A stretch of DNA of 64,000 nt from Lepidodermella squamata. Lineage: Eukaryota > Animalia > Gastrotricha. Shown here piece after piece: positions 1 to 64,000 of this stretch; position 1 is the first letter of the stretch; every line of letters begins with the position of its first letter. Made by a program: the position numbers and the translations under genes. The notes under the pieces were generated by a model. The model searched no databases, was not told the origin of the DNA, and saw only the letters and a program-made list of their open reading frames with translations. The stretch spans positions 1,860,001-1,924,000 of the forward strand of contig JBLDXI010000003.1 of NCBI GenBank assembly GCA_047495785.1. Direction: 5' to 3'.

Positions 1-502
1 ATGATTTATGCGCAAAACACTCTATTGTAACACTCAGACTTGGCCAGCCACGTTAGAGAGGGCTTGTCCGAATTATTAGCATTCAAGATAACATTCGCGA
101 CATGGGTTCTCCCATGACTGGGTTGTATACGCGTAACAAAAAATGCGGCCGAATTCCCAAAGATGGATTATGCTAACGAGCTAGCTCCGTTATACGAAAA
201 ACGTAATCCGTAACTGAAAATACCAAACGTATTACAGCATAGGTAAAGAGGGAATATTTGTTCGTATTTTGATGTCAATACGGGATTCACACCGCTAGGA
301 TTTCGGAATGATTCTCCATTTGACGGTAAATTCATCTTTATCTTACAGAATTTTGCGGTATTCAGTTGTTAAGGCAAATTTCTAATGTTCCTTCTTCTCT
401 TTATAAATCGAGGGAGTTAATAAATTTTCGTCTAAGATATCAGCGTATTAGACATCGAGAATTGTATTCTTGAAGCCTTGATAACCGAACAGTGACTCAT
501 AG

Positions 503-2059
503 ATGGGAGCGAAAGCGGCTACTATTTTCAAGCTTACACCTCAATGGAACTGCTATGGCACTCGCAGAGACTACGTCGTGGCTATCGCATTCGTTTGCTT
601 TCTTATTCTTTGCTATGCTGCTCTAATAAGTCGTAATAGCAATGTTGGATCTCCTCTCGAAGCTGAACCTTATTCATCAGTATCCGAAGAGCGTGATAAC
701 GAGTTGGCCCATCTTGTCGAAGATCATACAGCCCCAAGAAGCGAAAGTGTTACTACTCTACTGATTTGGAGAAGCTCCAAAGAATCACGGAAAACAGATA
801 AAACAACAACTTTTTCCACGGCGGCTTCTTACACTAATAAGCAAATTAGTTCTACGAGAACAGCTTTTTCTACGCTGAGGGACGATTCACAAAATCTCAC
901 AACGCTTTCTATCATTGAACCGGTTTTGTGCAACGAAACCCAGTGGGCTGGTAAACTTGAGTTGTTCCTTACAACACCAGCCTCTCCTTCGGGCGAGAGG
1001 GAGAACACGGAATTATTACTACCATCCCTAACCCTTTTCTGGCCAATGTCGCAGCCCCTGAATCTCGTCTTCGTCAGCGATATTGAGTCTACTTATGCTC
1101 CGATGTTTATCAAAAAGATGGAAAATTTCACGAAGCGATTACGTCCCGACAACCTGAATGTGAGGAGTGTGTTGGGCAGCAAGGCTTTTCCTTGTGATGG
1201 CTGGCACAAGGCTCAATGGATGAAGCTATGGGCGGACAACTTCACCAAAGCTGAATTCGTTGGATTTTTAGACACAGACACAGTATTTACTTCTCGGGTC
1301 ACTGAGCGGGACCTTTTTGTGGATGGGAAACCGGTAGTGCGGCCTAAGTACGGCAAGCCCTCCCCGTTATGGGGCGAATGGCAGAGGGTTCCGAGGAAGA
1401 CTTTTAAATTGCTAGGAATGAAAGGTAAGATTTGACGCACATAATGCTTGAAATCTAGGAAATTTCATGCCACAGAAACGTTCAACTGTATGTCGTTTTT
1501 TCCGGTGGTGGTCAAGACGAGGCATTTAGCAACCGTTCGAGAAACGATCAGAAATGCGACTGGAAAGGCGTATTTCGACGCAGCTATAGCTGGAGAGGTT
1601 TACTACTCCGAGTACAACATGATGTGCACGGTTCTATGGAACTTCTTCCGCGATGAGTATTACTGGGTAATAGGCGAGACCGAGTTGGGTTGGAAAGGAC
1701 CAGTGCCACCTGGGCAGGTCGAGTCACTGCATGAGGCTGGAATTCCGTTCAGTATATTAAATCGACAACGGCCGAATATTGCGTTCCATTGGACTTATTT
1801 CCCGCTTCGTAATGAGCAAGATTCCTTCAAAACTACGATGCGGAAAGGATATTGCTATTCTTTAACTCATATTGAAAAGCGGCCAGGTTTTTGCTCAAGC
1901 TATGATAGATTTGCTAATGTTAATGAGAATCAGTTTCAATTTGAGTCTGAAAACTATGCAAAGCGGAAAGGTGCGTACGAGTCCCACCTATTGCGTTTAG
2001 CTGAACTGGAAGGATGCCCACATTCTTGGAATAAGGTGCGAGTCAGCGCAATATTATGA
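503..2059 (+). CDS. Type II membrane glycosyltransferase-like protein (~501 aa; exons 503-1424, 1476-2059)
   Basis: The two ORFs join in frame across a 51-bp intron (aaag|gtaaga...cacag|aa). N-terminal TM (VVAIAFVCFLILCYAALI), S/T-rich stem, DxD-like motif FVGFLDTDTVF typical of GT-A folds. Confidence 0.7.
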
Positions 2060-2248
2060 ATCGCCTAATATTTTCATAACTCAGGCCTCAAGTCGCAGAG
2101 GGGATATTTATTTACACGAGATATTATATTGACGTCGAATAAAAATGTGAAACTATCAATCATGAATTTCAGGTCCATACTAGGAAAGTAAAGAAAACCG
2201 GATGTAAGAAGGCATCAACAAGCGATGTAGACAAGTCAATTCTCAATT

Positions 2249-5200
2249 TTAAATCGGGTAAACAATAATCTCCGAAATCGGGAGCAATCCTGGGGTAACT
2301 CGCCGCAAAATAGCGTAACGACCATATGCAGGTTGCAAACAGAACAGCTCATAGGGCCGGCTAGCATATCGATAGTCCAGTTCCATTAATGGCGAGACAG
2401 AATCGCAAAACTGGCTCGATGTAACAACATTAGACAGGGAATTTCCAACTCTCAACTCGGTATTTGTCAGGCTGTAACCGTAGCGATCAGCAGCGATGTA
2501 GACTAAAACTCGCGATACTACGGTCGCAAGACCCATATCGACTGCTATCCAAGCCTCTGAGGTTGGATCTAACCCAGAATCACAGGCTTTCAAACGCTGC
2601 TATGCTGAAATTAAGCTCTTACCAATGACGTATCCTCTGATGAGGTGAAAACGAGCGGTTGCTGCAAGAGACGCGTTCGAGTTAAGATCAACCACGGTGT
2701 CTACAGCAGTTTCGATTGACATGGGCAGATGGAAAGCGCGAGGTCCAGAAGTCGCAAATGAAGGATTCCAGCCAGCAAATTGGCCTATGTAACTGATGCC
2801 ACAATACAAAAGACTGCTTGCCCCTTGATAGATGCCAAGGACATCACCCTGGGAAATATTCATTGCTGTAGAAGCATCAAACTCTCTGAAAGGAAAAAAT
2901 AAGGTTCTAGTAATTCAGCTGTATTTCAATTTTACAAATATCGGCGTCGAATATTATCGCTGGCTATATGGACCGGGAAGTTGAGGCTTGTCTTAAGCCG
3001 AAACTGGTTAGTGTTCAAGCTTTGATATGTATGAATGTAGCAGTTGCTAGGCGTAGTGATCGTGTTTCCGTTATCTAAGCGACGAGCTGCAGCAACATTC
3101 CTGGTTATCAGCTCCCATTGAATGACAGAACCCGAGCACGAAGAGGGCGATACAGGCCTGCCGGTCCCTGCGGGGGTTTGGTCATGAAAGGCTCTGGTAG
3201 GCTGCTCCAATGGCGGAACATACGGCAAACCGACCGTGCAAACCTGGCCTGTGCAGTAACTTGCATTATTTGAGAATCCATTTTACGCGGCAAAAATCTA
3301 CCTGTTGACAGGGTCTCGTTAGCAGCTGTTACTCCATCAGTCGCTCTGAATTTGGAAGCTTCGGCTGAAGCGTGTGAGTTTGGCGAGAGAATGACCCTCC
3401 GGCCCAACGCCATGTTGATAGCTGTAAACAAATTAGTCAGAACAAATAATGCTTCGAAACTAGCTTTACATGGGCTGTTATAGGCTTCGATTTGGCAAAT
3501 GTCAAATCCAACGTTTTTGTAGGTTGAAAGGACAGTTAAGTATCGACCTGGCTGGGCGTAAGGATCAACTGTCAATCTGATAGGTTCTCGATCACTTATC
3601 TCGCCCTGATACAACGTTCGGGCAATCTTTGGATTGGTCAACGCTGATGCTGCACTTGTCACAGTGTTGTTTCCTAACGTGACCTCAATAGCGGGGAACG
3701 AAACATCGGTGTCTTCAATCTCGCAGCCGAATATTCTAGCTTGCATTGCGATATTCCCATTCGCGAATGCGGTGGGATAGATGCGCATGAAACGGCTGAT
3801 TAATGGGTTGATGCGAAGAGGTATCTCAACAATCGTCGTTTTATCCGTGTTCGCCATGAACTCTTGAACGAAACCGTCCTCGCCTTTGTGCATCAGCCAC
3901 TGATCGCTGTTGAAGCTGTAACCAAGTCGGAATTTTTGAATCCAACCAGGCTTGCTGCACACATTGTTGCTACCACGCATTTGCAGCCGAGTTACGCGAG
4001 CAAGGTAGCCAAAAGATATTTGCCAGAATATTTCTTGACTGGATTCGAAAGGGCTGGTCAGTGAGTAAGACCAAATCAAACCCGCTTCGATTAAGCTGTC
4101 TTGGAAATTCGAGCAATCAGAGTCCGAATGGCTAACAGAAATGATGTTTGCTTTGCTGTGGAGAATTAACCTTCGATTGCAAGTTCGGACTAAAAGAAAT
4201 CCAATTACTTTATAATAAGAAGCTTAATTCCGGTTCATACTAACCTTTGCACCCTTTCAGTCCAAATCTAAGTGATGGCCAGCCAGAGAATGAAGCCACT
4301 TCGAACATTACGTAGCGGCCTCTTGCAGGATACGGCAGGCGATTCTCAATAACAGAGTTTCGATCGAAATTCCCCGTAAATACCTGCAAATGCGAGTGAG
4401 TTTAAGATTTTAACAACATACAATCAAATACCAAATCATTCCCGTTGACGTCCTTTATTCGAGCAGAATTGTCAGCCATAGTCGATGCTAGATTCGGGGA
4501 GGAGTAGATTTGTAGAAAGAACCCTGTAACCCATTCGTCGGCTATAGGGCTGCCAGCAGTTAAAACAGCTCTAATTTCGAAGTCATGGTTGAGGCTGACT
4601 CCCATAACAGCACCCACATCGCTAGGAGCACGCCAAAAGCCTAAAGAAACTCTCGTCATTAAGGCGAATCAAAAAAGTAGAAGGCTCACAGGAAGGGCTG
4701 TCAACTGTCGCCAATTGCGCACAACCCGACGGGCCATGTAGAGACACCATCACCCAGTCGTCCATTTGCATAAGATGGTACTCACAAGCACTTGGTGAAA
4801 CTGAAACATACAGGGTGCAACAAGCAAAATCGCGAATTGACGATTTTACCTTCGATTTTAGACGGACAGCCATTCATTACGTGTTGTATAGCGTTACTGT
4901 TCATCGTGAAGTTGAAGACGTAAATGCAACTGATTCTCGTCCCTGACACGGAGCTACCCACATAATCTGTGCCACCAAGGCGATAGCCGGTGGTGGTACC
5001 AAGGTCAGCACACGTTGCTCCTGTTGTAGAGGTGACCAGATTGCCGTTAACCAAAAGATTCAGCACTGCGGTTGTATTATCATACGCGAGCGCGTAGTGA
5101 TTCCATGCGTTGAGAGGAACTGTGTTGTTCCATGTGGCTTGAAAAGTGCCGCCGCCGACACATTGAAACTGACCAGTACTATCGAGAAAAAAGAAACTTA

Positions 5201-8200
5201 GCCATGAAAGCTGATAAAATCGGAATGAACTAACAAAATCCTGGCGGTGCTGATGCTGAACGTGATATGCGAAAAACCAGCAACTGTTTTGGTGGCGAAA
5301 ACGTAACTCGTTATCGAAGGTGCCGAGACAAAGTACAGCCATTCCATAACAGTGAATGCGCCTGTAGTGAGCAGACAGGACTGCGGTAGTTTTGCGTTCG
5401 ATGGAGCGTAGGCGTTTGATTGGAAGAAATGCGCGTTCTGTGGAGGTATTGGCGATTTGGCGGTCGCAAAGGTTCCACCTCCCGAAACCTGATCAGTAGA
5501 ATTCACAGGTGGATCATCGGTAAAGAACTGGCTCCATCGGTAGACATCATCAGTTGTCCACGTTAGCACTGCTCTCTGGCCGTGAACTGGGCATCGCGAG
5601 ATCTGTTGCACCTCTCTACTCGTCAACGCTTGGTTGAATATGATCACACAAGCAACTCGATCATTCAGTGTAAGAGTCGAAGGAGAAGGTAGAGACCCAA
5701 CTCTGAACTGCCCAGAGGTCTCCAGCTCACAGCCTCGAGGTAGCTGCCTCAAAAGCGCTAGGCTAGCCTCGTGGTAGACTGCAAACTGGCCAGTCGCGTA
5801 GTTGTACGTTATAGCAACATGCCGCAATCGCTGCATAGTCATCACTTTTGACGTTAAATTAGCTCGGAAAACCCCTTTGTAAGCCATATTGCGGCACATC
5901 ACGGTGAAGTTGAAACCTCCATCTTCACAGGTCAACCCCAAAGCGTAGGAAGGAGGGGAGGCCGTAGGGTGTAGGTACCCGAGTACGGACTGGGTTGTTG
6001 TTTGGGATTGGCACATCACATAGAAGCTAATTGTGATTGTGTATGGTGAAGTAAGTTCTCCGTTCGAATTAGGATGCATCATGTATGCCTCTCTATCTCC
6101 ATTGAAGACTAAAGCTCCGAGTGCGTACTTGGCATTCGCGGCTCCTGTCAGAAAGGTCCCGATCGAAGCATTGCTGCCTTTTGACGCACCTAACGCTGAT
6201 GACCCCATGTAATCGTTAAGCCCGTATTTCACGCTCAGAGGCCAAAATACCAGTGGAGTTGGGGCTGAAATAGAGAAATTTTAATCGGTGGTGAACATCA
6301 TTTTTACACAACTTTGCCAAGGGCACAGCATTGCATCGTCCATTTCCTTTTTCGATAGAATACGGTTGTACATTTGCACGCAAGCTAGGTATCGAGACAT
6401 AACTCTTGGACTCAAAGCGCCATACGGTCCCATGCTAACTGATGAGTCTGTCAAAATGCTACCATTGTAATGCGAAGTTATATCTCCAGCTCCCACCACA
6501 ACGTTATTGGCTAGTATGTAATAGCTCGCTGTATAGATATCTCGTTATAAATAGAACAACTGAGGGTAGAGTCTTACATTTAGCACGATCGAAGGTGAAG
6601 CCGATAAAATACCATTGATCAACCGACAAAGGCACGATTGATGTTCCGCCCGTTGTCTTGGAAAATCCTTCCAGATGGTAGGTTGAAGTATTTGAAGCGT
6701 ACGGCCAAGCACAGATGCCCTGCCATCTAGAAATATAAGGATTTCGAACGTCATCAAGCTCGTTTTAATCAGATAACATACCCCTGGCCAGTTAAATAAT
6801 TGAATTGAATCAATGTGATCGGAGAGGATGGCCAATAAGATTTAGGAATGTAAACCCAGAGAAACACAGAAAAATCGGTCGTTGGGAAACTGGTAGCTGC
6901 GACAGCAGTCGTCTTAGGCATCAATATCGCCATGGTATCAGCAGCCTTGGTAAATCGGAAAGCTGTCTTAGGCTTCCCAAATGGGCCCGTCACTAGGTCA
7001 ATGGTAGGCGAAAAAATTCCATCCGTGCCTTGACCGCTGAGATCATTTGCCCCATTTATCGCGTCCAGAAGCCACAGACCAATCGGCTCTAAGGCCGAGT
7101 ATAACCTAGGCGGTGTTACAACAACATCTGTGACAGATCGAGCTGTTCCCAAATCGATTGTAGCGTATGACGGATTGCTCGGATCCGGGTCAAGGCGAAC
7201 GCAAGACCTCAATCGGCCTTGAGTATCAAAGTTCGGTTGATCAGTCAGCTTGCCATTCGAGGCATTCATTCTGTTGAAGGTCGAGTCTGTGAAAGAGGTT
7301 GCAGGCCTTGACAAAGCAAGGTCAGGTGCTTTGTACGTGATCCTCGGAACCTCTGGAACCCGAGAGAGATTGAAATTAAGCAGAATATTGGGCATTACGT
7401 CAACAAACTTCTACAACCAAGGAGCTCCCATCTAATTCCAGGTAGAGATGTTTGCTGTAACACAGTTAAACGCACCAATCGCGCGATAATGGGCTTGTCG
7501 AAAAAGGTTGTAGTGTAACTGTCACCAGAGTTTCCATTTGTGAAGACCTGAAACGAGTGGTATTACTAATTGAGTCATTCGAAAACCGGCAACAAACCAA
7601 CCTGAAATGAGGTTGGACCTTCAGGTGCTCCGTTTCTACGCACGTCACGCCAACCCGGGTCGCCGCAATCAGGGTCAATGCAGTAACTCAGGCGGAACAT
7701 GCTTGCGCCCTGGGTCCCGGCAATAGAAGGTCTTGCCAGCATGGTGGACACCCCGGTAATCTGGAAAGAAGACATCAGGTAGATGAAGATTAGAAACTAT
7801 GCCTACGATGAAGTTTTTTAGCAGGTCCACTTGAATCCATTCATTGGGGCTAGCACTGGCCGCTATCCAGCCATGCCAAGGGTTGTTGAGATTGGAAAAG
7901 CTAGCAGTTCGGTTCGGTGTACTGTAAGAGGATTGAGAAAACTGGCTTGGGCTCAGCTCCATCGCTTCGATTCCCAGAGGCTCTGCATCTCAGCTTAAAC
8001 AGCAAAGAACTAACTATGGGGCTATTCCTTACTTCGACATGTCGCGTGACAGCCGTATAGCTCGACTTGATAGGCAAAGTCATTTGTATTTACCCAAGTT
8101 CGAGGGTAGAACCGTACGTGGTGAACTATCACAGGTGACCATAAATCGATTCTGATTGTGGTTAGGGATACAGCAGTAAGATTGTGTTTAAAGATTGCAA

Positions 8201-9062
8201 CACTTCCGTCATTCGATAGATAGTCTTGCCAGGTAGTGCCGTCTAAACTGTAGCCGAGAGAGCTGGAGTAGGTCCATCCAAAAGGTTTCATTTCGAAGTA
8301 ATGTAGCCAAAAAAAATGCATCGAGAGATATCTTACAGCCAAAGCAAAGCTAGAAGTAGTAGGCGAGGACGAAATCTCTTAATGTTACCTGAAGGAAAGA
8401 TGTTGTCGGATTTGGCGAAGATCCAGCGTAGTACATTTGAGGTGACGTCTGATATTCATCTGTGCCTATGCATAGCCTACCGTAGATGGGCTTAACGGTC
8501 GCGCCTACTTGTGGATTGGCTCCACTGATAATTTGGTCATCGCGAATAGTTAGGGCATAATCGTCCCAAAGTTCCCCGCTACACTTTTTCGACCGCACTC
8601 CAAGTGGCTGGGGATTAATACAAGCTGAATCATAGATCGACTCAAATCAGCAAAAACTCAAAAAACTGACTCCGGCTTACGATTCGCTAACGTTTCCAAC
8701 ATGTACTGTATCGCTCGCTTTGCCTTGGCGATTGCGGAATCCCGACCGTTCGATGACGCAGAGTTAGAGGCGAGATGAAACGTCACATCTTCGCTGTTTG
8801 CAGCAGCCGTTGTGTCGAGTTGCGTTGCAGAGATGGAAACTGAGTAAAGAAGACACGTTTTGTCTGCCTTCCGAAAGTAAGCCGCATTGCAACCATTTGT
8901 CCGTCCGCATAGCGATGCGCAATGGTTCTCCGTGTCTGTTGTAGACCTTCACCGAAGTAACAAAAGAGCACTTCAAGCAGGTAACGGATTCACGAAGCTT
9001 CGCGCAACTCCTATTTAACCTTACGCCGAAAAAAACCCAAGAACACCGATGGTAAAAAGCAT
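2249..9062 (-). CDS. Large secreted multi-exon mosaic protein: signal peptide, PAN/apple, several F5/8C (discoidin), LamG/ConA-like repeats, fucolectin-like C-terminus
   Basis: Chain of minus-strand ORFs separated by short GT-AG introns. F5/8C motifs (EWIQVDL, FRLGYS..W, RFMRIYP), LamG-like motifs (HVAITYN, WNHYALAYD) and a PAN-like CASLCGRTNGCNAAYF..TCLLY at ~8.85-8.93 kb. Ends LPISEIIVYPI*. The start (MLFTIGVLGFFSA at 9062) is inferred. Confidence 0.75.
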
Positions 9063-9871
9063 CAAATTTTAATATCAAATCTTGAAGGAAATCCTAATCG
9101 AAGCAATTTCCTATTCAAATCTTAGTGACTCACGATGATAGCTGGTAATTTGCCAGAGAATCGCCTTGTATCACTGTTACAGGTTTCTGACCGTTCAATC
9201 TGTAAAAACTTCTACCACACGTCGCTAGCTGAAAGAAAGCCGCCTGGTAAAACAACAGAACCAAAACTCTATCCTTCATGCCTATACGTCGCAAAGCAAA
9301 AATGTATAAAAACGGCGATGTAGCTCTGTCCTATCCATGCAAGCTCATGTTGATCACTTTGATGTCAGTCATGTTTCGGCGTGTGAAATTAAGCTAAATT
9401 CGGCGCTTGTGATAGCTTAATATCAGCCTTCATTTTCCACATCGAATCAGTTCGCAAAATCAATTATTTCGTCATGGCGTAGGTCTTGTTCCACCCAAGA
9501 AAATTGCGAAATTATTGTTGCTTCGAGGTAAAATCTCGTTAATAATTAATTCAGCCGAGCGCGATTTTCAGCAAAAGCGAATGTAGAAAAACGTGGACAA
9601 TTTGATCGAGCTAAGGACTGACTGAGGCGAACCGTAGCAAAATTGTATAATGCTGAACGCTCTGTTTAAGACAATCCAATGTTGAATTTTGCGAGTTTTG
9701 GCTTGAATTCGATATCACAAAATACACAGGGAAATCAATTTTCGGATATCCGCAAAATATTGGTACCACCTTGTAGAGCATAAAATTTTGAGTAAAACGA
9801 GGTTAAACGATTGGGGTCTCAAACCTAACGGGTCGGCTGGGGATGGGCTCAAATAGCAAAAAATGCCTCAG

Positions 9872-9920
9872 GACCCCCGAAGTTGCGCAATTTCGGGCAA
9901 TTTGCGCAACTTCGGGGGTC
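9872..9920. repeat. Perfect 19-bp inverted repeat (hairpin), probably inside a non-autonomous DNA element
   Basis: gacccccgaagttgcgcaa - 11 nt - ttgcgcaacttcgggggtc. Confidence 0.7.
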
Positions 9921-10377
9921 TTGGTCCGCGACAAATCACTATTTCCTTTTCCAAAGATTTACATTAAAATATTTTTTTCTCAGATAATGAAAGCAAAATA
10001 ATTAATAAAAATTCAAAGGACGATTTTGGTGACCTGCGAACATCTGAATTATTCCTATCAATGAGACGAGTCTGATTATATAAGAACGGTGCCCAGTACA
10101 GGGTGGCGGACCCCAGCTCAAGAGGTCGAGGCAGAAAACCCGAAAAATCCCAGAAATACCCGAAAGTACCCTCCACCTCCCGGATCCCAGTTCATACACT
10201 GAAGGTGCCATCGCCAACCTTATTTAAAATAAGGTCAAATTTACTATCTTAATTGAGGCAACGTGTGACATGTGACAGGAATAAGTACGTCAACATTTCT
10301 TTCATCATTTTAAATTATTTTATTATTACACCTACATTGCTTCAAGCCCAACTTTCAAATTCATGATTGAAACTTGT

Positions 10378-11256
10378 TCAAATATGAGAAATTCTCCTCG
10401 AAGGCTTTTTAGCCTCGGCCAGCAATCTCCTAACGCGATCGCCAGATTTCCGATGGCTATTCGAAACCGGTGAAACTGTACCGCCAGTATCGTCATCTTC
10501 CAGAATCGTTTGATCACCCACGGAACCTTTCTTACCAATAACCCGGTGGTGATTGCCCTCGGATAGCCGGTGGTAATCGCGATTATGAATAACACTAAGA
10601 CGACTTCGACTGCCCAAAACCGCCGGCATGCTCTGCGAATGGCTGGGGCTAGCGAGGCTCATGGCTGATGGCACCCTGCTGCGGCGGGTGCCAGTGGGTG
10701 ACCCTGAGGGTGACTGGGACCGATTTTCGTCCAAACACCAATAATTGTGGTGAATAATCGCCGGCTCTAAATGGACAGGCGGAAATTTCGCAACATTTCT
10801 CCGGAAATTTTCAGAATTTTGAATAGAGAGTAGATTAAGCAGTATCGGAACTTGGCGTCTCCAGCAGGTAAAATCGTGTATCGGGCCCTTTTCTAATTCG
10901 AGAAGTTTTTCGAGATGGCCGTTCGGTTTATCGAAGAAACTCAAACGAGACGGTGATGATCTTGCGTAGATTTGTTTAGGCGACGAACATCGGCTTGTTG
11001 AGGTGGACCCGGCTGCTGAGCCCAGCTCGGAGTTGTCTAAACTGGGCGATCTCACGGTGACTGGGATTCGATCTCGTAAAAATGGCGAATTTCTCGGGGA
11101 TTTATGCAAATTTTGCTGACTTGTCGTTCGTAGAATTGACAGTCGTTTAGCCACCACGAATCGCTGGATGATTTTAGTCGATTTCGCCTCAATGTCGAAT
11201 TCATCTTCCTCATCGGCTGGCCCGGTGACGCTGATCGAAGGCGCTTGTGATGACAT
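10378..11256 (-). CDS. Hypothetical intronless Ser/Arg/Pro-rich protein (~292 aa, start MSSQAPS)
   Basis: Long ORF in AT-rich flanks with many SP motifs. First ATG is at 11256; the ORF-track start at 11400 is a TTG. Confidence 0.6.
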   Translation of the reverse strand: MSSQAPSISVTGPADEEDEFDIEAKSTKIIQRFVVAKRLSILRTTSQQNLHKSPRNSPFLRDRIPVTVRSPSLDNSELGSAAGSTSTSRCSSPKQIYARSSPSRLSFFDKPNGHLEKLLELEKGPIHDFTCWRRQVPILLNLLSIQNSENFRRNVAKFPPVHLEPAIIHHNYWCLDENRSQSPSGSPTGTRRSRVPSAMSLASPSHSQSMPAVLGSRSRLSVIHNRDYHRLSEGNHHRVIGKKGSVGDQTILEDDDTGGTVSPVSNSHRKSGDRVRRLLAEAKKPSRRISHI

Positions 11257-11565
11257 CTTGAGTTGTATTCTTCGAAAACTCAGTGTGAAATCGACTGATG
11301 GCAGTAAATAAAAACAGGATTGCAGATTTTGATGATGATTTTCGCTGTAACCATGGCTGCTAAAAGCATGCTGTTTATTCCGATCGATTATTCGACACAA
11401 AGTGAGGCAATATTGGAATATTCACGCTTGAATAATCTCCTCAAATCAAGTGTAAAATAATCGACTACAGAAATAAGAAGAGTTGGGAAGACTTTTTGGT
11501 CCAAATTTTCGAGATTTCCTTATTGACAAATTTTAACTGGAATTTAATTGAAAAATGAAATTTGA

Positions 11566-11637
11566 AGGCCCAGGCGGGAATTGAACCCGCGATCTTCTGT
11601 TTACGAGACAGACGCTCTACCACTAAGCTACTGAGCC
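11566..11637 (-). tRNA. tRNA-Thr(CGT)
   Basis: GGCTCAG...CTGGGCCT cloverleaf, anticodon arm tctgt-ctCGTaa-acaga, GTTCAATTC T-arm, downstream T-run. Confidence 0.92.
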
Positions 11638-11962
11638 TTGACCTGGTAATTTCAAAAAGTATGAATGGAAAAATGTTTTTTTGAAAAAATTTACAGTGTT
11701 TACAACAATAGTTCATCAATTCTTTCCAATTATCGGGATGGCTATTTGTCAGAGAAGAAAAATTAATTTTAAATATTTTTCGCAATGAATAAAATAATAG
11801 CCGTTTACAGCCGCAGAAGTATGAAAACGCGTGGAATTGAAGGCTATTGAGACAAAAGCGTTGGATTATGGCAAAGAGAGGCTTGTTGACGCGATAAATA
11901 ATGTGTAATGGGGTCACTGGTCATCAAACACTGTCACCTTACTGGTGTATGAATCAAGCACG

Positions 11963-12033
11963 GCATCGGTGGTTCAGTGGTAGAATTCTCGCCTGCCACG
12001 CGGGAGGCCCGGGTTCGATTCCCGGCCGATGCA
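11963..12033 (+). tRNA. tRNA-Gly(GCC)
   Basis: GCATCGGTGGTTCAGTGGTAGAATTCTCGCCTGCCACGCGGGAGGCCCGGGTTCGATTCCCGGCCGATGCA followed by an oligo-T terminator. Confidence 0.97.
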
Positions 12034-12333
12034 AGCTGTTTTTTTTTATTTTTTTTATTTTTTTATTTTTATTGCTGTTAAAGCCGCTTATATTCCTGGT
12101 TTCACGCGAAAGAATGGCTAATTTTAATTGATTAAATTATAACTAAGGACATTTTTAAATGAAAAATTTCAAATCTCAGAGTCCGATCATTTTGAATTTT
12201 TTTCAAAAATTAAAAAAATCGCCTTTTTATAGCATTGAACTCCAGTAAAATTACAACTGATATGTCACTTCGATAATTAATTTATTATATTTTCTCAAAT
12301 TAAACGAAATAAATTGTCAATGTAGTGCTGCGT

Positions 12334-13311
12334 TTATTTTTTCACCAGTTCAAATTTGAGGCGGCAAAACTGCGGAACCAAATAACCGGCTTCGTCCAAG
12401 TTGGACGAAAACAGCCCGTGATGATAGACAAATTTCTGCTCCAGGCTGCAATCTCCCATCTCAGCTAGATCAGGATGCCACTCGACCCGCGTCACGTGAC
12501 CTCCAAACGCAGATTTCATCGTCCCAGCAGGTTTCGAGCGTAAATTGAACAAATCGCCAACCCAGCCGTGCGGGTGTTCAAAAGCAATGCCTTTCAACTC
12601 CTGATCGGCCTTGGACGGGTACATGGCCCGCCAAAATTCCTCGCTGAGTGTCCCAGTTTTTATCTCAGCCAAAATTGTCACGGCGATTTTTCGCGTAATT
12701 TTGAGATAATCGACCAAATCGTGCGGCGATGTCAATAATTCTGACCAATTTTTCATTAAATCCACGACTAAATGCCAGTCATCGGCTGAGCCTTCGACAC
12801 GAATTTTTCTCAGCCCGGTCAACGCTGTCACAGTTTGCCGGTAATTTGGCGATTGATTTTCCTCGGCGAAACAAGCCAATCGAGCTTGTTTAGCCGGTTC
12901 CGAATCGGTGCTGAAACCCGGCGCCAGCAGGTGGCCAAACTGGTTCGGAATTTTGCCAGCTAATTTCGTGAAAATGTAACTTTCTTCCGCGTGAATTGAA
13001 CTCGGCCCAGTGTTTTCGAGGACGTAATTCGATATTTCATTCAATACGGTGAAGTAGAATAAATCAGGCCGGAAAACGGCCCCGGCTTGCAGCCAGCAGC
13101 ACGCCTCGAGGTAGCCGGCTAAATTTTGGTGGTGACTCGTGGCGTTTTCGCAATTTTCGTCCATTTCAACCAGGTTTATGTCGAGCTTTTCGTGTTTAGG
13201 ATCGCGTGGGATTGAACCTTTCTTGATGGTTTGAAGCAACCAGGACGGCATTGTTTGCTCCTGATCGGGAGCTGGAGATTTACATGTTCCAGATTCGAGA
13301 ATTATTTCCAT
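12334..13311 (-). CDS. DUF4419-like protein (325 aa, intronless)
   Basis: Motifs GFSTDS, IRVEGSADDW, FWRAMY, GWVGDLF occur in the order I recall for DUF4419 (FST...G...DW...FW...GW..F). Confidence 0.6.
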   Translation of the reverse strand: MEIILESGTCKSPAPDQEQTMPSWLLQTIKKGSIPRDPKHEKLDINLVEMDENCENATSHHQNLAGYLEACCWLQAGAVFRPDLFYFTVLNEISNYVLENTGPSSIHAEESYIFTKLAGKIPNQFGHLLAPGFSTDSEPAKQARLACFAEENQSPNYRQTVTALTGLRKIRVEGSADDWHLVVDLMKNWSELLTSPHDLVDYLKITRKIAVTILAEIKTGTLSEEFWRAMYPSKADQELKGIAFEHPHGWVGDLFNLRSKPAGTMKSAFGGHVTRVEWHPDLAEMGDCSLEQKFVYHHGLFSSNLDEAGYLVPQFCRLKFELVKK

Positions 13312-14215
13312 TAATGAATTGTTTTCTAGAATTGTAAGAAAGGTTCAAGTCAATTTCAATTAATTGAGGTCAACAAATGAATGACCTACTTACATTTAAA
13401 AAGGACGCAGACATAAAAAATTTGGATTTTCAGAATAATGGTTTGGAGATGAGGAATTTAATGAATAAAAAAATCATTTTTCACGGTGAATCATTTTTTT
13501 AATTTTAAAAATTCTAATTGCAAGAATAATCGGTATTAAAAAATCCCACCTTAAAATTTCGAAAATTCGCTCATTTGCACACGTGCGGGATTTTCGGAAA
13601 TTTATCGACATTTTTTGATATTGAATAAACGTAATTTTTCTTAAAAAATTCTCCCATTCACCAGTGCACTGAAATACCTATTTTTCCATTACACACTGCA
13701 AACAATTTAGCTTTGTACGCAGCAAGTATACCATAGGCCTATATTAGTTAGGTATTATTAACTTGCATGATAAGCCAAAGCTGTCATTCATCATACCATT
13801 TTTACGCACAAGTATTTATACTATATAACATGCGTGTTAGCCTAATATAAACCATCTGTCCATTTCTAGGTTTCTGTATAGTAAGATATTGTATTAGTAT
13901 TAAGGCCGAAGTCCACTTTTCACGTGATCAAAAAAATCCTCTCTCTGGCGCGTGTTTAACCTGTTCCAGATTCGCGGCATTAACCTGGAAAAAAATCAGC
14001 AAATAATTAGCAAAAACTAGGAGAGAAAGTCAACTGCTAACCCGATGATGAAAATAATATGAAATTCAATAATGAGAAATTTCTATAATGACCAATCAAT
14101 GTAATAATGAAATGCGTTTCGAAAACTCGAAAAAATGTTTATAAATCGGAAAATTTCAATGTAAATCGTCAACAAATCGATCAATTTTTCCAGTATTTTC
14201 CGATTTTTCAAAATA

Positions 14216-14711
14216 ATGCGTGCTTTCCTGGCTATTGCTGTTGTGGTCCTATTAGGCCTCGGTAATTTGATTTTGGGTATCTTCTATAATTGCTTATAAT
14301 TTTTCATTTTTAGCCTACTCAGAGGCTAAGGTGTGGAATGTCGAGTCGAAGGAGATGCACCGCAACTACCACAAGAGCACCAGTGTCTCGGCAAGCCGGT
14401 CCTTCGAGAAGAACCGCAAGGCCTTCGGCAAGTGGCGTGCCGCCCCGAAGCGCCAACACGGCAAGAAGTTCGGCCGCAAGATGAACAAACGCCGCGGCTC
14501 CTTCTCGAAATCGGTCTCCGTCTCGGTCTCGTTCTCTGGCAACAGGCGCAACTACGGCGGTCGCAAGTTCCGCCGTCACGGCAAGAAGGCCGGCAACAAG
14601 TGGGGCCACAAGTTCGGCAACAAGTTCGGCTACAACTTCAACCGAAAGGGCAACAAGGGCAACAAGAAGGGCTCCTATTCGTACAGCAAGTCGGTCAGCA
14701 CTTCAAATTAA
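14216..14711 (+). CDS. Secreted Lys/Arg/Gly/Ser-rich protein 1 (147 aa; exons 14216-14261, 14314-14711)
   Basis: Signal peptide MRAFLAIAVVVLLGLAYSEA split by a phase-1 intron. Strong C/G-ending codon bias in an AT-rich context; AATAAA downstream. Confidence 0.85.
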
Positions 14712-15649
14712 GCCAAAATAACACCCGATAAAAAGCAATGTTTTTTCTTTTTTCATGATGATATTATATAAAATGCGAATAAACTGATAATTTTGGGAAT
14801 CACGTCTTGCTTCTCACTTGGTGGTAACAGCGAATGCGACAAAACAGCAAATTTTTTATTTCGCGACAAAACAGCGACAACTTACTGGCCGGAAAAAAAT
14901 CAGATGAATGGAATGACCGAAAGGACGCTGACCCGAACTGACATCAGCTGAAAGGTGTGAGCGAATTTAATTTTGCTGATATATATTTTTCTTCCTGAGC
15001 AATCGAACTATTAAGTGGCAAGTGGCAATCAAGAGAAGTTGACAAATAAAATGATTGGGACATACGTTTAGCTGAACAGACGTTGCCCATGACTTTTGCT
15101 GGTTAGCTGCTTGCTGAACCAATTCTCATCACAGCTAAATTCCTAATATTCAAGGAACTTTTCAAAATTTTCAGGAATTTTGTGATTTGACTTTGATTTT
15201 CGGTAAACTTCTCCCTTTGAGCAAACGTTTCATGATTGAACAAAATATTAAAAAAAATTTCTATGCAAATTTTTACTTTGATGCCAATTTTGAAATTTGC
15301 TCCGCAATGCTAAGCATAAATAAGGCCAACAATTTTTTTCGAATTGTTTATTGATGTTTCCCTTTATCATTTCGGTGGCAAGTGGCAAATAAAATTCGAA
15401 TAAATAACTGTAAATCAAGCTTCAAGTTTGAAATGATTTCGAATTTCGAATTTCATCGTTAACAGTGCGCGTTGTTCGATGGCTCGGACAACACATCGAG
15501 TGGTTTTGGTAATTTTGGCCTGATTGATTCGACTTCTTCGTGTCGTGATATAAATTAATTTCATTAATTTGAGTTGTTTATAATGCTTGCAAAGTTAGGC
15601 TGGAGTATCAATCAACATTCTTCATTCATTCCTTCATTCAAGTAATAAA

Positions 15650-16205
15650 ATGCGTACTTTTGCGGTTTTCGCTGTTATCGCCGTCGCTTTCATCTGTAAG
15701 AATTTTCTGAATTTGTATGATTATTCCTTATTTTTCTCATTTTTCCACAGATTTTAGCGATGCTGGCCGAGTGAGGAGCGGCAGCGAAGAAAATTCTGTC
15801 AGCCGAAGTGTCAGCCGATCGGAAAGCCGAGAAATGTCCGGCAATCATCAACCGAAGCCTCACTACTACAAAAAGCGCCCGGTTGTCACCTACCACCGAC
15901 ACAGCTCTGTTTCAGGCTCGAAAGAAAAGCGCCGCAGCAAGAAGAACACGAAGTACGTCACCATTGTCGAGGCTCGCAAAATTCTACGCATCAAGCGCCG
16001 TCGTGTTACCTCGGTCTCGGGCTCGAACGAGAAGAAAAAGCTGCACAAATCCACCTCGAAGTCCGGCTCTTACAACGCCCGCGGTCGCCGCCATCACGGT
16101 AAAAACCGAAAGGAGAAATCGAAGCCGAAGAAGTATTCCTGGAAGAAGGTCGAGCCATCGAAGAAACGCTACTCGGCATCCAAGTCTTACTCGGCCTCCA
16201 ACTAA
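15650..16205 (+). CDS. Secreted Lys/Arg/Ser-rich protein 2 (166 aa; exons 15650-15695, 15751-16205), paralog of protein 1
   Basis: Same 46-nt first exon and intron phase as protein 1. Signal peptide MRTFAVFAVIAVAFIYFSDA; shared HKSTS motif and YSxSKSxSxSN C-terminus. Confidence 0.85.
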
Positions 16206-16505
16206 CTGAAATAACATTGGCGAGAATTCGCGCAATAATTTATTATTTTTCGTTCGTAAAATAAAATAAAGCTTTAAGGTGGAATTTTTATTGTTCATTT
16301 TTTGCTGTTTTCTGTTTACACGAGGCACGCCGCCATCGACTTTTTTCTGGCCACAATGCACGCTGGAAAAACAAGGTCATCAATAATAATAAAATGACCT
16401 ATAAGCAATGTGTTATTGCTATTAAACCGCGCCCCATTATTACTTGTCAATAGCAGCGGCCAGACGCACGTGGCGTTTTTTCATGGCTTGTTTACTGTTT
16501 ATCCC

Positions 16506-16560
16506 GCCAATCATAATTAAGCAGCCTCGTGCTTGCTGCCACGTGCTTGGTGCTATAAAA
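16506..16560 (+). promoter_or_regulatory. Core promoter: CCAAT, CACGTG E-box, TATAAAA
   Basis: ccaat ~16507, gccacgtg ~16538, tataaaa 16554-16560, second cacgtg ~16467; about 100 bp upstream of the ATG at 16661. Confidence 0.55.
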
Positions 16561-16660
16561 CTGGGGCTGAAACAAGCAGTATTCATCGCTTCACAACATC
16601 GCTTCTAATCTTCACTAGTAGCATTAGTTCATTTCCATTTATTCTCTCTAGTCTTTGCAA

Positions 16661-17197
16661 ATGATGGTCGGTTCGATTTTTGCCACATGGTGAGTAGCTT
16701 TCTTATTTCATTCCCGATTTTCACCAAAAATGATGTTCCAAATTTTTGCATGTATTAGCAGAATCTTTTTGTTGACTAATTTTGTCTGATTTTATTCCAA
16801 TTTTGCTCCCAAAATTCGAGCACTTTTCCATTTCGAAAAATAATTTCTTTGTTTGCCTTGCAGATTGGATGTCGCAAGTTTCCCTCAAGAATGCGGTCCA
16901 GCCAATTCTTTCAAGGTTTGTTTTAAAATATATTAGTAATTTTCGAGTTCCCCAATTCGCCACGTGCGCTTCGATTTGCCTCGGCACATTCGTTGCAGCA
17001 TGCCAAATAAATATAAGAGGGGTACATTATCAATGAACTGGCTAGGAAACAGATGACATCCTGTCTATTTTTGGCTTTAATGTCATTTGTGCCGAAAGTG
17101 CAGTTACATTTCTATTCTCTATTTCAGGTTGAAAGAATGTCCGCGCAACGATCAGGTCAAGAAGATGATGGCGAGTCAGGCTAAGAACGTTCTCTAG
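16661..17197 (+). CDS. Spliced small ORF, 32 aa: MMVGSIFATWLKECPRNDQVKKMMASQAKNVL (exons 16661-16689, 17128-17197)
   Basis: Strong donor (tg|gtgagt) and acceptor (tctatttcag|g) give an in-frame join. TATA promoter upstream, AATAAA at ~17278. Confidence 0.55.
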
Positions 17198-18087
17198 TCA
17201 ACTTGGCAGTATTTTAATGTTTCTAGTCTGCTGTGATTCTTGCTCATCTGTGATAAAAGAAATTGGATAATTTTCGAAATAAATGAAAACTCGTAAAATT
17301 CAGTCTCTTGTTCCTATTTTTAAAATTGATTTTTGCATTTTGGCAAAGCAAAAGCAAAAAATAATTATCAGGCAATGGGAAAGATCATCTAAATTATTTT
17401 GGTCCAATAATTTGTTTTTCGAAATCAACAAAAATTGGATCGATAAAATTTATTTTGAACGCATGGGCGATGAATCATACTTATAATCAAGTCGATGATA
17501 GATCGAGCATTAATAAAGTTATAAATTAATTAATTCAATAAATTGATTAATCAAGCATTGTGTACCAGCGATTATCAGAATACCATTTCACACAAAAAAA
17601 TTTCTTTCAAAAAATCACCCATAGCTTGTCGAATTCGAACTTATTCTTACTTGAGGTTTATATGATTTTTTGCCCGAATTTTTGTTGGCAACAGCAAAAG
17701 TAGGCCGTCAGGTGATATATCTGAGTGGGCAAAAGTGTACCGCTGCAATAAGTATCTTATTCATTTTAATCAGATGGGAGTATCTATTTATGTACATTTT
17801 GCGGTGTCGATAAACGGAGTCTAGCGGAGGATTGCAATAATTTGCGGAGTTTGAGTGCGGCGTAAATTTTCCAATGACGTCACCAGTCACTAGTCATTAC
17901 TCACGCACAGTTAATAGACAGTTTTAAACATGCCCCTGATGCGCCACTTCGCTTATTTATGGCACCTCAGCGATTAATTTTTAATCGTCCTCATGGCCTA
18001 TAAAACCGCGTTAGTTAGCGGCAATTAAAAGCATAATTTTTCAAATCGTCCTAACTGCTTATTATTCAGTTGACCTGTAAATCAAAA

Positions 18088-18721
18088 ATGGCTACTTTAA
18101 CCTCGCTAATAAATACGACCGCTGGTCGAAATAAAAATGTTCACATCTTCGCATCGTCCTCCTTAATGCTGGTTTTCATTTGTCTCATCTATTCCTCGGA
18201 AGCTCTGGATACGGACAAATCAACTGAGTCGCTAATTGCCGATAAGCTCGAAGGAAAAGCAATGGATGAAATTGCGAAACATCGTAAGTATTAAGCTCAA
18301 TTTTTCAGAATAGCCTTGGAAATTTTCGATTTTTTAATGGCCACACCTTTAAAAATTGTAAAATGATATTTTAAAATTAGCAAAGCGAAATTTGTAAAAT
18401 TTAAAAAAAAAAATTCAAATTTTTTTTAAAATTCCACCTTAAATTTTACGATTTTTTATAATAATTTTGTATTTTTCAGAGCTATACGTAAAAATGGCCA
18501 GATCGATAGCGGCTTCGAACAACAAAGAACTGCAATCATTTCTATTGAGCCGTCTTCTGCGAAAATCGGCCGAAAAGCAGTACAGAGAACGGCTAGCCAG
18601 GTGTATGGCAACATTTAATTCGTTATCACTGTGCAACGACCACTACCCAGGGACGTTTTACTTATGGGCGCGGACGGCGGCGAAAAAAATCATGAATGGC
18701 GACATGCCGGCCGTTGTCTAG
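18088..18721 (+). CDS. CX9C secreted-precursor family member A (145 aa; exons 18088-18283, 18480-18721)
   Basis: Hydrophobic signal-like segment, phase-1 intron, ERLARCMATFNSLSLC...WARTAAKKIMNG; TATAAAA at ~17999. Confidence 0.8.
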
Positions 18722-19184
18722 CCTCCAGTTTTACCCCCTTCCTCCCACTCTCTCTCTCATTTGATGATCTGTGATTGTATTTCAGTGCGACAAAAAAATG
18801 ATTGTTGCTATTATATTGCGTACCACGCGCTTTTCTCGCTAAATAAAAAGCCATTGCCGAAAAAAACGTCTCGAATTCTTCTGAATCAATCAAACCTAAA
18901 AAAAAAATAGGCCATCATACTGCGAGTGCGAATTTTTGTATATAGATGAAAAAACATTCTGGGCTTGAACTCCCTTAGTTTTTTTATACAGCCGATGGCA
19001 ATTATATCTGCCCCTTCAAGCAACCATCAGATATTGAAAACTTGAGTAAACAAAACCTTTCCGCGCGTGGAAAAAACTCATCGCTCCACCTTCGCGCGTT
19101 CATAAAGCCACGCAGCACAGTTGAGTCATCATATTAATATTTTTTCGGTATAAGGTCGCTCTGGTGCAATTCATGCGCAATAAA

Positions 19185-19614
19185 ATGCCGATCCCTAGCT
19201 ACATGCTCGACTTGATCACGATTCTCGCCATCATCACAGTGTTAATTACGCTCGCTGGGGCTAATAAGGATCAATTATTGGATAGAGTGGATGGGTACAT
19301 AAACGAAGCTGCTCAAGACGGAAAAACAGGTAAATTTTAAATAATTTTTAAAATAATTTTTAAATTTTTTCGAAATAGCGCCTATAATTCGGATACAGCA
19401 CTTGTTGGCGACGAATAAAGAATTCAAGCGAAAATTGTTTGCCCGGCTTGTTCAGCAGGAAAATGAACGGCAGCATAGAGAACGGCTGGCCAGGTGCATG
19501 GAATTGTTCAAATCGCTGCCGTTATGCAAGGACAACTACGCAGGTGGCTTCTTCATATGGGCCAGATCAGCCGCAAAGCAAATCATGGATGGAAAGGATG
19601 CAACTAGTTCATAG
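19185..19614 (+). CDS. CX9C family member B (126 aa; exons 19185-19329, 19379-19614)
   Basis: Signal peptide, 49-bp phase-1 intron, ERLARCMELFKSLPLC...WARSAAKQIMDG. Confidence 0.8.
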
Positions 19615-20035
19615 TTCGACCGCCTATTATGATTTCGAAAATAATTTTAACATTTAATTTTATGTAAAAATCAATATTGTTGTAAAATCGTATTTTTTAG
19701 TAAATTTTTCTTGCGAATTAGGAATTTTTTAATCTCGTTTTTTTTTCGTGTTGATTTCGAGCCATAATGGACAAATTATAGTACACGCACCTCTTGAACG
19801 TCGACTCATAAAATAATATTACGCAGCATTGTTTACGGAAATGGAAATAAAAAAGAGGGACCTCTGATGCGCGAGAAATTGGCTCATTCGTGTCGTCGCC
19901 CACAGGCCGAAAAAATCGATTTAACACAATATGTCAAGTGCGACAATTAGCCGCGGGCTTATAGATTTATTATTTTTTTTTGCTGGCGTATAGAATAGCG
20001 CCGCTTTTGGCATTAAATTAACAAATCACGCGAAA

Positions 20036-20416
20036 ATGCTGATCTCGAAATTTTTTGTATTTGCGATTTTTCTCGCGTTAAACTTCAACGCCATGCTTTG
20101 CCAGCCGGAGAAGAAGCTTGATTCTGGTAAAAAATCATCGAAAATTTCAAAGCAAAAGCTGGTTTCTACTACAACGACGCCTGTCCCAATGCCGAAGGAT
20201 TCTATTGCGCGGGAGAATGAGCTGACCGACGAGATTTGGAAGGCGAAAATCGACGAATTAAGCCGGCTAGTTAACGAGGAACGGCTTCAGAAGGAACGGC
20301 TTTTACGGTGTATGAATACCTTCCGATCGAAGACCATTTGTATGGACAACGGCGGCGGTTTCGGCTATTTATGGGCTCGCACTAAAGCTCGGCAAATCAT
20401 GAATGGCCAGCAATGA
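20036..20416 (+). CDS. CX9C family member C (126 aa, single exon)
   Basis: Signal peptide; ERLLRCMNTFRSKTIC...WARTKARQIMNG. Confidence 0.85.
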   Translation: MLISKFFVFAIFLALNFNAMLCQPEKKLDSGKKSSKISKQKLVSTTTTPVPMPKDSIARENELTDEIWKAKIDELSRLVNEERLQKERLLRCMNTFRSKTICMDNGGGFGYLWARTKARQIMNGQQ

Positions 20417-20799
20417 GGAGTTAGACTCAAATAATTTTTATAGATTTATCAACAATAATTTTCCAATAGATTTTTGAGAGGATATTTGTTGACGCGCGGT
20501 ATCTGGATGCTAATAAATATTTGAAAGGAAATTGGCATTTTTTCGCTTTTTCAGTTTATTTCTCCGATTATTCGATATTCAACCATGGGATTTTTTCCCA
20601 AGATGTTTCGCGTCCAATTTTTGGAGGCTAAAAGATAAAAGGCATCCAATACTGTTGGAATGGAAAATAGGAAAAAGTGGACAAAAAATAAAAAAAATTC
20701 AAAAAAATTGATCAAATTTTGACCTCATTTTTTGCGCCATGAAATCGTAGATTTACAAAAAATCCCTGAAAATGTTCATAGCCAATTTGCATAGATATA

Positions 20800-21050
20800 G
20801 CGCTGTGCGACATTTACGCCAAGACATTTGAGCTGCGACAATTGCGCCAACGACAACTGAGGTAATTATAAATCAAATATCAATTAGTGGTGATCCTTGG
20901 CTATGCGAGCAGAGCGAGCACTCCCAGCTAGACCTTAATAGTTTTTTCATAGCAATTATATATGAATAATATAAAAATAAATAAAATAAATTTGGCTCAG
21001 TTGTCGCTTGGCTCAGCTCAGATGGCGCGAATATCGTACAGCCAAATTTA
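20800..21050. mobile_element. Degenerate MITE-like fragment related to the 51.3-52.2 kb element
   Basis: gacatttacgcc / gacaattgcgcc / gacaactgag repeats, with an inverted counterpart ctcagttgtcg. Confidence 0.4.
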
Positions 21051-21370
21051 GCACTCATGATCTGATAAGAGAAAAAATCGTGATAAATTTTGTAGATAAT
21101 GCGTTGTCATAATCAAGATCATTTAGTGCCGTAATTCGTTATGACTCACTTTTATTCAGTAGTACCTACGCCCGTTTCCCTAGTAGGCTATTTCCTCCCG
21201 CCACTGATTATACCTCGGGGATTAATTTACTATTGACCGGTACCTATTTGTTCCTGTGATCACGAATATTACTGCTTAAATGGAGAGACAGTGATTTAAT
21301 AAGCTCAATTATAGTCATTCTCGAAAAATCGCAGCAAATTTTGCCTTAGCCATTTCCCTACTCTATAAAC

Positions 21371-21757
21371 ATGACTCAATTTTCATACAAAAATTTGGTA
21401 AAATTGCTGATAATTTTTCTCTTATTTTGTCTATGCGATGGAGACGTCATTAGATGTGAGTTTTCTGGTACAAAATGTCATTGTTTTATTACATATTTTT
21501 AATTAATATATACAGCAAAGCGTTACAATCCGTATTTGATGAAGTTGTACGAAAGGCAGTACAACGCGAATTGTTTGGCAATTTTCCACTCGAAATCGAT
21601 ATGCCGACATCAGATTTACGACGGCGCCCAACTGCCGTTTGCTAAGCTGTACGCGCTTTCGAACACGAAAACTACCTCGCGCTTTCCGCGGGTGTTCACG
21701 TCAACGGCGAGCAGTCGTAATAAAGCTGAGAATAAACTCCAAGAAATGAAGCGATAA
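21371..21757 (+). CDS. CX9C family member D (108 aa; exons 21371-21455, 21516-21757)
   Basis: Signal peptide, phase-1 intron, RSKR furin-type site, then YNPYLMKLYERQYNANCLAIFHSKSIC. Confidence 0.8.
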
Positions 21758-22879
21758 ACATTATTATATCCACACATGTTTCAGTCGTCGTGTGTCTATT
21801 TTCACGCTCTTTGAGATGTATTCACGTGAATAAAATTATTTCTGAAAAAATTAGGAAAATAAAATTAATTAATGCACGGGGTCTACATTTTTGCACCACG
21901 TAAATTGAGGTTCTAGCGCTAAGAGCCCCGGCGCTATATTTTCCCGAATTTTAGCGATATTTCGGCCTTTTTTTATCTTGATCAATTCTTGGGCCCGAGT
22001 CCATAAGAACGAGGTTTTTTTACTATTTTACTCGAAGGAATTTGAAACAATCTGGAAACTTCTTATATCGGAAAGATCACTGATTTGTAAAATCGATACT
22101 TAGAATCGATATCGGCTATGCAGGCTGAATTATAAAAGTTTAGGCTTGGCAATAAAAAATTCTCAGATTCCGGGGAAAACGTGAAACTGGAAAAATAGGT
22201 CAAGTATTAGAACCCCAAATTGTGACACCCTATAATAAATAGCCTCGCCACGGTAAAATTTTCTCAAAAAATATATGTTCACGGTACCAAAGTTACGGTG
22301 AGCGGAACCAATATTGCAGTTTGCGGAAATATGCCAAGAATCATTATTCATTATTCGAGAATTATTCATTTTTTGAATTTTTGAATTTCTACGAAGTTTA
22401 GGGGAAGCTTGAGTTCTGGATTGAACACTCTGTCTTATAGAAAATAGTGGTGTTCAATCTTGACCAGCAAGAAATATCCGAAAAGTGATTTCAAAAAATT
22501 CCGAAATTTGGCTCCGCTCGCCGTCAATTTTTTCCGGTGAAAAGAGCGCGCTATTTTGTTTACGTAATTGTCAATTTAATCACGAATATTTCATTTTTGC
22601 ACCTAATTTTTTCTATTTTTTAATAAATTCTTTAATTATTTTCATAAAATTATTTTGAAAAAATTTCGATTATTTCATGAACGGTGAAATATTATAGCCT
22701 GCCCCCGCGATGCATTTATTCATATTATGAAAAATGGGAATTTGAAATGCCACCTGTCAAATCTCTTCGCCCTTGAGATTTGACTTCAATAGCCTTTAGT
22801 TTCCAAAATTTTCTCATTTCTTCAGGTCAATGCGCAGTTTATTTTTCGTTCCAAGTTATTAATCGCAGAAAATCAAATC

Positions 22880-23233
22880 ATGGCCAACTTTTCGAATAAT
22901 TTTGTAATTTTCGCAATTATTAACCTGGCGATTCTCTCGTATTTTGCTTCGTCGAGTTTTGCACCCGTGAAAGGCCCGCGTATAGCTAAGCGTTGGAATG
23001 CTTTCCTACACGAGTTGTACCAACGCGAGTACTTGAATCGCTGCATGTCCGTGTTCAATTCGATCTCGCTGTGCAAGACGCGGTCCGGCGATGGGTCCGA
23101 TTTCGCGCACGTTGTCCACATGAATCACGCCAAGCCCGACCTACTGCGAACTGGGCCGAAAAAGCCCAAGGTCGAGAAGCCGAAGCTACCTTTCAGGTAC
23201 ATCGATGAGGACGAACAGGAGCAAGAAAAGTAA
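22880..23233 (+). CDS. CX9C family member E (117 aa)
   Basis: Signal peptide, RIAKR site, then WNAFLHELYQREYLNRCMSVFNSISLC. Confidence 0.85.
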   Translation: MANFSNNFVIFAIINLAILSYFASSSFAPVKGPRIAKRWNAFLHELYQREYLNRCMSVFNSISLCKTRSGDGSDFAHVVHMNHAKPDLLRTGPKKPKVEKPKLPFRYIDEDEQEQEK

Positions 23234-24248
23234 CCAGATCAGCATCAAGAAGCGAATAGATAAGAATGACTTACTAATTGCTAGGGTATATTTTGTGTGA
23301 CTATGATGTTGTAGTATAATTTCTCAATGAATAAAATCACGCCGCTTACACGAAAAATAGCATATCTTCGTGTAGCGCATTCTTTAAAGCCCAGAATGTT
23401 TTCGGAAAATATTTATATTTTTCTTTCCCTATTGACACGTGCTTTTCCGATAGAAAAAAATTCGGGGATTAAGAATCTGAAAACCGCATATTTTTATCAT
23501 CTACCGGTATTGAGATATTCCAGTGTCAAGTTGTCACGTGACCTTATGCCTTTTGTCACACCTGGACGATTATCTCAAGATCGGTGATAGCTAGGAAGCC
23601 GCTCTCAAAGAAAAAGTTTATCAGCGTGATGAGATCTACCTAGAAATACATTCAGTTGGGTCATAGGTAATACTTCGTGCAAAATCGATTTTGATGACAC
23701 TCCAGTGCAGTTTGGCGACAGTACCAAAAATGGCTCCTGGTTCATCACCAAGCCTACGTGACACTGGTCATTTATCCGCTTTCCCCAAATTTATACGATT
23801 TCCCAGCGCTGAGATATGCCTTTTAGAAACCCTGGGGTTGTAGTCACCCTACAGGATTTTTTAAATATAAGGTGGAAGGAAAAGATGCCGTTGGGTTTGG
23901 TGCGGGTTTAGGATTACAAATTTTACGTGTTAATGATTACAGATTTTCAGGATTTTTTATTATTATTGGTCATTTTTCAAGAAGCTTGACGAATCAAGTT
24001 TTTCTGTTGTTTCTGAAGTTACAAGCTCGCCTCATCAGTCAAAGTGATCGGACTCTTTGTCGGAGCCCGAGGCACTATTACCAAATCATCGTCGCATCAA
24101 CAATTAAAGATTCTTACAAAATAATAAACAATCATCTGTGTAGTAAAACTAGTTCAATGCAAGTCTTCCGTGTCTCTAGGCAAACTGTTACTTATTATCA
24201 GTCGGATTTATGTTTTATCAATAAACTGGTATACTTTCTGCTACAAGA

Positions 24249-24758
24249 TTATGCCTCGACACAGTAACCTGTGTAGCCGAATCTGGTTTCATGGCCGTCA
24301 CATGTCCTGCAAGAGAAAATGATTACACAAATAATAGATTTCGCGGAAATGCAATGACATACAGGCCCTCGCAGCAGTAAATCATGCCGTCATCGCCGAC
24401 GTTCTTGGCAAAGAAAGTGTTGCCGCAATAACCCTTCAATGGAGAGCATTGGTCTTTCACGGTGTGGACATTTTTCGCCTCGATGCACAAGCCCATAACA
24501 CCGTAGCGAGTAAGGCGGCCAGAGCACACCCTGCGAAAAATGAACGCAGTTTCGATTATTAAGGGATTACGAAGCAACAAGTATAGACTCTTACAATCCA
24601 TTGCAGCATGAGTCGAAATAGTCGGAACCATTCTCGCACGGTCCGCCGATGCACGCTGTGCACGATTTCCCCAATGCCCCGCATGTGTTCTGGTGAACGA
24701 AAGCATCGACGGCCGCGATGAGAGCCAAAGTCGCAAAAATCACCAAAAATCGAGCCAT
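24249..24758 (-). CDS. Secreted double-knottin (two ICK-like domains), 129 aa; exons 24758-24595, 24530-24363, 24306-24249
   Basis: Spliced translation: MARFLVIFATLALIAAVDA FVHQNTCGALGKSCTACIGGPCENGSDYFDSCCNGLVCSGRLTRYGVMGLCIEAKNVHTVKDQCSPLKGYCGNTFFAKNVGDDGMIYCCEGLTCDGHETRFGYTGYCVEA. The C-C-CC-C-C framework occurs twice. Confidence 0.85.
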
Positions 24759-25155
24759 ATTTTGTACGAAGAGTCAAGTGGTATGTTCTGCTAGCTTGTT
24801 ACTTTCCGCTTTCATTCGCTCATATTTATAGTGTTCTTTATCTTAATGTTGGGTGGTTTAATCGGGCAATTCCCCTCGATTCTCGCACTTTATGATTAAT
24901 TGGGAGGTTTTTTTTATTATAAGGGTAGAAATAACTGAGGTTATCTGCGTTCAAGTAGATAAGAAAAACAAAAGCGCCCGCAAACACGCATTCTTTTTTG
25001 ATCCTGAGTTGGACAATGGTTTGGTTCGGACTATAGCTTCTGGAATCTGGAAAACAGCTTTCAATTCCTATACCCTATATTATGATTTATGAATTCGGAT
25101 ATTCCCGTTTTTTATGAAATGAAATCGTACACTGGAATTGTGTGTTCTTTTTGAC

Positions 25156-27869
25156 CTATGACACAATCAGAGCCGATAGAATAACAGTCATCAAAATAGC
25201 CATCAGAGTTATCCCACCAAAGACGCCAATATCAATGATTCGAATAACAGGAATCTTGAGTTGCCGGCTTTGATGGCCTACAGTAACTTTCCTTCTTAAA
25301 CGTTTGAGTCTCGACAGATCTGACGTGACGAGAGAGTAAAACGTGCAGGCAACTCCTATAATTCGATATCCATTTAGAATCACGCTAACATAAGCAATCT
25401 CAGATGTTCGCGGCAGGGAATCACTAATCGTTGAATAGAGAACGGCATTTGCCAACACAACTATGGAAAAACAATAATCATAGTTGTTAATTGATCGATG
25501 GATTCGAACCTGTGACACAATACGCTGCCCTGTCATTCTCCTCAGGTGGCATGAACCCGGCTCCAAGTAAGAGGACCAGTAAGCAGATCGATGGGAGGAA
25601 TATGTTGAGGACGTAGACTTCAGTCTTCCGTCTGAGGTGGAATTTGAAGTAGAAGCGGTCGAAACTCGACGCAGGATTGTTGCCATAAACTGCTATCTCG
25701 TGCTTGTAACTGGTATTATCGAGAATCCACAGTTCAGCCTCGCCTATGAAAGTTGTCTTGTTCGCAAATATCCCGTCAATAGTCCACAATCTCTGCCATC
25801 TTCGTGAATGGAAGGATTCAAAGTGGAGGGAACAAACTTGCAGATCGAACGGGAATTTTCTCAAACTTAGAATGTTATCGTCCGGTGGTACAAAAATTAT
25901 CGATACAATAACAATGTTATTGTACTGGCCAAAATACACATAACATGCGTTTAACGTGGATTTTTTTATTTTATTAGTCAAATTGCCCAACTCGACCACT
26001 CACCCCCTGACTGTACTAGCCAAAAGAACACGCATTTTTCTTATTTCTTAACTAGTTTTGTTTTAATAAATAAGGCATAGAGAATAGAGTTAGAATAGAA
26101 TAGAATAGAATAGAGGTAACTCTATTCTCTATGAAATAAGGAAAAGCCCGGCATTTTTGCTCTAAGAGATGCAAATCATTATTGCAGTATCATTACTTTA
26201 TTGAAATTGTCAAAATTTTCAAAACGTATGGCATCGTGGCAAAGGTCCATAAGAGGGCGGAACTGAAAGGGTGATGTAGTTGTCCACATTTCCGTTCGAC
26301 TCAGCTACTAGCTTGCATTGTTGATTGCTCGCGTTGGGATCATCCAAAGGCTGCTCCGTCTCCGAACTAGGAGAAGGGCGAGGCTGCTCCAGCTTCAACA
26401 TTCGATAATTGAAAAGAGCACTAATTGACGCATCGCCCTTTAGGGTGTTACTTCATTTGGCATCAACTAGTCCACCCGGTACATTTCCACACGCAGTGGC
26501 CGGGGAGAATTTTCTTAATCCCGGCTTGCGACACTGCGTTCTTCACCAAAGCATCGATTGAATGCTCGCCCAACTTCACCCGCTTGTATAGCGCTCTTTT
26601 GATCCTATTCGCAGTTCGGAATTGAACTTCTTCCAAAAAACCGATTGTTAGGCGCGGACAGCGTTATAGTCCAGCAGGAAGACCGGCAACAAGACACAAT
26701 CGACTGCCTGGAACAGCGTACGCTCTTGGTCCGCTTCTTCACCTTCTTCTTCAGCTTCTTCAGCTTCTTCAGCCACGGGTTCTAATGAGGCTGTCTCACA
26801 TAAGCAATTTTCCGTTAAAGGAACCGCAAAAATGATGCGTGAATTAAATCGCGGGATCGAAAAATGAATAAATAGCAATGATTTTTGCAAAACGTTAGTG
26901 AAAATATTAGGCTGGATTTTTTAATTTTAGAAATTGACCTTGCTGTCTAGCTATCCTACCCGGTCCGGCTCGTTTTGTCCCACCGAACGATAACATACAT
27001 AGTGGATTCGCGTCGAACATAACGCGTTATAGTACTCCACTCGAGGCTGGCTCGCTTTCGCGAGCCGGACGCCTCTCGGCCAATATCGGAGTACTATAAC
27101 GCGTTATGTTCGACGCGAATCCAATATATACTATTATTCATGTCTGCTGATTAATCGATATTATAGTGATATAGTTACTTAAGACTGCAGAAGGAGTCGA
27201 ATGTTGTAACAATGTACCATACAACTCGACCATCGCTATTGAACTCGATTGGGGTTATCGAAGCAATACTAAAAATGGGTACTAAGCTCGTATCTAAGTA
27301 CTAGCTTCACTTATAAGGTACTACCTTTCTAGGAGATTGACATCTTGGATAGTATTTAAGTGTTGAATGTAAGGATGCCAAGTTTGCTGAGCTGGGATTT
27401 GAACGTTATCGACATCGAACTCGCTATCGCTCCATCTCGCGCAAGGATGCTCCCATGACAGATCCAACTCAGCGATCAAGCTGAATCTGAGAATGGTTAA
27501 TAATAAGTTATAATAAAATAATGAGCGTCATAGTGACATTTTGAGACCACATTTTTGTACTAAATCTTTATAGCTGACTCATGCTCTAAAATTGGCTTTT
27601 GTAGTTTGCAATTTCACCCACGTTTGAAGATAGTCGTCCAGTTTCCGGAAACTGATTCCGGTGAAGGTGAGACTGACATTGATGGGCGAGCGGAAAGTTT
27701 TTACAGGCCGCGAAATCGAATACACGTTACATTGGGAACTCAAGAATTTTTTAACCGCCTCTTCGTCGGGAATGTAGTTTGGAAGAGCAGTTGAATTAAA
27801 ATCTGACAGGACAACATCAGCAAGCAGTGCAAAAGAGAATATAACTGATGGGCTTTTGATAGGCTGCAT
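25156..27869 (-). CDS. Cys-loop ligand-gated ion channel subunit (nAChR-like, non-alpha), copy 1, 5 exons
   Basis: Signal peptide, SRPVK, WHPYI, spliced Cys-loop CSLNLRKFPFDLQVC, FHLRRK-M1, M2 DRAAYCVTVVLA, LPRTS, short M3-M4 loop. Intron 3 (25866-27178) is expanded by insertions. Confidence 0.85.
26076..26133. mobile_element. 58-bp P-superfamily-like transposon footprint with exact 8-bp TSD (aaataagg)
   Basis: catagagaatagagtta...taactctattctctatg perfect 17-bp inverted ends with (GAATA)n filler; TSD at 26068-26075 and 26134-26141. Confidence 0.75.
26219..26640 (-). mobile_element. Degraded tyrosine-recombinase (Crypton/DUF3504-like) coding relic inside the channel intron
   Basis: Minus-strand translation YKRVKLGEHSIDALVKNAVSQAGIKKILPGHCVW resembles the Y...G...I....K.....AG.....NHS.R box; interrupted by stops. 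Confidence 0.45.
27003..27123. repeat. Perfect 36-bp inverted repeat with a nested GC hairpin, probable element terminus
   Basis: tggattcgcgtcgaacataacgcgttatagtactcc (27003-27038) and its reverse complement (27088-27123); inner ggctcgc-tttc-gcgagcc. Confidence 0.85.
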
Positions 27870-28364
27870 TACATCTTTGAAACAACAGCTAGTAGCCTGG
27901 TAGATAATATAATGAGAGAGCAAATAATTATTCTCGCGTTTATTGACAATGTTTTTGTTCAGTAAATATATGTATTCGCATTTTCTCTTCAGTTTTGTCT
28001 AATCATTGATTACCCGGAATCGATAGGCTAAACCATCGCACCATTAAAATGATCGACAAATAAGCCAAACCGTATTCTATCCCCATACACCGCGCAAATT
28101 TTCCGTTCAGAGAAGGGACTAAAACGCTAATTACAAATAACAAATACAGTGAAACGTTATCGATAAGTTACGGATCCGACTACGGTTTACGGTTCCGAAG
28201 AAAGCATTCGACCTAAAGAGAGCGACCCGTGCATGATTCCACGAAAAGTGTTACACGTGGGAGAGATTCGAGATGTCAGTTATCGATAACAGGTTTAGAG
28301 ATAAAACCGATCGATCCTGTGTAAATTGATATATCAGGAAGATTCGTTAACGATAAGGACATCG

Positions 28365-28471
28365 TAATTTCGTAATTTTCGCAGTCATCAACCTGGCGAT
28401 TCTCTCCTACTTTGCTTCGTCGAGTTTTGCACCCTTGAAAGGCCCGCGTATAGCCAAGCGTTGGAATGCTT
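28365..28471 (+). pseudogene. 5' fragment of CX9C member E (signal peptide to KRWNA, then stop)
   Basis: Near-identical to ~22897-23003; no ATG and truncated at aatgct tga. Confidence 0.8.
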
Positions 28472-28656
28472 GAAATAACCGAATAAAATTGTTAGGTATT
28501 GAATTAAATGAAGTTTTGTCCCGCATTAAGAATTTTCTATTTATTTTAGATATCGGGATTTTTATTTATTGTCGGCCATCTTTTCAAGGCTTGATGAAAA
28601 GAAAAAATATATCAAGTCTCTCCGATGAACAAGTCAATGTTTCTTCAAGCGTATCT

Positions 28657-28969
28657 TCAAGATAATGCCTCGGCGTGAACATTTTTCGCCTCGGCGCACA
28701 AGCCCATAACACCGTAGCGAGTAAGGCGGCCAGAGCACACCCTGCGAAAGATGAACGCAGTTTCGATTTTTAAGGGATTACGAAGCAACAAGTATAGACT
28801 CTTACAATCCATTGCAGCATGAGTCGAAATAGTCGGAACCATTCTCGCACGGTCCGCCGATGCACGCTGTGCACGATTTCCCCAATGCGCCGCATGTGCT
28901 CTGGTGAACGAATGCATCGACGGCCGCAATGAGAGCCAGAGTCGCAAAAATCACCAAAAATCGAGCCAT
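28657..28969 (-). CDS. Secreted single-knottin paralog (82 aa; exons 28969-28806, 28741-28657)
   Basis: Almost identical to domain 1 of the 24.5-kb gene; ends ...GLCAEAKNVHAEALS*. Confidence 0.8.
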
Positions 28970-29999
28970 CTTTTGTGCAGAGAATCTAGTGATATGATGC
29001 TTTGAAAGGTTAATACTCTTTGTTTCGATTCACTCATATTTATACTGTTCGTTATCTTACTGCTAGGTGGTTTAATCGGTCAATTGCCCTCGATTCTTCC
29101 ACTGTATGATTAATTGCTAGGTTTTTTCATTATTAGGATAGAAATAATTGAGGTTATCTGTGTTTAGGTTGATAAGAAAAACAAGCGCCCGCAACCACGG
29201 ATGTCTCGAAAAACAGCATTCTTTATCGAACCACTATAGAACTGTTAATTGGTGCTGAGGGTAGAGAAAAACTCGGGCAAAGCTGGGAAAGGACTCAGCG
29301 GCAGCGCGACACTGGTCGCGAATGTGTCGCGCGACAACCAGCACCTTGCATTTAGATCAGAATAGTTTAGTCATTTTTGCTGATTTTGGCTAACTTTTGC
29401 CTTAGATTTAGAATTCTTGGACGCTAAAAGAGTGAACTTTACGCCCTCGAATTGATAAGAAAAATGAGAGCGGATGATGTCTCGAAAATATCATTTTTAC
29501 CGGCAACCCTTGCAACTTTGAGCGCATGCCACGCAAAAACCCCTCGATAGGCGTGCCTTTTCGGCTACTTTTTCAGGAAGGTATTCGCTTCGATTCGCCA
29601 ATTTGAACCGCGCGGATATCTGCTACGGTTATCGCAGGGCAGACTTCAAAGTAGACCAAAAAGCTGTTTTTTCGAGAATTTTCAAGGCAGAGACCGTGGG
29701 GACTATGGCGATAAAACTTAGCATCTAAAGATTAGTAATCGCGGGCAGCTTGTAATCGAAAGTGAAATTTCAATGCTTTCTTAAAGTAAATATGTATCTT
29801 AGATTAATCTTAGATCTGAACGATATCGATATTCAGTAAAATTCCCAAATGGTAGATCCCCATGGTTACAGAAAAAAGCGTGAAATGTTCGAACATGTAC
29901 CTGTTTTAAGTTTTACCGGATTACGGTAGCCTGATCGCGGGCAGCTTGTAATCGAAAGTGAAATTTCAATGCTTTATTAAAGTAAATAACAATAATTTT

Positions 30000-30915
30000 T
30001 ACATCGATGCATACCTGGAACTAGGATCTATGCAATGGTTCATTTCATTTAGCAAAAGGTTGTGTTGTTTTTGAGAATCAGCGTCCCCCGTGTAAAATCG
30101 ACGCCAGGAAGCTTGCACAATGGCGAGATGCTGGTTTTGCGGTTGAATTTATTGTTAATCGGCCATTTTTTCTGTGATCGAAACAACACGCGATCAATTT
30201 CTACATTTTTTGCCTCTCTGGTCTCCCCGAACAATTTATAAGGCATTTGATAGGAAGTTTCGAGTCCATCTATACTATTAGTCCCAAGTCGATATCACTC
30301 TGTCGTTTTTTTAAAAATATTTCGATATAGCTTTTTGTTGAAGTCGATTATCTTAAACGCTGTTTTTAGAGGCACGTCATTGTCCTCGAACTTGAGCCGT
30401 AGGTAGTATCTAACAGCTGTTTTTTGTCAACATCAATTTAGGCGGTTCCAGTAAAATTCACGTTCGTGCCGAGGTAGGAATCCGGCAGAGCTGTTTCACA
30501 AAAAGCGTATTTAATGGAAATATTTTGTTCTTTTTTGTTTGGCCCCAGAAACTTTCAGCATATGTGTAATTTCCAACCAAATAGGAGTTGTATAGAATAT
30601 TGAACGTTTTTGGAGGCAGATAAGTGGTAAAACGGTCGATCATATTAGGCACTAGGGCGGCAACTCTTTTGGTATTCGCATTGATTACTTCAACCATTTT
30701 ATCAAAGTTAAGATTATGAGTAAAATAGACCCCAAGGTATTTAAATTCCTTGACTCTTTCAAGCTCCGTACCATTCAGATTGCATTTTATATCAATTTAG
30801 GTGAATCTTTCTTCAAAAATCATAATTTTAGTCTTTTCAACATTAATTTTAAGTGAATTCTCGTCGACGTAGGTAGTTAATGCGCCTAGCATACTTTGTA
30901 GCTGAGCTGGGGCAA
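30000..30915 (-). mobile_element. Degraded non-LTR retrotransposon (RT C-terminal part)
   Basis: LQSMLGALTTYVDENSLKINVEKTKIMIF...ERVKEFKYLGVYFTHNLNF, with frameshifts and stops. Confidence 0.8.
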
Positions 30916-31235
30916 TATAAATGAATAAAACATGATAATTGAACTTTCTTGGTGTCGTCGAGCGAATCGTAACCACGACGTTATACGAATGAAGTAGAGT
31001 TGCTCATTGAGTGCGACCGATCGACGAGAATGCTACGCCGCAATCTTGCAATTTTAGCTATTATCAATTTTAATGAGAAAATGCACCAGCCCCATCATAT
31101 GGTGTATCGATTTATATCGCATTATATTATTTGATAGGATTCAAAACTTTGCCAGCATGGCATCATGGTGTCACACCTATTTATCCTATTTCGTAAATCT
31201 AATGTCGCGGAAAATTCCTAATCCGGGCGACTCGG

Positions 31236-31380
31236 GTGCGCGCATCTTTTCCTTGCACAACTTGTCTTTGCACAACTAACGTCTTTGCACAAGTCGAATT
31301 TGCACATTTGCTTGCACAAATAAGTTTGTACATCTCAACCTTTGCTCAAGTTAGTTTTGCCCATAATTCGGTGCACATCT
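31236..31380. repeat. Cluster of TTGCACA(A) motifs, likely MITE subterminal repeats
   Basis: Five or more spaced ttgcaca units plus variants immediately upstream of the MACPF gene. Confidence 0.5.
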
Positions 31381-31526
31381 ACCACCAACCCTTTTCACCG
31401 CCTGTCTCATCGCTCTACTTGTTAGTTCAAAATTAGCGACCCGCGTTGAAACCATGCATTTTTGTACCGATTTTTATACAATAGTATATTTTTCGAAATA
31501 AGTAAAAATAACAATAATCGGAAGTG

Positions 31527-33551
31527 ATGGAGTCGATAGAAGTAATCATCATGGAAAATCAGACGTCTAGGACAATCTCTGCGCTCGAAAGCTCGGCGTC
31601 TGCTGAGAATGAGTCACTCAACCCTAGACGATGGATTCGGAAACGATGGATTACGATACGGGAGAAAGTAAAAGATGCATTCGAATGTGGGAGAAAGTAC
31701 TACCCGTTGGCACTTTCGATATGTACACTCCTACTAATTTTCATTTGCCTCGGAGTCTTGGGAGGAATTCACTCATCTATGAAGCTATTGATTGCAACGG
31801 GAGGGGCCACAGTTGCGTTTAAGGAAGGAGAGGATTGCCAGTTAGAGGAAGGCACGGAGAAAATACCGCTATTTCCGAATACTGGCTATCTCGGTATGGG
31901 TTACGATCTTTTATTTGGCAACCCGCATCCAACAACAGGCATCGATCCCGGGTTCCGATCGCCCATCTTCAGCTTTTCAAACTATTGCAACGATCTCACA
32001 TCGGATAAGCGCTATCGTACACCACCAAAAGTTTCCATCTCGTCAGCTGTATCGTGTCAGCTCGATTTCGATGTCTCAGTCAGCAGCAGCATAAACGAAT
32101 ACCTAAGTTCACTCGAGCGATCGGTGACGACGTCGTATGGCGCCGAATTTTCGCTTTCATCGTATTTCGAAGCGAAAATGGCGTTTACAGCAAGTCGTGA
32201 TTATAAAAAAGTTCACGAAGAAATCATGAAACAAAGCAGTTACGTGGCAGAAACTGCAGCCACATGTTCGGTCTACCTTGCCCAACTCAACTATTTCGAC
32301 GCGCCGAAGTTGACACAAGATTTCGTCACTGGTGTCAAGAATTTGCCGACTCGGGCCACGTCGGGCAACGAAACGAGAGCCGATAATAAGCGAATCTACG
32401 GCAAATTCTTTGCTGCCTACGGAACTTCAGTTATCACGCGAATGACAATGGGAGCTGTCTACGGCGAGCGGTTTGCCATTTCGACACAAAACTGGCGAAA
32501 AATGACATCTGAAAAATGGGACTTTGCCAAAACGGCTTCGTACTCGGCGAAGGTGCGCCTTTTCTCCGCAAAAGGTTCTGCTTCTGTTTCTAAGACTGAT
32601 ACATCCAATGATCTACAGCAAGCAAGCGACACCTTTGACAAAATGGTTTCATCGCGATCGATATTCACGATAGGAGCCAAGCCCTCGGGCAATCTCAGCG
32701 TTGAATCGTGGCTCGTTGATACCCTCAATGAACCGCTACCAATAGCTATGCACTTGGAATCCATTGCCAGTTTACTGACTAGAAAGGCTTTCCCTGACGA
32801 TGAGAAAATCGACGAGCGTAGAATCGCCTTGGAAGTGGCACTTAATGAGTACTGCCGGAGTTACCTGCAGCCCAATGGCGCAGTCTTTTACTGTGGATCA
32901 CAGGGCCAGAGTCCTTATCTTTATTTCGGGAATGAATTCAAATTACGCTATGCCCAAAATTCGTTACTTCTAGGCTCGCCACAGATAAGGAGGGAAAATC
33001 AGCAAAGTTCATCTGTTGCTTGCATTAACCGTGCCGATCTCCTAGACTGGCAAGCATTACTTCACGAATATAGAATGTGTGAGATTAATCTGAAGAAAGC
33101 ATGGAATAACGAAGTATCATATAACCACCCTGTGCTGTCACCTGTCGCCTTACCACACGTCATGACGCTTGCCAGCAATCCGAATACATTCAGAGTTCTA
33201 CGTGATGGCGACGTTGTGCGCATAAAAACTACCTGGGTGCCGGCTTTCGAACAAAGCCTGTGGTTGTCATACCAGGAGGCGAACCCCGCGTTTGCTCGGC
33301 CTCGCGGAACCGGCGTATACGAGGATTATGCTGAAGCAAGTCTCCAGCAACAATGGCAGATCCACAAATGCAAGCCAGATCTGACAGCTGAATCGCCCGA
33401 GCCCTTGCTTCCCGGCGATTGTATCTACATCCAAAACATGGCCTGGAGAGATGCTTGGCTGTGGAGCTATGCCGAATTTCAGCACCGGGCAGCTGTCGGA
33501 GTCGGAAATGCGGCTGAAAAGCCTAGGTGGTTCCTGGAGGCTGTCGATTGA
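31527..33551 (+). CDS. Intronless MACPF (perforin-like) protein with N-terminal TM/signal anchor and C-terminal beta-rich domain
   Basis: GYLGMGYDLLFGNPHPTTGIDPGFRSPIF and MACPF signature YGKFFAAYGTSVITRMTMGAVYG; TM ALSICTLLLIFICLGVLGGI. Confidence 0.85.
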   Translation: MESIEVIIMENQTSRTISALESSASAENESLNPRRWIRKRWITIREKVKDAFECGRKYYPLALSICTLLLIFICLGVLGGIHSSMKLLIATGGATVAFKEGEDCQLEEGTEKIPLFPNTGYLGMGYDLLFGNPHPTTGIDPGFRSPIFSFSNYCNDLTSDKRYRTPPKVSISSAVSCQLDFDVSVSSSINEYLSSLERSVTTSYGAEFSLSSYFEAKMAFTASRDYKKVHEEIMKQSSYVAETAATCSVYLAQLNYFDAPKLTQDFVTGVKNLPTRATSGNETRADNKRIYGKFFAAYGTSVITRMTMGAVYGERFAISTQNWRKMTSEKWDFAKTASYSAKVRLFSAKGSASVSKTDTSNDLQQASDTFDKMVSSRSIFTIGAKPSGNLSVESWLVDTLNEPLPIAMHLESIASLLTRKAFPDDEKIDERRIALEVALNEYCRSYLQPNGAVFYCGSQGQSPYLYFGNEFKLRYAQNSLLLGSPQIRRENQQSSSVACINRADLLDWQALLHEYRMCEINLKKAWNNEVSYNHPVLSPVALPHVMTLASNPNTFRVLRDGDVVRIKTTWVPAFEQSLWLSYQEANPAFARPRGTGVYEDYAEASLQQQWQIHKCKPDLTAESPEPLLPGDCIYIQNMAWRDAWLWSYAEFQHRAAVGVGNAAEKPRWFLEAVD

Positions 33552-33850
33552 CGAGCTTGCACAATCAATTATTAGGGCTGGAATCTGTCAATGATTTATC
33601 TGACCATAAACATCTGACTTTAATTTGCACAGTGCACAGAAAGAAAACGTGTTTTTAGGACTGGCGATGTACAAGCTGTTTGTATATATATTTATATATA
33701 ATACATGTCATAAATCTCTGATGATCAGCATTATTGTATCATGATTTAACAGAATTACTAATGATGACGTTTGTTTGAAATTCGATTCCGCCAAAGTCAA
33801 TTTAGGCTCCGCTAAAAGGTCTGACCTGCTCCGCTATTCTGTAATAGTTA

Positions 33851-34330
33851 TTAACAATACAGGATAGTATTGCCCTCCTTAGTTGTTAACAGTTTTATAC
33901 GCGTAAACGTTGATATCACGTCAGATTTTCGCGCGCCCTTCAGCCAAGCGAGGCACGACTTGTTGCTAGCACTGCTGTCTTTGCTTTTCGAGAACCCGGT
34001 GTAAGTGCAGGCAACGATTCGATACAGGCAACAGCCGCCACACTTGAGAGACAGCGCCATGACGTAGTCGACCAACAGAATGCGCCTCGACGTCTTCGGA
34101 ATCTGGTCCATGATAGTTTGCTGCGTGACTGTTACTGCCAGCAGGATGGTCATGGACAAAGATGGTCGATCGGGGCCCTTCGGCGGCATGACAAAAGACC
34201 CAAGTTCAACAAAAGACATCATCAACAAGATAACAAGATTCGTGATATAAAAACCCGCATTACCTAGCAAAAGTCACGCTGTAGAAGACAGAACTCGTCG
34301 GCTGGGCCTTGTAAGTGGTTTCAGCCAGGA
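33851..34330 (-). pseudogene. Orphan TM-region fragment of a different Cys-loop receptor subunit
   Basis: FYITNLV...SFVMPPKGPDRPSLSMTILLAV...QIPKTS (M1-M3). No extracellular-domain exons upstream; abuts the duplicated block at ~34355. Confidence 0.7.
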
Positions 34331-34742
34331 AAACAGCCGACGTGACATATTCCCTCTTCAGCTTTGTCTAATCATTGATTACCCGGAATCGATAGGTTAA
34401 ACTATCGCACCATTAAAATGATCGACAAATAAGCCAAACCGTATTCTATCCAAATATACACAGCGTAAATTAGCCCGAAAATACAATTGACTCCGTTCAA
34501 AGAAGGGACTAAAACGATAATGACAAATAACAAATACAGCGAAACGTTATCGGTAAGGACTACGGTTTACGGTTCCGAAGAAAGCATTCGACCTAAAGAG
34601 AGCGACCCGTGCATGATTCCACGAAAAGTGTTACACGTGGGAGAGATTCGAGATGTCAGTTATCAAAACAAGTTTCGGGATAAAACCGATCGATCCTGTG
34701 TAAATTGATATTTCAGGATGATTCGATAAACGAGGACATCGC

Positions 34743-34849
34743 AATTTCGTAATTTTCGCAATTATTAACATGGCGATTCTCTCCTATTTTGCTTCGTCGA
34801 GTTTTGCACCCGTGAAAAGGCCCGCGTATAGCCAAGCGTTGGAATGCTT
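34743..34849 (+). pseudogene. Second 5' fragment of CX9C member E
   Basis: Same truncation point as 28365-28471, plus a 1-bp insertion (gtgaaaagg). Confidence 0.8.
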
Positions 34850-35034
34850 GAAATAACCGAATAAAATTGTTAGGTATTGAATTAAATGAAGTTTGGTCCC
34901 GCATTAAGAATTTTCCATTTATTTTAGATATCGGGATTTTTATTTATTGTCGGCCATCTTAGCAAGGCTTGATGAAGAGAAGAAATATATCAAGTCTCTC
35001 CGTTGAACAAGTCAATGATTCTTCAAGCGTATCC

Positions 35035-35160
35035 TCAAGGTAATACCTCTGCGTGAACATTTTCCGCCTTGCCGCACAAGCCCTCAACACCGTAGCGAGT
35101 ACGGCGGCCAGAGCACACCCTGCGAAAAATGAACGCAGTTTCGATTAATAAGAGATTACA
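35035..35160 (-). pseudogene. Knottin copy 3, exon 1 deleted
   Basis: Exon 2 VCSGRRTRYGVEGLCGKAENVHAEVLP* is retained; intron 1 is fused directly to upstream sequence. Confidence 0.8.
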
Positions 35161-35639
35161 AGTTTTTTCATTATTAGGATAGAAATAATTGGGGTTATCT
35201 GCGTTCAAGTTGATAAGAAAAACAAGCGCCCGCAACCACGGATGTCTCGAAAAACCACTATATTGTACCACTATAGAACAGCTGGGAATGGACTTTTCGC
35301 GAATGTGTCGCGCGACAACAACCACCTTGCATTTTGGCTTACTTTTCTCAGATGAAATTCTTCGAATCCTTCTAAGCTAAAAGAGGTTAGCCGAAAACAT
35401 GACGCGCTCTAATTGATAAGAAAAACAAGCACCCGCAAACACGGATGTCTCGAAAACGACCTTCATTTTTGATCCTGCGTTGGGCATTGGATCATTTGTT
35501 CGGACGATACGTGAAGAAAGCTTGTTCACCTTTCAACCTGTTCCACCTGTTTTTCTGTACCTCAGACGATTTATTAAGAGAATCATTCTATGTTTTGAAA
35601 TAAAGTCGTTCGGTGGTTCAATTCTTTCTGACCGACGAC

Positions 35640-37240
35640 CTACGACACAATCAAAACCGATAAAACTGCGGTCAGCAAGATTGCCAGCAGAGTTATCCCA
35701 CCAAAGACGCCAATGTCAACGATTCGAATAACAGGTATCTTGAGTTGCCGGCTTTGATGACAGATGGTAACTTTCCTCCTTAAATGTTTGAGTCTCGCCA
35801 AATCTGACGTGACGAGGGAGTAAAAGGTGCAGGCAACTCCTATAATTCGATATCCATTCAGCAGCACGCTGACATAAGCAATCTCAGATGTTCGCGGCAG
35901 GGAATCACTAATCGTTGAATAGAGAACAGCATTTGCCAACACAACTATGGAGAAGATATTATAATAAAAATCGTCAAAAATCGATGGTTTCGAACCGGTT
36001 ACACAATACGCTGCCCTGTCATTCTCCTCAGGTGGCATGAACCCGGCTCCAAGTAAGAGGACCAGTAAGCAGATCGATGGGAGGAATATGTTGATGACGT
36101 AGACTTCAGTCTTCCGTCTGAGGTGGAATTTGAAGAAGAAGCGGTCGATACCCAACGCGGGATTGTTGCCATAAACTGCCATATCGTACTGGTAACTGGT
36201 GTTATCAAGAATCCAAAGTTCAGCCTCGCCTATGAAAGTTGTTTTGTTCACAAATATGCCGTCATTGGTCCACAATCTTAGCCATCGTCTTGAATGGAAA
36301 GATTCGAAGTGAAGTGAGCAAACTTGCCGATCGAACGGGAATTTTGTCAATCTTGTAACTTTTGTTAATAGAGCCAGCTTATGTATGAATTAATAGTTTT
36401 ACTCAAGGCTGCAGGATGAGTCAAATGCTGTAACAATGTACCATACAACACGACCATCGTTATTGAACTCGATTTGGGTGATTGCAGCAATACTATGACG
36501 GGTATTTATGAGCTAACTATTAAACACCACTTTCACTAGCACGGTACTACCTTTCCAGAATATTGACGTCTTGAATAGCATTCAGGTGTTGAATGTAAGG
36601 ATGCCACGTTTGCTCGGCTGGGATGAGAACGTGTTCGACTGCAAAATCGCTATCGTTCCATCTTGCGCAAGGATGCTCCCATGACAGATCCAACTCAGCC
36701 ATTAAGCTGAACCTGAGAATGATCATTTAATAAGTTATAAAACAGATTAAGGTGCATAGCGATATTCTACAGTTTGAGAATCCATCGATTTTTGGATGAA
36801 ATATAATATGCCCAAGAAATTGTAGGCTAAATTTTGTTATACACGTCATTCCGTCAGTAGGTGGAATTTTAGCTACATCTGCTCGAAAGAGGTAACTCGC
36901 CTTTTTTTTACTTCCACAAACTGACGGAATGGCGTCATGTAAAACACTTCAACCTAAATTCGAAAACTGATTTTTGTAGTCGAAAATGTTCTCACGTTTG
37001 AAGATAATCGTCCAGTTTCCTGAAGCTGATTCCTGTGAAGGTGATACTGACATTAATAGGCGAGCGGAAAGTTTTTACAGGCCGCGATATCGAATACACG
37101 TTGCATTGGGAGCTCAGGAATCTTTTAACCAGTTCCTCATCGGGAATGTAGTTAGAAAGCGTAGTTAAATCCGAATTCGACTGGGCAAAGTCAGCAAGCA
37201 GTACAAGAATGACTATACCCGCGGGGCGTTTTATCTGCAT
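35640..37240 (-). CDS. Cys-loop ligand-gated ion channel subunit, copy 2, 5 exons
   Basis: Same exon structure as copy 1; Cys-loop CSLELTKFPFDRQVC across the 51-bp intron 36352-36402. Confidence 0.85.
36843..36935. mobile_element. Small hairpin insertion in intron 1 of channel copy 2
   Basis: acgtcattccgtcagt / actgacggaatggcgt inverted arms; absent from the shorter equivalent intron of copy 1. Confidence 0.55.
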
Positions 37241-37569
37241 AATTGGAAGCTATAGTAAAGCCAGGTAGATGAAAACATGAAGCGGCGAAAAATGTATGTG
37301 TGCATTTATTGGCAATCTTTTTTTGATCAGTAACTAAATTCGCATTTCCTCTTCCGTTCGGTCTAATCATAGATTCACCAGAATCAATATGAGAAAAACA
37401 TCGCGCCATTCTGATGATCGACAACTAAGTCTCATAGGACCGTATCTATCGCAATATACACAGCCTGAATTAAACTGAAAATAAATGAAAATAATTCATT
37501 TGACTTTGTATTCAGAGAAGAGACTATAAAACGCTAATTACAAAGAAACTAATAAGTATTGTCAATGTC

Positions 37570-37842
37570 TCATTTAGCACCAATGCTTGACAGGTAGCTG
37601 TAGTAGATGTTGCATTTTTTATTCGTCCAAGTGCAGAAATCAAATCGCTTCTGCTTCATAAAACCGTAGCACTCCTGTTCCGTCTCGATTGTTTTGGGGA
37701 TATCCTTCAATTGAGCGTAGATTACTAGCTGCCCCTCGTTCGCGTATTGAGGAACTTTCTTGTGGAAACATTGACCGTTACCGAAAACCAGAAGGCCATT
37801 GGTTACCATTAACACGAAAATTGCCTGTAAAAATCGCTTCAT
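37570..37842 (-). CDS. Small secreted Cys-containing protein (90 aa), possibly PAN/apple-like
   Basis: Signal peptide; four Cys, TEQECYGF...FCTW...KCNIYY. Confidence 0.6.
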   Translation of the reverse strand: MKRFLQAIFVLMVTNGLLVFGNGQCFHKKVPQYANEGQLVIYAQLKDIPKTIETEQECYGFMKQKRFDFCTWTNKKCNIYYSYLSSIGAK

Positions 37843-38195
37843 CCCAGGCTAAATTAAAATAAAGTAAATCCTTATAAGGCAACAGGCACGGGAAACCGCA
37901 AAAAGGACTTAGAAACTGATACTCTATGCCATACAGGAAAAAGAGTCTCAGAAGTATTTGTGTTCCTCTTCTGTATTAGTACTTTATAATCAAAAGATTG
38001 CACCGGTGTATGAATGCCACATTAGCAGCTTCTACTAGTAATATGCAGAATGTGCTTTGCAAAATACCGGTAGCATAGGCATAGTGGTAGCTGCATAGAT
38101 TTGTTCGCACCAAGGAACTAAAAGGATTAGATAGATGAGTGATGCGTTGTATCCATATCCTTTCCTGGAAATTGGCAAAAGAAATAAAATCCGGT

Positions 38196-38222
38196 CATAG
38201 AGAGGTAACTCTATTCTCTATG
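38196..38222. mobile_element. 27-bp footprint of the same P-like family (TSD aatccggt/aatccgat)
   Basis: catagagaggtaactctattctctatg; right end identical to that of the 26076-26133 footprint. Confidence 0.7.
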
Positions 38223-38406
38223 AATCCGATATAACTGATTGTTCATGACCACTGTCCACTGATAAGCTTATCGTAAAATGAGTTTTGAAAACAACAAAAC
38301 ACCTGTCGTATGCATTGAGGTAGATTTTTATTTCTTATTACAGCCTAAGTCTTGGTTCCAACACGGGATAACACATTACTCACAATTGATAAGTCATCGA
38401 AACATT

Positions 38407-40056
38407 CTATTTAGCCACAATAGTTGCCGCATGAACAGCCTGGGCTCGACCAGACGGGTCAGCTGACGTCCCCCAATCAGTTCGCGGAATCCAACGCTTG
38501 ACGGTCGTAACAGGAGCCGCGCCAGGGAAAAGCTGTTCGAACAGTTCACGGTAGTAAAAAGCCTCCTTCGACATAGGGGTATCCAACGGGAAAATCATGG
38601 CAGCGTTCTGGAAACGCTCGTCGCTAACAGCTTTTTCAGTGTATTCTTTCAGAGAATCAATCCAGTTGTAGCCAACGCCGTCGGAAAACTGTTCCTTCTG
38701 ACGCCACAATACTTCGTCCGGCAGGTAGGGTTGCCCCAAAGAGTTGTTACAATCAAAAGCTTTGCGTAGAATGTACTTCTCAATACGACCAGGGACACAC
38801 ATTTTTTCCTGAGGGTCCGTTTCCATGACTACGTCGAGGAAAGCTCGGTCCAGGAAAGGAACTCGAGCCTCAACGCCCCAAGCCATGGTTGACTTATTGG
38901 CGCGAAGGCAGTCGGATAAATGAAGATTCTTAACGCGAGAAACGCATTCTTTATGCAGAGAGGCAGCATCAGGAGCAGCGTGGAAGTATAGGTAACCACC
39001 GAAAATCTCGTCTGAGCCTTCACCAGACAGGACCATCTTAACACCCAGAGCTTTGATATGTCTTGCGAGAAAGAACATTGGTGTACTAGCTCGGATTGTC
39101 GTGACGTCGTAAGACTCGAGATGATAGATGATATCAGCCAACATGTCGATACCCTCTTGAATCGTGAAGTTGAACTCGTAGTGGCGGGTTCCAAGATACT
39201 CAGCAACCTTCCTGGCAGCAATAAGATCCGGAGCGTTCGGTAGTCCGATCGAAAACGTCATGAGTTGCTCGTTCTTAGTCTGGCTCCGGATGACTTCGTG
39301 AGCCACAGCTGTGACCAAGCTTGAGTCTAAGCCGCCGGATAACAGACAGCCAAATGGGACTTCACTCATCATTTGAGAGGTTACAGCATGGATGAAAGAG
39401 TTGCGTAACCGGTCGTAGTCACAGGGTGCCGATGGAATGTACTCAGGGTCAACGAACCACTTCGGGGTGTAATATTGGGTGTACCCTGGCTTAGCGCTCC
39501 AGTAGTAGTGACCAGGTGGGAAAGACATGATCCTCTCGCAGCTCTTCAAGCATTTCATCTCAGATGCAAACCAGACCGAACCATCCTTCGCCCAGCCCTG
39601 GTACAACGGGCAAATTCCAATATGGTCCCTGGCAACCAGGTAATTCCCGCTGCCGTCATATAGCACAAAAGCGAAAATTCCGTCAATATAACGAAATAAG
39701 TCGGTTTTCATTTCCTCGTACAAGTGGAGGATAACTTCACAGTCGGATTTAGTTTCAAAGTTGTCGATATGATGCGACAAGACGGTTTCTTTCAGGCGGA
39801 TGTAGTTGTAAATTTCGCCATTAACGCAGAGGGATGCTTTGCTGTGTTTTGAGGTCATCGGCTGCGACCCACTCGTGATTCCGATGATTGAAAGACGCTC
39901 GTGGGCCATGCCACTTTCGCCATCTGGAAAGATAAGGACACCGCTCCAATCTGGGCCTCGGTGTCGCTGAAGCTTGGACACGTGCTTCAGCATGTGCCGC
40001 AGCTCCAAGGCATTGCCTGTTTTCTTATAATTGAAAACAGCCAAAATTCCACACAT
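38407..40056 (-). CDS. ASNS: Asparagine synthetase, glutamine-hydrolysing (549 aa, intronless)
   Basis: MCGI Ntn start, RHRGPD, NGEIYN, LLSGGLDSSLV, GEGSDEIFGGYLYFH, EARVPFLD, WRQKEQFSDGVG, DPSGRA. Confidence 0.97.
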   Translation of the reverse strand: MCGILAVFNYKKTGNALELRHMLKHVSKLQRHRGPDWSGVLIFPDGESGMAHERLSIIGITSGSQPMTSKHSKASLCVNGEIYNYIRLKETVLSHHIDNFETKSDCEVILHLYEEMKTDLFRYIDGIFAFVLYDGSGNYLVARDHIGICPLYQGWAKDGSVWFASEMKCLKSCERIMSFPPGHYYWSAKPGYTQYYTPKWFVDPEYIPSAPCDYDRLRNSFIHAVTSQMMSEVPFGCLLSGGLDSSLVTAVAHEVIRSQTKNEQLMTFSIGLPNAPDLIAARKVAEYLGTRHYEFNFTIQEGIDMLADIIYHLESYDVTTIRASTPMFFLARHIKALGVKMVLSGEGSDEIFGGYLYFHAAPDAASLHKECVSRVKNLHLSDCLRANKSTMAWGVEARVPFLDRAFLDVVMETDPQEKMCVPGRIEKYILRKAFDCNNSLGQPYLPDEVLWRQKEQFSDGVGYNWIDSLKEYTEKAVSDERFQNAAMIFPLDTPMSKEAFYYRELFEQLFPGAAPVTTVKRWIPRTDWGTSADPSGRAQAVHAATIVAK

Positions 40057-40440
40057 CTTGCCTAGTCAGAAAAAAACAAAATGATCGTAAAATGTGTATA
40101 GCAGAATTCGTCTGAATTTTCTCGGTACAGTCCGAGTGCGTTTCTAATATGGGGTATCAGCCTTTGATGTATAATGAAAAGTTGTATTTTTATGGCGGCT
40201 TCATCGCGAGCAGGTGAGTAAAAAGAGTTGTTTTGAAAAAAAACAAAATTTCTATGCTGAAGTCATTTATTAATAATATAAATTACTAAGACGTGATAAG
40301 AAATGTGCACTGGCCGGTTCACGTCCACTTACAAAAGGTACTGCAATGCTTTGCACAGCTGCTATTTGTTGTTCTCTAACGAGCCTTTAGCTTCGTAAAT
40401 AAACCAGTAACCAGTACTTACTAAGTAATTAAGGCAATAA

Positions 40441-41195
40441 AGCCTGGCTCACAAATCATTGCTTAACTGCTTAATGCTTATTGCTTATTAGTTGATGCTT
40501 AATGCTTAAAATTTTGTGACCATTTCATAAATAGATGCTCATTGCTTTTATTGAGCATTGCTCTAAGCATTGCTCAAAATTTACCTTGTGAAGTTGAGCA
40601 TTGCTTACAACTTGAGCAGTCGACAAGCATGCACGTGATTGGTTGGTTTGCGCGCGCAAAAGAGCAAGCTATCTGAAATCACTATAATTGACAAGTAAAA
40701 AAGTGGTTTAGCGTTATTTTTTACAAATTGAGATTTCGTTGTAACTTTCCAGATCATTGAATGACAAGTCGATTGAGATCAAGACTTAACCTAAAATCGC
40801 CAGGGTTGCTGAGAAATAGGCTGAGAAATAGGCATGCAAAGGAACGCATCAAATCGGCTAAATTATGGAAATTCGTGCTTTACTACCAATTTCAATTTTT
40901 TCCTTCATTCCTGAGAATTTTTCATATCATTAGATAGCTCTTAGCAATGCGCATTCAGCTGTTAGGTTATTTTTGCATAACAAAGTAAATGCATCATAGT
41001 TTTGGCCCCTACAAGATGGGCTGCGATTTCATCACGCTTCTTTCTCTGCTATTTTTGAGTTGTGAAAAGCGAATGCACCAATGCTTAAAAGGTAAGCAGT
41101 GTCTCCAATGCTTAAAACCCCTTTGCTTAAAGCATAGTGCTTGTTGCTTATTGCTTATTGCTTAATACTTAAAGCAACGATTTGTGAGCCAGGCT
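40441..41195. mobile_element. PIF/Harbinger-type MITE (755 bp)
   Basis: TIR agcctggctcacaaatc(a/g)ttgctt, TAA on both flanks, internal TGCTTA repeats. Confidence 0.8.
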
Positions 41196-41750
41196 TAACA
41201 TAATGAACGAAGGCTGAATCGAAACAGTTTCATGAATTAATGCTCTGTGAATCATTTCCTTCAATGTATCGTGGATTCATATTCATCCCGCATGTTGAAA
41301 CAGTTAAACTGATGTGTGTTCAATTAACAACGCAATGAAATTATTACGGGTTATTATAAAGAAAAGAACCGAAGAACCGAGAAGAACCTGTAATGCAATG
41401 GGGTCAAATGGCTTTTTCAATGTTTTTTCTGGGGTTGGCTGTGCTCGAACTCTGTCTGGGACAATTACAACTGTAATGTACACGGTTATTTTGCGAAAGC
41501 CTATGAGAATACATGCTTTCACGTGGGTAACTTTTCCCATGTTCAATCTCATTATAACCGGCAGTTGAGTGAACCGATCGGGTTCGACTTATTTTTTGGG
41601 CAGCGTGTTAATCTCGACGGAATCACTGGCCCGTGCGTGTTTTTTACTGCATCGAGATAAGCGAAGGTAATGGGGTTTGAAAAAGCGAAAAAACTAGTTA
41701 ATGACCTCAAAAACAAACGAAAGTCGCAAGAATATAGGGCATAAACCCAA

Positions 41751-42851
41751 ATGAAGTTGGCAAGTTTTATCGGAATTTTCGCGGCTATTGCAGCCATATC
41801 ATTGGTAACAAGATTCCTTTTTTAGTTCAAAAACTGAATTAACTAGCACAACTCGTTGAATTATTAGGGTGTCAAGTTCGAAGGAGGGGTAACTTATCAC
41901 CACGAGCACTTGAATGAATTCCACTCAGGATCTGGAGATGACTTTGGAGCCGCGATCGATCGGGATTTCGCACAAATGGCGCAGTATTTCACTTACATCC
42001 GAACGATGTACGCGCCCAAGAAAAAGACTCCGCAAACATTCGCTCAAATGGCCTCGAAATACGGCCTGAAGCTGTTTTTGGGAATCCATGTTACGACCGG
42101 CACTTGGAACCTGGACCAGTTCGATACAGCTATAGAATCTGCTGTAAACAATCGATCTGTTATAGAGGCTATAATCGTCGGAAATTCTGACTTCCCATCG
42201 CCTAATAATGCCGACAAAATCATAACGGAAATTTCAAAGCTGCGGAAGAACTTGACCAGCCAATTCATCTTCGTGCCAATTGGAACGTCACAGACGGTTG
42301 ATTCTTGGCTGCCCAAGGACCAAAAGAAACTCGCCGATGCAAGAAAGCTAGCCGATGCCTGCGATTTCATCGGAGTGAGCATTTACCCGTTTGAAATGGA
42401 GGGTTACTCGCATGAGAATCCTCATGATCTCCTGACAATTGAATGGAACCGAATGATAGATTCCGGCCACTATCCCGCTGAAAAGTTGGTCCTAACTGAA
42501 ACAGCCTGGCCAACAAATGGCACGAATCTGTCGAAATCTGGCAATGCTGGCAACATTACAGCCGCTGCTAATTTCTACCGAGGCCTTCGGTCATGGGAAC
42601 CTTCGCGCGGTACGGGCGGTAAACCAGCGTTCTGGTACTACTTCTACGATAGCAATCCCAAAAATGGTGCGACATTTTATCATAGCTTTTATGGATTCCG
42701 CACGTATGATGGTAAGGAGAAGCCCGACTCTCCTCATGACTTTCCGCTTCCTTTGAAAGATCCTGAATCAGCGGCACAACATAGCTCGGCGCCTAAACAA
42801 AAATCGATCTTTGCCCTTATCTTGCTCGCAATTCTTAGCTTGGTGATGTAA
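41751..42851 (+). CDS. GH17 beta-1,3-glucanase-like protein, secreted and probably GPI-anchored (345 aa; exons 41751-41804, 41868-42851)
   Basis: Signal-peptide exon; DFAQM..YFTYIRT, IIVGN, DFIGVSIYPF, VLTETAWPT; hydrophobic C-terminal tail. Confidence 0.85.
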
Positions 42852-43723
42852 GGCTCTGTATAATCCCTTCGACCAATCGAACTAGACAGCACAGGACTTT
42901 GCGAAATCCTTTGAAATCTTCCTGACCTAGTAAATAAAACATTGCAATGGTTGATAATGACTTGTTTATTTAAAAAACGAACAATCACTGCGATCCTCCC
43001 GTCGCCCTCCATAATCGTTATAATTATCAATAGTCATCCGCAGCGTTACAACACGTAAGTAAAGTACAAAGTATGCGTAAGAATATAAATTTACATATAT
43101 TAATTCCAAAAAATTCTGATTATTTTTATGCGAAATAATAATAATGTTTTAGCGGTTGAGATCTTTTGTTTAGGTTAGAATGACTTTGGCACTAGAGTTT
43201 GCGTTCAGTTTTGCGCGGGAAAAATTGTGCAAGATACCAGGTAAATACACTCGGCAACAACATCGAAAAAATCTCAAATTTTCGATACAACATTATTTTG
43301 AATCGTTACTGACGCGAATATTAGATGATTTCAAAACATTCAATTTATAATTCGCTAAAAATGAAGACGAGATTATTTGATATACCGATCAACACATAGC
43401 CACGGCTGATTATGCTAGTTGTAGAACATCAAAATTACTATAGAGCCAAATACTTTTCGAAAAAGCTATAAGTTTAATTGAAATGCAACAGTTATCGCAG
43501 CAGTTTTAGTTATGTTTTCGGGTTAGAGGCTTTTCATTTCAAATTGTGTCCATTCAATATAGTGAAACAGGGGTTTTCAATTTCAACTGAAATCCTAGCC
43601 TAGTTAGTTTTCCTAATTCGAAAATTGCTACATAATAATATCGGGAGGTAAACATATCGATCCTCCATCTGCTGGAACAACCAAAAGAGCACCTTGCTCG
43701 GTCTTAACTGGTTCAATCATAGC

Positions 43724-45377
43724 CTAGAGTGAGGAGATTAGAAACCACCGTGGCACCAAGATCGTCGCAACTGTCACAACGAAGGATAACGCTATTTGAG
43801 GGTCGAATCGAGGGGCGGTGCTTGACGCACCAACGGTGCCGAATTTTCGCATGTCCGAGTCACTGGTTGTGCCAGAACTGCTGGCTTCTGTCGCTCCTAG
43901 GCCCCACCAAACCACGCTTCGTTGCTCGTCAGGTGGCGGCTTTCGGCCAGGCTTGCGACCCTCCTCTGGGACGGCTTCGTAGTGCAGTGTAAAACCTTTG
44001 AACTAATGTGATTTTCGCGTTGAAAAAGCAGTGTAAGGAAGAAAATTGCGAATGAACCAACCTCAGAAGTGCTGTCAGTAACAAAACGTAACATAGTATC
44101 ACCGTCAGTGAAGAGGCTGTTGCAGATTGAATTGCAGTCCTACAAGTACAAAGGAATGCAGTGGCACTGTTCGAGAATATCGGAAACGTTTGGAGTTAGA
44201 GATTTTTTAGGGTGGACCTTTGAAAATGGGATGATACTTTCTCACTCATCCAAAGTATGAAAGCTAGAGACAACCCCGTTTATGGCACCAAGTTCCACCT
44301 TGGCAACGCTGAACTAAGAGTACCACATTGGTTTGTTAATGCATTGGGGATAACTGATCAAACCCTCAAACGATGATACTATAGCCGGAAAATTGAAAAT
44401 CCAAGTTACTTACAGACTGCCCTAAACTGCCTTCATGATCACATAAATGAATCCTTTTTAGAAAGCCCACTGTTTCCCAATGTAGCCCTAATGCCAGGAT
44501 TAGGGATCTTGTAGGGGAACCCCAGGCGCCTGAGAAGCATATCTGCAAACTGGGCTCTAGTATAATCTCAGGGGTGATACAGGGTTCAGGGTTTAGGGTG
44601 AGCTTAGTGAAAGGTTTGTCTTCCTGCTTTGATAATGCTCGGATGACGTCACCAAAACTCACGTCCAAGGACGTCCAAGGGTCCCAAATATCTTTAGCGG
44701 TCATTTTTTAATAGACCTTTCTAGTTTCAGTTAAACTTACAGTAATGCCGCAAAAAATATGCGATGTGTTTTTGGGTCGTTCATTGGCCGAAAATGAAGC
44801 GTTGTAGATAACAAGGCCGTCCGATCGGCATATGCCATCGTTACCGGGGTCTTGCAGGTGCAGCATGTTTTTGAAAGTAAGTCTGCGAAAAATCCTCTTT
44901 AAAATCAAAACGCGATCTCATCTCGAAAAAAGCCAACCTGATGGGATGTTGCGAACGGAGAAGGATGAAGCAGTCCTGGTTAGGCAAGTAATTTTGAGTT
45001 GTAGGATCTCGATAAGAGTGGATGATGCCGCCATTCGGCGCCACTTGTATGGTTTGGTTACACACAGAATTGACGGGCGCAGCTCTCGAACTCAGGTCAG
45101 AGGCGCCTTTCGCCGAGGAGCCGGCCGACTGCTTTCGAGCATTGCTGACCGTCGAGGCTTTCGGCTTGGCAGTATTGCTGCCGACGGACCGCTTTGGTTG
45201 CACCGTGTTCTCGATTGCCGCCTTCCGCGTTACAACTTGCTTCTCTTCTGGATAATAAGACAAAACACTCATTAGACACAAAGATGGCGTTGTAGAGCTA
45301 AAATTGATTGCGTATGTCACAACTGACTCTGGCATCAAAATGCTGAAAACGATTATACTAAGCAAAATGTAAATCAT
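43724..45377 (-). CDS. CUB-domain protein with C-terminal hydrophobic (GPI/TM) tail, at least 4 exons
   Basis: Spliced path: CNQTI...NYLPNQDC...HPIR|LTFK...CRSDGLVIY...FCGIT|DC...MLRFVTDSTSE|FKGFTLHYEAV...ALSFVVTVATILV. Confidence 0.7.
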
Positions 45378-45758
45378 TCCAGGAACTACCCGGAAACATA
45401 ACTAACAAAACCAAGTGTCCGAAACGAAAAAGTCTGGTAATTCCCGAAGAGAAATGTCTGCCTCTAATTCGGAAGTATCAAGTATCGCGTAGATCAAAAA
45501 CTGGAAAATTCATTCATAATAACATTTTTACGATTATGCTCGTGCGAATTCATGTCCTTTCGTCTCAGCTATTTACGGTAGTTCGTGTTCTGTGGTAAAT
45601 ATATCGAAATTCCCCGCGGCTTTACTGGAATTTTGCCCTGGATATGTGAAACAGGAATGGAATTTGCCATTCTCGTGCTTTGAGTGCAAATGGCCAGCTT
45701 TCCAAACAATCGAAAGGTTTCGTGTAAAATCGCGACTCATTCGTAGTTCACTATAAAT

Positions 45759-46489
45759 TCACCCATTTGGAAAAGTGGGACATCTTAAGCTGTCTTCAAG
45801 TTTTTCTAGAATGGCCCAGCGAAATGAAACCTCTGAATTTCTCTTAAATAAGCACGAAAAATGATCCTACTCTTGAATCGGAGCATGAAGCCTTTCCCTT
45901 CATTGGTCGCATCCGTCCTGAATCGGATCAGCGTGTAACCAGGCTTCGTTAAAATCGGCTGATGCGGAGTCGAATTGCCGCAAACAGTCACATTCGGCAT
46001 TTGAAGCGACGAACTCCGACCAGCGTGGTGCTGCTGGTAGTTGTCGAAAATCTGAACCGCATCATAGCGGCAACCTTGACTCGGCTCGATGTCCAGCTGC
46101 GTGAACTCCAGCCGAACCGGGGCGTCGCTTCGAAGCAACCACCGGCAATCTTCATTCCGCCGGTAGTTGCCAGTTCGCAGCGAGACAGGACTCCGTATCA
46201 CGTGATCGATAGTTTGCTCCTGTTCATCGCCAACCAGCGAGATTTTGTGAACAGACGACGACCGGCATCTTTGGTGGTCATCGATCGCTAGCGCTTTCGC
46301 GTTTGAGTACTGGTGATTAGGTAGCCCGGTTGATGCGATCACTTTTTGGTTGTTGTTGTTGTTGAACAATGGCGCAACAGGGACTTCTCGAGACCGCGCG
46401 ACTTCTTTAGCTGAGACGTGGTTGATAGCGATGAGCGAAATAATAAAGGAAGAGCGGCATAACCGCCTGACGAAACTTTCACGTGTCAT
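45759..46489 (-). CDS. Secreted CUB-domain protein
   Basis: NYRRNEDCRWLL...LEFTQLDIE...CRYDAVQIFD...VCG...IRFRTDATNEGKGFMLRF. The short last exon is inferred; unspliced, the stop would be at 45806. Confidence 0.8.
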
Positions 46490-46542
46490 GTCCGAATGCG
46501 GCTTGGTAAGACACCGCAATGAAATAAATGCATTTAATCCAG

Positions 46543-46588
46543 TATTTATAGGAATTCTATGAAATGATAAGTCAAAGGTCAAAGGTCA
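46543..46588 (-). promoter_or_regulatory. TATA box + GATA site + tandem DR1 nuclear-receptor element
   Basis: AAGTCA-a-AGGTCA-a-AGGTCA (46569-46588), tgataag overlapping it, TATAAATA on the minus strand (46543-46550), just upstream of the CUB ATG. Confidence 0.5.
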
Positions 46589-49500
46589 AAGTTTATGAAC
46601 CGTGCCGTTTAGGGTTGACATAAGACCCAACATGTCTTCTTTCGAATGAACACACCATTAGCTCTCATATTGAAGTAAAAGAATGGATGTAAAAGTTCCA
46701 GCATTCTACAACTGACAGCTTGATTATTCTACCGAGCTGCAAGATAGCAAGGATAACTATCAGCCAAAGCGACAGGTTTATATATTACGGTAGTCCAAGG
46801 TCTCTAATCAATATTCGGCGAAGGCAATTTTGGCTCGAAAAGGTTACTGTGTGGAGCAGGGTCGGCTACCAAGTGCGCACATAATTATATGCACGTTGGT
46901 CGACTTCAACGCCAAGGAATCAGTCATGCGGAACATATACCAGTTGCACATCTGTCGCCCCAAGGTATTTAGAATCAATTCGGGCAACCTGGACCGCTGA
47001 AATCAAACCAATAAATCGATATTGGTCCTGCATAAGTAGAACTCGTTAATTAACCCCCAATAGCGCGAAGTACGGGTAATGGGAGATGCCCATGGACTAG
47101 GCGTAATAAGTGAACATTCAAGTTCAAAGAACTCAAACAACCATGATTTAAGGAAATCAGGATGAGGCCACCTTTTAGGTCAATCAAATCGAAAAAGATC
47201 CTCCTTAAAATGTCCCTTTTATGAGCTTGTGAGAATTGAAGTGAAATCTTCGCCGCTGCCGCCGGAATTTTGGCTACCTAGACATTTGACATCAGGTAAT
47301 GATATTTATATTGGTCACCTTTGATATCGGAAAATCACTGATTTATAAAATCGATACAATAAATCGATATTGGTCCTACGGGCTCAAGTAGAACTCGAAA
47401 AGTAGTCGCGAAATAGTAGAGGAGTCCATATCCTTAGCATAATGATAGAGAATTTAAATACAACCCATAGTCTTACATCCATAATTTGTGGAAATTAGAT
47501 GAAATTAGGATGCGCACTTATTTTAGGGTATAAAACCAAGGATCCTCCTTAATAAGCCCAATTATAAGGGTTTTTGAGAATTGGAGCCGAATCTCTGTCT
47601 TTTAATAAACTCAAAGCGTTCGATTTTCGAGACGTCAACAATTGGGCTAACTTCCTATTTTGTTTTGCCCTAGTGCCAGTTGACCCATATCGTCGGCGAA
47701 AAAGAAATATAATTAAAAACACACGAGTTTACCTGCTCATTTGGAACATACACATACACACGCACACAGACTACATTAATTTAGAATAATATAGTAATAT
47801 AAGAGCAATCAGATTTGTCATAAAAATACGCGACATCGTAGAAATGTCGAGGAAGAGCAGCTATTAAGAACGCAAACGGCCTAGCAGCAATTGATCTAGA
47901 CCGCAATTAGGCGAGTGCTCAGCTTTTATAATGCAATCGATCGGGCGCATCCATATCGGCCCACCGTCTCAACATCGGCGCACCTGTTGTGTATATGATA
48001 AAATTCAAAATTATTACGGCGAAAACTTGGCCGTAGCGAAAAAATTATCTCGAAAAATCATCCTGATCATACGCTACATCCTGGTTTTTTTTACTCATAA
48101 TATATACCAGTGAGAGGTGATGTTGAAAGAATAACAAAGGCTATTGTAATAAATAGCTGCCGTCGTTTTTCGTCGGCGAACGGATATCCGACGCGCATTT
48201 CCTAACGCCGGTGTCGATTATTGTGCTGATTAGTAAAAGGTACTCACTCACTCACTCACTGGTCTGCTTTTTGTGCATCAGCTAACAAATAGGTAATAGG
48301 TGATGTGCGCGCGCGCGGGTTGTAATAAATATATCTCAGCAGTCATCTTTCAGCTGAAAATTAGTGCGCGAAAAGTAATAATGTTTACGCGCCGCCGCTC
48401 TATTGTTAGTTATATTCGTAAAAGCGTGTTGAAATGTAAATACAAAAAAATGATAGAAGAAATTCGGAGCCACGGTGCTTATCTGACATTAAGATGGGTG
48501 AAAACAAAAACGGTCTAAACCCAAGTAAAGCCAAAATTACAAACGCACGGGAAATTTATTTCCGGAAATAAGTTCATTTAATTTGAGATTAAATAAAATT
48601 GCCGATGAATCGTCAATTTTTCCGAATCACCGTTAAAATCATAGGAGACTGAATATTGGCACAGAACATTATTTTGTTAAATTTTGGAAGCTTTTTAATT
48701 AGTCTCTTATGAAATTTTGTCTCCAGGATTTTTCAAATTTAACCTTTAAATTTAAGCTAAGTTTGGCCTGGTTTCACAGGGTTTCTTCCATTAGTAAGAT
48801 TGGTTGGGAAAATAGACAATCTAGGTTCTAGGTCAATCTGAATAAATTCCATTACAACCAAAAAAATTTCGTAAAAATAGTCCCCTTCTTCCTCAGAGTA
48901 ATAAAATCAAATGCGTGAATCCTCTATGCAAAATATTTTTTAAGGAGGAAAAAAATGGTAAAATAAAAATTCTGGCGAAAAATGAAAAATAATAATTTAC
49001 TGCTGATATGGAATCAAGATGGCTGGCTTTCAGGTGTACTTTAAGGCTATATACTTGGGTCAATTAGAAAAAAAACTGGGCGAATTAGTTCCGCCGTCTA
49101 GCTCTATTCTTTGCAGCTTAGTGATTAGCAAATTGATATTATAAACGGTCGTGTAAAAACCAGAGCTTAACACACAAAAAAACGAGACGCCTGGCTTCAT
49201 CGAATATGCGAGCCCACTAAAAGCGCGACGACCAATACAAGAAAATATTAATAGGTTCACTACTGTTGGCATGTTAGGCCACTACAACATCATAAAAGAA
49301 GCGATAAATAATAAATTCACAGGTGGCCACTTGCACTTGTACACGGGCGCCTTTTTTGTGTTGCATTGGCATATCGGCGTGAGTATTGAATAAAGGAAAC
49401 AAAAAATAATCAACTCATCATTTTATATATAGCGGCGGGAGAAAATCGCGCGAATTTTCTCGCAACGATATTATTAGGCGCCTTTTATTGTTTCAAAGGT

Positions 49501-51282
49501 GAACAATAATCAAAATCAATTACCTGCGCAGGGGCCGAATAAGAAAATGCAATCAATTTATTACACCCTGTGTGTGGCCCTATTACAGGCGACCAAACTC
49601 CCTAATGGGTCAAGTTCTCGCAAATAGAAAAAAACAACAAAAATAATGATAAATAAACGAAAAAAATAGCTATAAAATTTTGCAAAGGCATTTAGCAGCA
49701 TTTCTACCCAACTATATTATTTGGTTACTTGAGATGATGTTTACTTAAATAATACATATGAATGAAAGATGAATGCTGAATTCTGACGAGGAGGAGGAAA
49801 ATTGGTTTAGGAATGAGACCCTTGACTTGTTGTGGGGCTGTAAAACAATTAGGACTGGTATAGCAAAACAATAGCAGAAATACGCGCATGTGACCACCCG
49901 AGGCGGCCGTTTCGTTTCATGATCAAAACGAAATTACGACTTCACAGATGCCAGTGGGCATTTCTGCATAAAAAATAATTTGAACACCCAAAAATTGCAT
50001 GGACAATATTTTTTTTTACAAAAAAGGAAATTAATAGAAGAAAATGTAACTAACAAAAAATGCTAAACCATACTTGAACCTGGTAATTTTAGCAAAATAG
50101 CTACATAAAATATCCAGGCAAGACATCCGGTCGGATATCGACTCAATGTATTTAACGATTTATTCTATTTTAAAGTAAAAAAAATAGTATTCATGTTAAT
50201 TTTTGCTGCAATTATTTTTAAATTTCGAATAAAAGTTATCTAGGGCAAAGCAATTTTAAACCAGGGATTGTCGTTGTGATTTTGGCTTAAAATGTACTGC
50301 GCTGGTCTATGGGATTTCTCTAAGACAGATTGACATGCTACTGGGTGTGAGACTATACAACTTTTTCTTTCCGCCTGATAATTTTTTTCTCGAAAAAAAG
50401 CCGCGCAACAAATGATAATGATGAGTAACATTTTTGCATGGTAATTAGCCGGGCGTTAGGGCGACGCGTGGCGGCGCTACCAATACGGCTAATAATCAAC
50501 ATGCCGATGCGCGCACGAAGGCGCAAAAAAGCGAAGTGAGCGCGAAATCACGACGGCACCAACAGCGCACTGATAGAGTTGCAAAAACACCGCTTGTCAA
50601 GTGAAAAATGCGATTTATCACAATTTTTCATCAATACTTGTGTTATATATCAAACGAACGAGCGACGCCAGGTGATTCGATTGATACATGCCTCTAAGCA
50701 CGTGAATTTTGAAGCTTCCAGGTCATTTTTCACTTGATAGCGAGTTGGTGGGGTTGTATCGATGATCGTGCGCGCGCGTGTATTGCGAGATTTGCGCGCA
50801 TTCAGCTCGCTCACTGCCCGCACTGCTTGTTAATCGATGCTGCTGCGAAACAACAATGCTGATGACAATAATAATAGCAATAATATCGCCGCACTTTTTG
50901 ATGCGAGCGTGTCATTATAACAAAACCGCCTCATTTATTTATTATCACCAGTGTGTTATTCGTTAATTTTTCATCGCAGGACCGCGGCCGGGCTATTGTA
51001 AAACCAAGTTAGCGTTGAGCATTTGTGTCACAGTGTAAAGAGCTACTCCAATTTTTTCATGCAATTTTAGCAGATTTATATATTTTTGCCTGAAATAAAT
51101 CAGAAAATGGAAACCACCTGAGGGCCAATTTCCATTGATTTGAATATTTAATTACTATTTATTTTGATAAGAATCTGCCAACTATTTTTTCGTTACATAG
51201 CCGTAAAATTTTTAATTAAATTTTCAATATTTCAGAAAATTTCAAAAAATTGCAGAAAAATTGAGAAAAAAATGAGAAAAAT

Positions 51283-52195
51283 CGGTCGCCTGACATTTGA
51301 GTACCGCGACACTTGCGCCGCGACACTTGCGCCCCGACAATTGAGTACCGACATTTGCGCCCAGGTTTAACTTGCGCCCGACGACACTTGCGCCCATTTA
51401 TAAAAATAATACATTTATTTCAACTTGCGCCCAAGCTGGCGACACTTGCGTCCAAAAACACTTGCGCCCCGGACTCTAATGTCGCCCAAATTAAATGAAT
51501 AAATAGATAGAAACGGGGGAGGAGTGGAGGTTGGAAATGTGATGACAAATTTCCACTTTTGAATGCTATTTTGGGGTCGACAACTCGCAGACCCCAATCG
51601 CCTGTTATTTCCCCGATTTCCATTGAGGGGTAACACTAACGAAAACCGCTATGAAAGACTGCATAACTCAGAGGAAGTCGGGGAAATAACCAGCAATTGG
51701 GTTCTGCGAGTTGTGGGCCCCAAAATAGCATTCAAAAGTGGAAATTTTCAAGAAAAGTCATGAACAGCATTTTCTTCACCAGTTTTCTCTCACGAATCCG
51801 AAGCTGAATAGGTTCAAGTGATATTTACCCCACACTTAGATCTACCGACTGGTGAAAACCGCATCACTTTATTCCTCTTTGGTTCGGGAGCTGTTGAAAT
51901 GATGCGAGGCAAAAAATATCACGCAATCGTTTACAGTAACAGCGAGTAAATTCGGAATATAACTGGGCGCAAGTGTCACAGGATTACTGGGCGCAAATGT
52001 CGCGGGCTGAACTCAAGTGTCGCCGGGCGCATCTGTCGTGTGTGCAAATGTCGCCCCCTGAATATTTCAATTTGGGCGCAAATGTCGCGTACTGAAGTGT
52101 CGTTTTTAAAACGGGGCGCAAGTGTTTTTGGGCTCATTTGTCGGGGCGCAAGTGACGGGGCTTAAGTGTTGCGGTACTCAATTGTCGACACACCG
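51283..52195. mobile_element. Non-autonomous TIR element (CGG...CCG ends, 6-bp TSD aaaaat) with GACACTTGCGCC subterminal repeats and an internal ~72-bp inverted repeat
   Basis: cggtcgcctgacatttgagtaccgcgacactt versus the reverse complement of the right end cggtgtgtcgacaattgagtaccgcaacactt; internal arms ~51549-51621 and ~51672-51747. Confidence 0.8.
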
Positions 52196-52545
52196 AAAAA
52201 TCCTCCTTAAAATTATAAAAATTCCTTTTTTTTTCATTCGAAGGAGTTCATGCCGGACAAGGGGTTGATGATTCATCCATCCTACACATTCTGAACGCAG
52301 CTAATTTGCCAAGCGCCGTTAGCATATAAATAACTCACCTTAACGCCCCCATATAATAAAGGTTTGTCTTACCGCATAAATAACTAATATTGAACAAAAA
52401 AATGATTTCATAAGCACATGGCTAAAATAATATATAAACACCGGCTAATCATGCGTTGGCACCCCTGGGCGAAAAGAACAGGCCAAAAAATCCGCTATTA
52501 AAGATAATAAATCAGCGCATTTATTTATTTTCGTGTAAAAAAATA

Positions 52546-53868
52546 ATGTCTTTATACTTTTTCTTGGTTTTTGCACCCACCATCGCGTTAGCGGCTAACA
52601 GCGATTGGGCGGCAGTTGGCGGTGATTTCACACGATCCAGCCACAAATCTGGCACAATCGACCCGAAATTCAACACTTTTGACATCGCCTGGTCATACCA
52701 AGCCGGCTCGAATGGCGCCTCGGATTTGATTCCTTTGATTCACAAGTCGAAAGTCCTTACTCTATCGAAAACTGGCGATTTGTACATTATCGACGCGAAA
52801 AGTGGAGCTCTGAAGAAATCAGTCGCGCTGGGCAGTAAAGACATTCTAACATCGCATATCCTAGATCCGGACAATGAAATTTTATTCGTAGCTGATGCGC
52901 AGAATAACGTTTTTGCAGTCAATATAGCCGAGGGAAGTGAGGCCTTATCATGGACTGTAAAAACAACTTCGACCCCGGTTGATTTACTGCCGAATCCTTC
53001 GATAAAACGGCTTTACGTATCAACCCAAACTAAGATATTAGCCTACGACTATGTCGGGAATTTAGTCCCAGAATATGGGTCAACTTTCGAGGACGAAACT
53101 TTTGTGTTATCACTTCAGGACGAACATCGGCTTATTGCCCTATCGGATTTTTCCGATAAAGGAATCATTGAATTCGACGCGATTGGGACAGGAGAGACGA
53201 AATGGAGTCTTACAATCGCCGACCAAAGCCTCCAGCATTATGGCCCAGTTCTGGACAGAAAACTGGCGTTCGCTAGTTCTGGCCAGAAGGTCGTGGCTGT
53301 TGATATTGATAGCAAGGCCGTGAAATGGTCGTCGGATGCTACAGCCGAGCAATGCGCGGCCTCAACCCTAGCGACTGATAGTTCCTATGTCTACAAAATC
53401 TGTCAAAATTCTGTCTACAAATTCGATATAACGAATGGGAAATTGGCGAAATCGTTCAAAATCACGGATTCTGAGAAGGATTTGTTCATTATTTTGGACG
53501 ATTCGATTGTTCTGACTGTTTCGAAGGGCATTGATGTTTACGATAAATCAACTGGCGATAAGAAGATTGGGTATAGGAATAACAATTTGGCCCCGAAAAC
53601 TGATATGGTCTATTTTGATGGCATGTTTTACGGTGCAACTGCTGATAATAAGGTGTTTGCTCTGAAACCTGTTTACAAATTGGCTGAGACGACTACGGCG
53701 GCCATATCTGGGACAACTCAGGCCTCGACGAATGTCACCTCGGCCGGCAATGTAGCTGGCAATTCTACGACTGCGAAAACCTCGAAAAATGGAGCTCGTG
53801 AGCTGCACTGCGAATTTATTACGATGCCTTTGATTATTATTTCATGCGCTTACTCGCTGCTGAATTAA
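52546..53868 (+). CDS. Intronless PQQ/BamB-like beta-propeller with signal peptide, S/T stalk and GPI-like tail (440 aa)
   Basis: WAAVGGDFTRS; repeats LYIIDAKSG, VFAVN...W, VVAVD...VKW, YKFDITNG; hydrophobic C-terminus. Confidence 0.75.
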   Translation: MSLYFFLVFAPTIALAANSDWAAVGGDFTRSSHKSGTIDPKFNTFDIAWSYQAGSNGASDLIPLIHKSKVLTLSKTGDLYIIDAKSGALKKSVALGSKDILTSHILDPDNEILFVADAQNNVFAVNIAEGSEALSWTVKTTSTPVDLLPNPSIKRLYVSTQTKILAYDYVGNLVPEYGSTFEDETFVLSLQDEHRLIALSDFSDKGIIEFDAIGTGETKWSLTIADQSLQHYGPVLDRKLAFASSGQKVVAVDIDSKAVKWSSDATAEQCAASTLATDSSYVYKICQNSVYKFDITNGKLAKSFKITDSEKDLFIILDDSIVLTVSKGIDVYDKSTGDKKIGYRNNNLAPKTDMVYFDGMFYGATADNKVFALKPVYKLAETTTAAISGTTQASTNVTSAGNVAGNSTTAKTSKNGARELHCEFITMPLIIISCAYSLLN

Positions 53869-55019
53869 CTCTGGCGCCTATTATAACTTGGGATAATTTT
53901 TCTATAAAATTCGATTTGAAAATAAACAGATCATAAATTAATTCAAATAAATTAATTTCGTTCGTTCGATTGGCAAAACATGTTCTTGGGACATTTTTCT
54001 GAATTGCACACGAGAATAAGTGCAACGAGTATCACAACATTTCAATATTTAAATTTTTTTTGTTAATTTCACAAAACTCGATCAATGAGATTCCCTCCAT
54101 TTAAAGTTGAAGAAAAGTTGGAGACGTTTCTTAGTAAGAATGTCCCATAATTTCGGCTGCCTTTTTCAATCTTTAATGCTAATTTTTACACGCAATTTAT
54201 CCAGTTTTGTAATCTGGCCTTTTATTTCCGAATTCACCGAATTAATTTGGAATTTACGAGAGAAAACCCGGATAACACGATGGTAACCGGATCGATAATT
54301 TTGGCTCTTCGCCTCTCATTTTCTATTTTGAGACTTTCCTGTCCCGTTTTCCACGTACAAAATCGGAATATTTTAGCATAATTGTGCTAATCACAGCGTG
54401 TCCCACAAGTAACAAGTAACGCAAGCAAATATAAAACACATGGAAAAGGGTTCAGAAACTCTAGAATTAGAGACGAAGTGCATCTCATAGCTAGAAAAAA
54501 ACCGTTAGTAACATTTAGAAAATCACAGGAACAGTAGTCAAGTATGTCCCTTGTTAATGGGATTAAAAGCGTCCAGAGAAATTCGGTTCAACCGGGTAAA
54601 ATACCGAAATATACCGAACCAGTTATACCATCGGCGTTTTCTAGGGTTTCTGCGGTAAATTTTCATTCGTTCAGCTAAATTGAAAATTTATTCAGAAATA
54701 TGGGACATTCTCTTCGCAGATTCAATTTAAATTTTAAATAAAATTAATTGAATTTCCTGCTTTAACAGAGACATTTGTTAATGCTGAAAACATTTGAAAC
54801 CGACGGAATTATTATGAAAAAATAAGTAATAAGAATAAGAAAAAATAAGCAAGCTCGCGAGAAGTAGTGCCATAATTTATTTTTTCTTTGCAATCATTTA
54901 CTCATTTTTAAATTTTCAAGACCCAAAATATTTCACTGACTTCATAGTTCATAGTCTATCATTTTTATTAGCCGACGAGTGTAACGTTGGAGGGTTCCTC
55001 CATTCGAAAAAGTTCGAAA

Positions 55020-57802
55020 TTAATGGCGGCGGGCAGCAAAAATCATCGAACGATGACGAGAATCCAATTTGAGAACCACTTCCTGATTCCGACTACGATT
55101 CCGATTCCAATCCTGATTCCGAATCCGAGTAGTTATGATAGGCTCATAACGGACAACTGGAATCAGCGGTTCGGCCGGCTGATCGACGACAACTGGTTGA
55201 TTCACGATCCTCTGCGATCCTCTGGCTAGCTGATCGCGCAACAGTTGCAAAACGAACTCGCGGCTTTCATCCGTCATCAGCGCATCATCGTAGATCCAAA
55301 TCTTGCGATAGCCGAGTTTAAATTGGTGAGATAGCGCCGCTGCTTGGCGGACTTGCTCGCGTGATTGAAGTAGCAACTTGGCGTAACGGTTTCGCCCATC
55401 CGATTGTCCAGGGTCTGCGTAAACTTGAACTTCGATGACCTATAAAAATAGGTTTAATAATAAAATCAGAATTTATCGAAGGAATATATCCTATTCATCC
55501 ATCAGAACTCTCTAACCAATTTATTTTAATTTAATTTATTTTAATTTTTTCAATTTTTTTTAACGAAGCTTCATGCTAATTTTGAATTTAAGCTTTCTAA
55601 AAATCGATATCCTGAAAATTATTTTGATTTTAGAATCGATATGGAACATCGATATCGTGAAAATCTCCGATTGGAAAAATTGATAAGTATCGGAAATCCT
55701 TATATCAAAAATCTGTGATTTTAAAAATTGATAATGGAAATCGATATTGTGGAAATCTTTATTTTAGAATCGATATCGGAAAACGACATTTGCTCTCCAG
55801 TCTTCGGCCTTTTATCTAAAAATTAAGAAATAAAATTTTGGAAAAATCTAGAAACAACCGTAAAAAAAATTGTAAAGTGTTCCACATCTACTAGCCTGAA
55901 TAAAATTCAAAATTGTTGAATTTTGTCATTAAATTCGATTCTATTTATTTATTTATTTATTTATGAGCATTAATATCCAAGGGATGTAGGACAGCTCAGC
56001 TGAAAAAGAAGCATGATTAGTACAATTAGATTCGACGTGAAGAGGTCATTATGTAGATATCAACAAAGAAAGTTAGGAAATTAGGAAAAAGACAATGACA
56101 TGCATACCAGTATAAAAATATCGTATTTAGACTCAACAAGGAATTAGAAATTAATCATCAGTAACGGTATTTACAATTTCACCGCTTGCCTCGATGACGT
56201 CACAACCTTCCTCAGTGTTTGCAGTAGGTTCAGACAGTAAATAATGATAAGTTAGGTTCCGGCATTGATCCGCGCTGGTAGCTAAGCGAATTTCGTTCGG
56301 CAAGCCATTCCAGAACGTGGCGCCACGGTATCGAAGGCATCGCATCGAAGTATCGGTCTTCACGCGAGGGACAACCAGCAGGTTGTTCGATGCATTTATG
56401 TTGACTTGCCTCCTTGTGACCCCAGCGGTTTTCTCTTGCAGTTTGAAGAACTCGGCTAAGGCAGCCGGTGCTTCGCCATTGATGCAGCGCCATATCATGG
56501 TTGCCAGATGAACTTTCCTTTTACCATCAAGGTCTAGCCATTTTAGCTTTTTCCTCAGAGATTCGATGTCATCGTTTTCATTCGCATGACAAATTATGCG
56601 AATGGCTTTGTCCTGTCGTCGTTGAAGGCGCTCTAAGTTAGTTTTTGCCGCTTGGGCTAGGACGCTGTCACAGTACATTAGGTGACAGAAGATGACACCA
56701 TTAGCCATCAATTTGAGGGTTCTTCGATCAAGGAATTTTACCGCAAATTTTAGAGCAAAGAGACCACCCCTGGTTTTGTTACCCACATGTTTGAGCTGTT
56801 CAGTGTGCAATAGTTTGTTGTCAATAATATAGCCCAGGACTTTGAGCGATGTGGTGATTTCAACTCTCGTATTTTCGATTTTGATGGAGATTTCTGGGGG
56901 AGGTGCATCGGGATCAGTGGCTATGATTATCATCTGCGACTTTTTTCCATTGACTAGTAAGCTATTTGCTGCTAACCAGTCACTCAACCGGTTGATGTCG
57001 GATTGAAGGCGATCCTGAAGGCGTTCAACGTTTTTATCTGACAAGTAAATAGTGGTGTCATCTGCGAATTGAGCTATTTTCGAATATATTGGAATCGAAG
57101 CCATTTCATTTACGTAGATGGTAAATAGCAATGGCCCTAGGACACTGCCCTGTGGTACGCCGAATTCCACCTTAGCTTTACTTGAGCGACTTTGGTTAAT
57201 TTCTACATACTGGTAACGATCACTGAGATAGTTTTCGATCAACTGAATAGCTGCCAGTTCAAATCCTGCACTAGCCAAGGACCTATAGATGCCTTCATGA
57301 TGTAGCGAGTCAAAGGCCTTGCTCAAGTCAATAGCTACTGCTGCGACTGTTTCCCTTTTTTCGTGCGAAATGTGCCAGTCTTCGGTGAGTTTTGCAAGGC
57401 AGCTGTCTGTTGAATGGAATTTGCGGAACCCAAACTGTGTAGGCGACAAGAACCTTGTTTCCGGCTTATTCTAATGCGAGTCCAAATATGTCGCTTTCAA
57501 AAACTTGATAATAAATCGCCATGTACCTGAATGGGAGGTGACAGCTTGCCGAACGCCCTCGTCAATGCTGTTATGTATTCGTGCCTTTTCATTGCGTAGT
57601 CAAGGTTGGCGATGAAAATCACGTTATGAGCTTCTGATTCGGCTCTGCTTAAATCTGGGAGGCTTCTGGCCAATGAACGTTCAGTCTCACGTAAGTTTGA
57701 TTCTCGGATGGTAACAAGGTTGTATTTATCCAAGGTAAACGACGGCATTGATTTTACCAAGGACTTTGTCAAAACATCGTTCCAAGCTGTTAACTGCTGC
57801 AT
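55020..57802 (-). CDS. RRM protein resembling MARF1/limkain-b1 RRM2 (~231 aa; exons 57802-57527, 55439-55020)
   Basis: Phase-0 join: VIFIANLDYAMKRHEYITALTRAFGKLSPPIQ|VIEVQVY...YAKLLLQSREQVRQAAALSHQFKLGYRKIWIY. Confidence 0.6.
55600..55790. repeat. Degenerate AAATCGATAT-core repeat; related copies at ~22066-22115 and ~47325-47375
   Basis: Recurring atatcggaaa...gattt..aaaatcgata units. Confidence 0.5.
55943..57449 (-). mobile_element. 5'-truncated CR1/L2-group LINE with open RT ORF and (TAAA)n tail, intronic
   Basis: QFGFR, DLSKAFD, GVPQGSVLGPLLF, FADDT in an uninterrupted 432-codon frame; (TTTA)n at 55943-55963. Confidence 0.92.
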
Positions 57803-58678
57803 AGTCGTAACTTAAATCGAATTTCTACGTCGAGGTAATAAGAAATAAAATTGAAAATGACCCAACAGATATCCAATCATAGTAGGTTAAATCCTCGCAA
57901 AAATCTCTGAAAAAGAAGTAAAGCAGTTCGAAAGATTCTATCAAAGTTAAAAAATAATGAAATGAGTGATCACTCTTTTGAGTTTTGGGCGATTTTTTAG
58001 AGAATCGTCATTCATTGAAAGGAGAGTCGCGTGCCGTTTTCGAGCTCGTCGTTACAACTTACAATAAATTGATAACAAAAAAATGAAAATCTGATCGGTC
58101 GCAATTCCAATTAATTGTGAACTTTTCATCAAAAGAATGCAGAATAATCTTGGGCCGTCGATTAGTTCAATTAAACCCCTGAAAATCGAAACATTTATTC
58201 AGCATTCAGCTTTTCTGAAATCATCATAAAAGAAATTGGTACCTAATTAAAATACCTAGATGTAACCAAATTAAAATTCTACAAATTCTGATTTCGGACG
58301 ATTTCGGAATTTCGACTTTGAAAATCCGTAGAAAATTGAAATTTGATGAATTATTGATCGCCCTTTTGAGGAATATTGCTTTTCGATTTATAGTTAACAG
58401 TATAATTTATTTCAGCTGAATTAGGTTTCGTGGTCTGTCTTATAGGTTTCAGATTTTTAGTATTTTGAAATTGACAGTGCCGGCATTTGTATTCACTCAA
58501 AGTGTCACCTGAGAAGCTATGCTGGTTTACATAATTCTAGTCAGTATTAGCGTGAATTATTGCAAACTGACAACTAGTAAAAATGCTGTGAGAATAAAGC
58601 AACGCAAACGATTTCAATCAATGTTTATCACGGGGGTCTAATTTTTCTCTTTCACAGAGATTTTGGGTCCGTGTGGAT

Positions 58679-59005
58679 TCAAACCGGGTATACCACGATT
58701 TCTGCAACTGGGAGCAGCCCAGGGGTGGCCCGTCTCAGAATAACGTAACGTCCATAAGCTGGCTGCAGACAGAACATCTCATATGGTCGACTCGCATAGC
58801 GGTAATCGAATTCCATTAGGGGTAGGACGACGTCGCACAGCTGACTGGTTGCTGTAATATTGGTTAGGGAGCTTCCGACTCGCAGCTCGGTGTTTGTCAA
58901 ACTGTAGCCATAACGATCAGCTGCGACGTAGACTAACACCCTTGATACAACACTGGCCACTGGCCAAGCCCATATCGAAAGCTATCCACATTTCTGCTGA
59001 CGGAT
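58679..59005 (-). pseudogene. Isolated extra copy of the last exon of the giant lectin-like gene
   Basis: ASVVSRVLVYVAADRYGYSLTNTELRVG...EIVVYPV*. A 7-bp duplication (cactggc x2) shifts the frame; no preceding exons. Confidence 0.8.
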
Positions 59006-59629
59006 CTGTGAAAATGGGTAGTAAGACGAGGCCATTTGTATAAAGGTTGAGCATGCTAGGTTATGCATAATATCTGGGGTATACTGTGGACCCACGAAAC
59101 AGACGGACGAATGAACCCTTTTTTGCTGGCCTGACATGAGCGTAAAATTTCTTGGGAGTATTTCTTTTTCGTGAAGCCTTTTTCTTAGTGAAGCCAATCA
59201 GGTAAATTCAGATTTATGCAGATGGCTCAGATGATTTTTCAGCCGCATTATCTTCACAGGCCACTTGCATTGTGGGGTCATAGAGAAAAAAATGACCAGA
59301 GTAAGCACTCAAGCTAAAATATTGATCTCCATTATTATAGAAGTGCGTTCTCAAAACGGATCTCCGTTTTCTACCAAATTTTGCATGCCTATAGAACGCG
59401 AGCTGCGAGGTCATTTTTTCTCTATGTGTGGGGTATTGTGAAATCTATCGCGATTCTATTTTATTTTTAATCGGAGGGAATTGGTGACAACGTCATACTG
59501 CTAGGATGGATGCTACATCAAGTTACCGCAATTATTGCTAATTGTACATCACGGTGAAGTAATTATTAAAAAAATGACTTGTTTTGGTTTCACTGGGTTT
59601 GCGTTTCAGTTTTTTCGCTCTTATTGCAT

Positions 59630-62600
59630 TCAAACTGGGTAAACAATGATTTCGGCCACCGGTAGTAATCCAGGAATTGCCCTCCTTAAAATCACGTAAC
59701 GCCCGTAAGCCGGCTGCAGGCAGAACAGCTCGTAAGGACGACTTGCATATCGATAGTCGAATTCCATCAAGGGTAGCACTACATCGCACAGTTGGCTAGT
59801 TGTTGTAATTTTAACCAGCGAATTTCCGACCCGCAGTTCAGTGTTCGTCAAACTGTAACCGTATCGATCCGTAGCAATGTAGACTAACACTCTGGATACT
59901 ACACTTGCCAGTCCCATGTCGACAGCTATCCACATTTCAGCAGTAGGATCTGGTGAAGGAAGAGCAAATGGTAATATCTCGACTCAAAAGTTAAGCAAAA
60001 TCAAACCTATGACGTATCCTCTCGCAAGTTGGTAGCGATAACCCGCAGTAAAAGAACCATTAGAAGTGACATCGACCACATTTCCGATCGCGGTATCAAT
60101 CGACATCGGTAAACTCCATGGTAACGGACCAGACGTAGCCACCGAAGGATTCCACCCGTGGAATTCGCCAATAAAGCTGATGCCGCAATACAGAATATTC
60201 GTAACCCCATGATAGAAGCCGGGAATGTCTCCGTTGCTCACATTCATGGCATCAGAAGCACTGAATTCTCTGTAAAATATTAAGTATAACCAAGGCTATA
60301 AGGTGGACGTTGATGCTAACAGGTATCTCCGGCGCAGTGCGCCACTTGGTGCATGAATAGGAATGTTCAGACTTGATTTCAGCTGCATCGAAGTGCTGCT
60401 CAAGTTTTGATAATTATGCAAATAGCATGTCCCTGGGGTGGCCATAGAGGTACCAAATTGCCGACGTCGAGAGAGAACGATTGTTCTCATGACCAGCTCC
60501 CATTGGACGACTGATCCGGTGCAGGATGATGGAGGCGTGGTTCTTGCCATTCCAGCCGGAACTTGATCGTGGAAATCACTGCTTGGCATCTCGAAGGGTG
60601 GAACTACAGCAGAGCCAATAGTGCATACTTGGCCTGCGAAAAAGTTGGAGCAGCAGAGCGAAAGGGTATGAACGTTGGTCTTACCTGTGGATGAAGCTTC
60701 GTTTGCAGCCGTAACGCCATCAGTCGCTCTGTGCTTCGTCCGCTCAGCTGAAGCATGCGAATTGGGTGCTAAGATGACTTTTCTATTTAGTGCGAAGTTG
60801 ATAGCTGAAAGAAATCGTTAGAGCTATAAATTTACTATAGCAAAAATTTTTACATGGGCTGTTATATGCCTCGACTTGGCAAATGTCAAAACCAACGTTC
60901 TTATAGGCAGACAGAATTGTAAGGTACCGGCCAGGATTCGAGTATGGATTCACGGTTAGCCTTATTGGCTCTCGGTCCATGAGCTCCCCTTGGATTATCG
61001 TTCTTGCTATTCTAGGATTCGTCAGAGCTGAAGCCGCATTTGTCACTGTATTGTTCCCAAATGTCACATCGATTGCTGGAAAAGAAGCATCCATGTCTTC
61101 AAGAGCGCAGCCGTAAATTCTGACTGCCAGAGCGATATTACCGTTCGCGTAGCCAGTCGGATATATTCGCATGAAACGGCCAACGAGAGGATTTCGAAGA
61201 GGTACCTCTACAATCGTGGTTTTGTCAGTATTTGCCGCGAAATTCTGAACAAAACCATTCTCGCTCTTCAACATAAGCCATTGATTGTTGTCGAAGCTGT
61301 AGCCTAGACGAAATCGAGTGACCCAGCCAGGTTTCGAGCATGTATCGTTACTCCCTCGCGTTTGCAGCCTTGTGACTCTGGCAATGTACCCAAAGGTGAT
61401 TTGCATGAAGATTTCGTTTATCGACTCGAATGGGTCAGTAATGGTGAATGACCATAAGCCCCCAGCCTCGATCAAGCTTGACTTAAAGCTATTGCAGTTA
61501 GCGTCAAAGTGGCTGACTGTGATTGCATCGTAGACTGTCGAGTAAATCAGACGGCGGTTGCAGGTTCGAACTGTTAAAACAGAGTGAATCATAGGCGAAA
61601 CGTTCATAATTCTCTGAACCTTTGCAGCCTTTAAATCCGAATCGAGCTGCTGCCACGCCGTTGACAGTTACGGGCTCGAAAATGATGTAACGTGCTCGTA
61701 CTGGAAACGGCAACCGGTTTTCGACAACAGTGTTACGATCGTAGTTTCCACCAAAAATCTTAGGAACAATGTGCGATGCTAAAGATAAATGGGATGATTT
61801 CATGAGCTCAAAAATACCATGTCAGCTCCATTCGGGTCTTTTATTCTGTACGTATCATCCCTGAAATTTGTGGCCAAGTTCGGACCGGAGTACACTTTGA
61901 GCGTGAAGGAAGTGACCCATTCATTCGCACTTGGGTTCCCCGATGTAAGAATCGACCTGATTTCAAAATCGTGATTAAATGATATCTCGAAATTTCCGCC
62001 ACTTCGCCAGAAACCTGAAATAGCGAAATTAATTAGTAAAACAGATGATTCAGGCGCGAAAGCATACAAGGGCTGTCTATAGATGGCTGTTGGCTACTAC
62101 TGCACGGGTTTGGTAGCGACATTGTTATCCAGTCGTCCATTTGGGTCAATTGATATTCACAGGGGCTTGGAGAAACTAAAAATCACAAAAATTGGAGGGT
62201 CATTCCTAGAATCCTAAAAAGCTAACTTTCAATTTTCGAAGGGCAGCCATTCATCACATGCTGGATCGCATTGCTGTTCATTGTGAAGTTGAAGACATAA
62301 AAACAGCTGGTAGCATGACCAGGCGAGCCACCTCCAACGTAATCAGTGCCGCCGATGCGATAACCTGTGGTCGTCGACATATCCGCACAATTTGCATTTA
62401 TTGTTGTTGCAACCGATATTCCGTTAACGACGAGTTGCAATGTCGCAGTGACGTTATCGTATGCCATGGCATAGTGATTCCATGTACTCAGAACTATAGC
62501 ATTGCTCCATGAAACTTGGAAGGTTCCTCCACCAGGGCATTGAAACTGGCCGATACTATGAGACGAAAGAATTTGTACCTAAAATTGAACCTCAATGTAG

Positions 62601-64000
62601 CATAAACTTACAATATCCGGCCAGTTGTGATTGAGAATAGTATGTGTGGAATGCCAGCAGCAGTTTTTGTTGCTAGAACGTAAGATGTGCTGGAAGGTGT
62701 GTTGTAAAGCCAAATCCACTGCATAACCGTGAAAGCCCCCGTTCTCAGCATTTGGCTAGTCTGGCTGATACCGTTTGGTTGATAGATAACTGCCCCACTC
62801 GGGAAACCATGTGACCGCATTGGTTTAGAGACAGAGTCTGCCCAAAATGTAGAGGGACCAGCGAAAGAAATTTGATCGACTGATGTAGCTGCTGGTTCGT
62901 CTGTAAACCACTGCGTCCAGCGGTAAACCCTGTCAGTTATTTGTCCACGTTACAACAGGCCGGAGTCCATAAATCGGGCATCGTGAGATCTGCTGAATCT
63001 CTCGACTCGTCAAAGCTTGGCTGTAAATCTGAACACACGCAACGCGATCGTTCAGTGTCAATGTCGAGGGCGATGGCAAAGCTCCGATTCTGAACTGCCC
63101 CGAAGTTTCGAGCTCACAGCCTTGTGGTAGCTGCCTCAACATTGCGAGATTAGCCTCATGATAGACAGCAAACTGGCCTGTTGCGTAGTGGTAGGTGATA
63201 GCGATATGGCGCAGGCGTTGGATAGTCGCAAGTCTAGAGGTCATGTTGGCACGAAAAACCCCAGTATAAGCCATATTGCGGCAAGTCACGGTGAAGTTGA
63301 ACAGGCCGTCTTTACACGTGACCCCCAAAGAGTAAGCCGGGGGTGAAGCTGTAGGGTGAAGGTAGCCAAGAACTGCCTGGGTCGTAGTTTGAGTCTGGCA
63401 CATGACGTAGAAACTGATAGTCAAAGCGAACGGTGACACAAGCTCGCCATTCGAGTTGGAATTGGACACAAATGAGTTGCTATCGCCATTGAAAATCATC
63501 GCTGAATTCGGGTACTTGTTATTCTCGGCTCCAGTCAGGAAACTTCCAATCTGAACACTACTGCCCTGAGTTGCATTGATCGACGATCCCATGTAGTCGT
63601 TGAGTCGATATTTTGAATCCATTGGCCAGAAAACAACAGGGTTAGGCACTGAAACAAAAAATCGAATGCTTAATTACTTCAAAGCCTGTCGTAATGAATC
63701 ACATTGCCAAGGGCAGAGCATAGCATCGTCCATTTCGCTTTTAGTGAGGATTCGATTGTACAATTGGACACAGGCGATTCTCCGCTCCATCAATCTCAGG
63801 CTGTCAGCAATCCAAGGCCCGAATGATATTGATGTATCAGTGTAAATATTGCTTGAGTAAGTAGCAGGGATGTCGCCAGCTCCAACAACTACGCCATTCG
63901 CCATAATATAGTAGGACGCTAAACAAAATAATTAAGCAAATCGTGTGATTCTGTCAGATCTAACGAACATCTTGCGCGATCGAATACCCATCCAATAAAA
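59630..64000 (-). CDS. Paralog of the giant F5/8C-LamG-fucolectin-like gene (5' part lies beyond the window)
   Basis: Exon-by-exon similarity to 2249-6530 with matching intron positions. Confidence 0.85.

What the first reader, a model, noticed from the sequence alone, without database searches (positions are those of the whole stretch)
14216..37842. A ~24-kb island of lineage-specific secreted effectors (possible gland/venom/defence locus)
About eleven intact small secreted or pore-forming genes from several unrelated families (cationic, CX9C, knottin, MACPF, PAN-like) cluster with signs of recent birth and death (fragments, deletions, segmental duplication). Knottins plus MACPF are recurrent venom and defence recruits. 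Co-expression in one secretory cell type is a hypothesis.
Basis: inference. Interest (0 to 1): 0.72.

Follow-up and report, generated by a model that had tools for sequence, protein, structure and literature searches.

The report
Secreted-gene patchwork with silk-like glue proteins
This stretch of a small animal's genome holds eleven intact genes for predicted secreted or membrane-anchored proteins plus two intact nerve-type receptor channels, much of it repeated by local duplication and with no sign found of a shared venom role, and two of the genes carry the alternating-serine blocks of caddisfly underwater silk, so they likely make a glue or coat material.

Summary
The genes are real: 11 open models confirmed (2 cationic, 5 CX9C paralogs, 2 knottin-like, 1 MACPF, 1 four-Cys protein), with fragments and a thrice-copied cassette. 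The 'effector island' reading is weak. Two intact Cys-loop receptor genes, not named in the finding, sit inside the copied cassette (dN/dS 0.21). The MACPF is predicted to be membrane-anchored, not classically secreted. 'PAN-like' got no database support. The knottin copies show no positive selection (0.22, seven differences). No promoter word is shared above background. Clustering is significant per gene (p 0.005-0.05) but not per family (p 0.2-0.7). No RNA or whole genome was available, so co-expression and genome-wide density are untested. The most interesting part was under-read: the two cationic proteins put 18 of 19 and 21 of 29 serines into (Ser-X)n blocks, 4 of 8 ending in Glu, as in caddisfly underwater silk. 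Phosphorylating them would cancel their +34/+36 charge, which suggests a phosphoserine glue or coat. One knottin is a tandem double domain, an architecture reported mainly from venoms: the best point for the venom idea. The scan noted a different polyserine-block cluster in another genome.

The parts
14216..14711 (+). g1: 147-aa predicted secreted cationic protein with three (Ser-X)n blocks and Lys/Arg/Gly-rich spacers; exons 14216-14261, 14314-14711
   Evidence: pI 11.7, GC3 0.82, TATA 76 nt upstream, SxSxS count 12 vs 0.36 in shuffles; many related contigs in run X2
15650..16205 (+). g2: 166-aa predicted secreted cationic protein with five (Ser-X)n blocks, three ending in Glu; exons 15650-15695, 15751-16205
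   Evidence: pI 11.1, SxSxS count 11 vs 1.03 in shuffles; phase-1 intron after a 46-nt first exon, as in g1
16652..17199 (+). g3: three exon-like pieces behind a TATA box, with no spliced open frame carrying a signal peptide; likely a decayed or non-coding gene
   Evidence: sequence; 0 models
18088..18721 (+). g4: CX9C-family protein, 145 aa (119 aa from the second in-frame Met considered); exons 18088-18283, 18480-18721
19185..19614 (+). g5: CX9C-family predicted secreted protein, 126 aa, two exons
20036..20416 (+). g6: CX9C-family predicted secreted protein, 126 aa, intronless; modelled as a long helix plus two short helices
   Evidence: mean pLDDT 66; best Z 5.0, generic helices only
21371..21757 (+). 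g7: CX9C-family predicted secreted protein, 108 aa, Lys-Arg site before the domain; exons 21371-21455, 21516-21757
22880..23233 (+). g8: CX9C-family predicted secreted protein, 117 aa, Lys-Arg site before the domain; start of the duplicated cassette
24249..24758 (-). k1: 129-aa predicted secreted protein with two tandem C-C-CC-C-C (knottin-like) domains, 14 Cys; exons 24758-24595, 24530-24363, 24306-24249
   Evidence: no Pfam hit on the first two exons searched singly (12, 83)
25156..27869 (-). Cys-loop ligand-gated ion channel copy A, open five-exon model of 393 aa
   Evidence: Pfam Neur_chan_LBD E 1.3e-06
25866..27178 (.). 1.3-kb intron 3 of receptor A (51 nt in copy C); holds 31-nt inverted arms 1,077 nt apart, a 135-nt hairpin and broken ORF pieces; likely a non-autonomous DNA element
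28365..28471 (+). truncated copy of the 5' part of g8
   Evidence: 93% DNA identity over 107 nt
28657..28969 (-). k2: 82-aa single-domain knottin-like protein, 97% identical to k1 over 77 aa
31527..33551 (+). intronless 674-aa MACPF protein with a predicted type II membrane anchor (about residues 61-79) and an unassigned C-terminal region
33851..34273 (-). fragment of a different Cys-loop receptor (transmembrane part only)
   Evidence: Neur_chan_memb E 4e-06
34743..34849 (+). second truncated copy of the 5' part of g8
35041..35118 (-). k3: remnant of the knottin gene's second exon only; broken, left as it is
   Evidence: tblastn
35640..37240 (-). Cys-loop ligand-gated ion channel copy C, open five-exon model of 386 aa
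   Evidence: Pfam E 5.6e-06; best PDB match 5-HT3A receptor E 9e-07
37570..37842 (-). 90-aa predicted secreted protein with four Cys (spacing 32, 11, 6); family unassigned

Best explanation
The interval is a patchwork of three blocks, much of it built by local tandem and segmental duplication and likely not one co-regulated venom island: two predicted secreted cationic proteins with alternating-serine blocks that likely become phosphorylated and set into a glue or coat, an old tandem array of five predicted secreted CX9C proteins, and a younger cassette (CX9C gene, knottin-like gene, Cys-loop receptor gene) copied about three times and pruned by deletions. Shown: the gene models, paralogy, block duplications, dN/dS near 0.2 in both measurable pairs, and the serine periodicity. 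Inferred: unequal crossing-over as the source of the copies; Fam20C-type phosphorylation priming at Ser-x-Glu and running along each (Ser-X)n block; neutralisation of the Lys/Arg spacers by the phosphates, so that the chains condense and stack as cation-bridged beta-strands like caddisfly silk (my odds for this role of g1/g2 are about 45%). The knottins and the anchored MACPF are most likely surface or immune defence proteins, and the CX9C proteins processed secreted peptides, each expressed on its own schedule.
For: Duplicated blocks of 70-95% identity carry receptor, knottin and g8 pieces together. Both receptor copies are open, dN/dS 0.21 over 386 codons; k1/k2 0.22 over 75 codons. Enrichment disappears when families are counted. 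Among 9 upstream regions the most shared 6-, 7- and 8-mers (6, 5 and 3 of 9) were matched or exceeded by 277, 179 and 299 of 300 random intergenic sets. The MACPF's first 25 hydropathy windows peak at 0.21 against 2.7 near residue 60. g1/g2: SxSxS counts 12 and 11, reached by 0 of 20,000 shuffles each; 18 of 19 and 21 of 29 mature serines lie in blocks, and net charge would go from +34 to -2 and +36 to -6 at -2 per phosphate. Caddisfly H-fibroin is built of (SX)nE, n 3-5, X hydrophobic, aromatic or Arg, with Gly-rich spacers (passages of PMC10387566; PMC4929942). FAM20C acts on S-x-E/pS and is proposed for tubeworm cement (passages of PMC12621633). g1 has strong codon bias (AAG 21: AAA 2; TTC 10: TTT 0), as expected of a highly expressed gene.
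Against: At gene level the density is higher than in the rest of the window (scan p 0.005-0.05), and none of the 10 outside hits of the signal-peptide scan had both TATA and poly(A) signal against 3 of 11 inside. Four different small secreted families lie within 24 kb, which duplication alone does not explain. k1 is a tandem double knottin-like protein, an architecture that in 2017 was described only from venoms (PMC5577568). The promoter test is weak (300 nt, exact words). Only 4 of 8 serine blocks end in Glu, g2 has only 5% Gly, and the proteins are about 15-17 kDa against over 300 kDa for H-fibroin; no phosphorylation or expression is shown. The k1/k2 ratio rests on 7 differences.
Confidence: 0.55

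Rival explanations
1. The small secreted genes form one co-regulated locus for a non-venom secretory cell (epidermal, adhesive or egg-coat gland): g1/g2 are the matrix, CX9C proteins are accessory or signalling parts, and knottins and MACPF protect the secretion from microbes. The receptors are passengers.
For: Gene-level clustering p 0.005-0.05; TATA boxes 72-146 nt upstream in 6 of 10 small genes; all seven left-hand genes lie on one strand; glue-like features of g1/g2.
Against: No shared upstream word above background; family-level clustering not significant; codon bias differs widely (GC3 0.48-0.82), which suggests different expression levels.
Confidence: 0.27
2. The interval is a venom or offensive-secretion locus: double and single knottins as ion-channel toxins, MACPF as pore-former, cationic proteins as cytolytic or spreading factors.
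For: C-C-CC-C-C framework in tandem, resembling remipede xibalbin 3 (Cx6Cx6CCx4Cx9-11C twice; PMC5577568), which acts on ryanodine receptors (passage of PMC11288129); true MACPF fold; recent duplication of the knottin.
Against: Loop 2 is 16-17 residues, not 6; dN/dS 0.22; the MACPF has a predicted anchor and Ser in place of the signature His kept in 135 of the 145 relatives in which the motif was found (150 examined); its best named relatives are protist proteins and its fold is shared with immune and parasite proteins; the cationic proteins show beta-type, not amphipathic-helix, periodicity; ICKs mostly act as defensins across many organisms.
Confidence: 0.08
3. The patchwork holds, but g1/g2 are not glue: they are unphosphorylated cationic antimicrobial or nucleic-acid/polyanion-binding proteins whose Ser-X strands only drive amyloid-like storage in granules.
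For: pI 11.1-11.7, 26-28% Lys+Arg; half of the blocks lack a terminal Glu primer; neighbours are plausible defence genes.
Against: Near-exact charge balance after phosphorylation and confinement of 18 of 19 serines to blocks are not needed for an antimicrobial peptide.
Confidence: 0.1

Closest known systems
Caddisfly H-fibroin (pSX)nE underwater silk (PMC10387566, PMC4929942; passages read)
   Same: (Ser-X)n blocks with X often Val, Phe, Tyr or Arg, some closed by Glu, separated by spacers rich in basic residues (and Gly in g1); predicted secretion.
   Different: 127- and 146-residue mature chains with 3-5 blocks, against over 300 kDa with conserved termini; far more basic (26-28% Lys+Arg against 7.6-16.9%); no Cys; no homology shown; phosphorylation untested.
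Sabellariid tubeworm cement (polyphosphoserine Sa-3/Pc-3 plus oppositely charged partners; PMC12621633, passages read)
   Same: Predicted charge pairing of phosphoserine with basic residues; S-x-E sites suited to FAM20C.
   Different: There the opposite charges lie on separate proteins; here both would lie in one short chain, in alternating blocks.
Inhibitor cystine knot peptides, including double-ICK xibalbin 3 (PMC5577568, PMC11288129; passages read)
   Same: C-x6-C...CC-x4-C-x12-C framework, twice in tandem in k1, after a predicted signal peptide.
   Different: Loop 2 of 16-17 residues (with an extra Cys pair in domain 1), 12-residue linker against 4; no Pfam hit on the exons searched; no venom context shown.
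MACPF proteins of the perforin-like branch (Toxoplasma PLP1 5own/5oup, MPEG1; protist and invertebrate MACPFs)
   Same: Pfam MACPF E 6e-28; Foldseek E 1.6e-17 to TgPLP1; 1,103 relatives at E<=0.001.
   Different: Predicted type II anchor instead of a cleavable signal; signature His replaced; unassigned C-terminal 215 residues; best relative only 40% identical.
Pentameric Cys-loop receptors (5-HT3/nAChR-like)
   Same: Ligand-binding domain, C-x13-C loop, hydrophobic membrane segments.
   Different: Very divergent, short intracellular loop, tandemly duplicated; ligand unknown.

Membership tests
Venom/gland gene cluster | Co-expression in one venom or gland cell type | not testable with these tools
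   No run on record as RNA holds the stretch.
Venom/gland gene cluster | Density of secreted orphans above genome background | tested here: inconclusive
   No whole genome; within the window p 0.005-0.05 per gene, 0.22-0.71 per family.
Venom/gland gene cluster | Accelerated amino-acid change among toxin paralogs | tested here: inconclusive
   k1/k2 dN/dS 0.22 from 4 synonymous and 3 replacement differences; CX9C pair saturated at silent sites.
Venom/gland gene cluster | Shared upstream regulatory word | tested here: inconclusive
   None above background among 9 regions of 300 nt; weak test.
Caddisfly H-fibroin | (SX)nE motifs, n about 3-5, X hydrophobic, aromatic or Arg | tested here: met
   8 blocks in g1/g2, 4 ending in Glu (n 5, 6, 3, 3); p<1e-4 for periodicity; definition.
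Caddisfly H-fibroin | Very large repetitive chain with conserved N- and C-terminal domains | tested here: not met
   147 and 166 aa, no such termini, no Cys. Not a member; a look-alike in motif.
Caddisfly H-fibroin | Serines phosphorylated; Ca-stabilised beta-domains | not testable with these tools
   Needs proteomics and spectroscopy.
Inhibitor cystine knot | C-C-CC-C-C cysteine framework | tested here: met
   Gaps 6,16,0,4,12 in k1 domain 2; 6,(2,4,9),0,4,12 in domain 1 and k2.
Inhibitor cystine knot | Short loop 2 (6-7 residues in the xibalbin ICK scaffolds read) | tested here: not met
   16-17 residues here.
Inhibitor cystine knot | Knotted disulfide topology | not tested
   Each domain spans an intron, so no unspliced window stretch holds a whole domain; not folded.
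MACPF superfamily | MACPF domain by profile and fold | tested here: met
   (281 residues pLDDT>=90).
Secreted MACPF toxin | Cleavable N-terminal signal peptide | tested here: not met
   Hydrophobic segment only near residues 61-79 behind a basic N-terminus (hydropathy only); a downstream start at Met85 is not excluded.
Secreted MACPF toxin | Pore formation or toxicity | not testable with these tools
   Needs assay.
PAN/apple domain | Profile match and C-x3-C core | tested here: not met
   No Pfam family at E<=5; Cys gaps 32, 11, 6; the C-x3-C core is recalled, not from a call. A degenerate PAN fold is not excluded (not folded).
Cys-loop ligand-gated ion channels | Ligand-binding domain, C-x13-C loop, transmembrane region, open frame | tested here: met

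The most novel reading that the evidence does not exclude
A little-studied small invertebrate has independently evolved miniature, self-neutralising phosphoserine 'silks': short secreted chains in which (pSer-X)nGlu strands and Lys/Arg spacers sit in one molecule, encoded by a multi-copy family. They lie beside an orphan CX9C peptide array and a tandem double knottin that together stock one adhesive or coat-forming gland. Odds about 0.45 for the phospho-glue role of g1/g2 alone, about 0.2 for the whole one-gland locus.
Probability: 0.2. Interest if true: 0.7.

Novelty: new member of a known kind. Interest (0 to 1): 0.36.

Why it matters
As a cluster it is ordinary birth-and-death evolution of secreted genes. 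It matters for three parts. (1) g1/g2 would be a very small, convergent version of the caddisfly phosphoserine silk motif, easy to express and test as a wet adhesive. (2) The five CX9C proteins are a family with no relative found in the searches run and no assignable fold. (3) k1 would extend the rare tandem double-knottin architecture to an animal with no shown venom, which bears on how such toxins arise.

Tried and rejected
Expression: no RNA holder listed. Run X1 is only guessed to be RNA; its contigs gave no GT-AG intron joint among the 15 of 18 joint rows shown and also covered intron sequence, so nothing is concluded from it. Read-laying covered only 12300-19250, so the CX9C array beyond g4, the knottins, the MACPF and the receptors were not examined in these runs. 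Whole genome: none held. Relatives: word-index search found none for the MACPF (0 of 7,995 candidates) or g6 (0 of 10); metagenome scans found none for the MACPF domain (0 of 100 pattern matches) or g1 (0 of 475); the CX9C alignment was too variable to scan with and matched no PDB sequence at E<=10. The ESM Atlas did not hold g6; the MACPF relative P0001 gave only general MACPF clusters. Fold search of g6: best Z 5.0 of 48,161 chains, generic helices; no family is excluded by this. The MACPF C-terminal region modelled mostly below pLDDT 50 and had no useful Pfam or PDB match; my by-eye guess of a beta-trefoil is unsupported. Taxon: the flanking asparagine synthetase groups with three unnamed proteins (support 99) and not with Romanomermis in a quick 45-row tree; phylum left open. 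Earlier-finding look-ups by sequence and place gave nothing. Literature: 10 searches; two searches returned 0 papers, and none of the listings seen described small (SX)nE proteins outside insects or this cluster; subscription journals are not covered and no supplements were opened. No complex prediction was run, as no binding is claimed. The g7 and glucanase-like models had wrong starts; g7 was corrected, and the glucanase row is not used.


Full report
Setting. The window is from an intron-bearing animal genome of about 42% GC, with short GT-AG introns, Cys-loop receptors, CUB and laminin-G/F5-8 genes. No whole genome is held.

Check of the observation. Eleven open gene models lie in 14216-37842. 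They are g1 and g2 (147 and 166 aa, pI above 11), g4-g8 (108-145 aa, each with one C-x9-C pair; alignment), k1 and k2 (129 and 82 aa, 14 and 8 Cys), a 674-aa MACPF and a 90-aa four-Cys protein. All ten small genes have AATAAA within 300 nt downstream (common by chance in AT-rich DNA), and six have a TATA box 72-146 nt upstream. Signal peptides were judged by hydropathy only. Pfam names none of the ten at its cut-off. Decay is real: two truncated g8 copies, one knottin exon remnant, one receptor fragment and an unresolved g3.

Self-comparison shows blocks of 70-95% identity repeating a unit of g8, knottin and Cys-loop receptor about three times; they cover 5,923 of 14,963 bases from 22880 to 37842. 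Two of the receptor copies are complete five-exon open frames (393 and 386 aa) with dN/dS 0.21 over 386 codons (Pfam and PDB support). The right half of the 'island' is thus a segmental duplication that carried secreted and non-secreted genes alike.

Is the clustering more than chance? A crude signal-peptide scan gave 11 models inside and 10 outside the interval; 3 inside and 0 outside had both TATA and poly(A) signals, and most outside hits look spurious. Using my hand counts, 10 of 11-13 small secreted genes in one 23.6-kb stretch has scan p 0.005-0.05, but 4-5 of 5-7 families has p 0.22-0.71. Several flank genes also encode extracellular-type proteins (CUB, two laminin-G/F5-8 genes, a PQQ-type propeller, a weak GH17 match). 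No 6-8-mer was shared by the nine upstream regions above random intergenic sets. Genome-wide density and co-expression could not be tested.

MACPF. Profile (E 6e-28), 1,103 relatives and a confident model matching Toxoplasma PLP1, MPEG1 and perforin settle the family. The only hydrophobic segment lies near residues 61-79 behind a basic N-terminus, which predicts a type II anchor; 56 of 138 Met-starting relatives had an early hydrophobic stretch and 10 only a late one. The signature His is Ser here, against His in 135 of the 145 relatives where the motif was found (150 examined). The few named relatives among 12 looked up are protist or 'hypothetical' proteins. Sea-anemone MACPFs include both venom and developmental paralogs (abstract of PMC11090067), so the domain alone does not indicate venom.

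Knottin-like genes. k1 has two tandem C-x6-C...CC-x4-C-x12-C domains, each split by an intron three codons after the CC pair, which suggests an internal duplication; k2 has one. Loop 2 is 16-17 residues against 6 in xibalbin 3. k1 and k2 differ by 4 silent and 3 replacement changes (dN/dS 0.22). The knot topology was not tested.

CX9C family. Five paralogs with saturated silent sites in the pair tested, so this array is older than the cassette. g7 and g8 have a Lys-Arg site just before the domain, which suggests prohormone-type processing (inference). The g6 model is a long helix plus two short helices at pLDDT 66, with only generic matches. No relative was found.

The cationic pair. Serines occur at every second position in blocks: SxSxS counts are 12 and 11 against shuffle means of 0.36 and 1.03, reached by 0 of 20,000 shuffles. 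18 of 19 mature serines of g1 and 21 of 29 of g2 lie in eight blocks, four ending in Glu. At -2 per phosphate the net charges +34 and +36 would become -2 and -6 (His ignored, full occupancy assumed). Caddisfly H-fibroin is made of (SX)nE motifs, n 3-5, with X hydrophobic, aromatic or Arg, phosphorylated and modelled as Ca-bridged beta-strands (passages of PMC10387566, and PMC4929942). FAM20C phosphorylates S-x-E/pS and is proposed for tubeworm cement, which condenses by pairing opposite charges (passages of PMC12621633). g1 has the strongest codon bias of the 14 valid models measured (GC3 0.82). In run X2 summed contig depth over g1 is about 1,500-1,750 against about 70-180 in most bins, with several variant contigs and 3-nt deletions inside the frame. 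The tool warns that this is not a copy number, but it fits a multi-copy g1 family. g1 and g2 are not fibroins (small, no conserved termini, no homology shown); the claim is that they may work alike.

Mechanism and verdict. Most likely (0.55) the region is a duplication-built patchwork whose parts serve separate surface, matrix and defence roles, with g1/g2 as predicted phosphoserine glue or coat proteins. A shared non-venom gland (0.27), a patchwork with antimicrobial g1/g2 (0.10) and a venom locus (0.08) remain. Shown: gene structures, paralogy, duplication, selection ratios, serine periodicity, MACPF and receptor identity. Inferred: secretion, phosphorylation, material role, tissue. The cluster is a new member of a known kind; interest 0.36, carried by the mini-silk pair, the orphan CX9C family and the double knottin.

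Noticed in passing
window 38407-40056 (-): Intronless asparagine synthetase whose named close relatives are mostly fungal and amoebozoan (at most 58% identity), with unnamed ones at 60-65%; possible old gene transfer.
   Followed up: partly
window about 2200-9100 (-) and 58600-64000 (-): Two paralogous large multi-exon genes with laminin-G3 and F5/8 domains, 65-70% alike in DNA.
   Followed up: no
window 14826-14886: Short element present in many contigs of run X2 with unrelated flanks (43 loose ends at one place, depth about 4,000): a dispersed repeat just downstream of g1.
   Followed up: no
window 25866-27178: Intron insertion with inverted arms and a nested hairpin; it carries broken ORF pieces with an acidic run, perhaps a captured gene fragment.
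   Followed up: partly
window 30461-31003 (-) and 56151-57470 (-): A decayed piece that looks like a retroelement tail by eye (no Pfam hit) just upstream of the MACPF, and a 439-aa reverse transcriptase ORF (RVT_1 E 3e-26).
   Followed up: no
window 41752-42851 (+) and 52546-53868 (+): A weak GH17-like protein (E 0.098) and a PQQ-type beta-propeller, both with hydrophobic N- and C-termini suggesting surface anchoring.
   Followed up: no
window 12334-13344 (-) and 503-2059 (+): DUF4419 and DUF6492 genes; the DUF4419 region shows about 1.5-fold raised depth in X2.
   Followed up: no
window 11564-11638 (-), 11963-12033 (+): tRNA-Thr(CGT) and tRNA-Gly(GCC).
   Followed up: no
window 21364-21371: g7's only TATA-like word is 7 nt from its ATG, too close to serve; g7 may have lost part of its promoter.
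   Followed up: no
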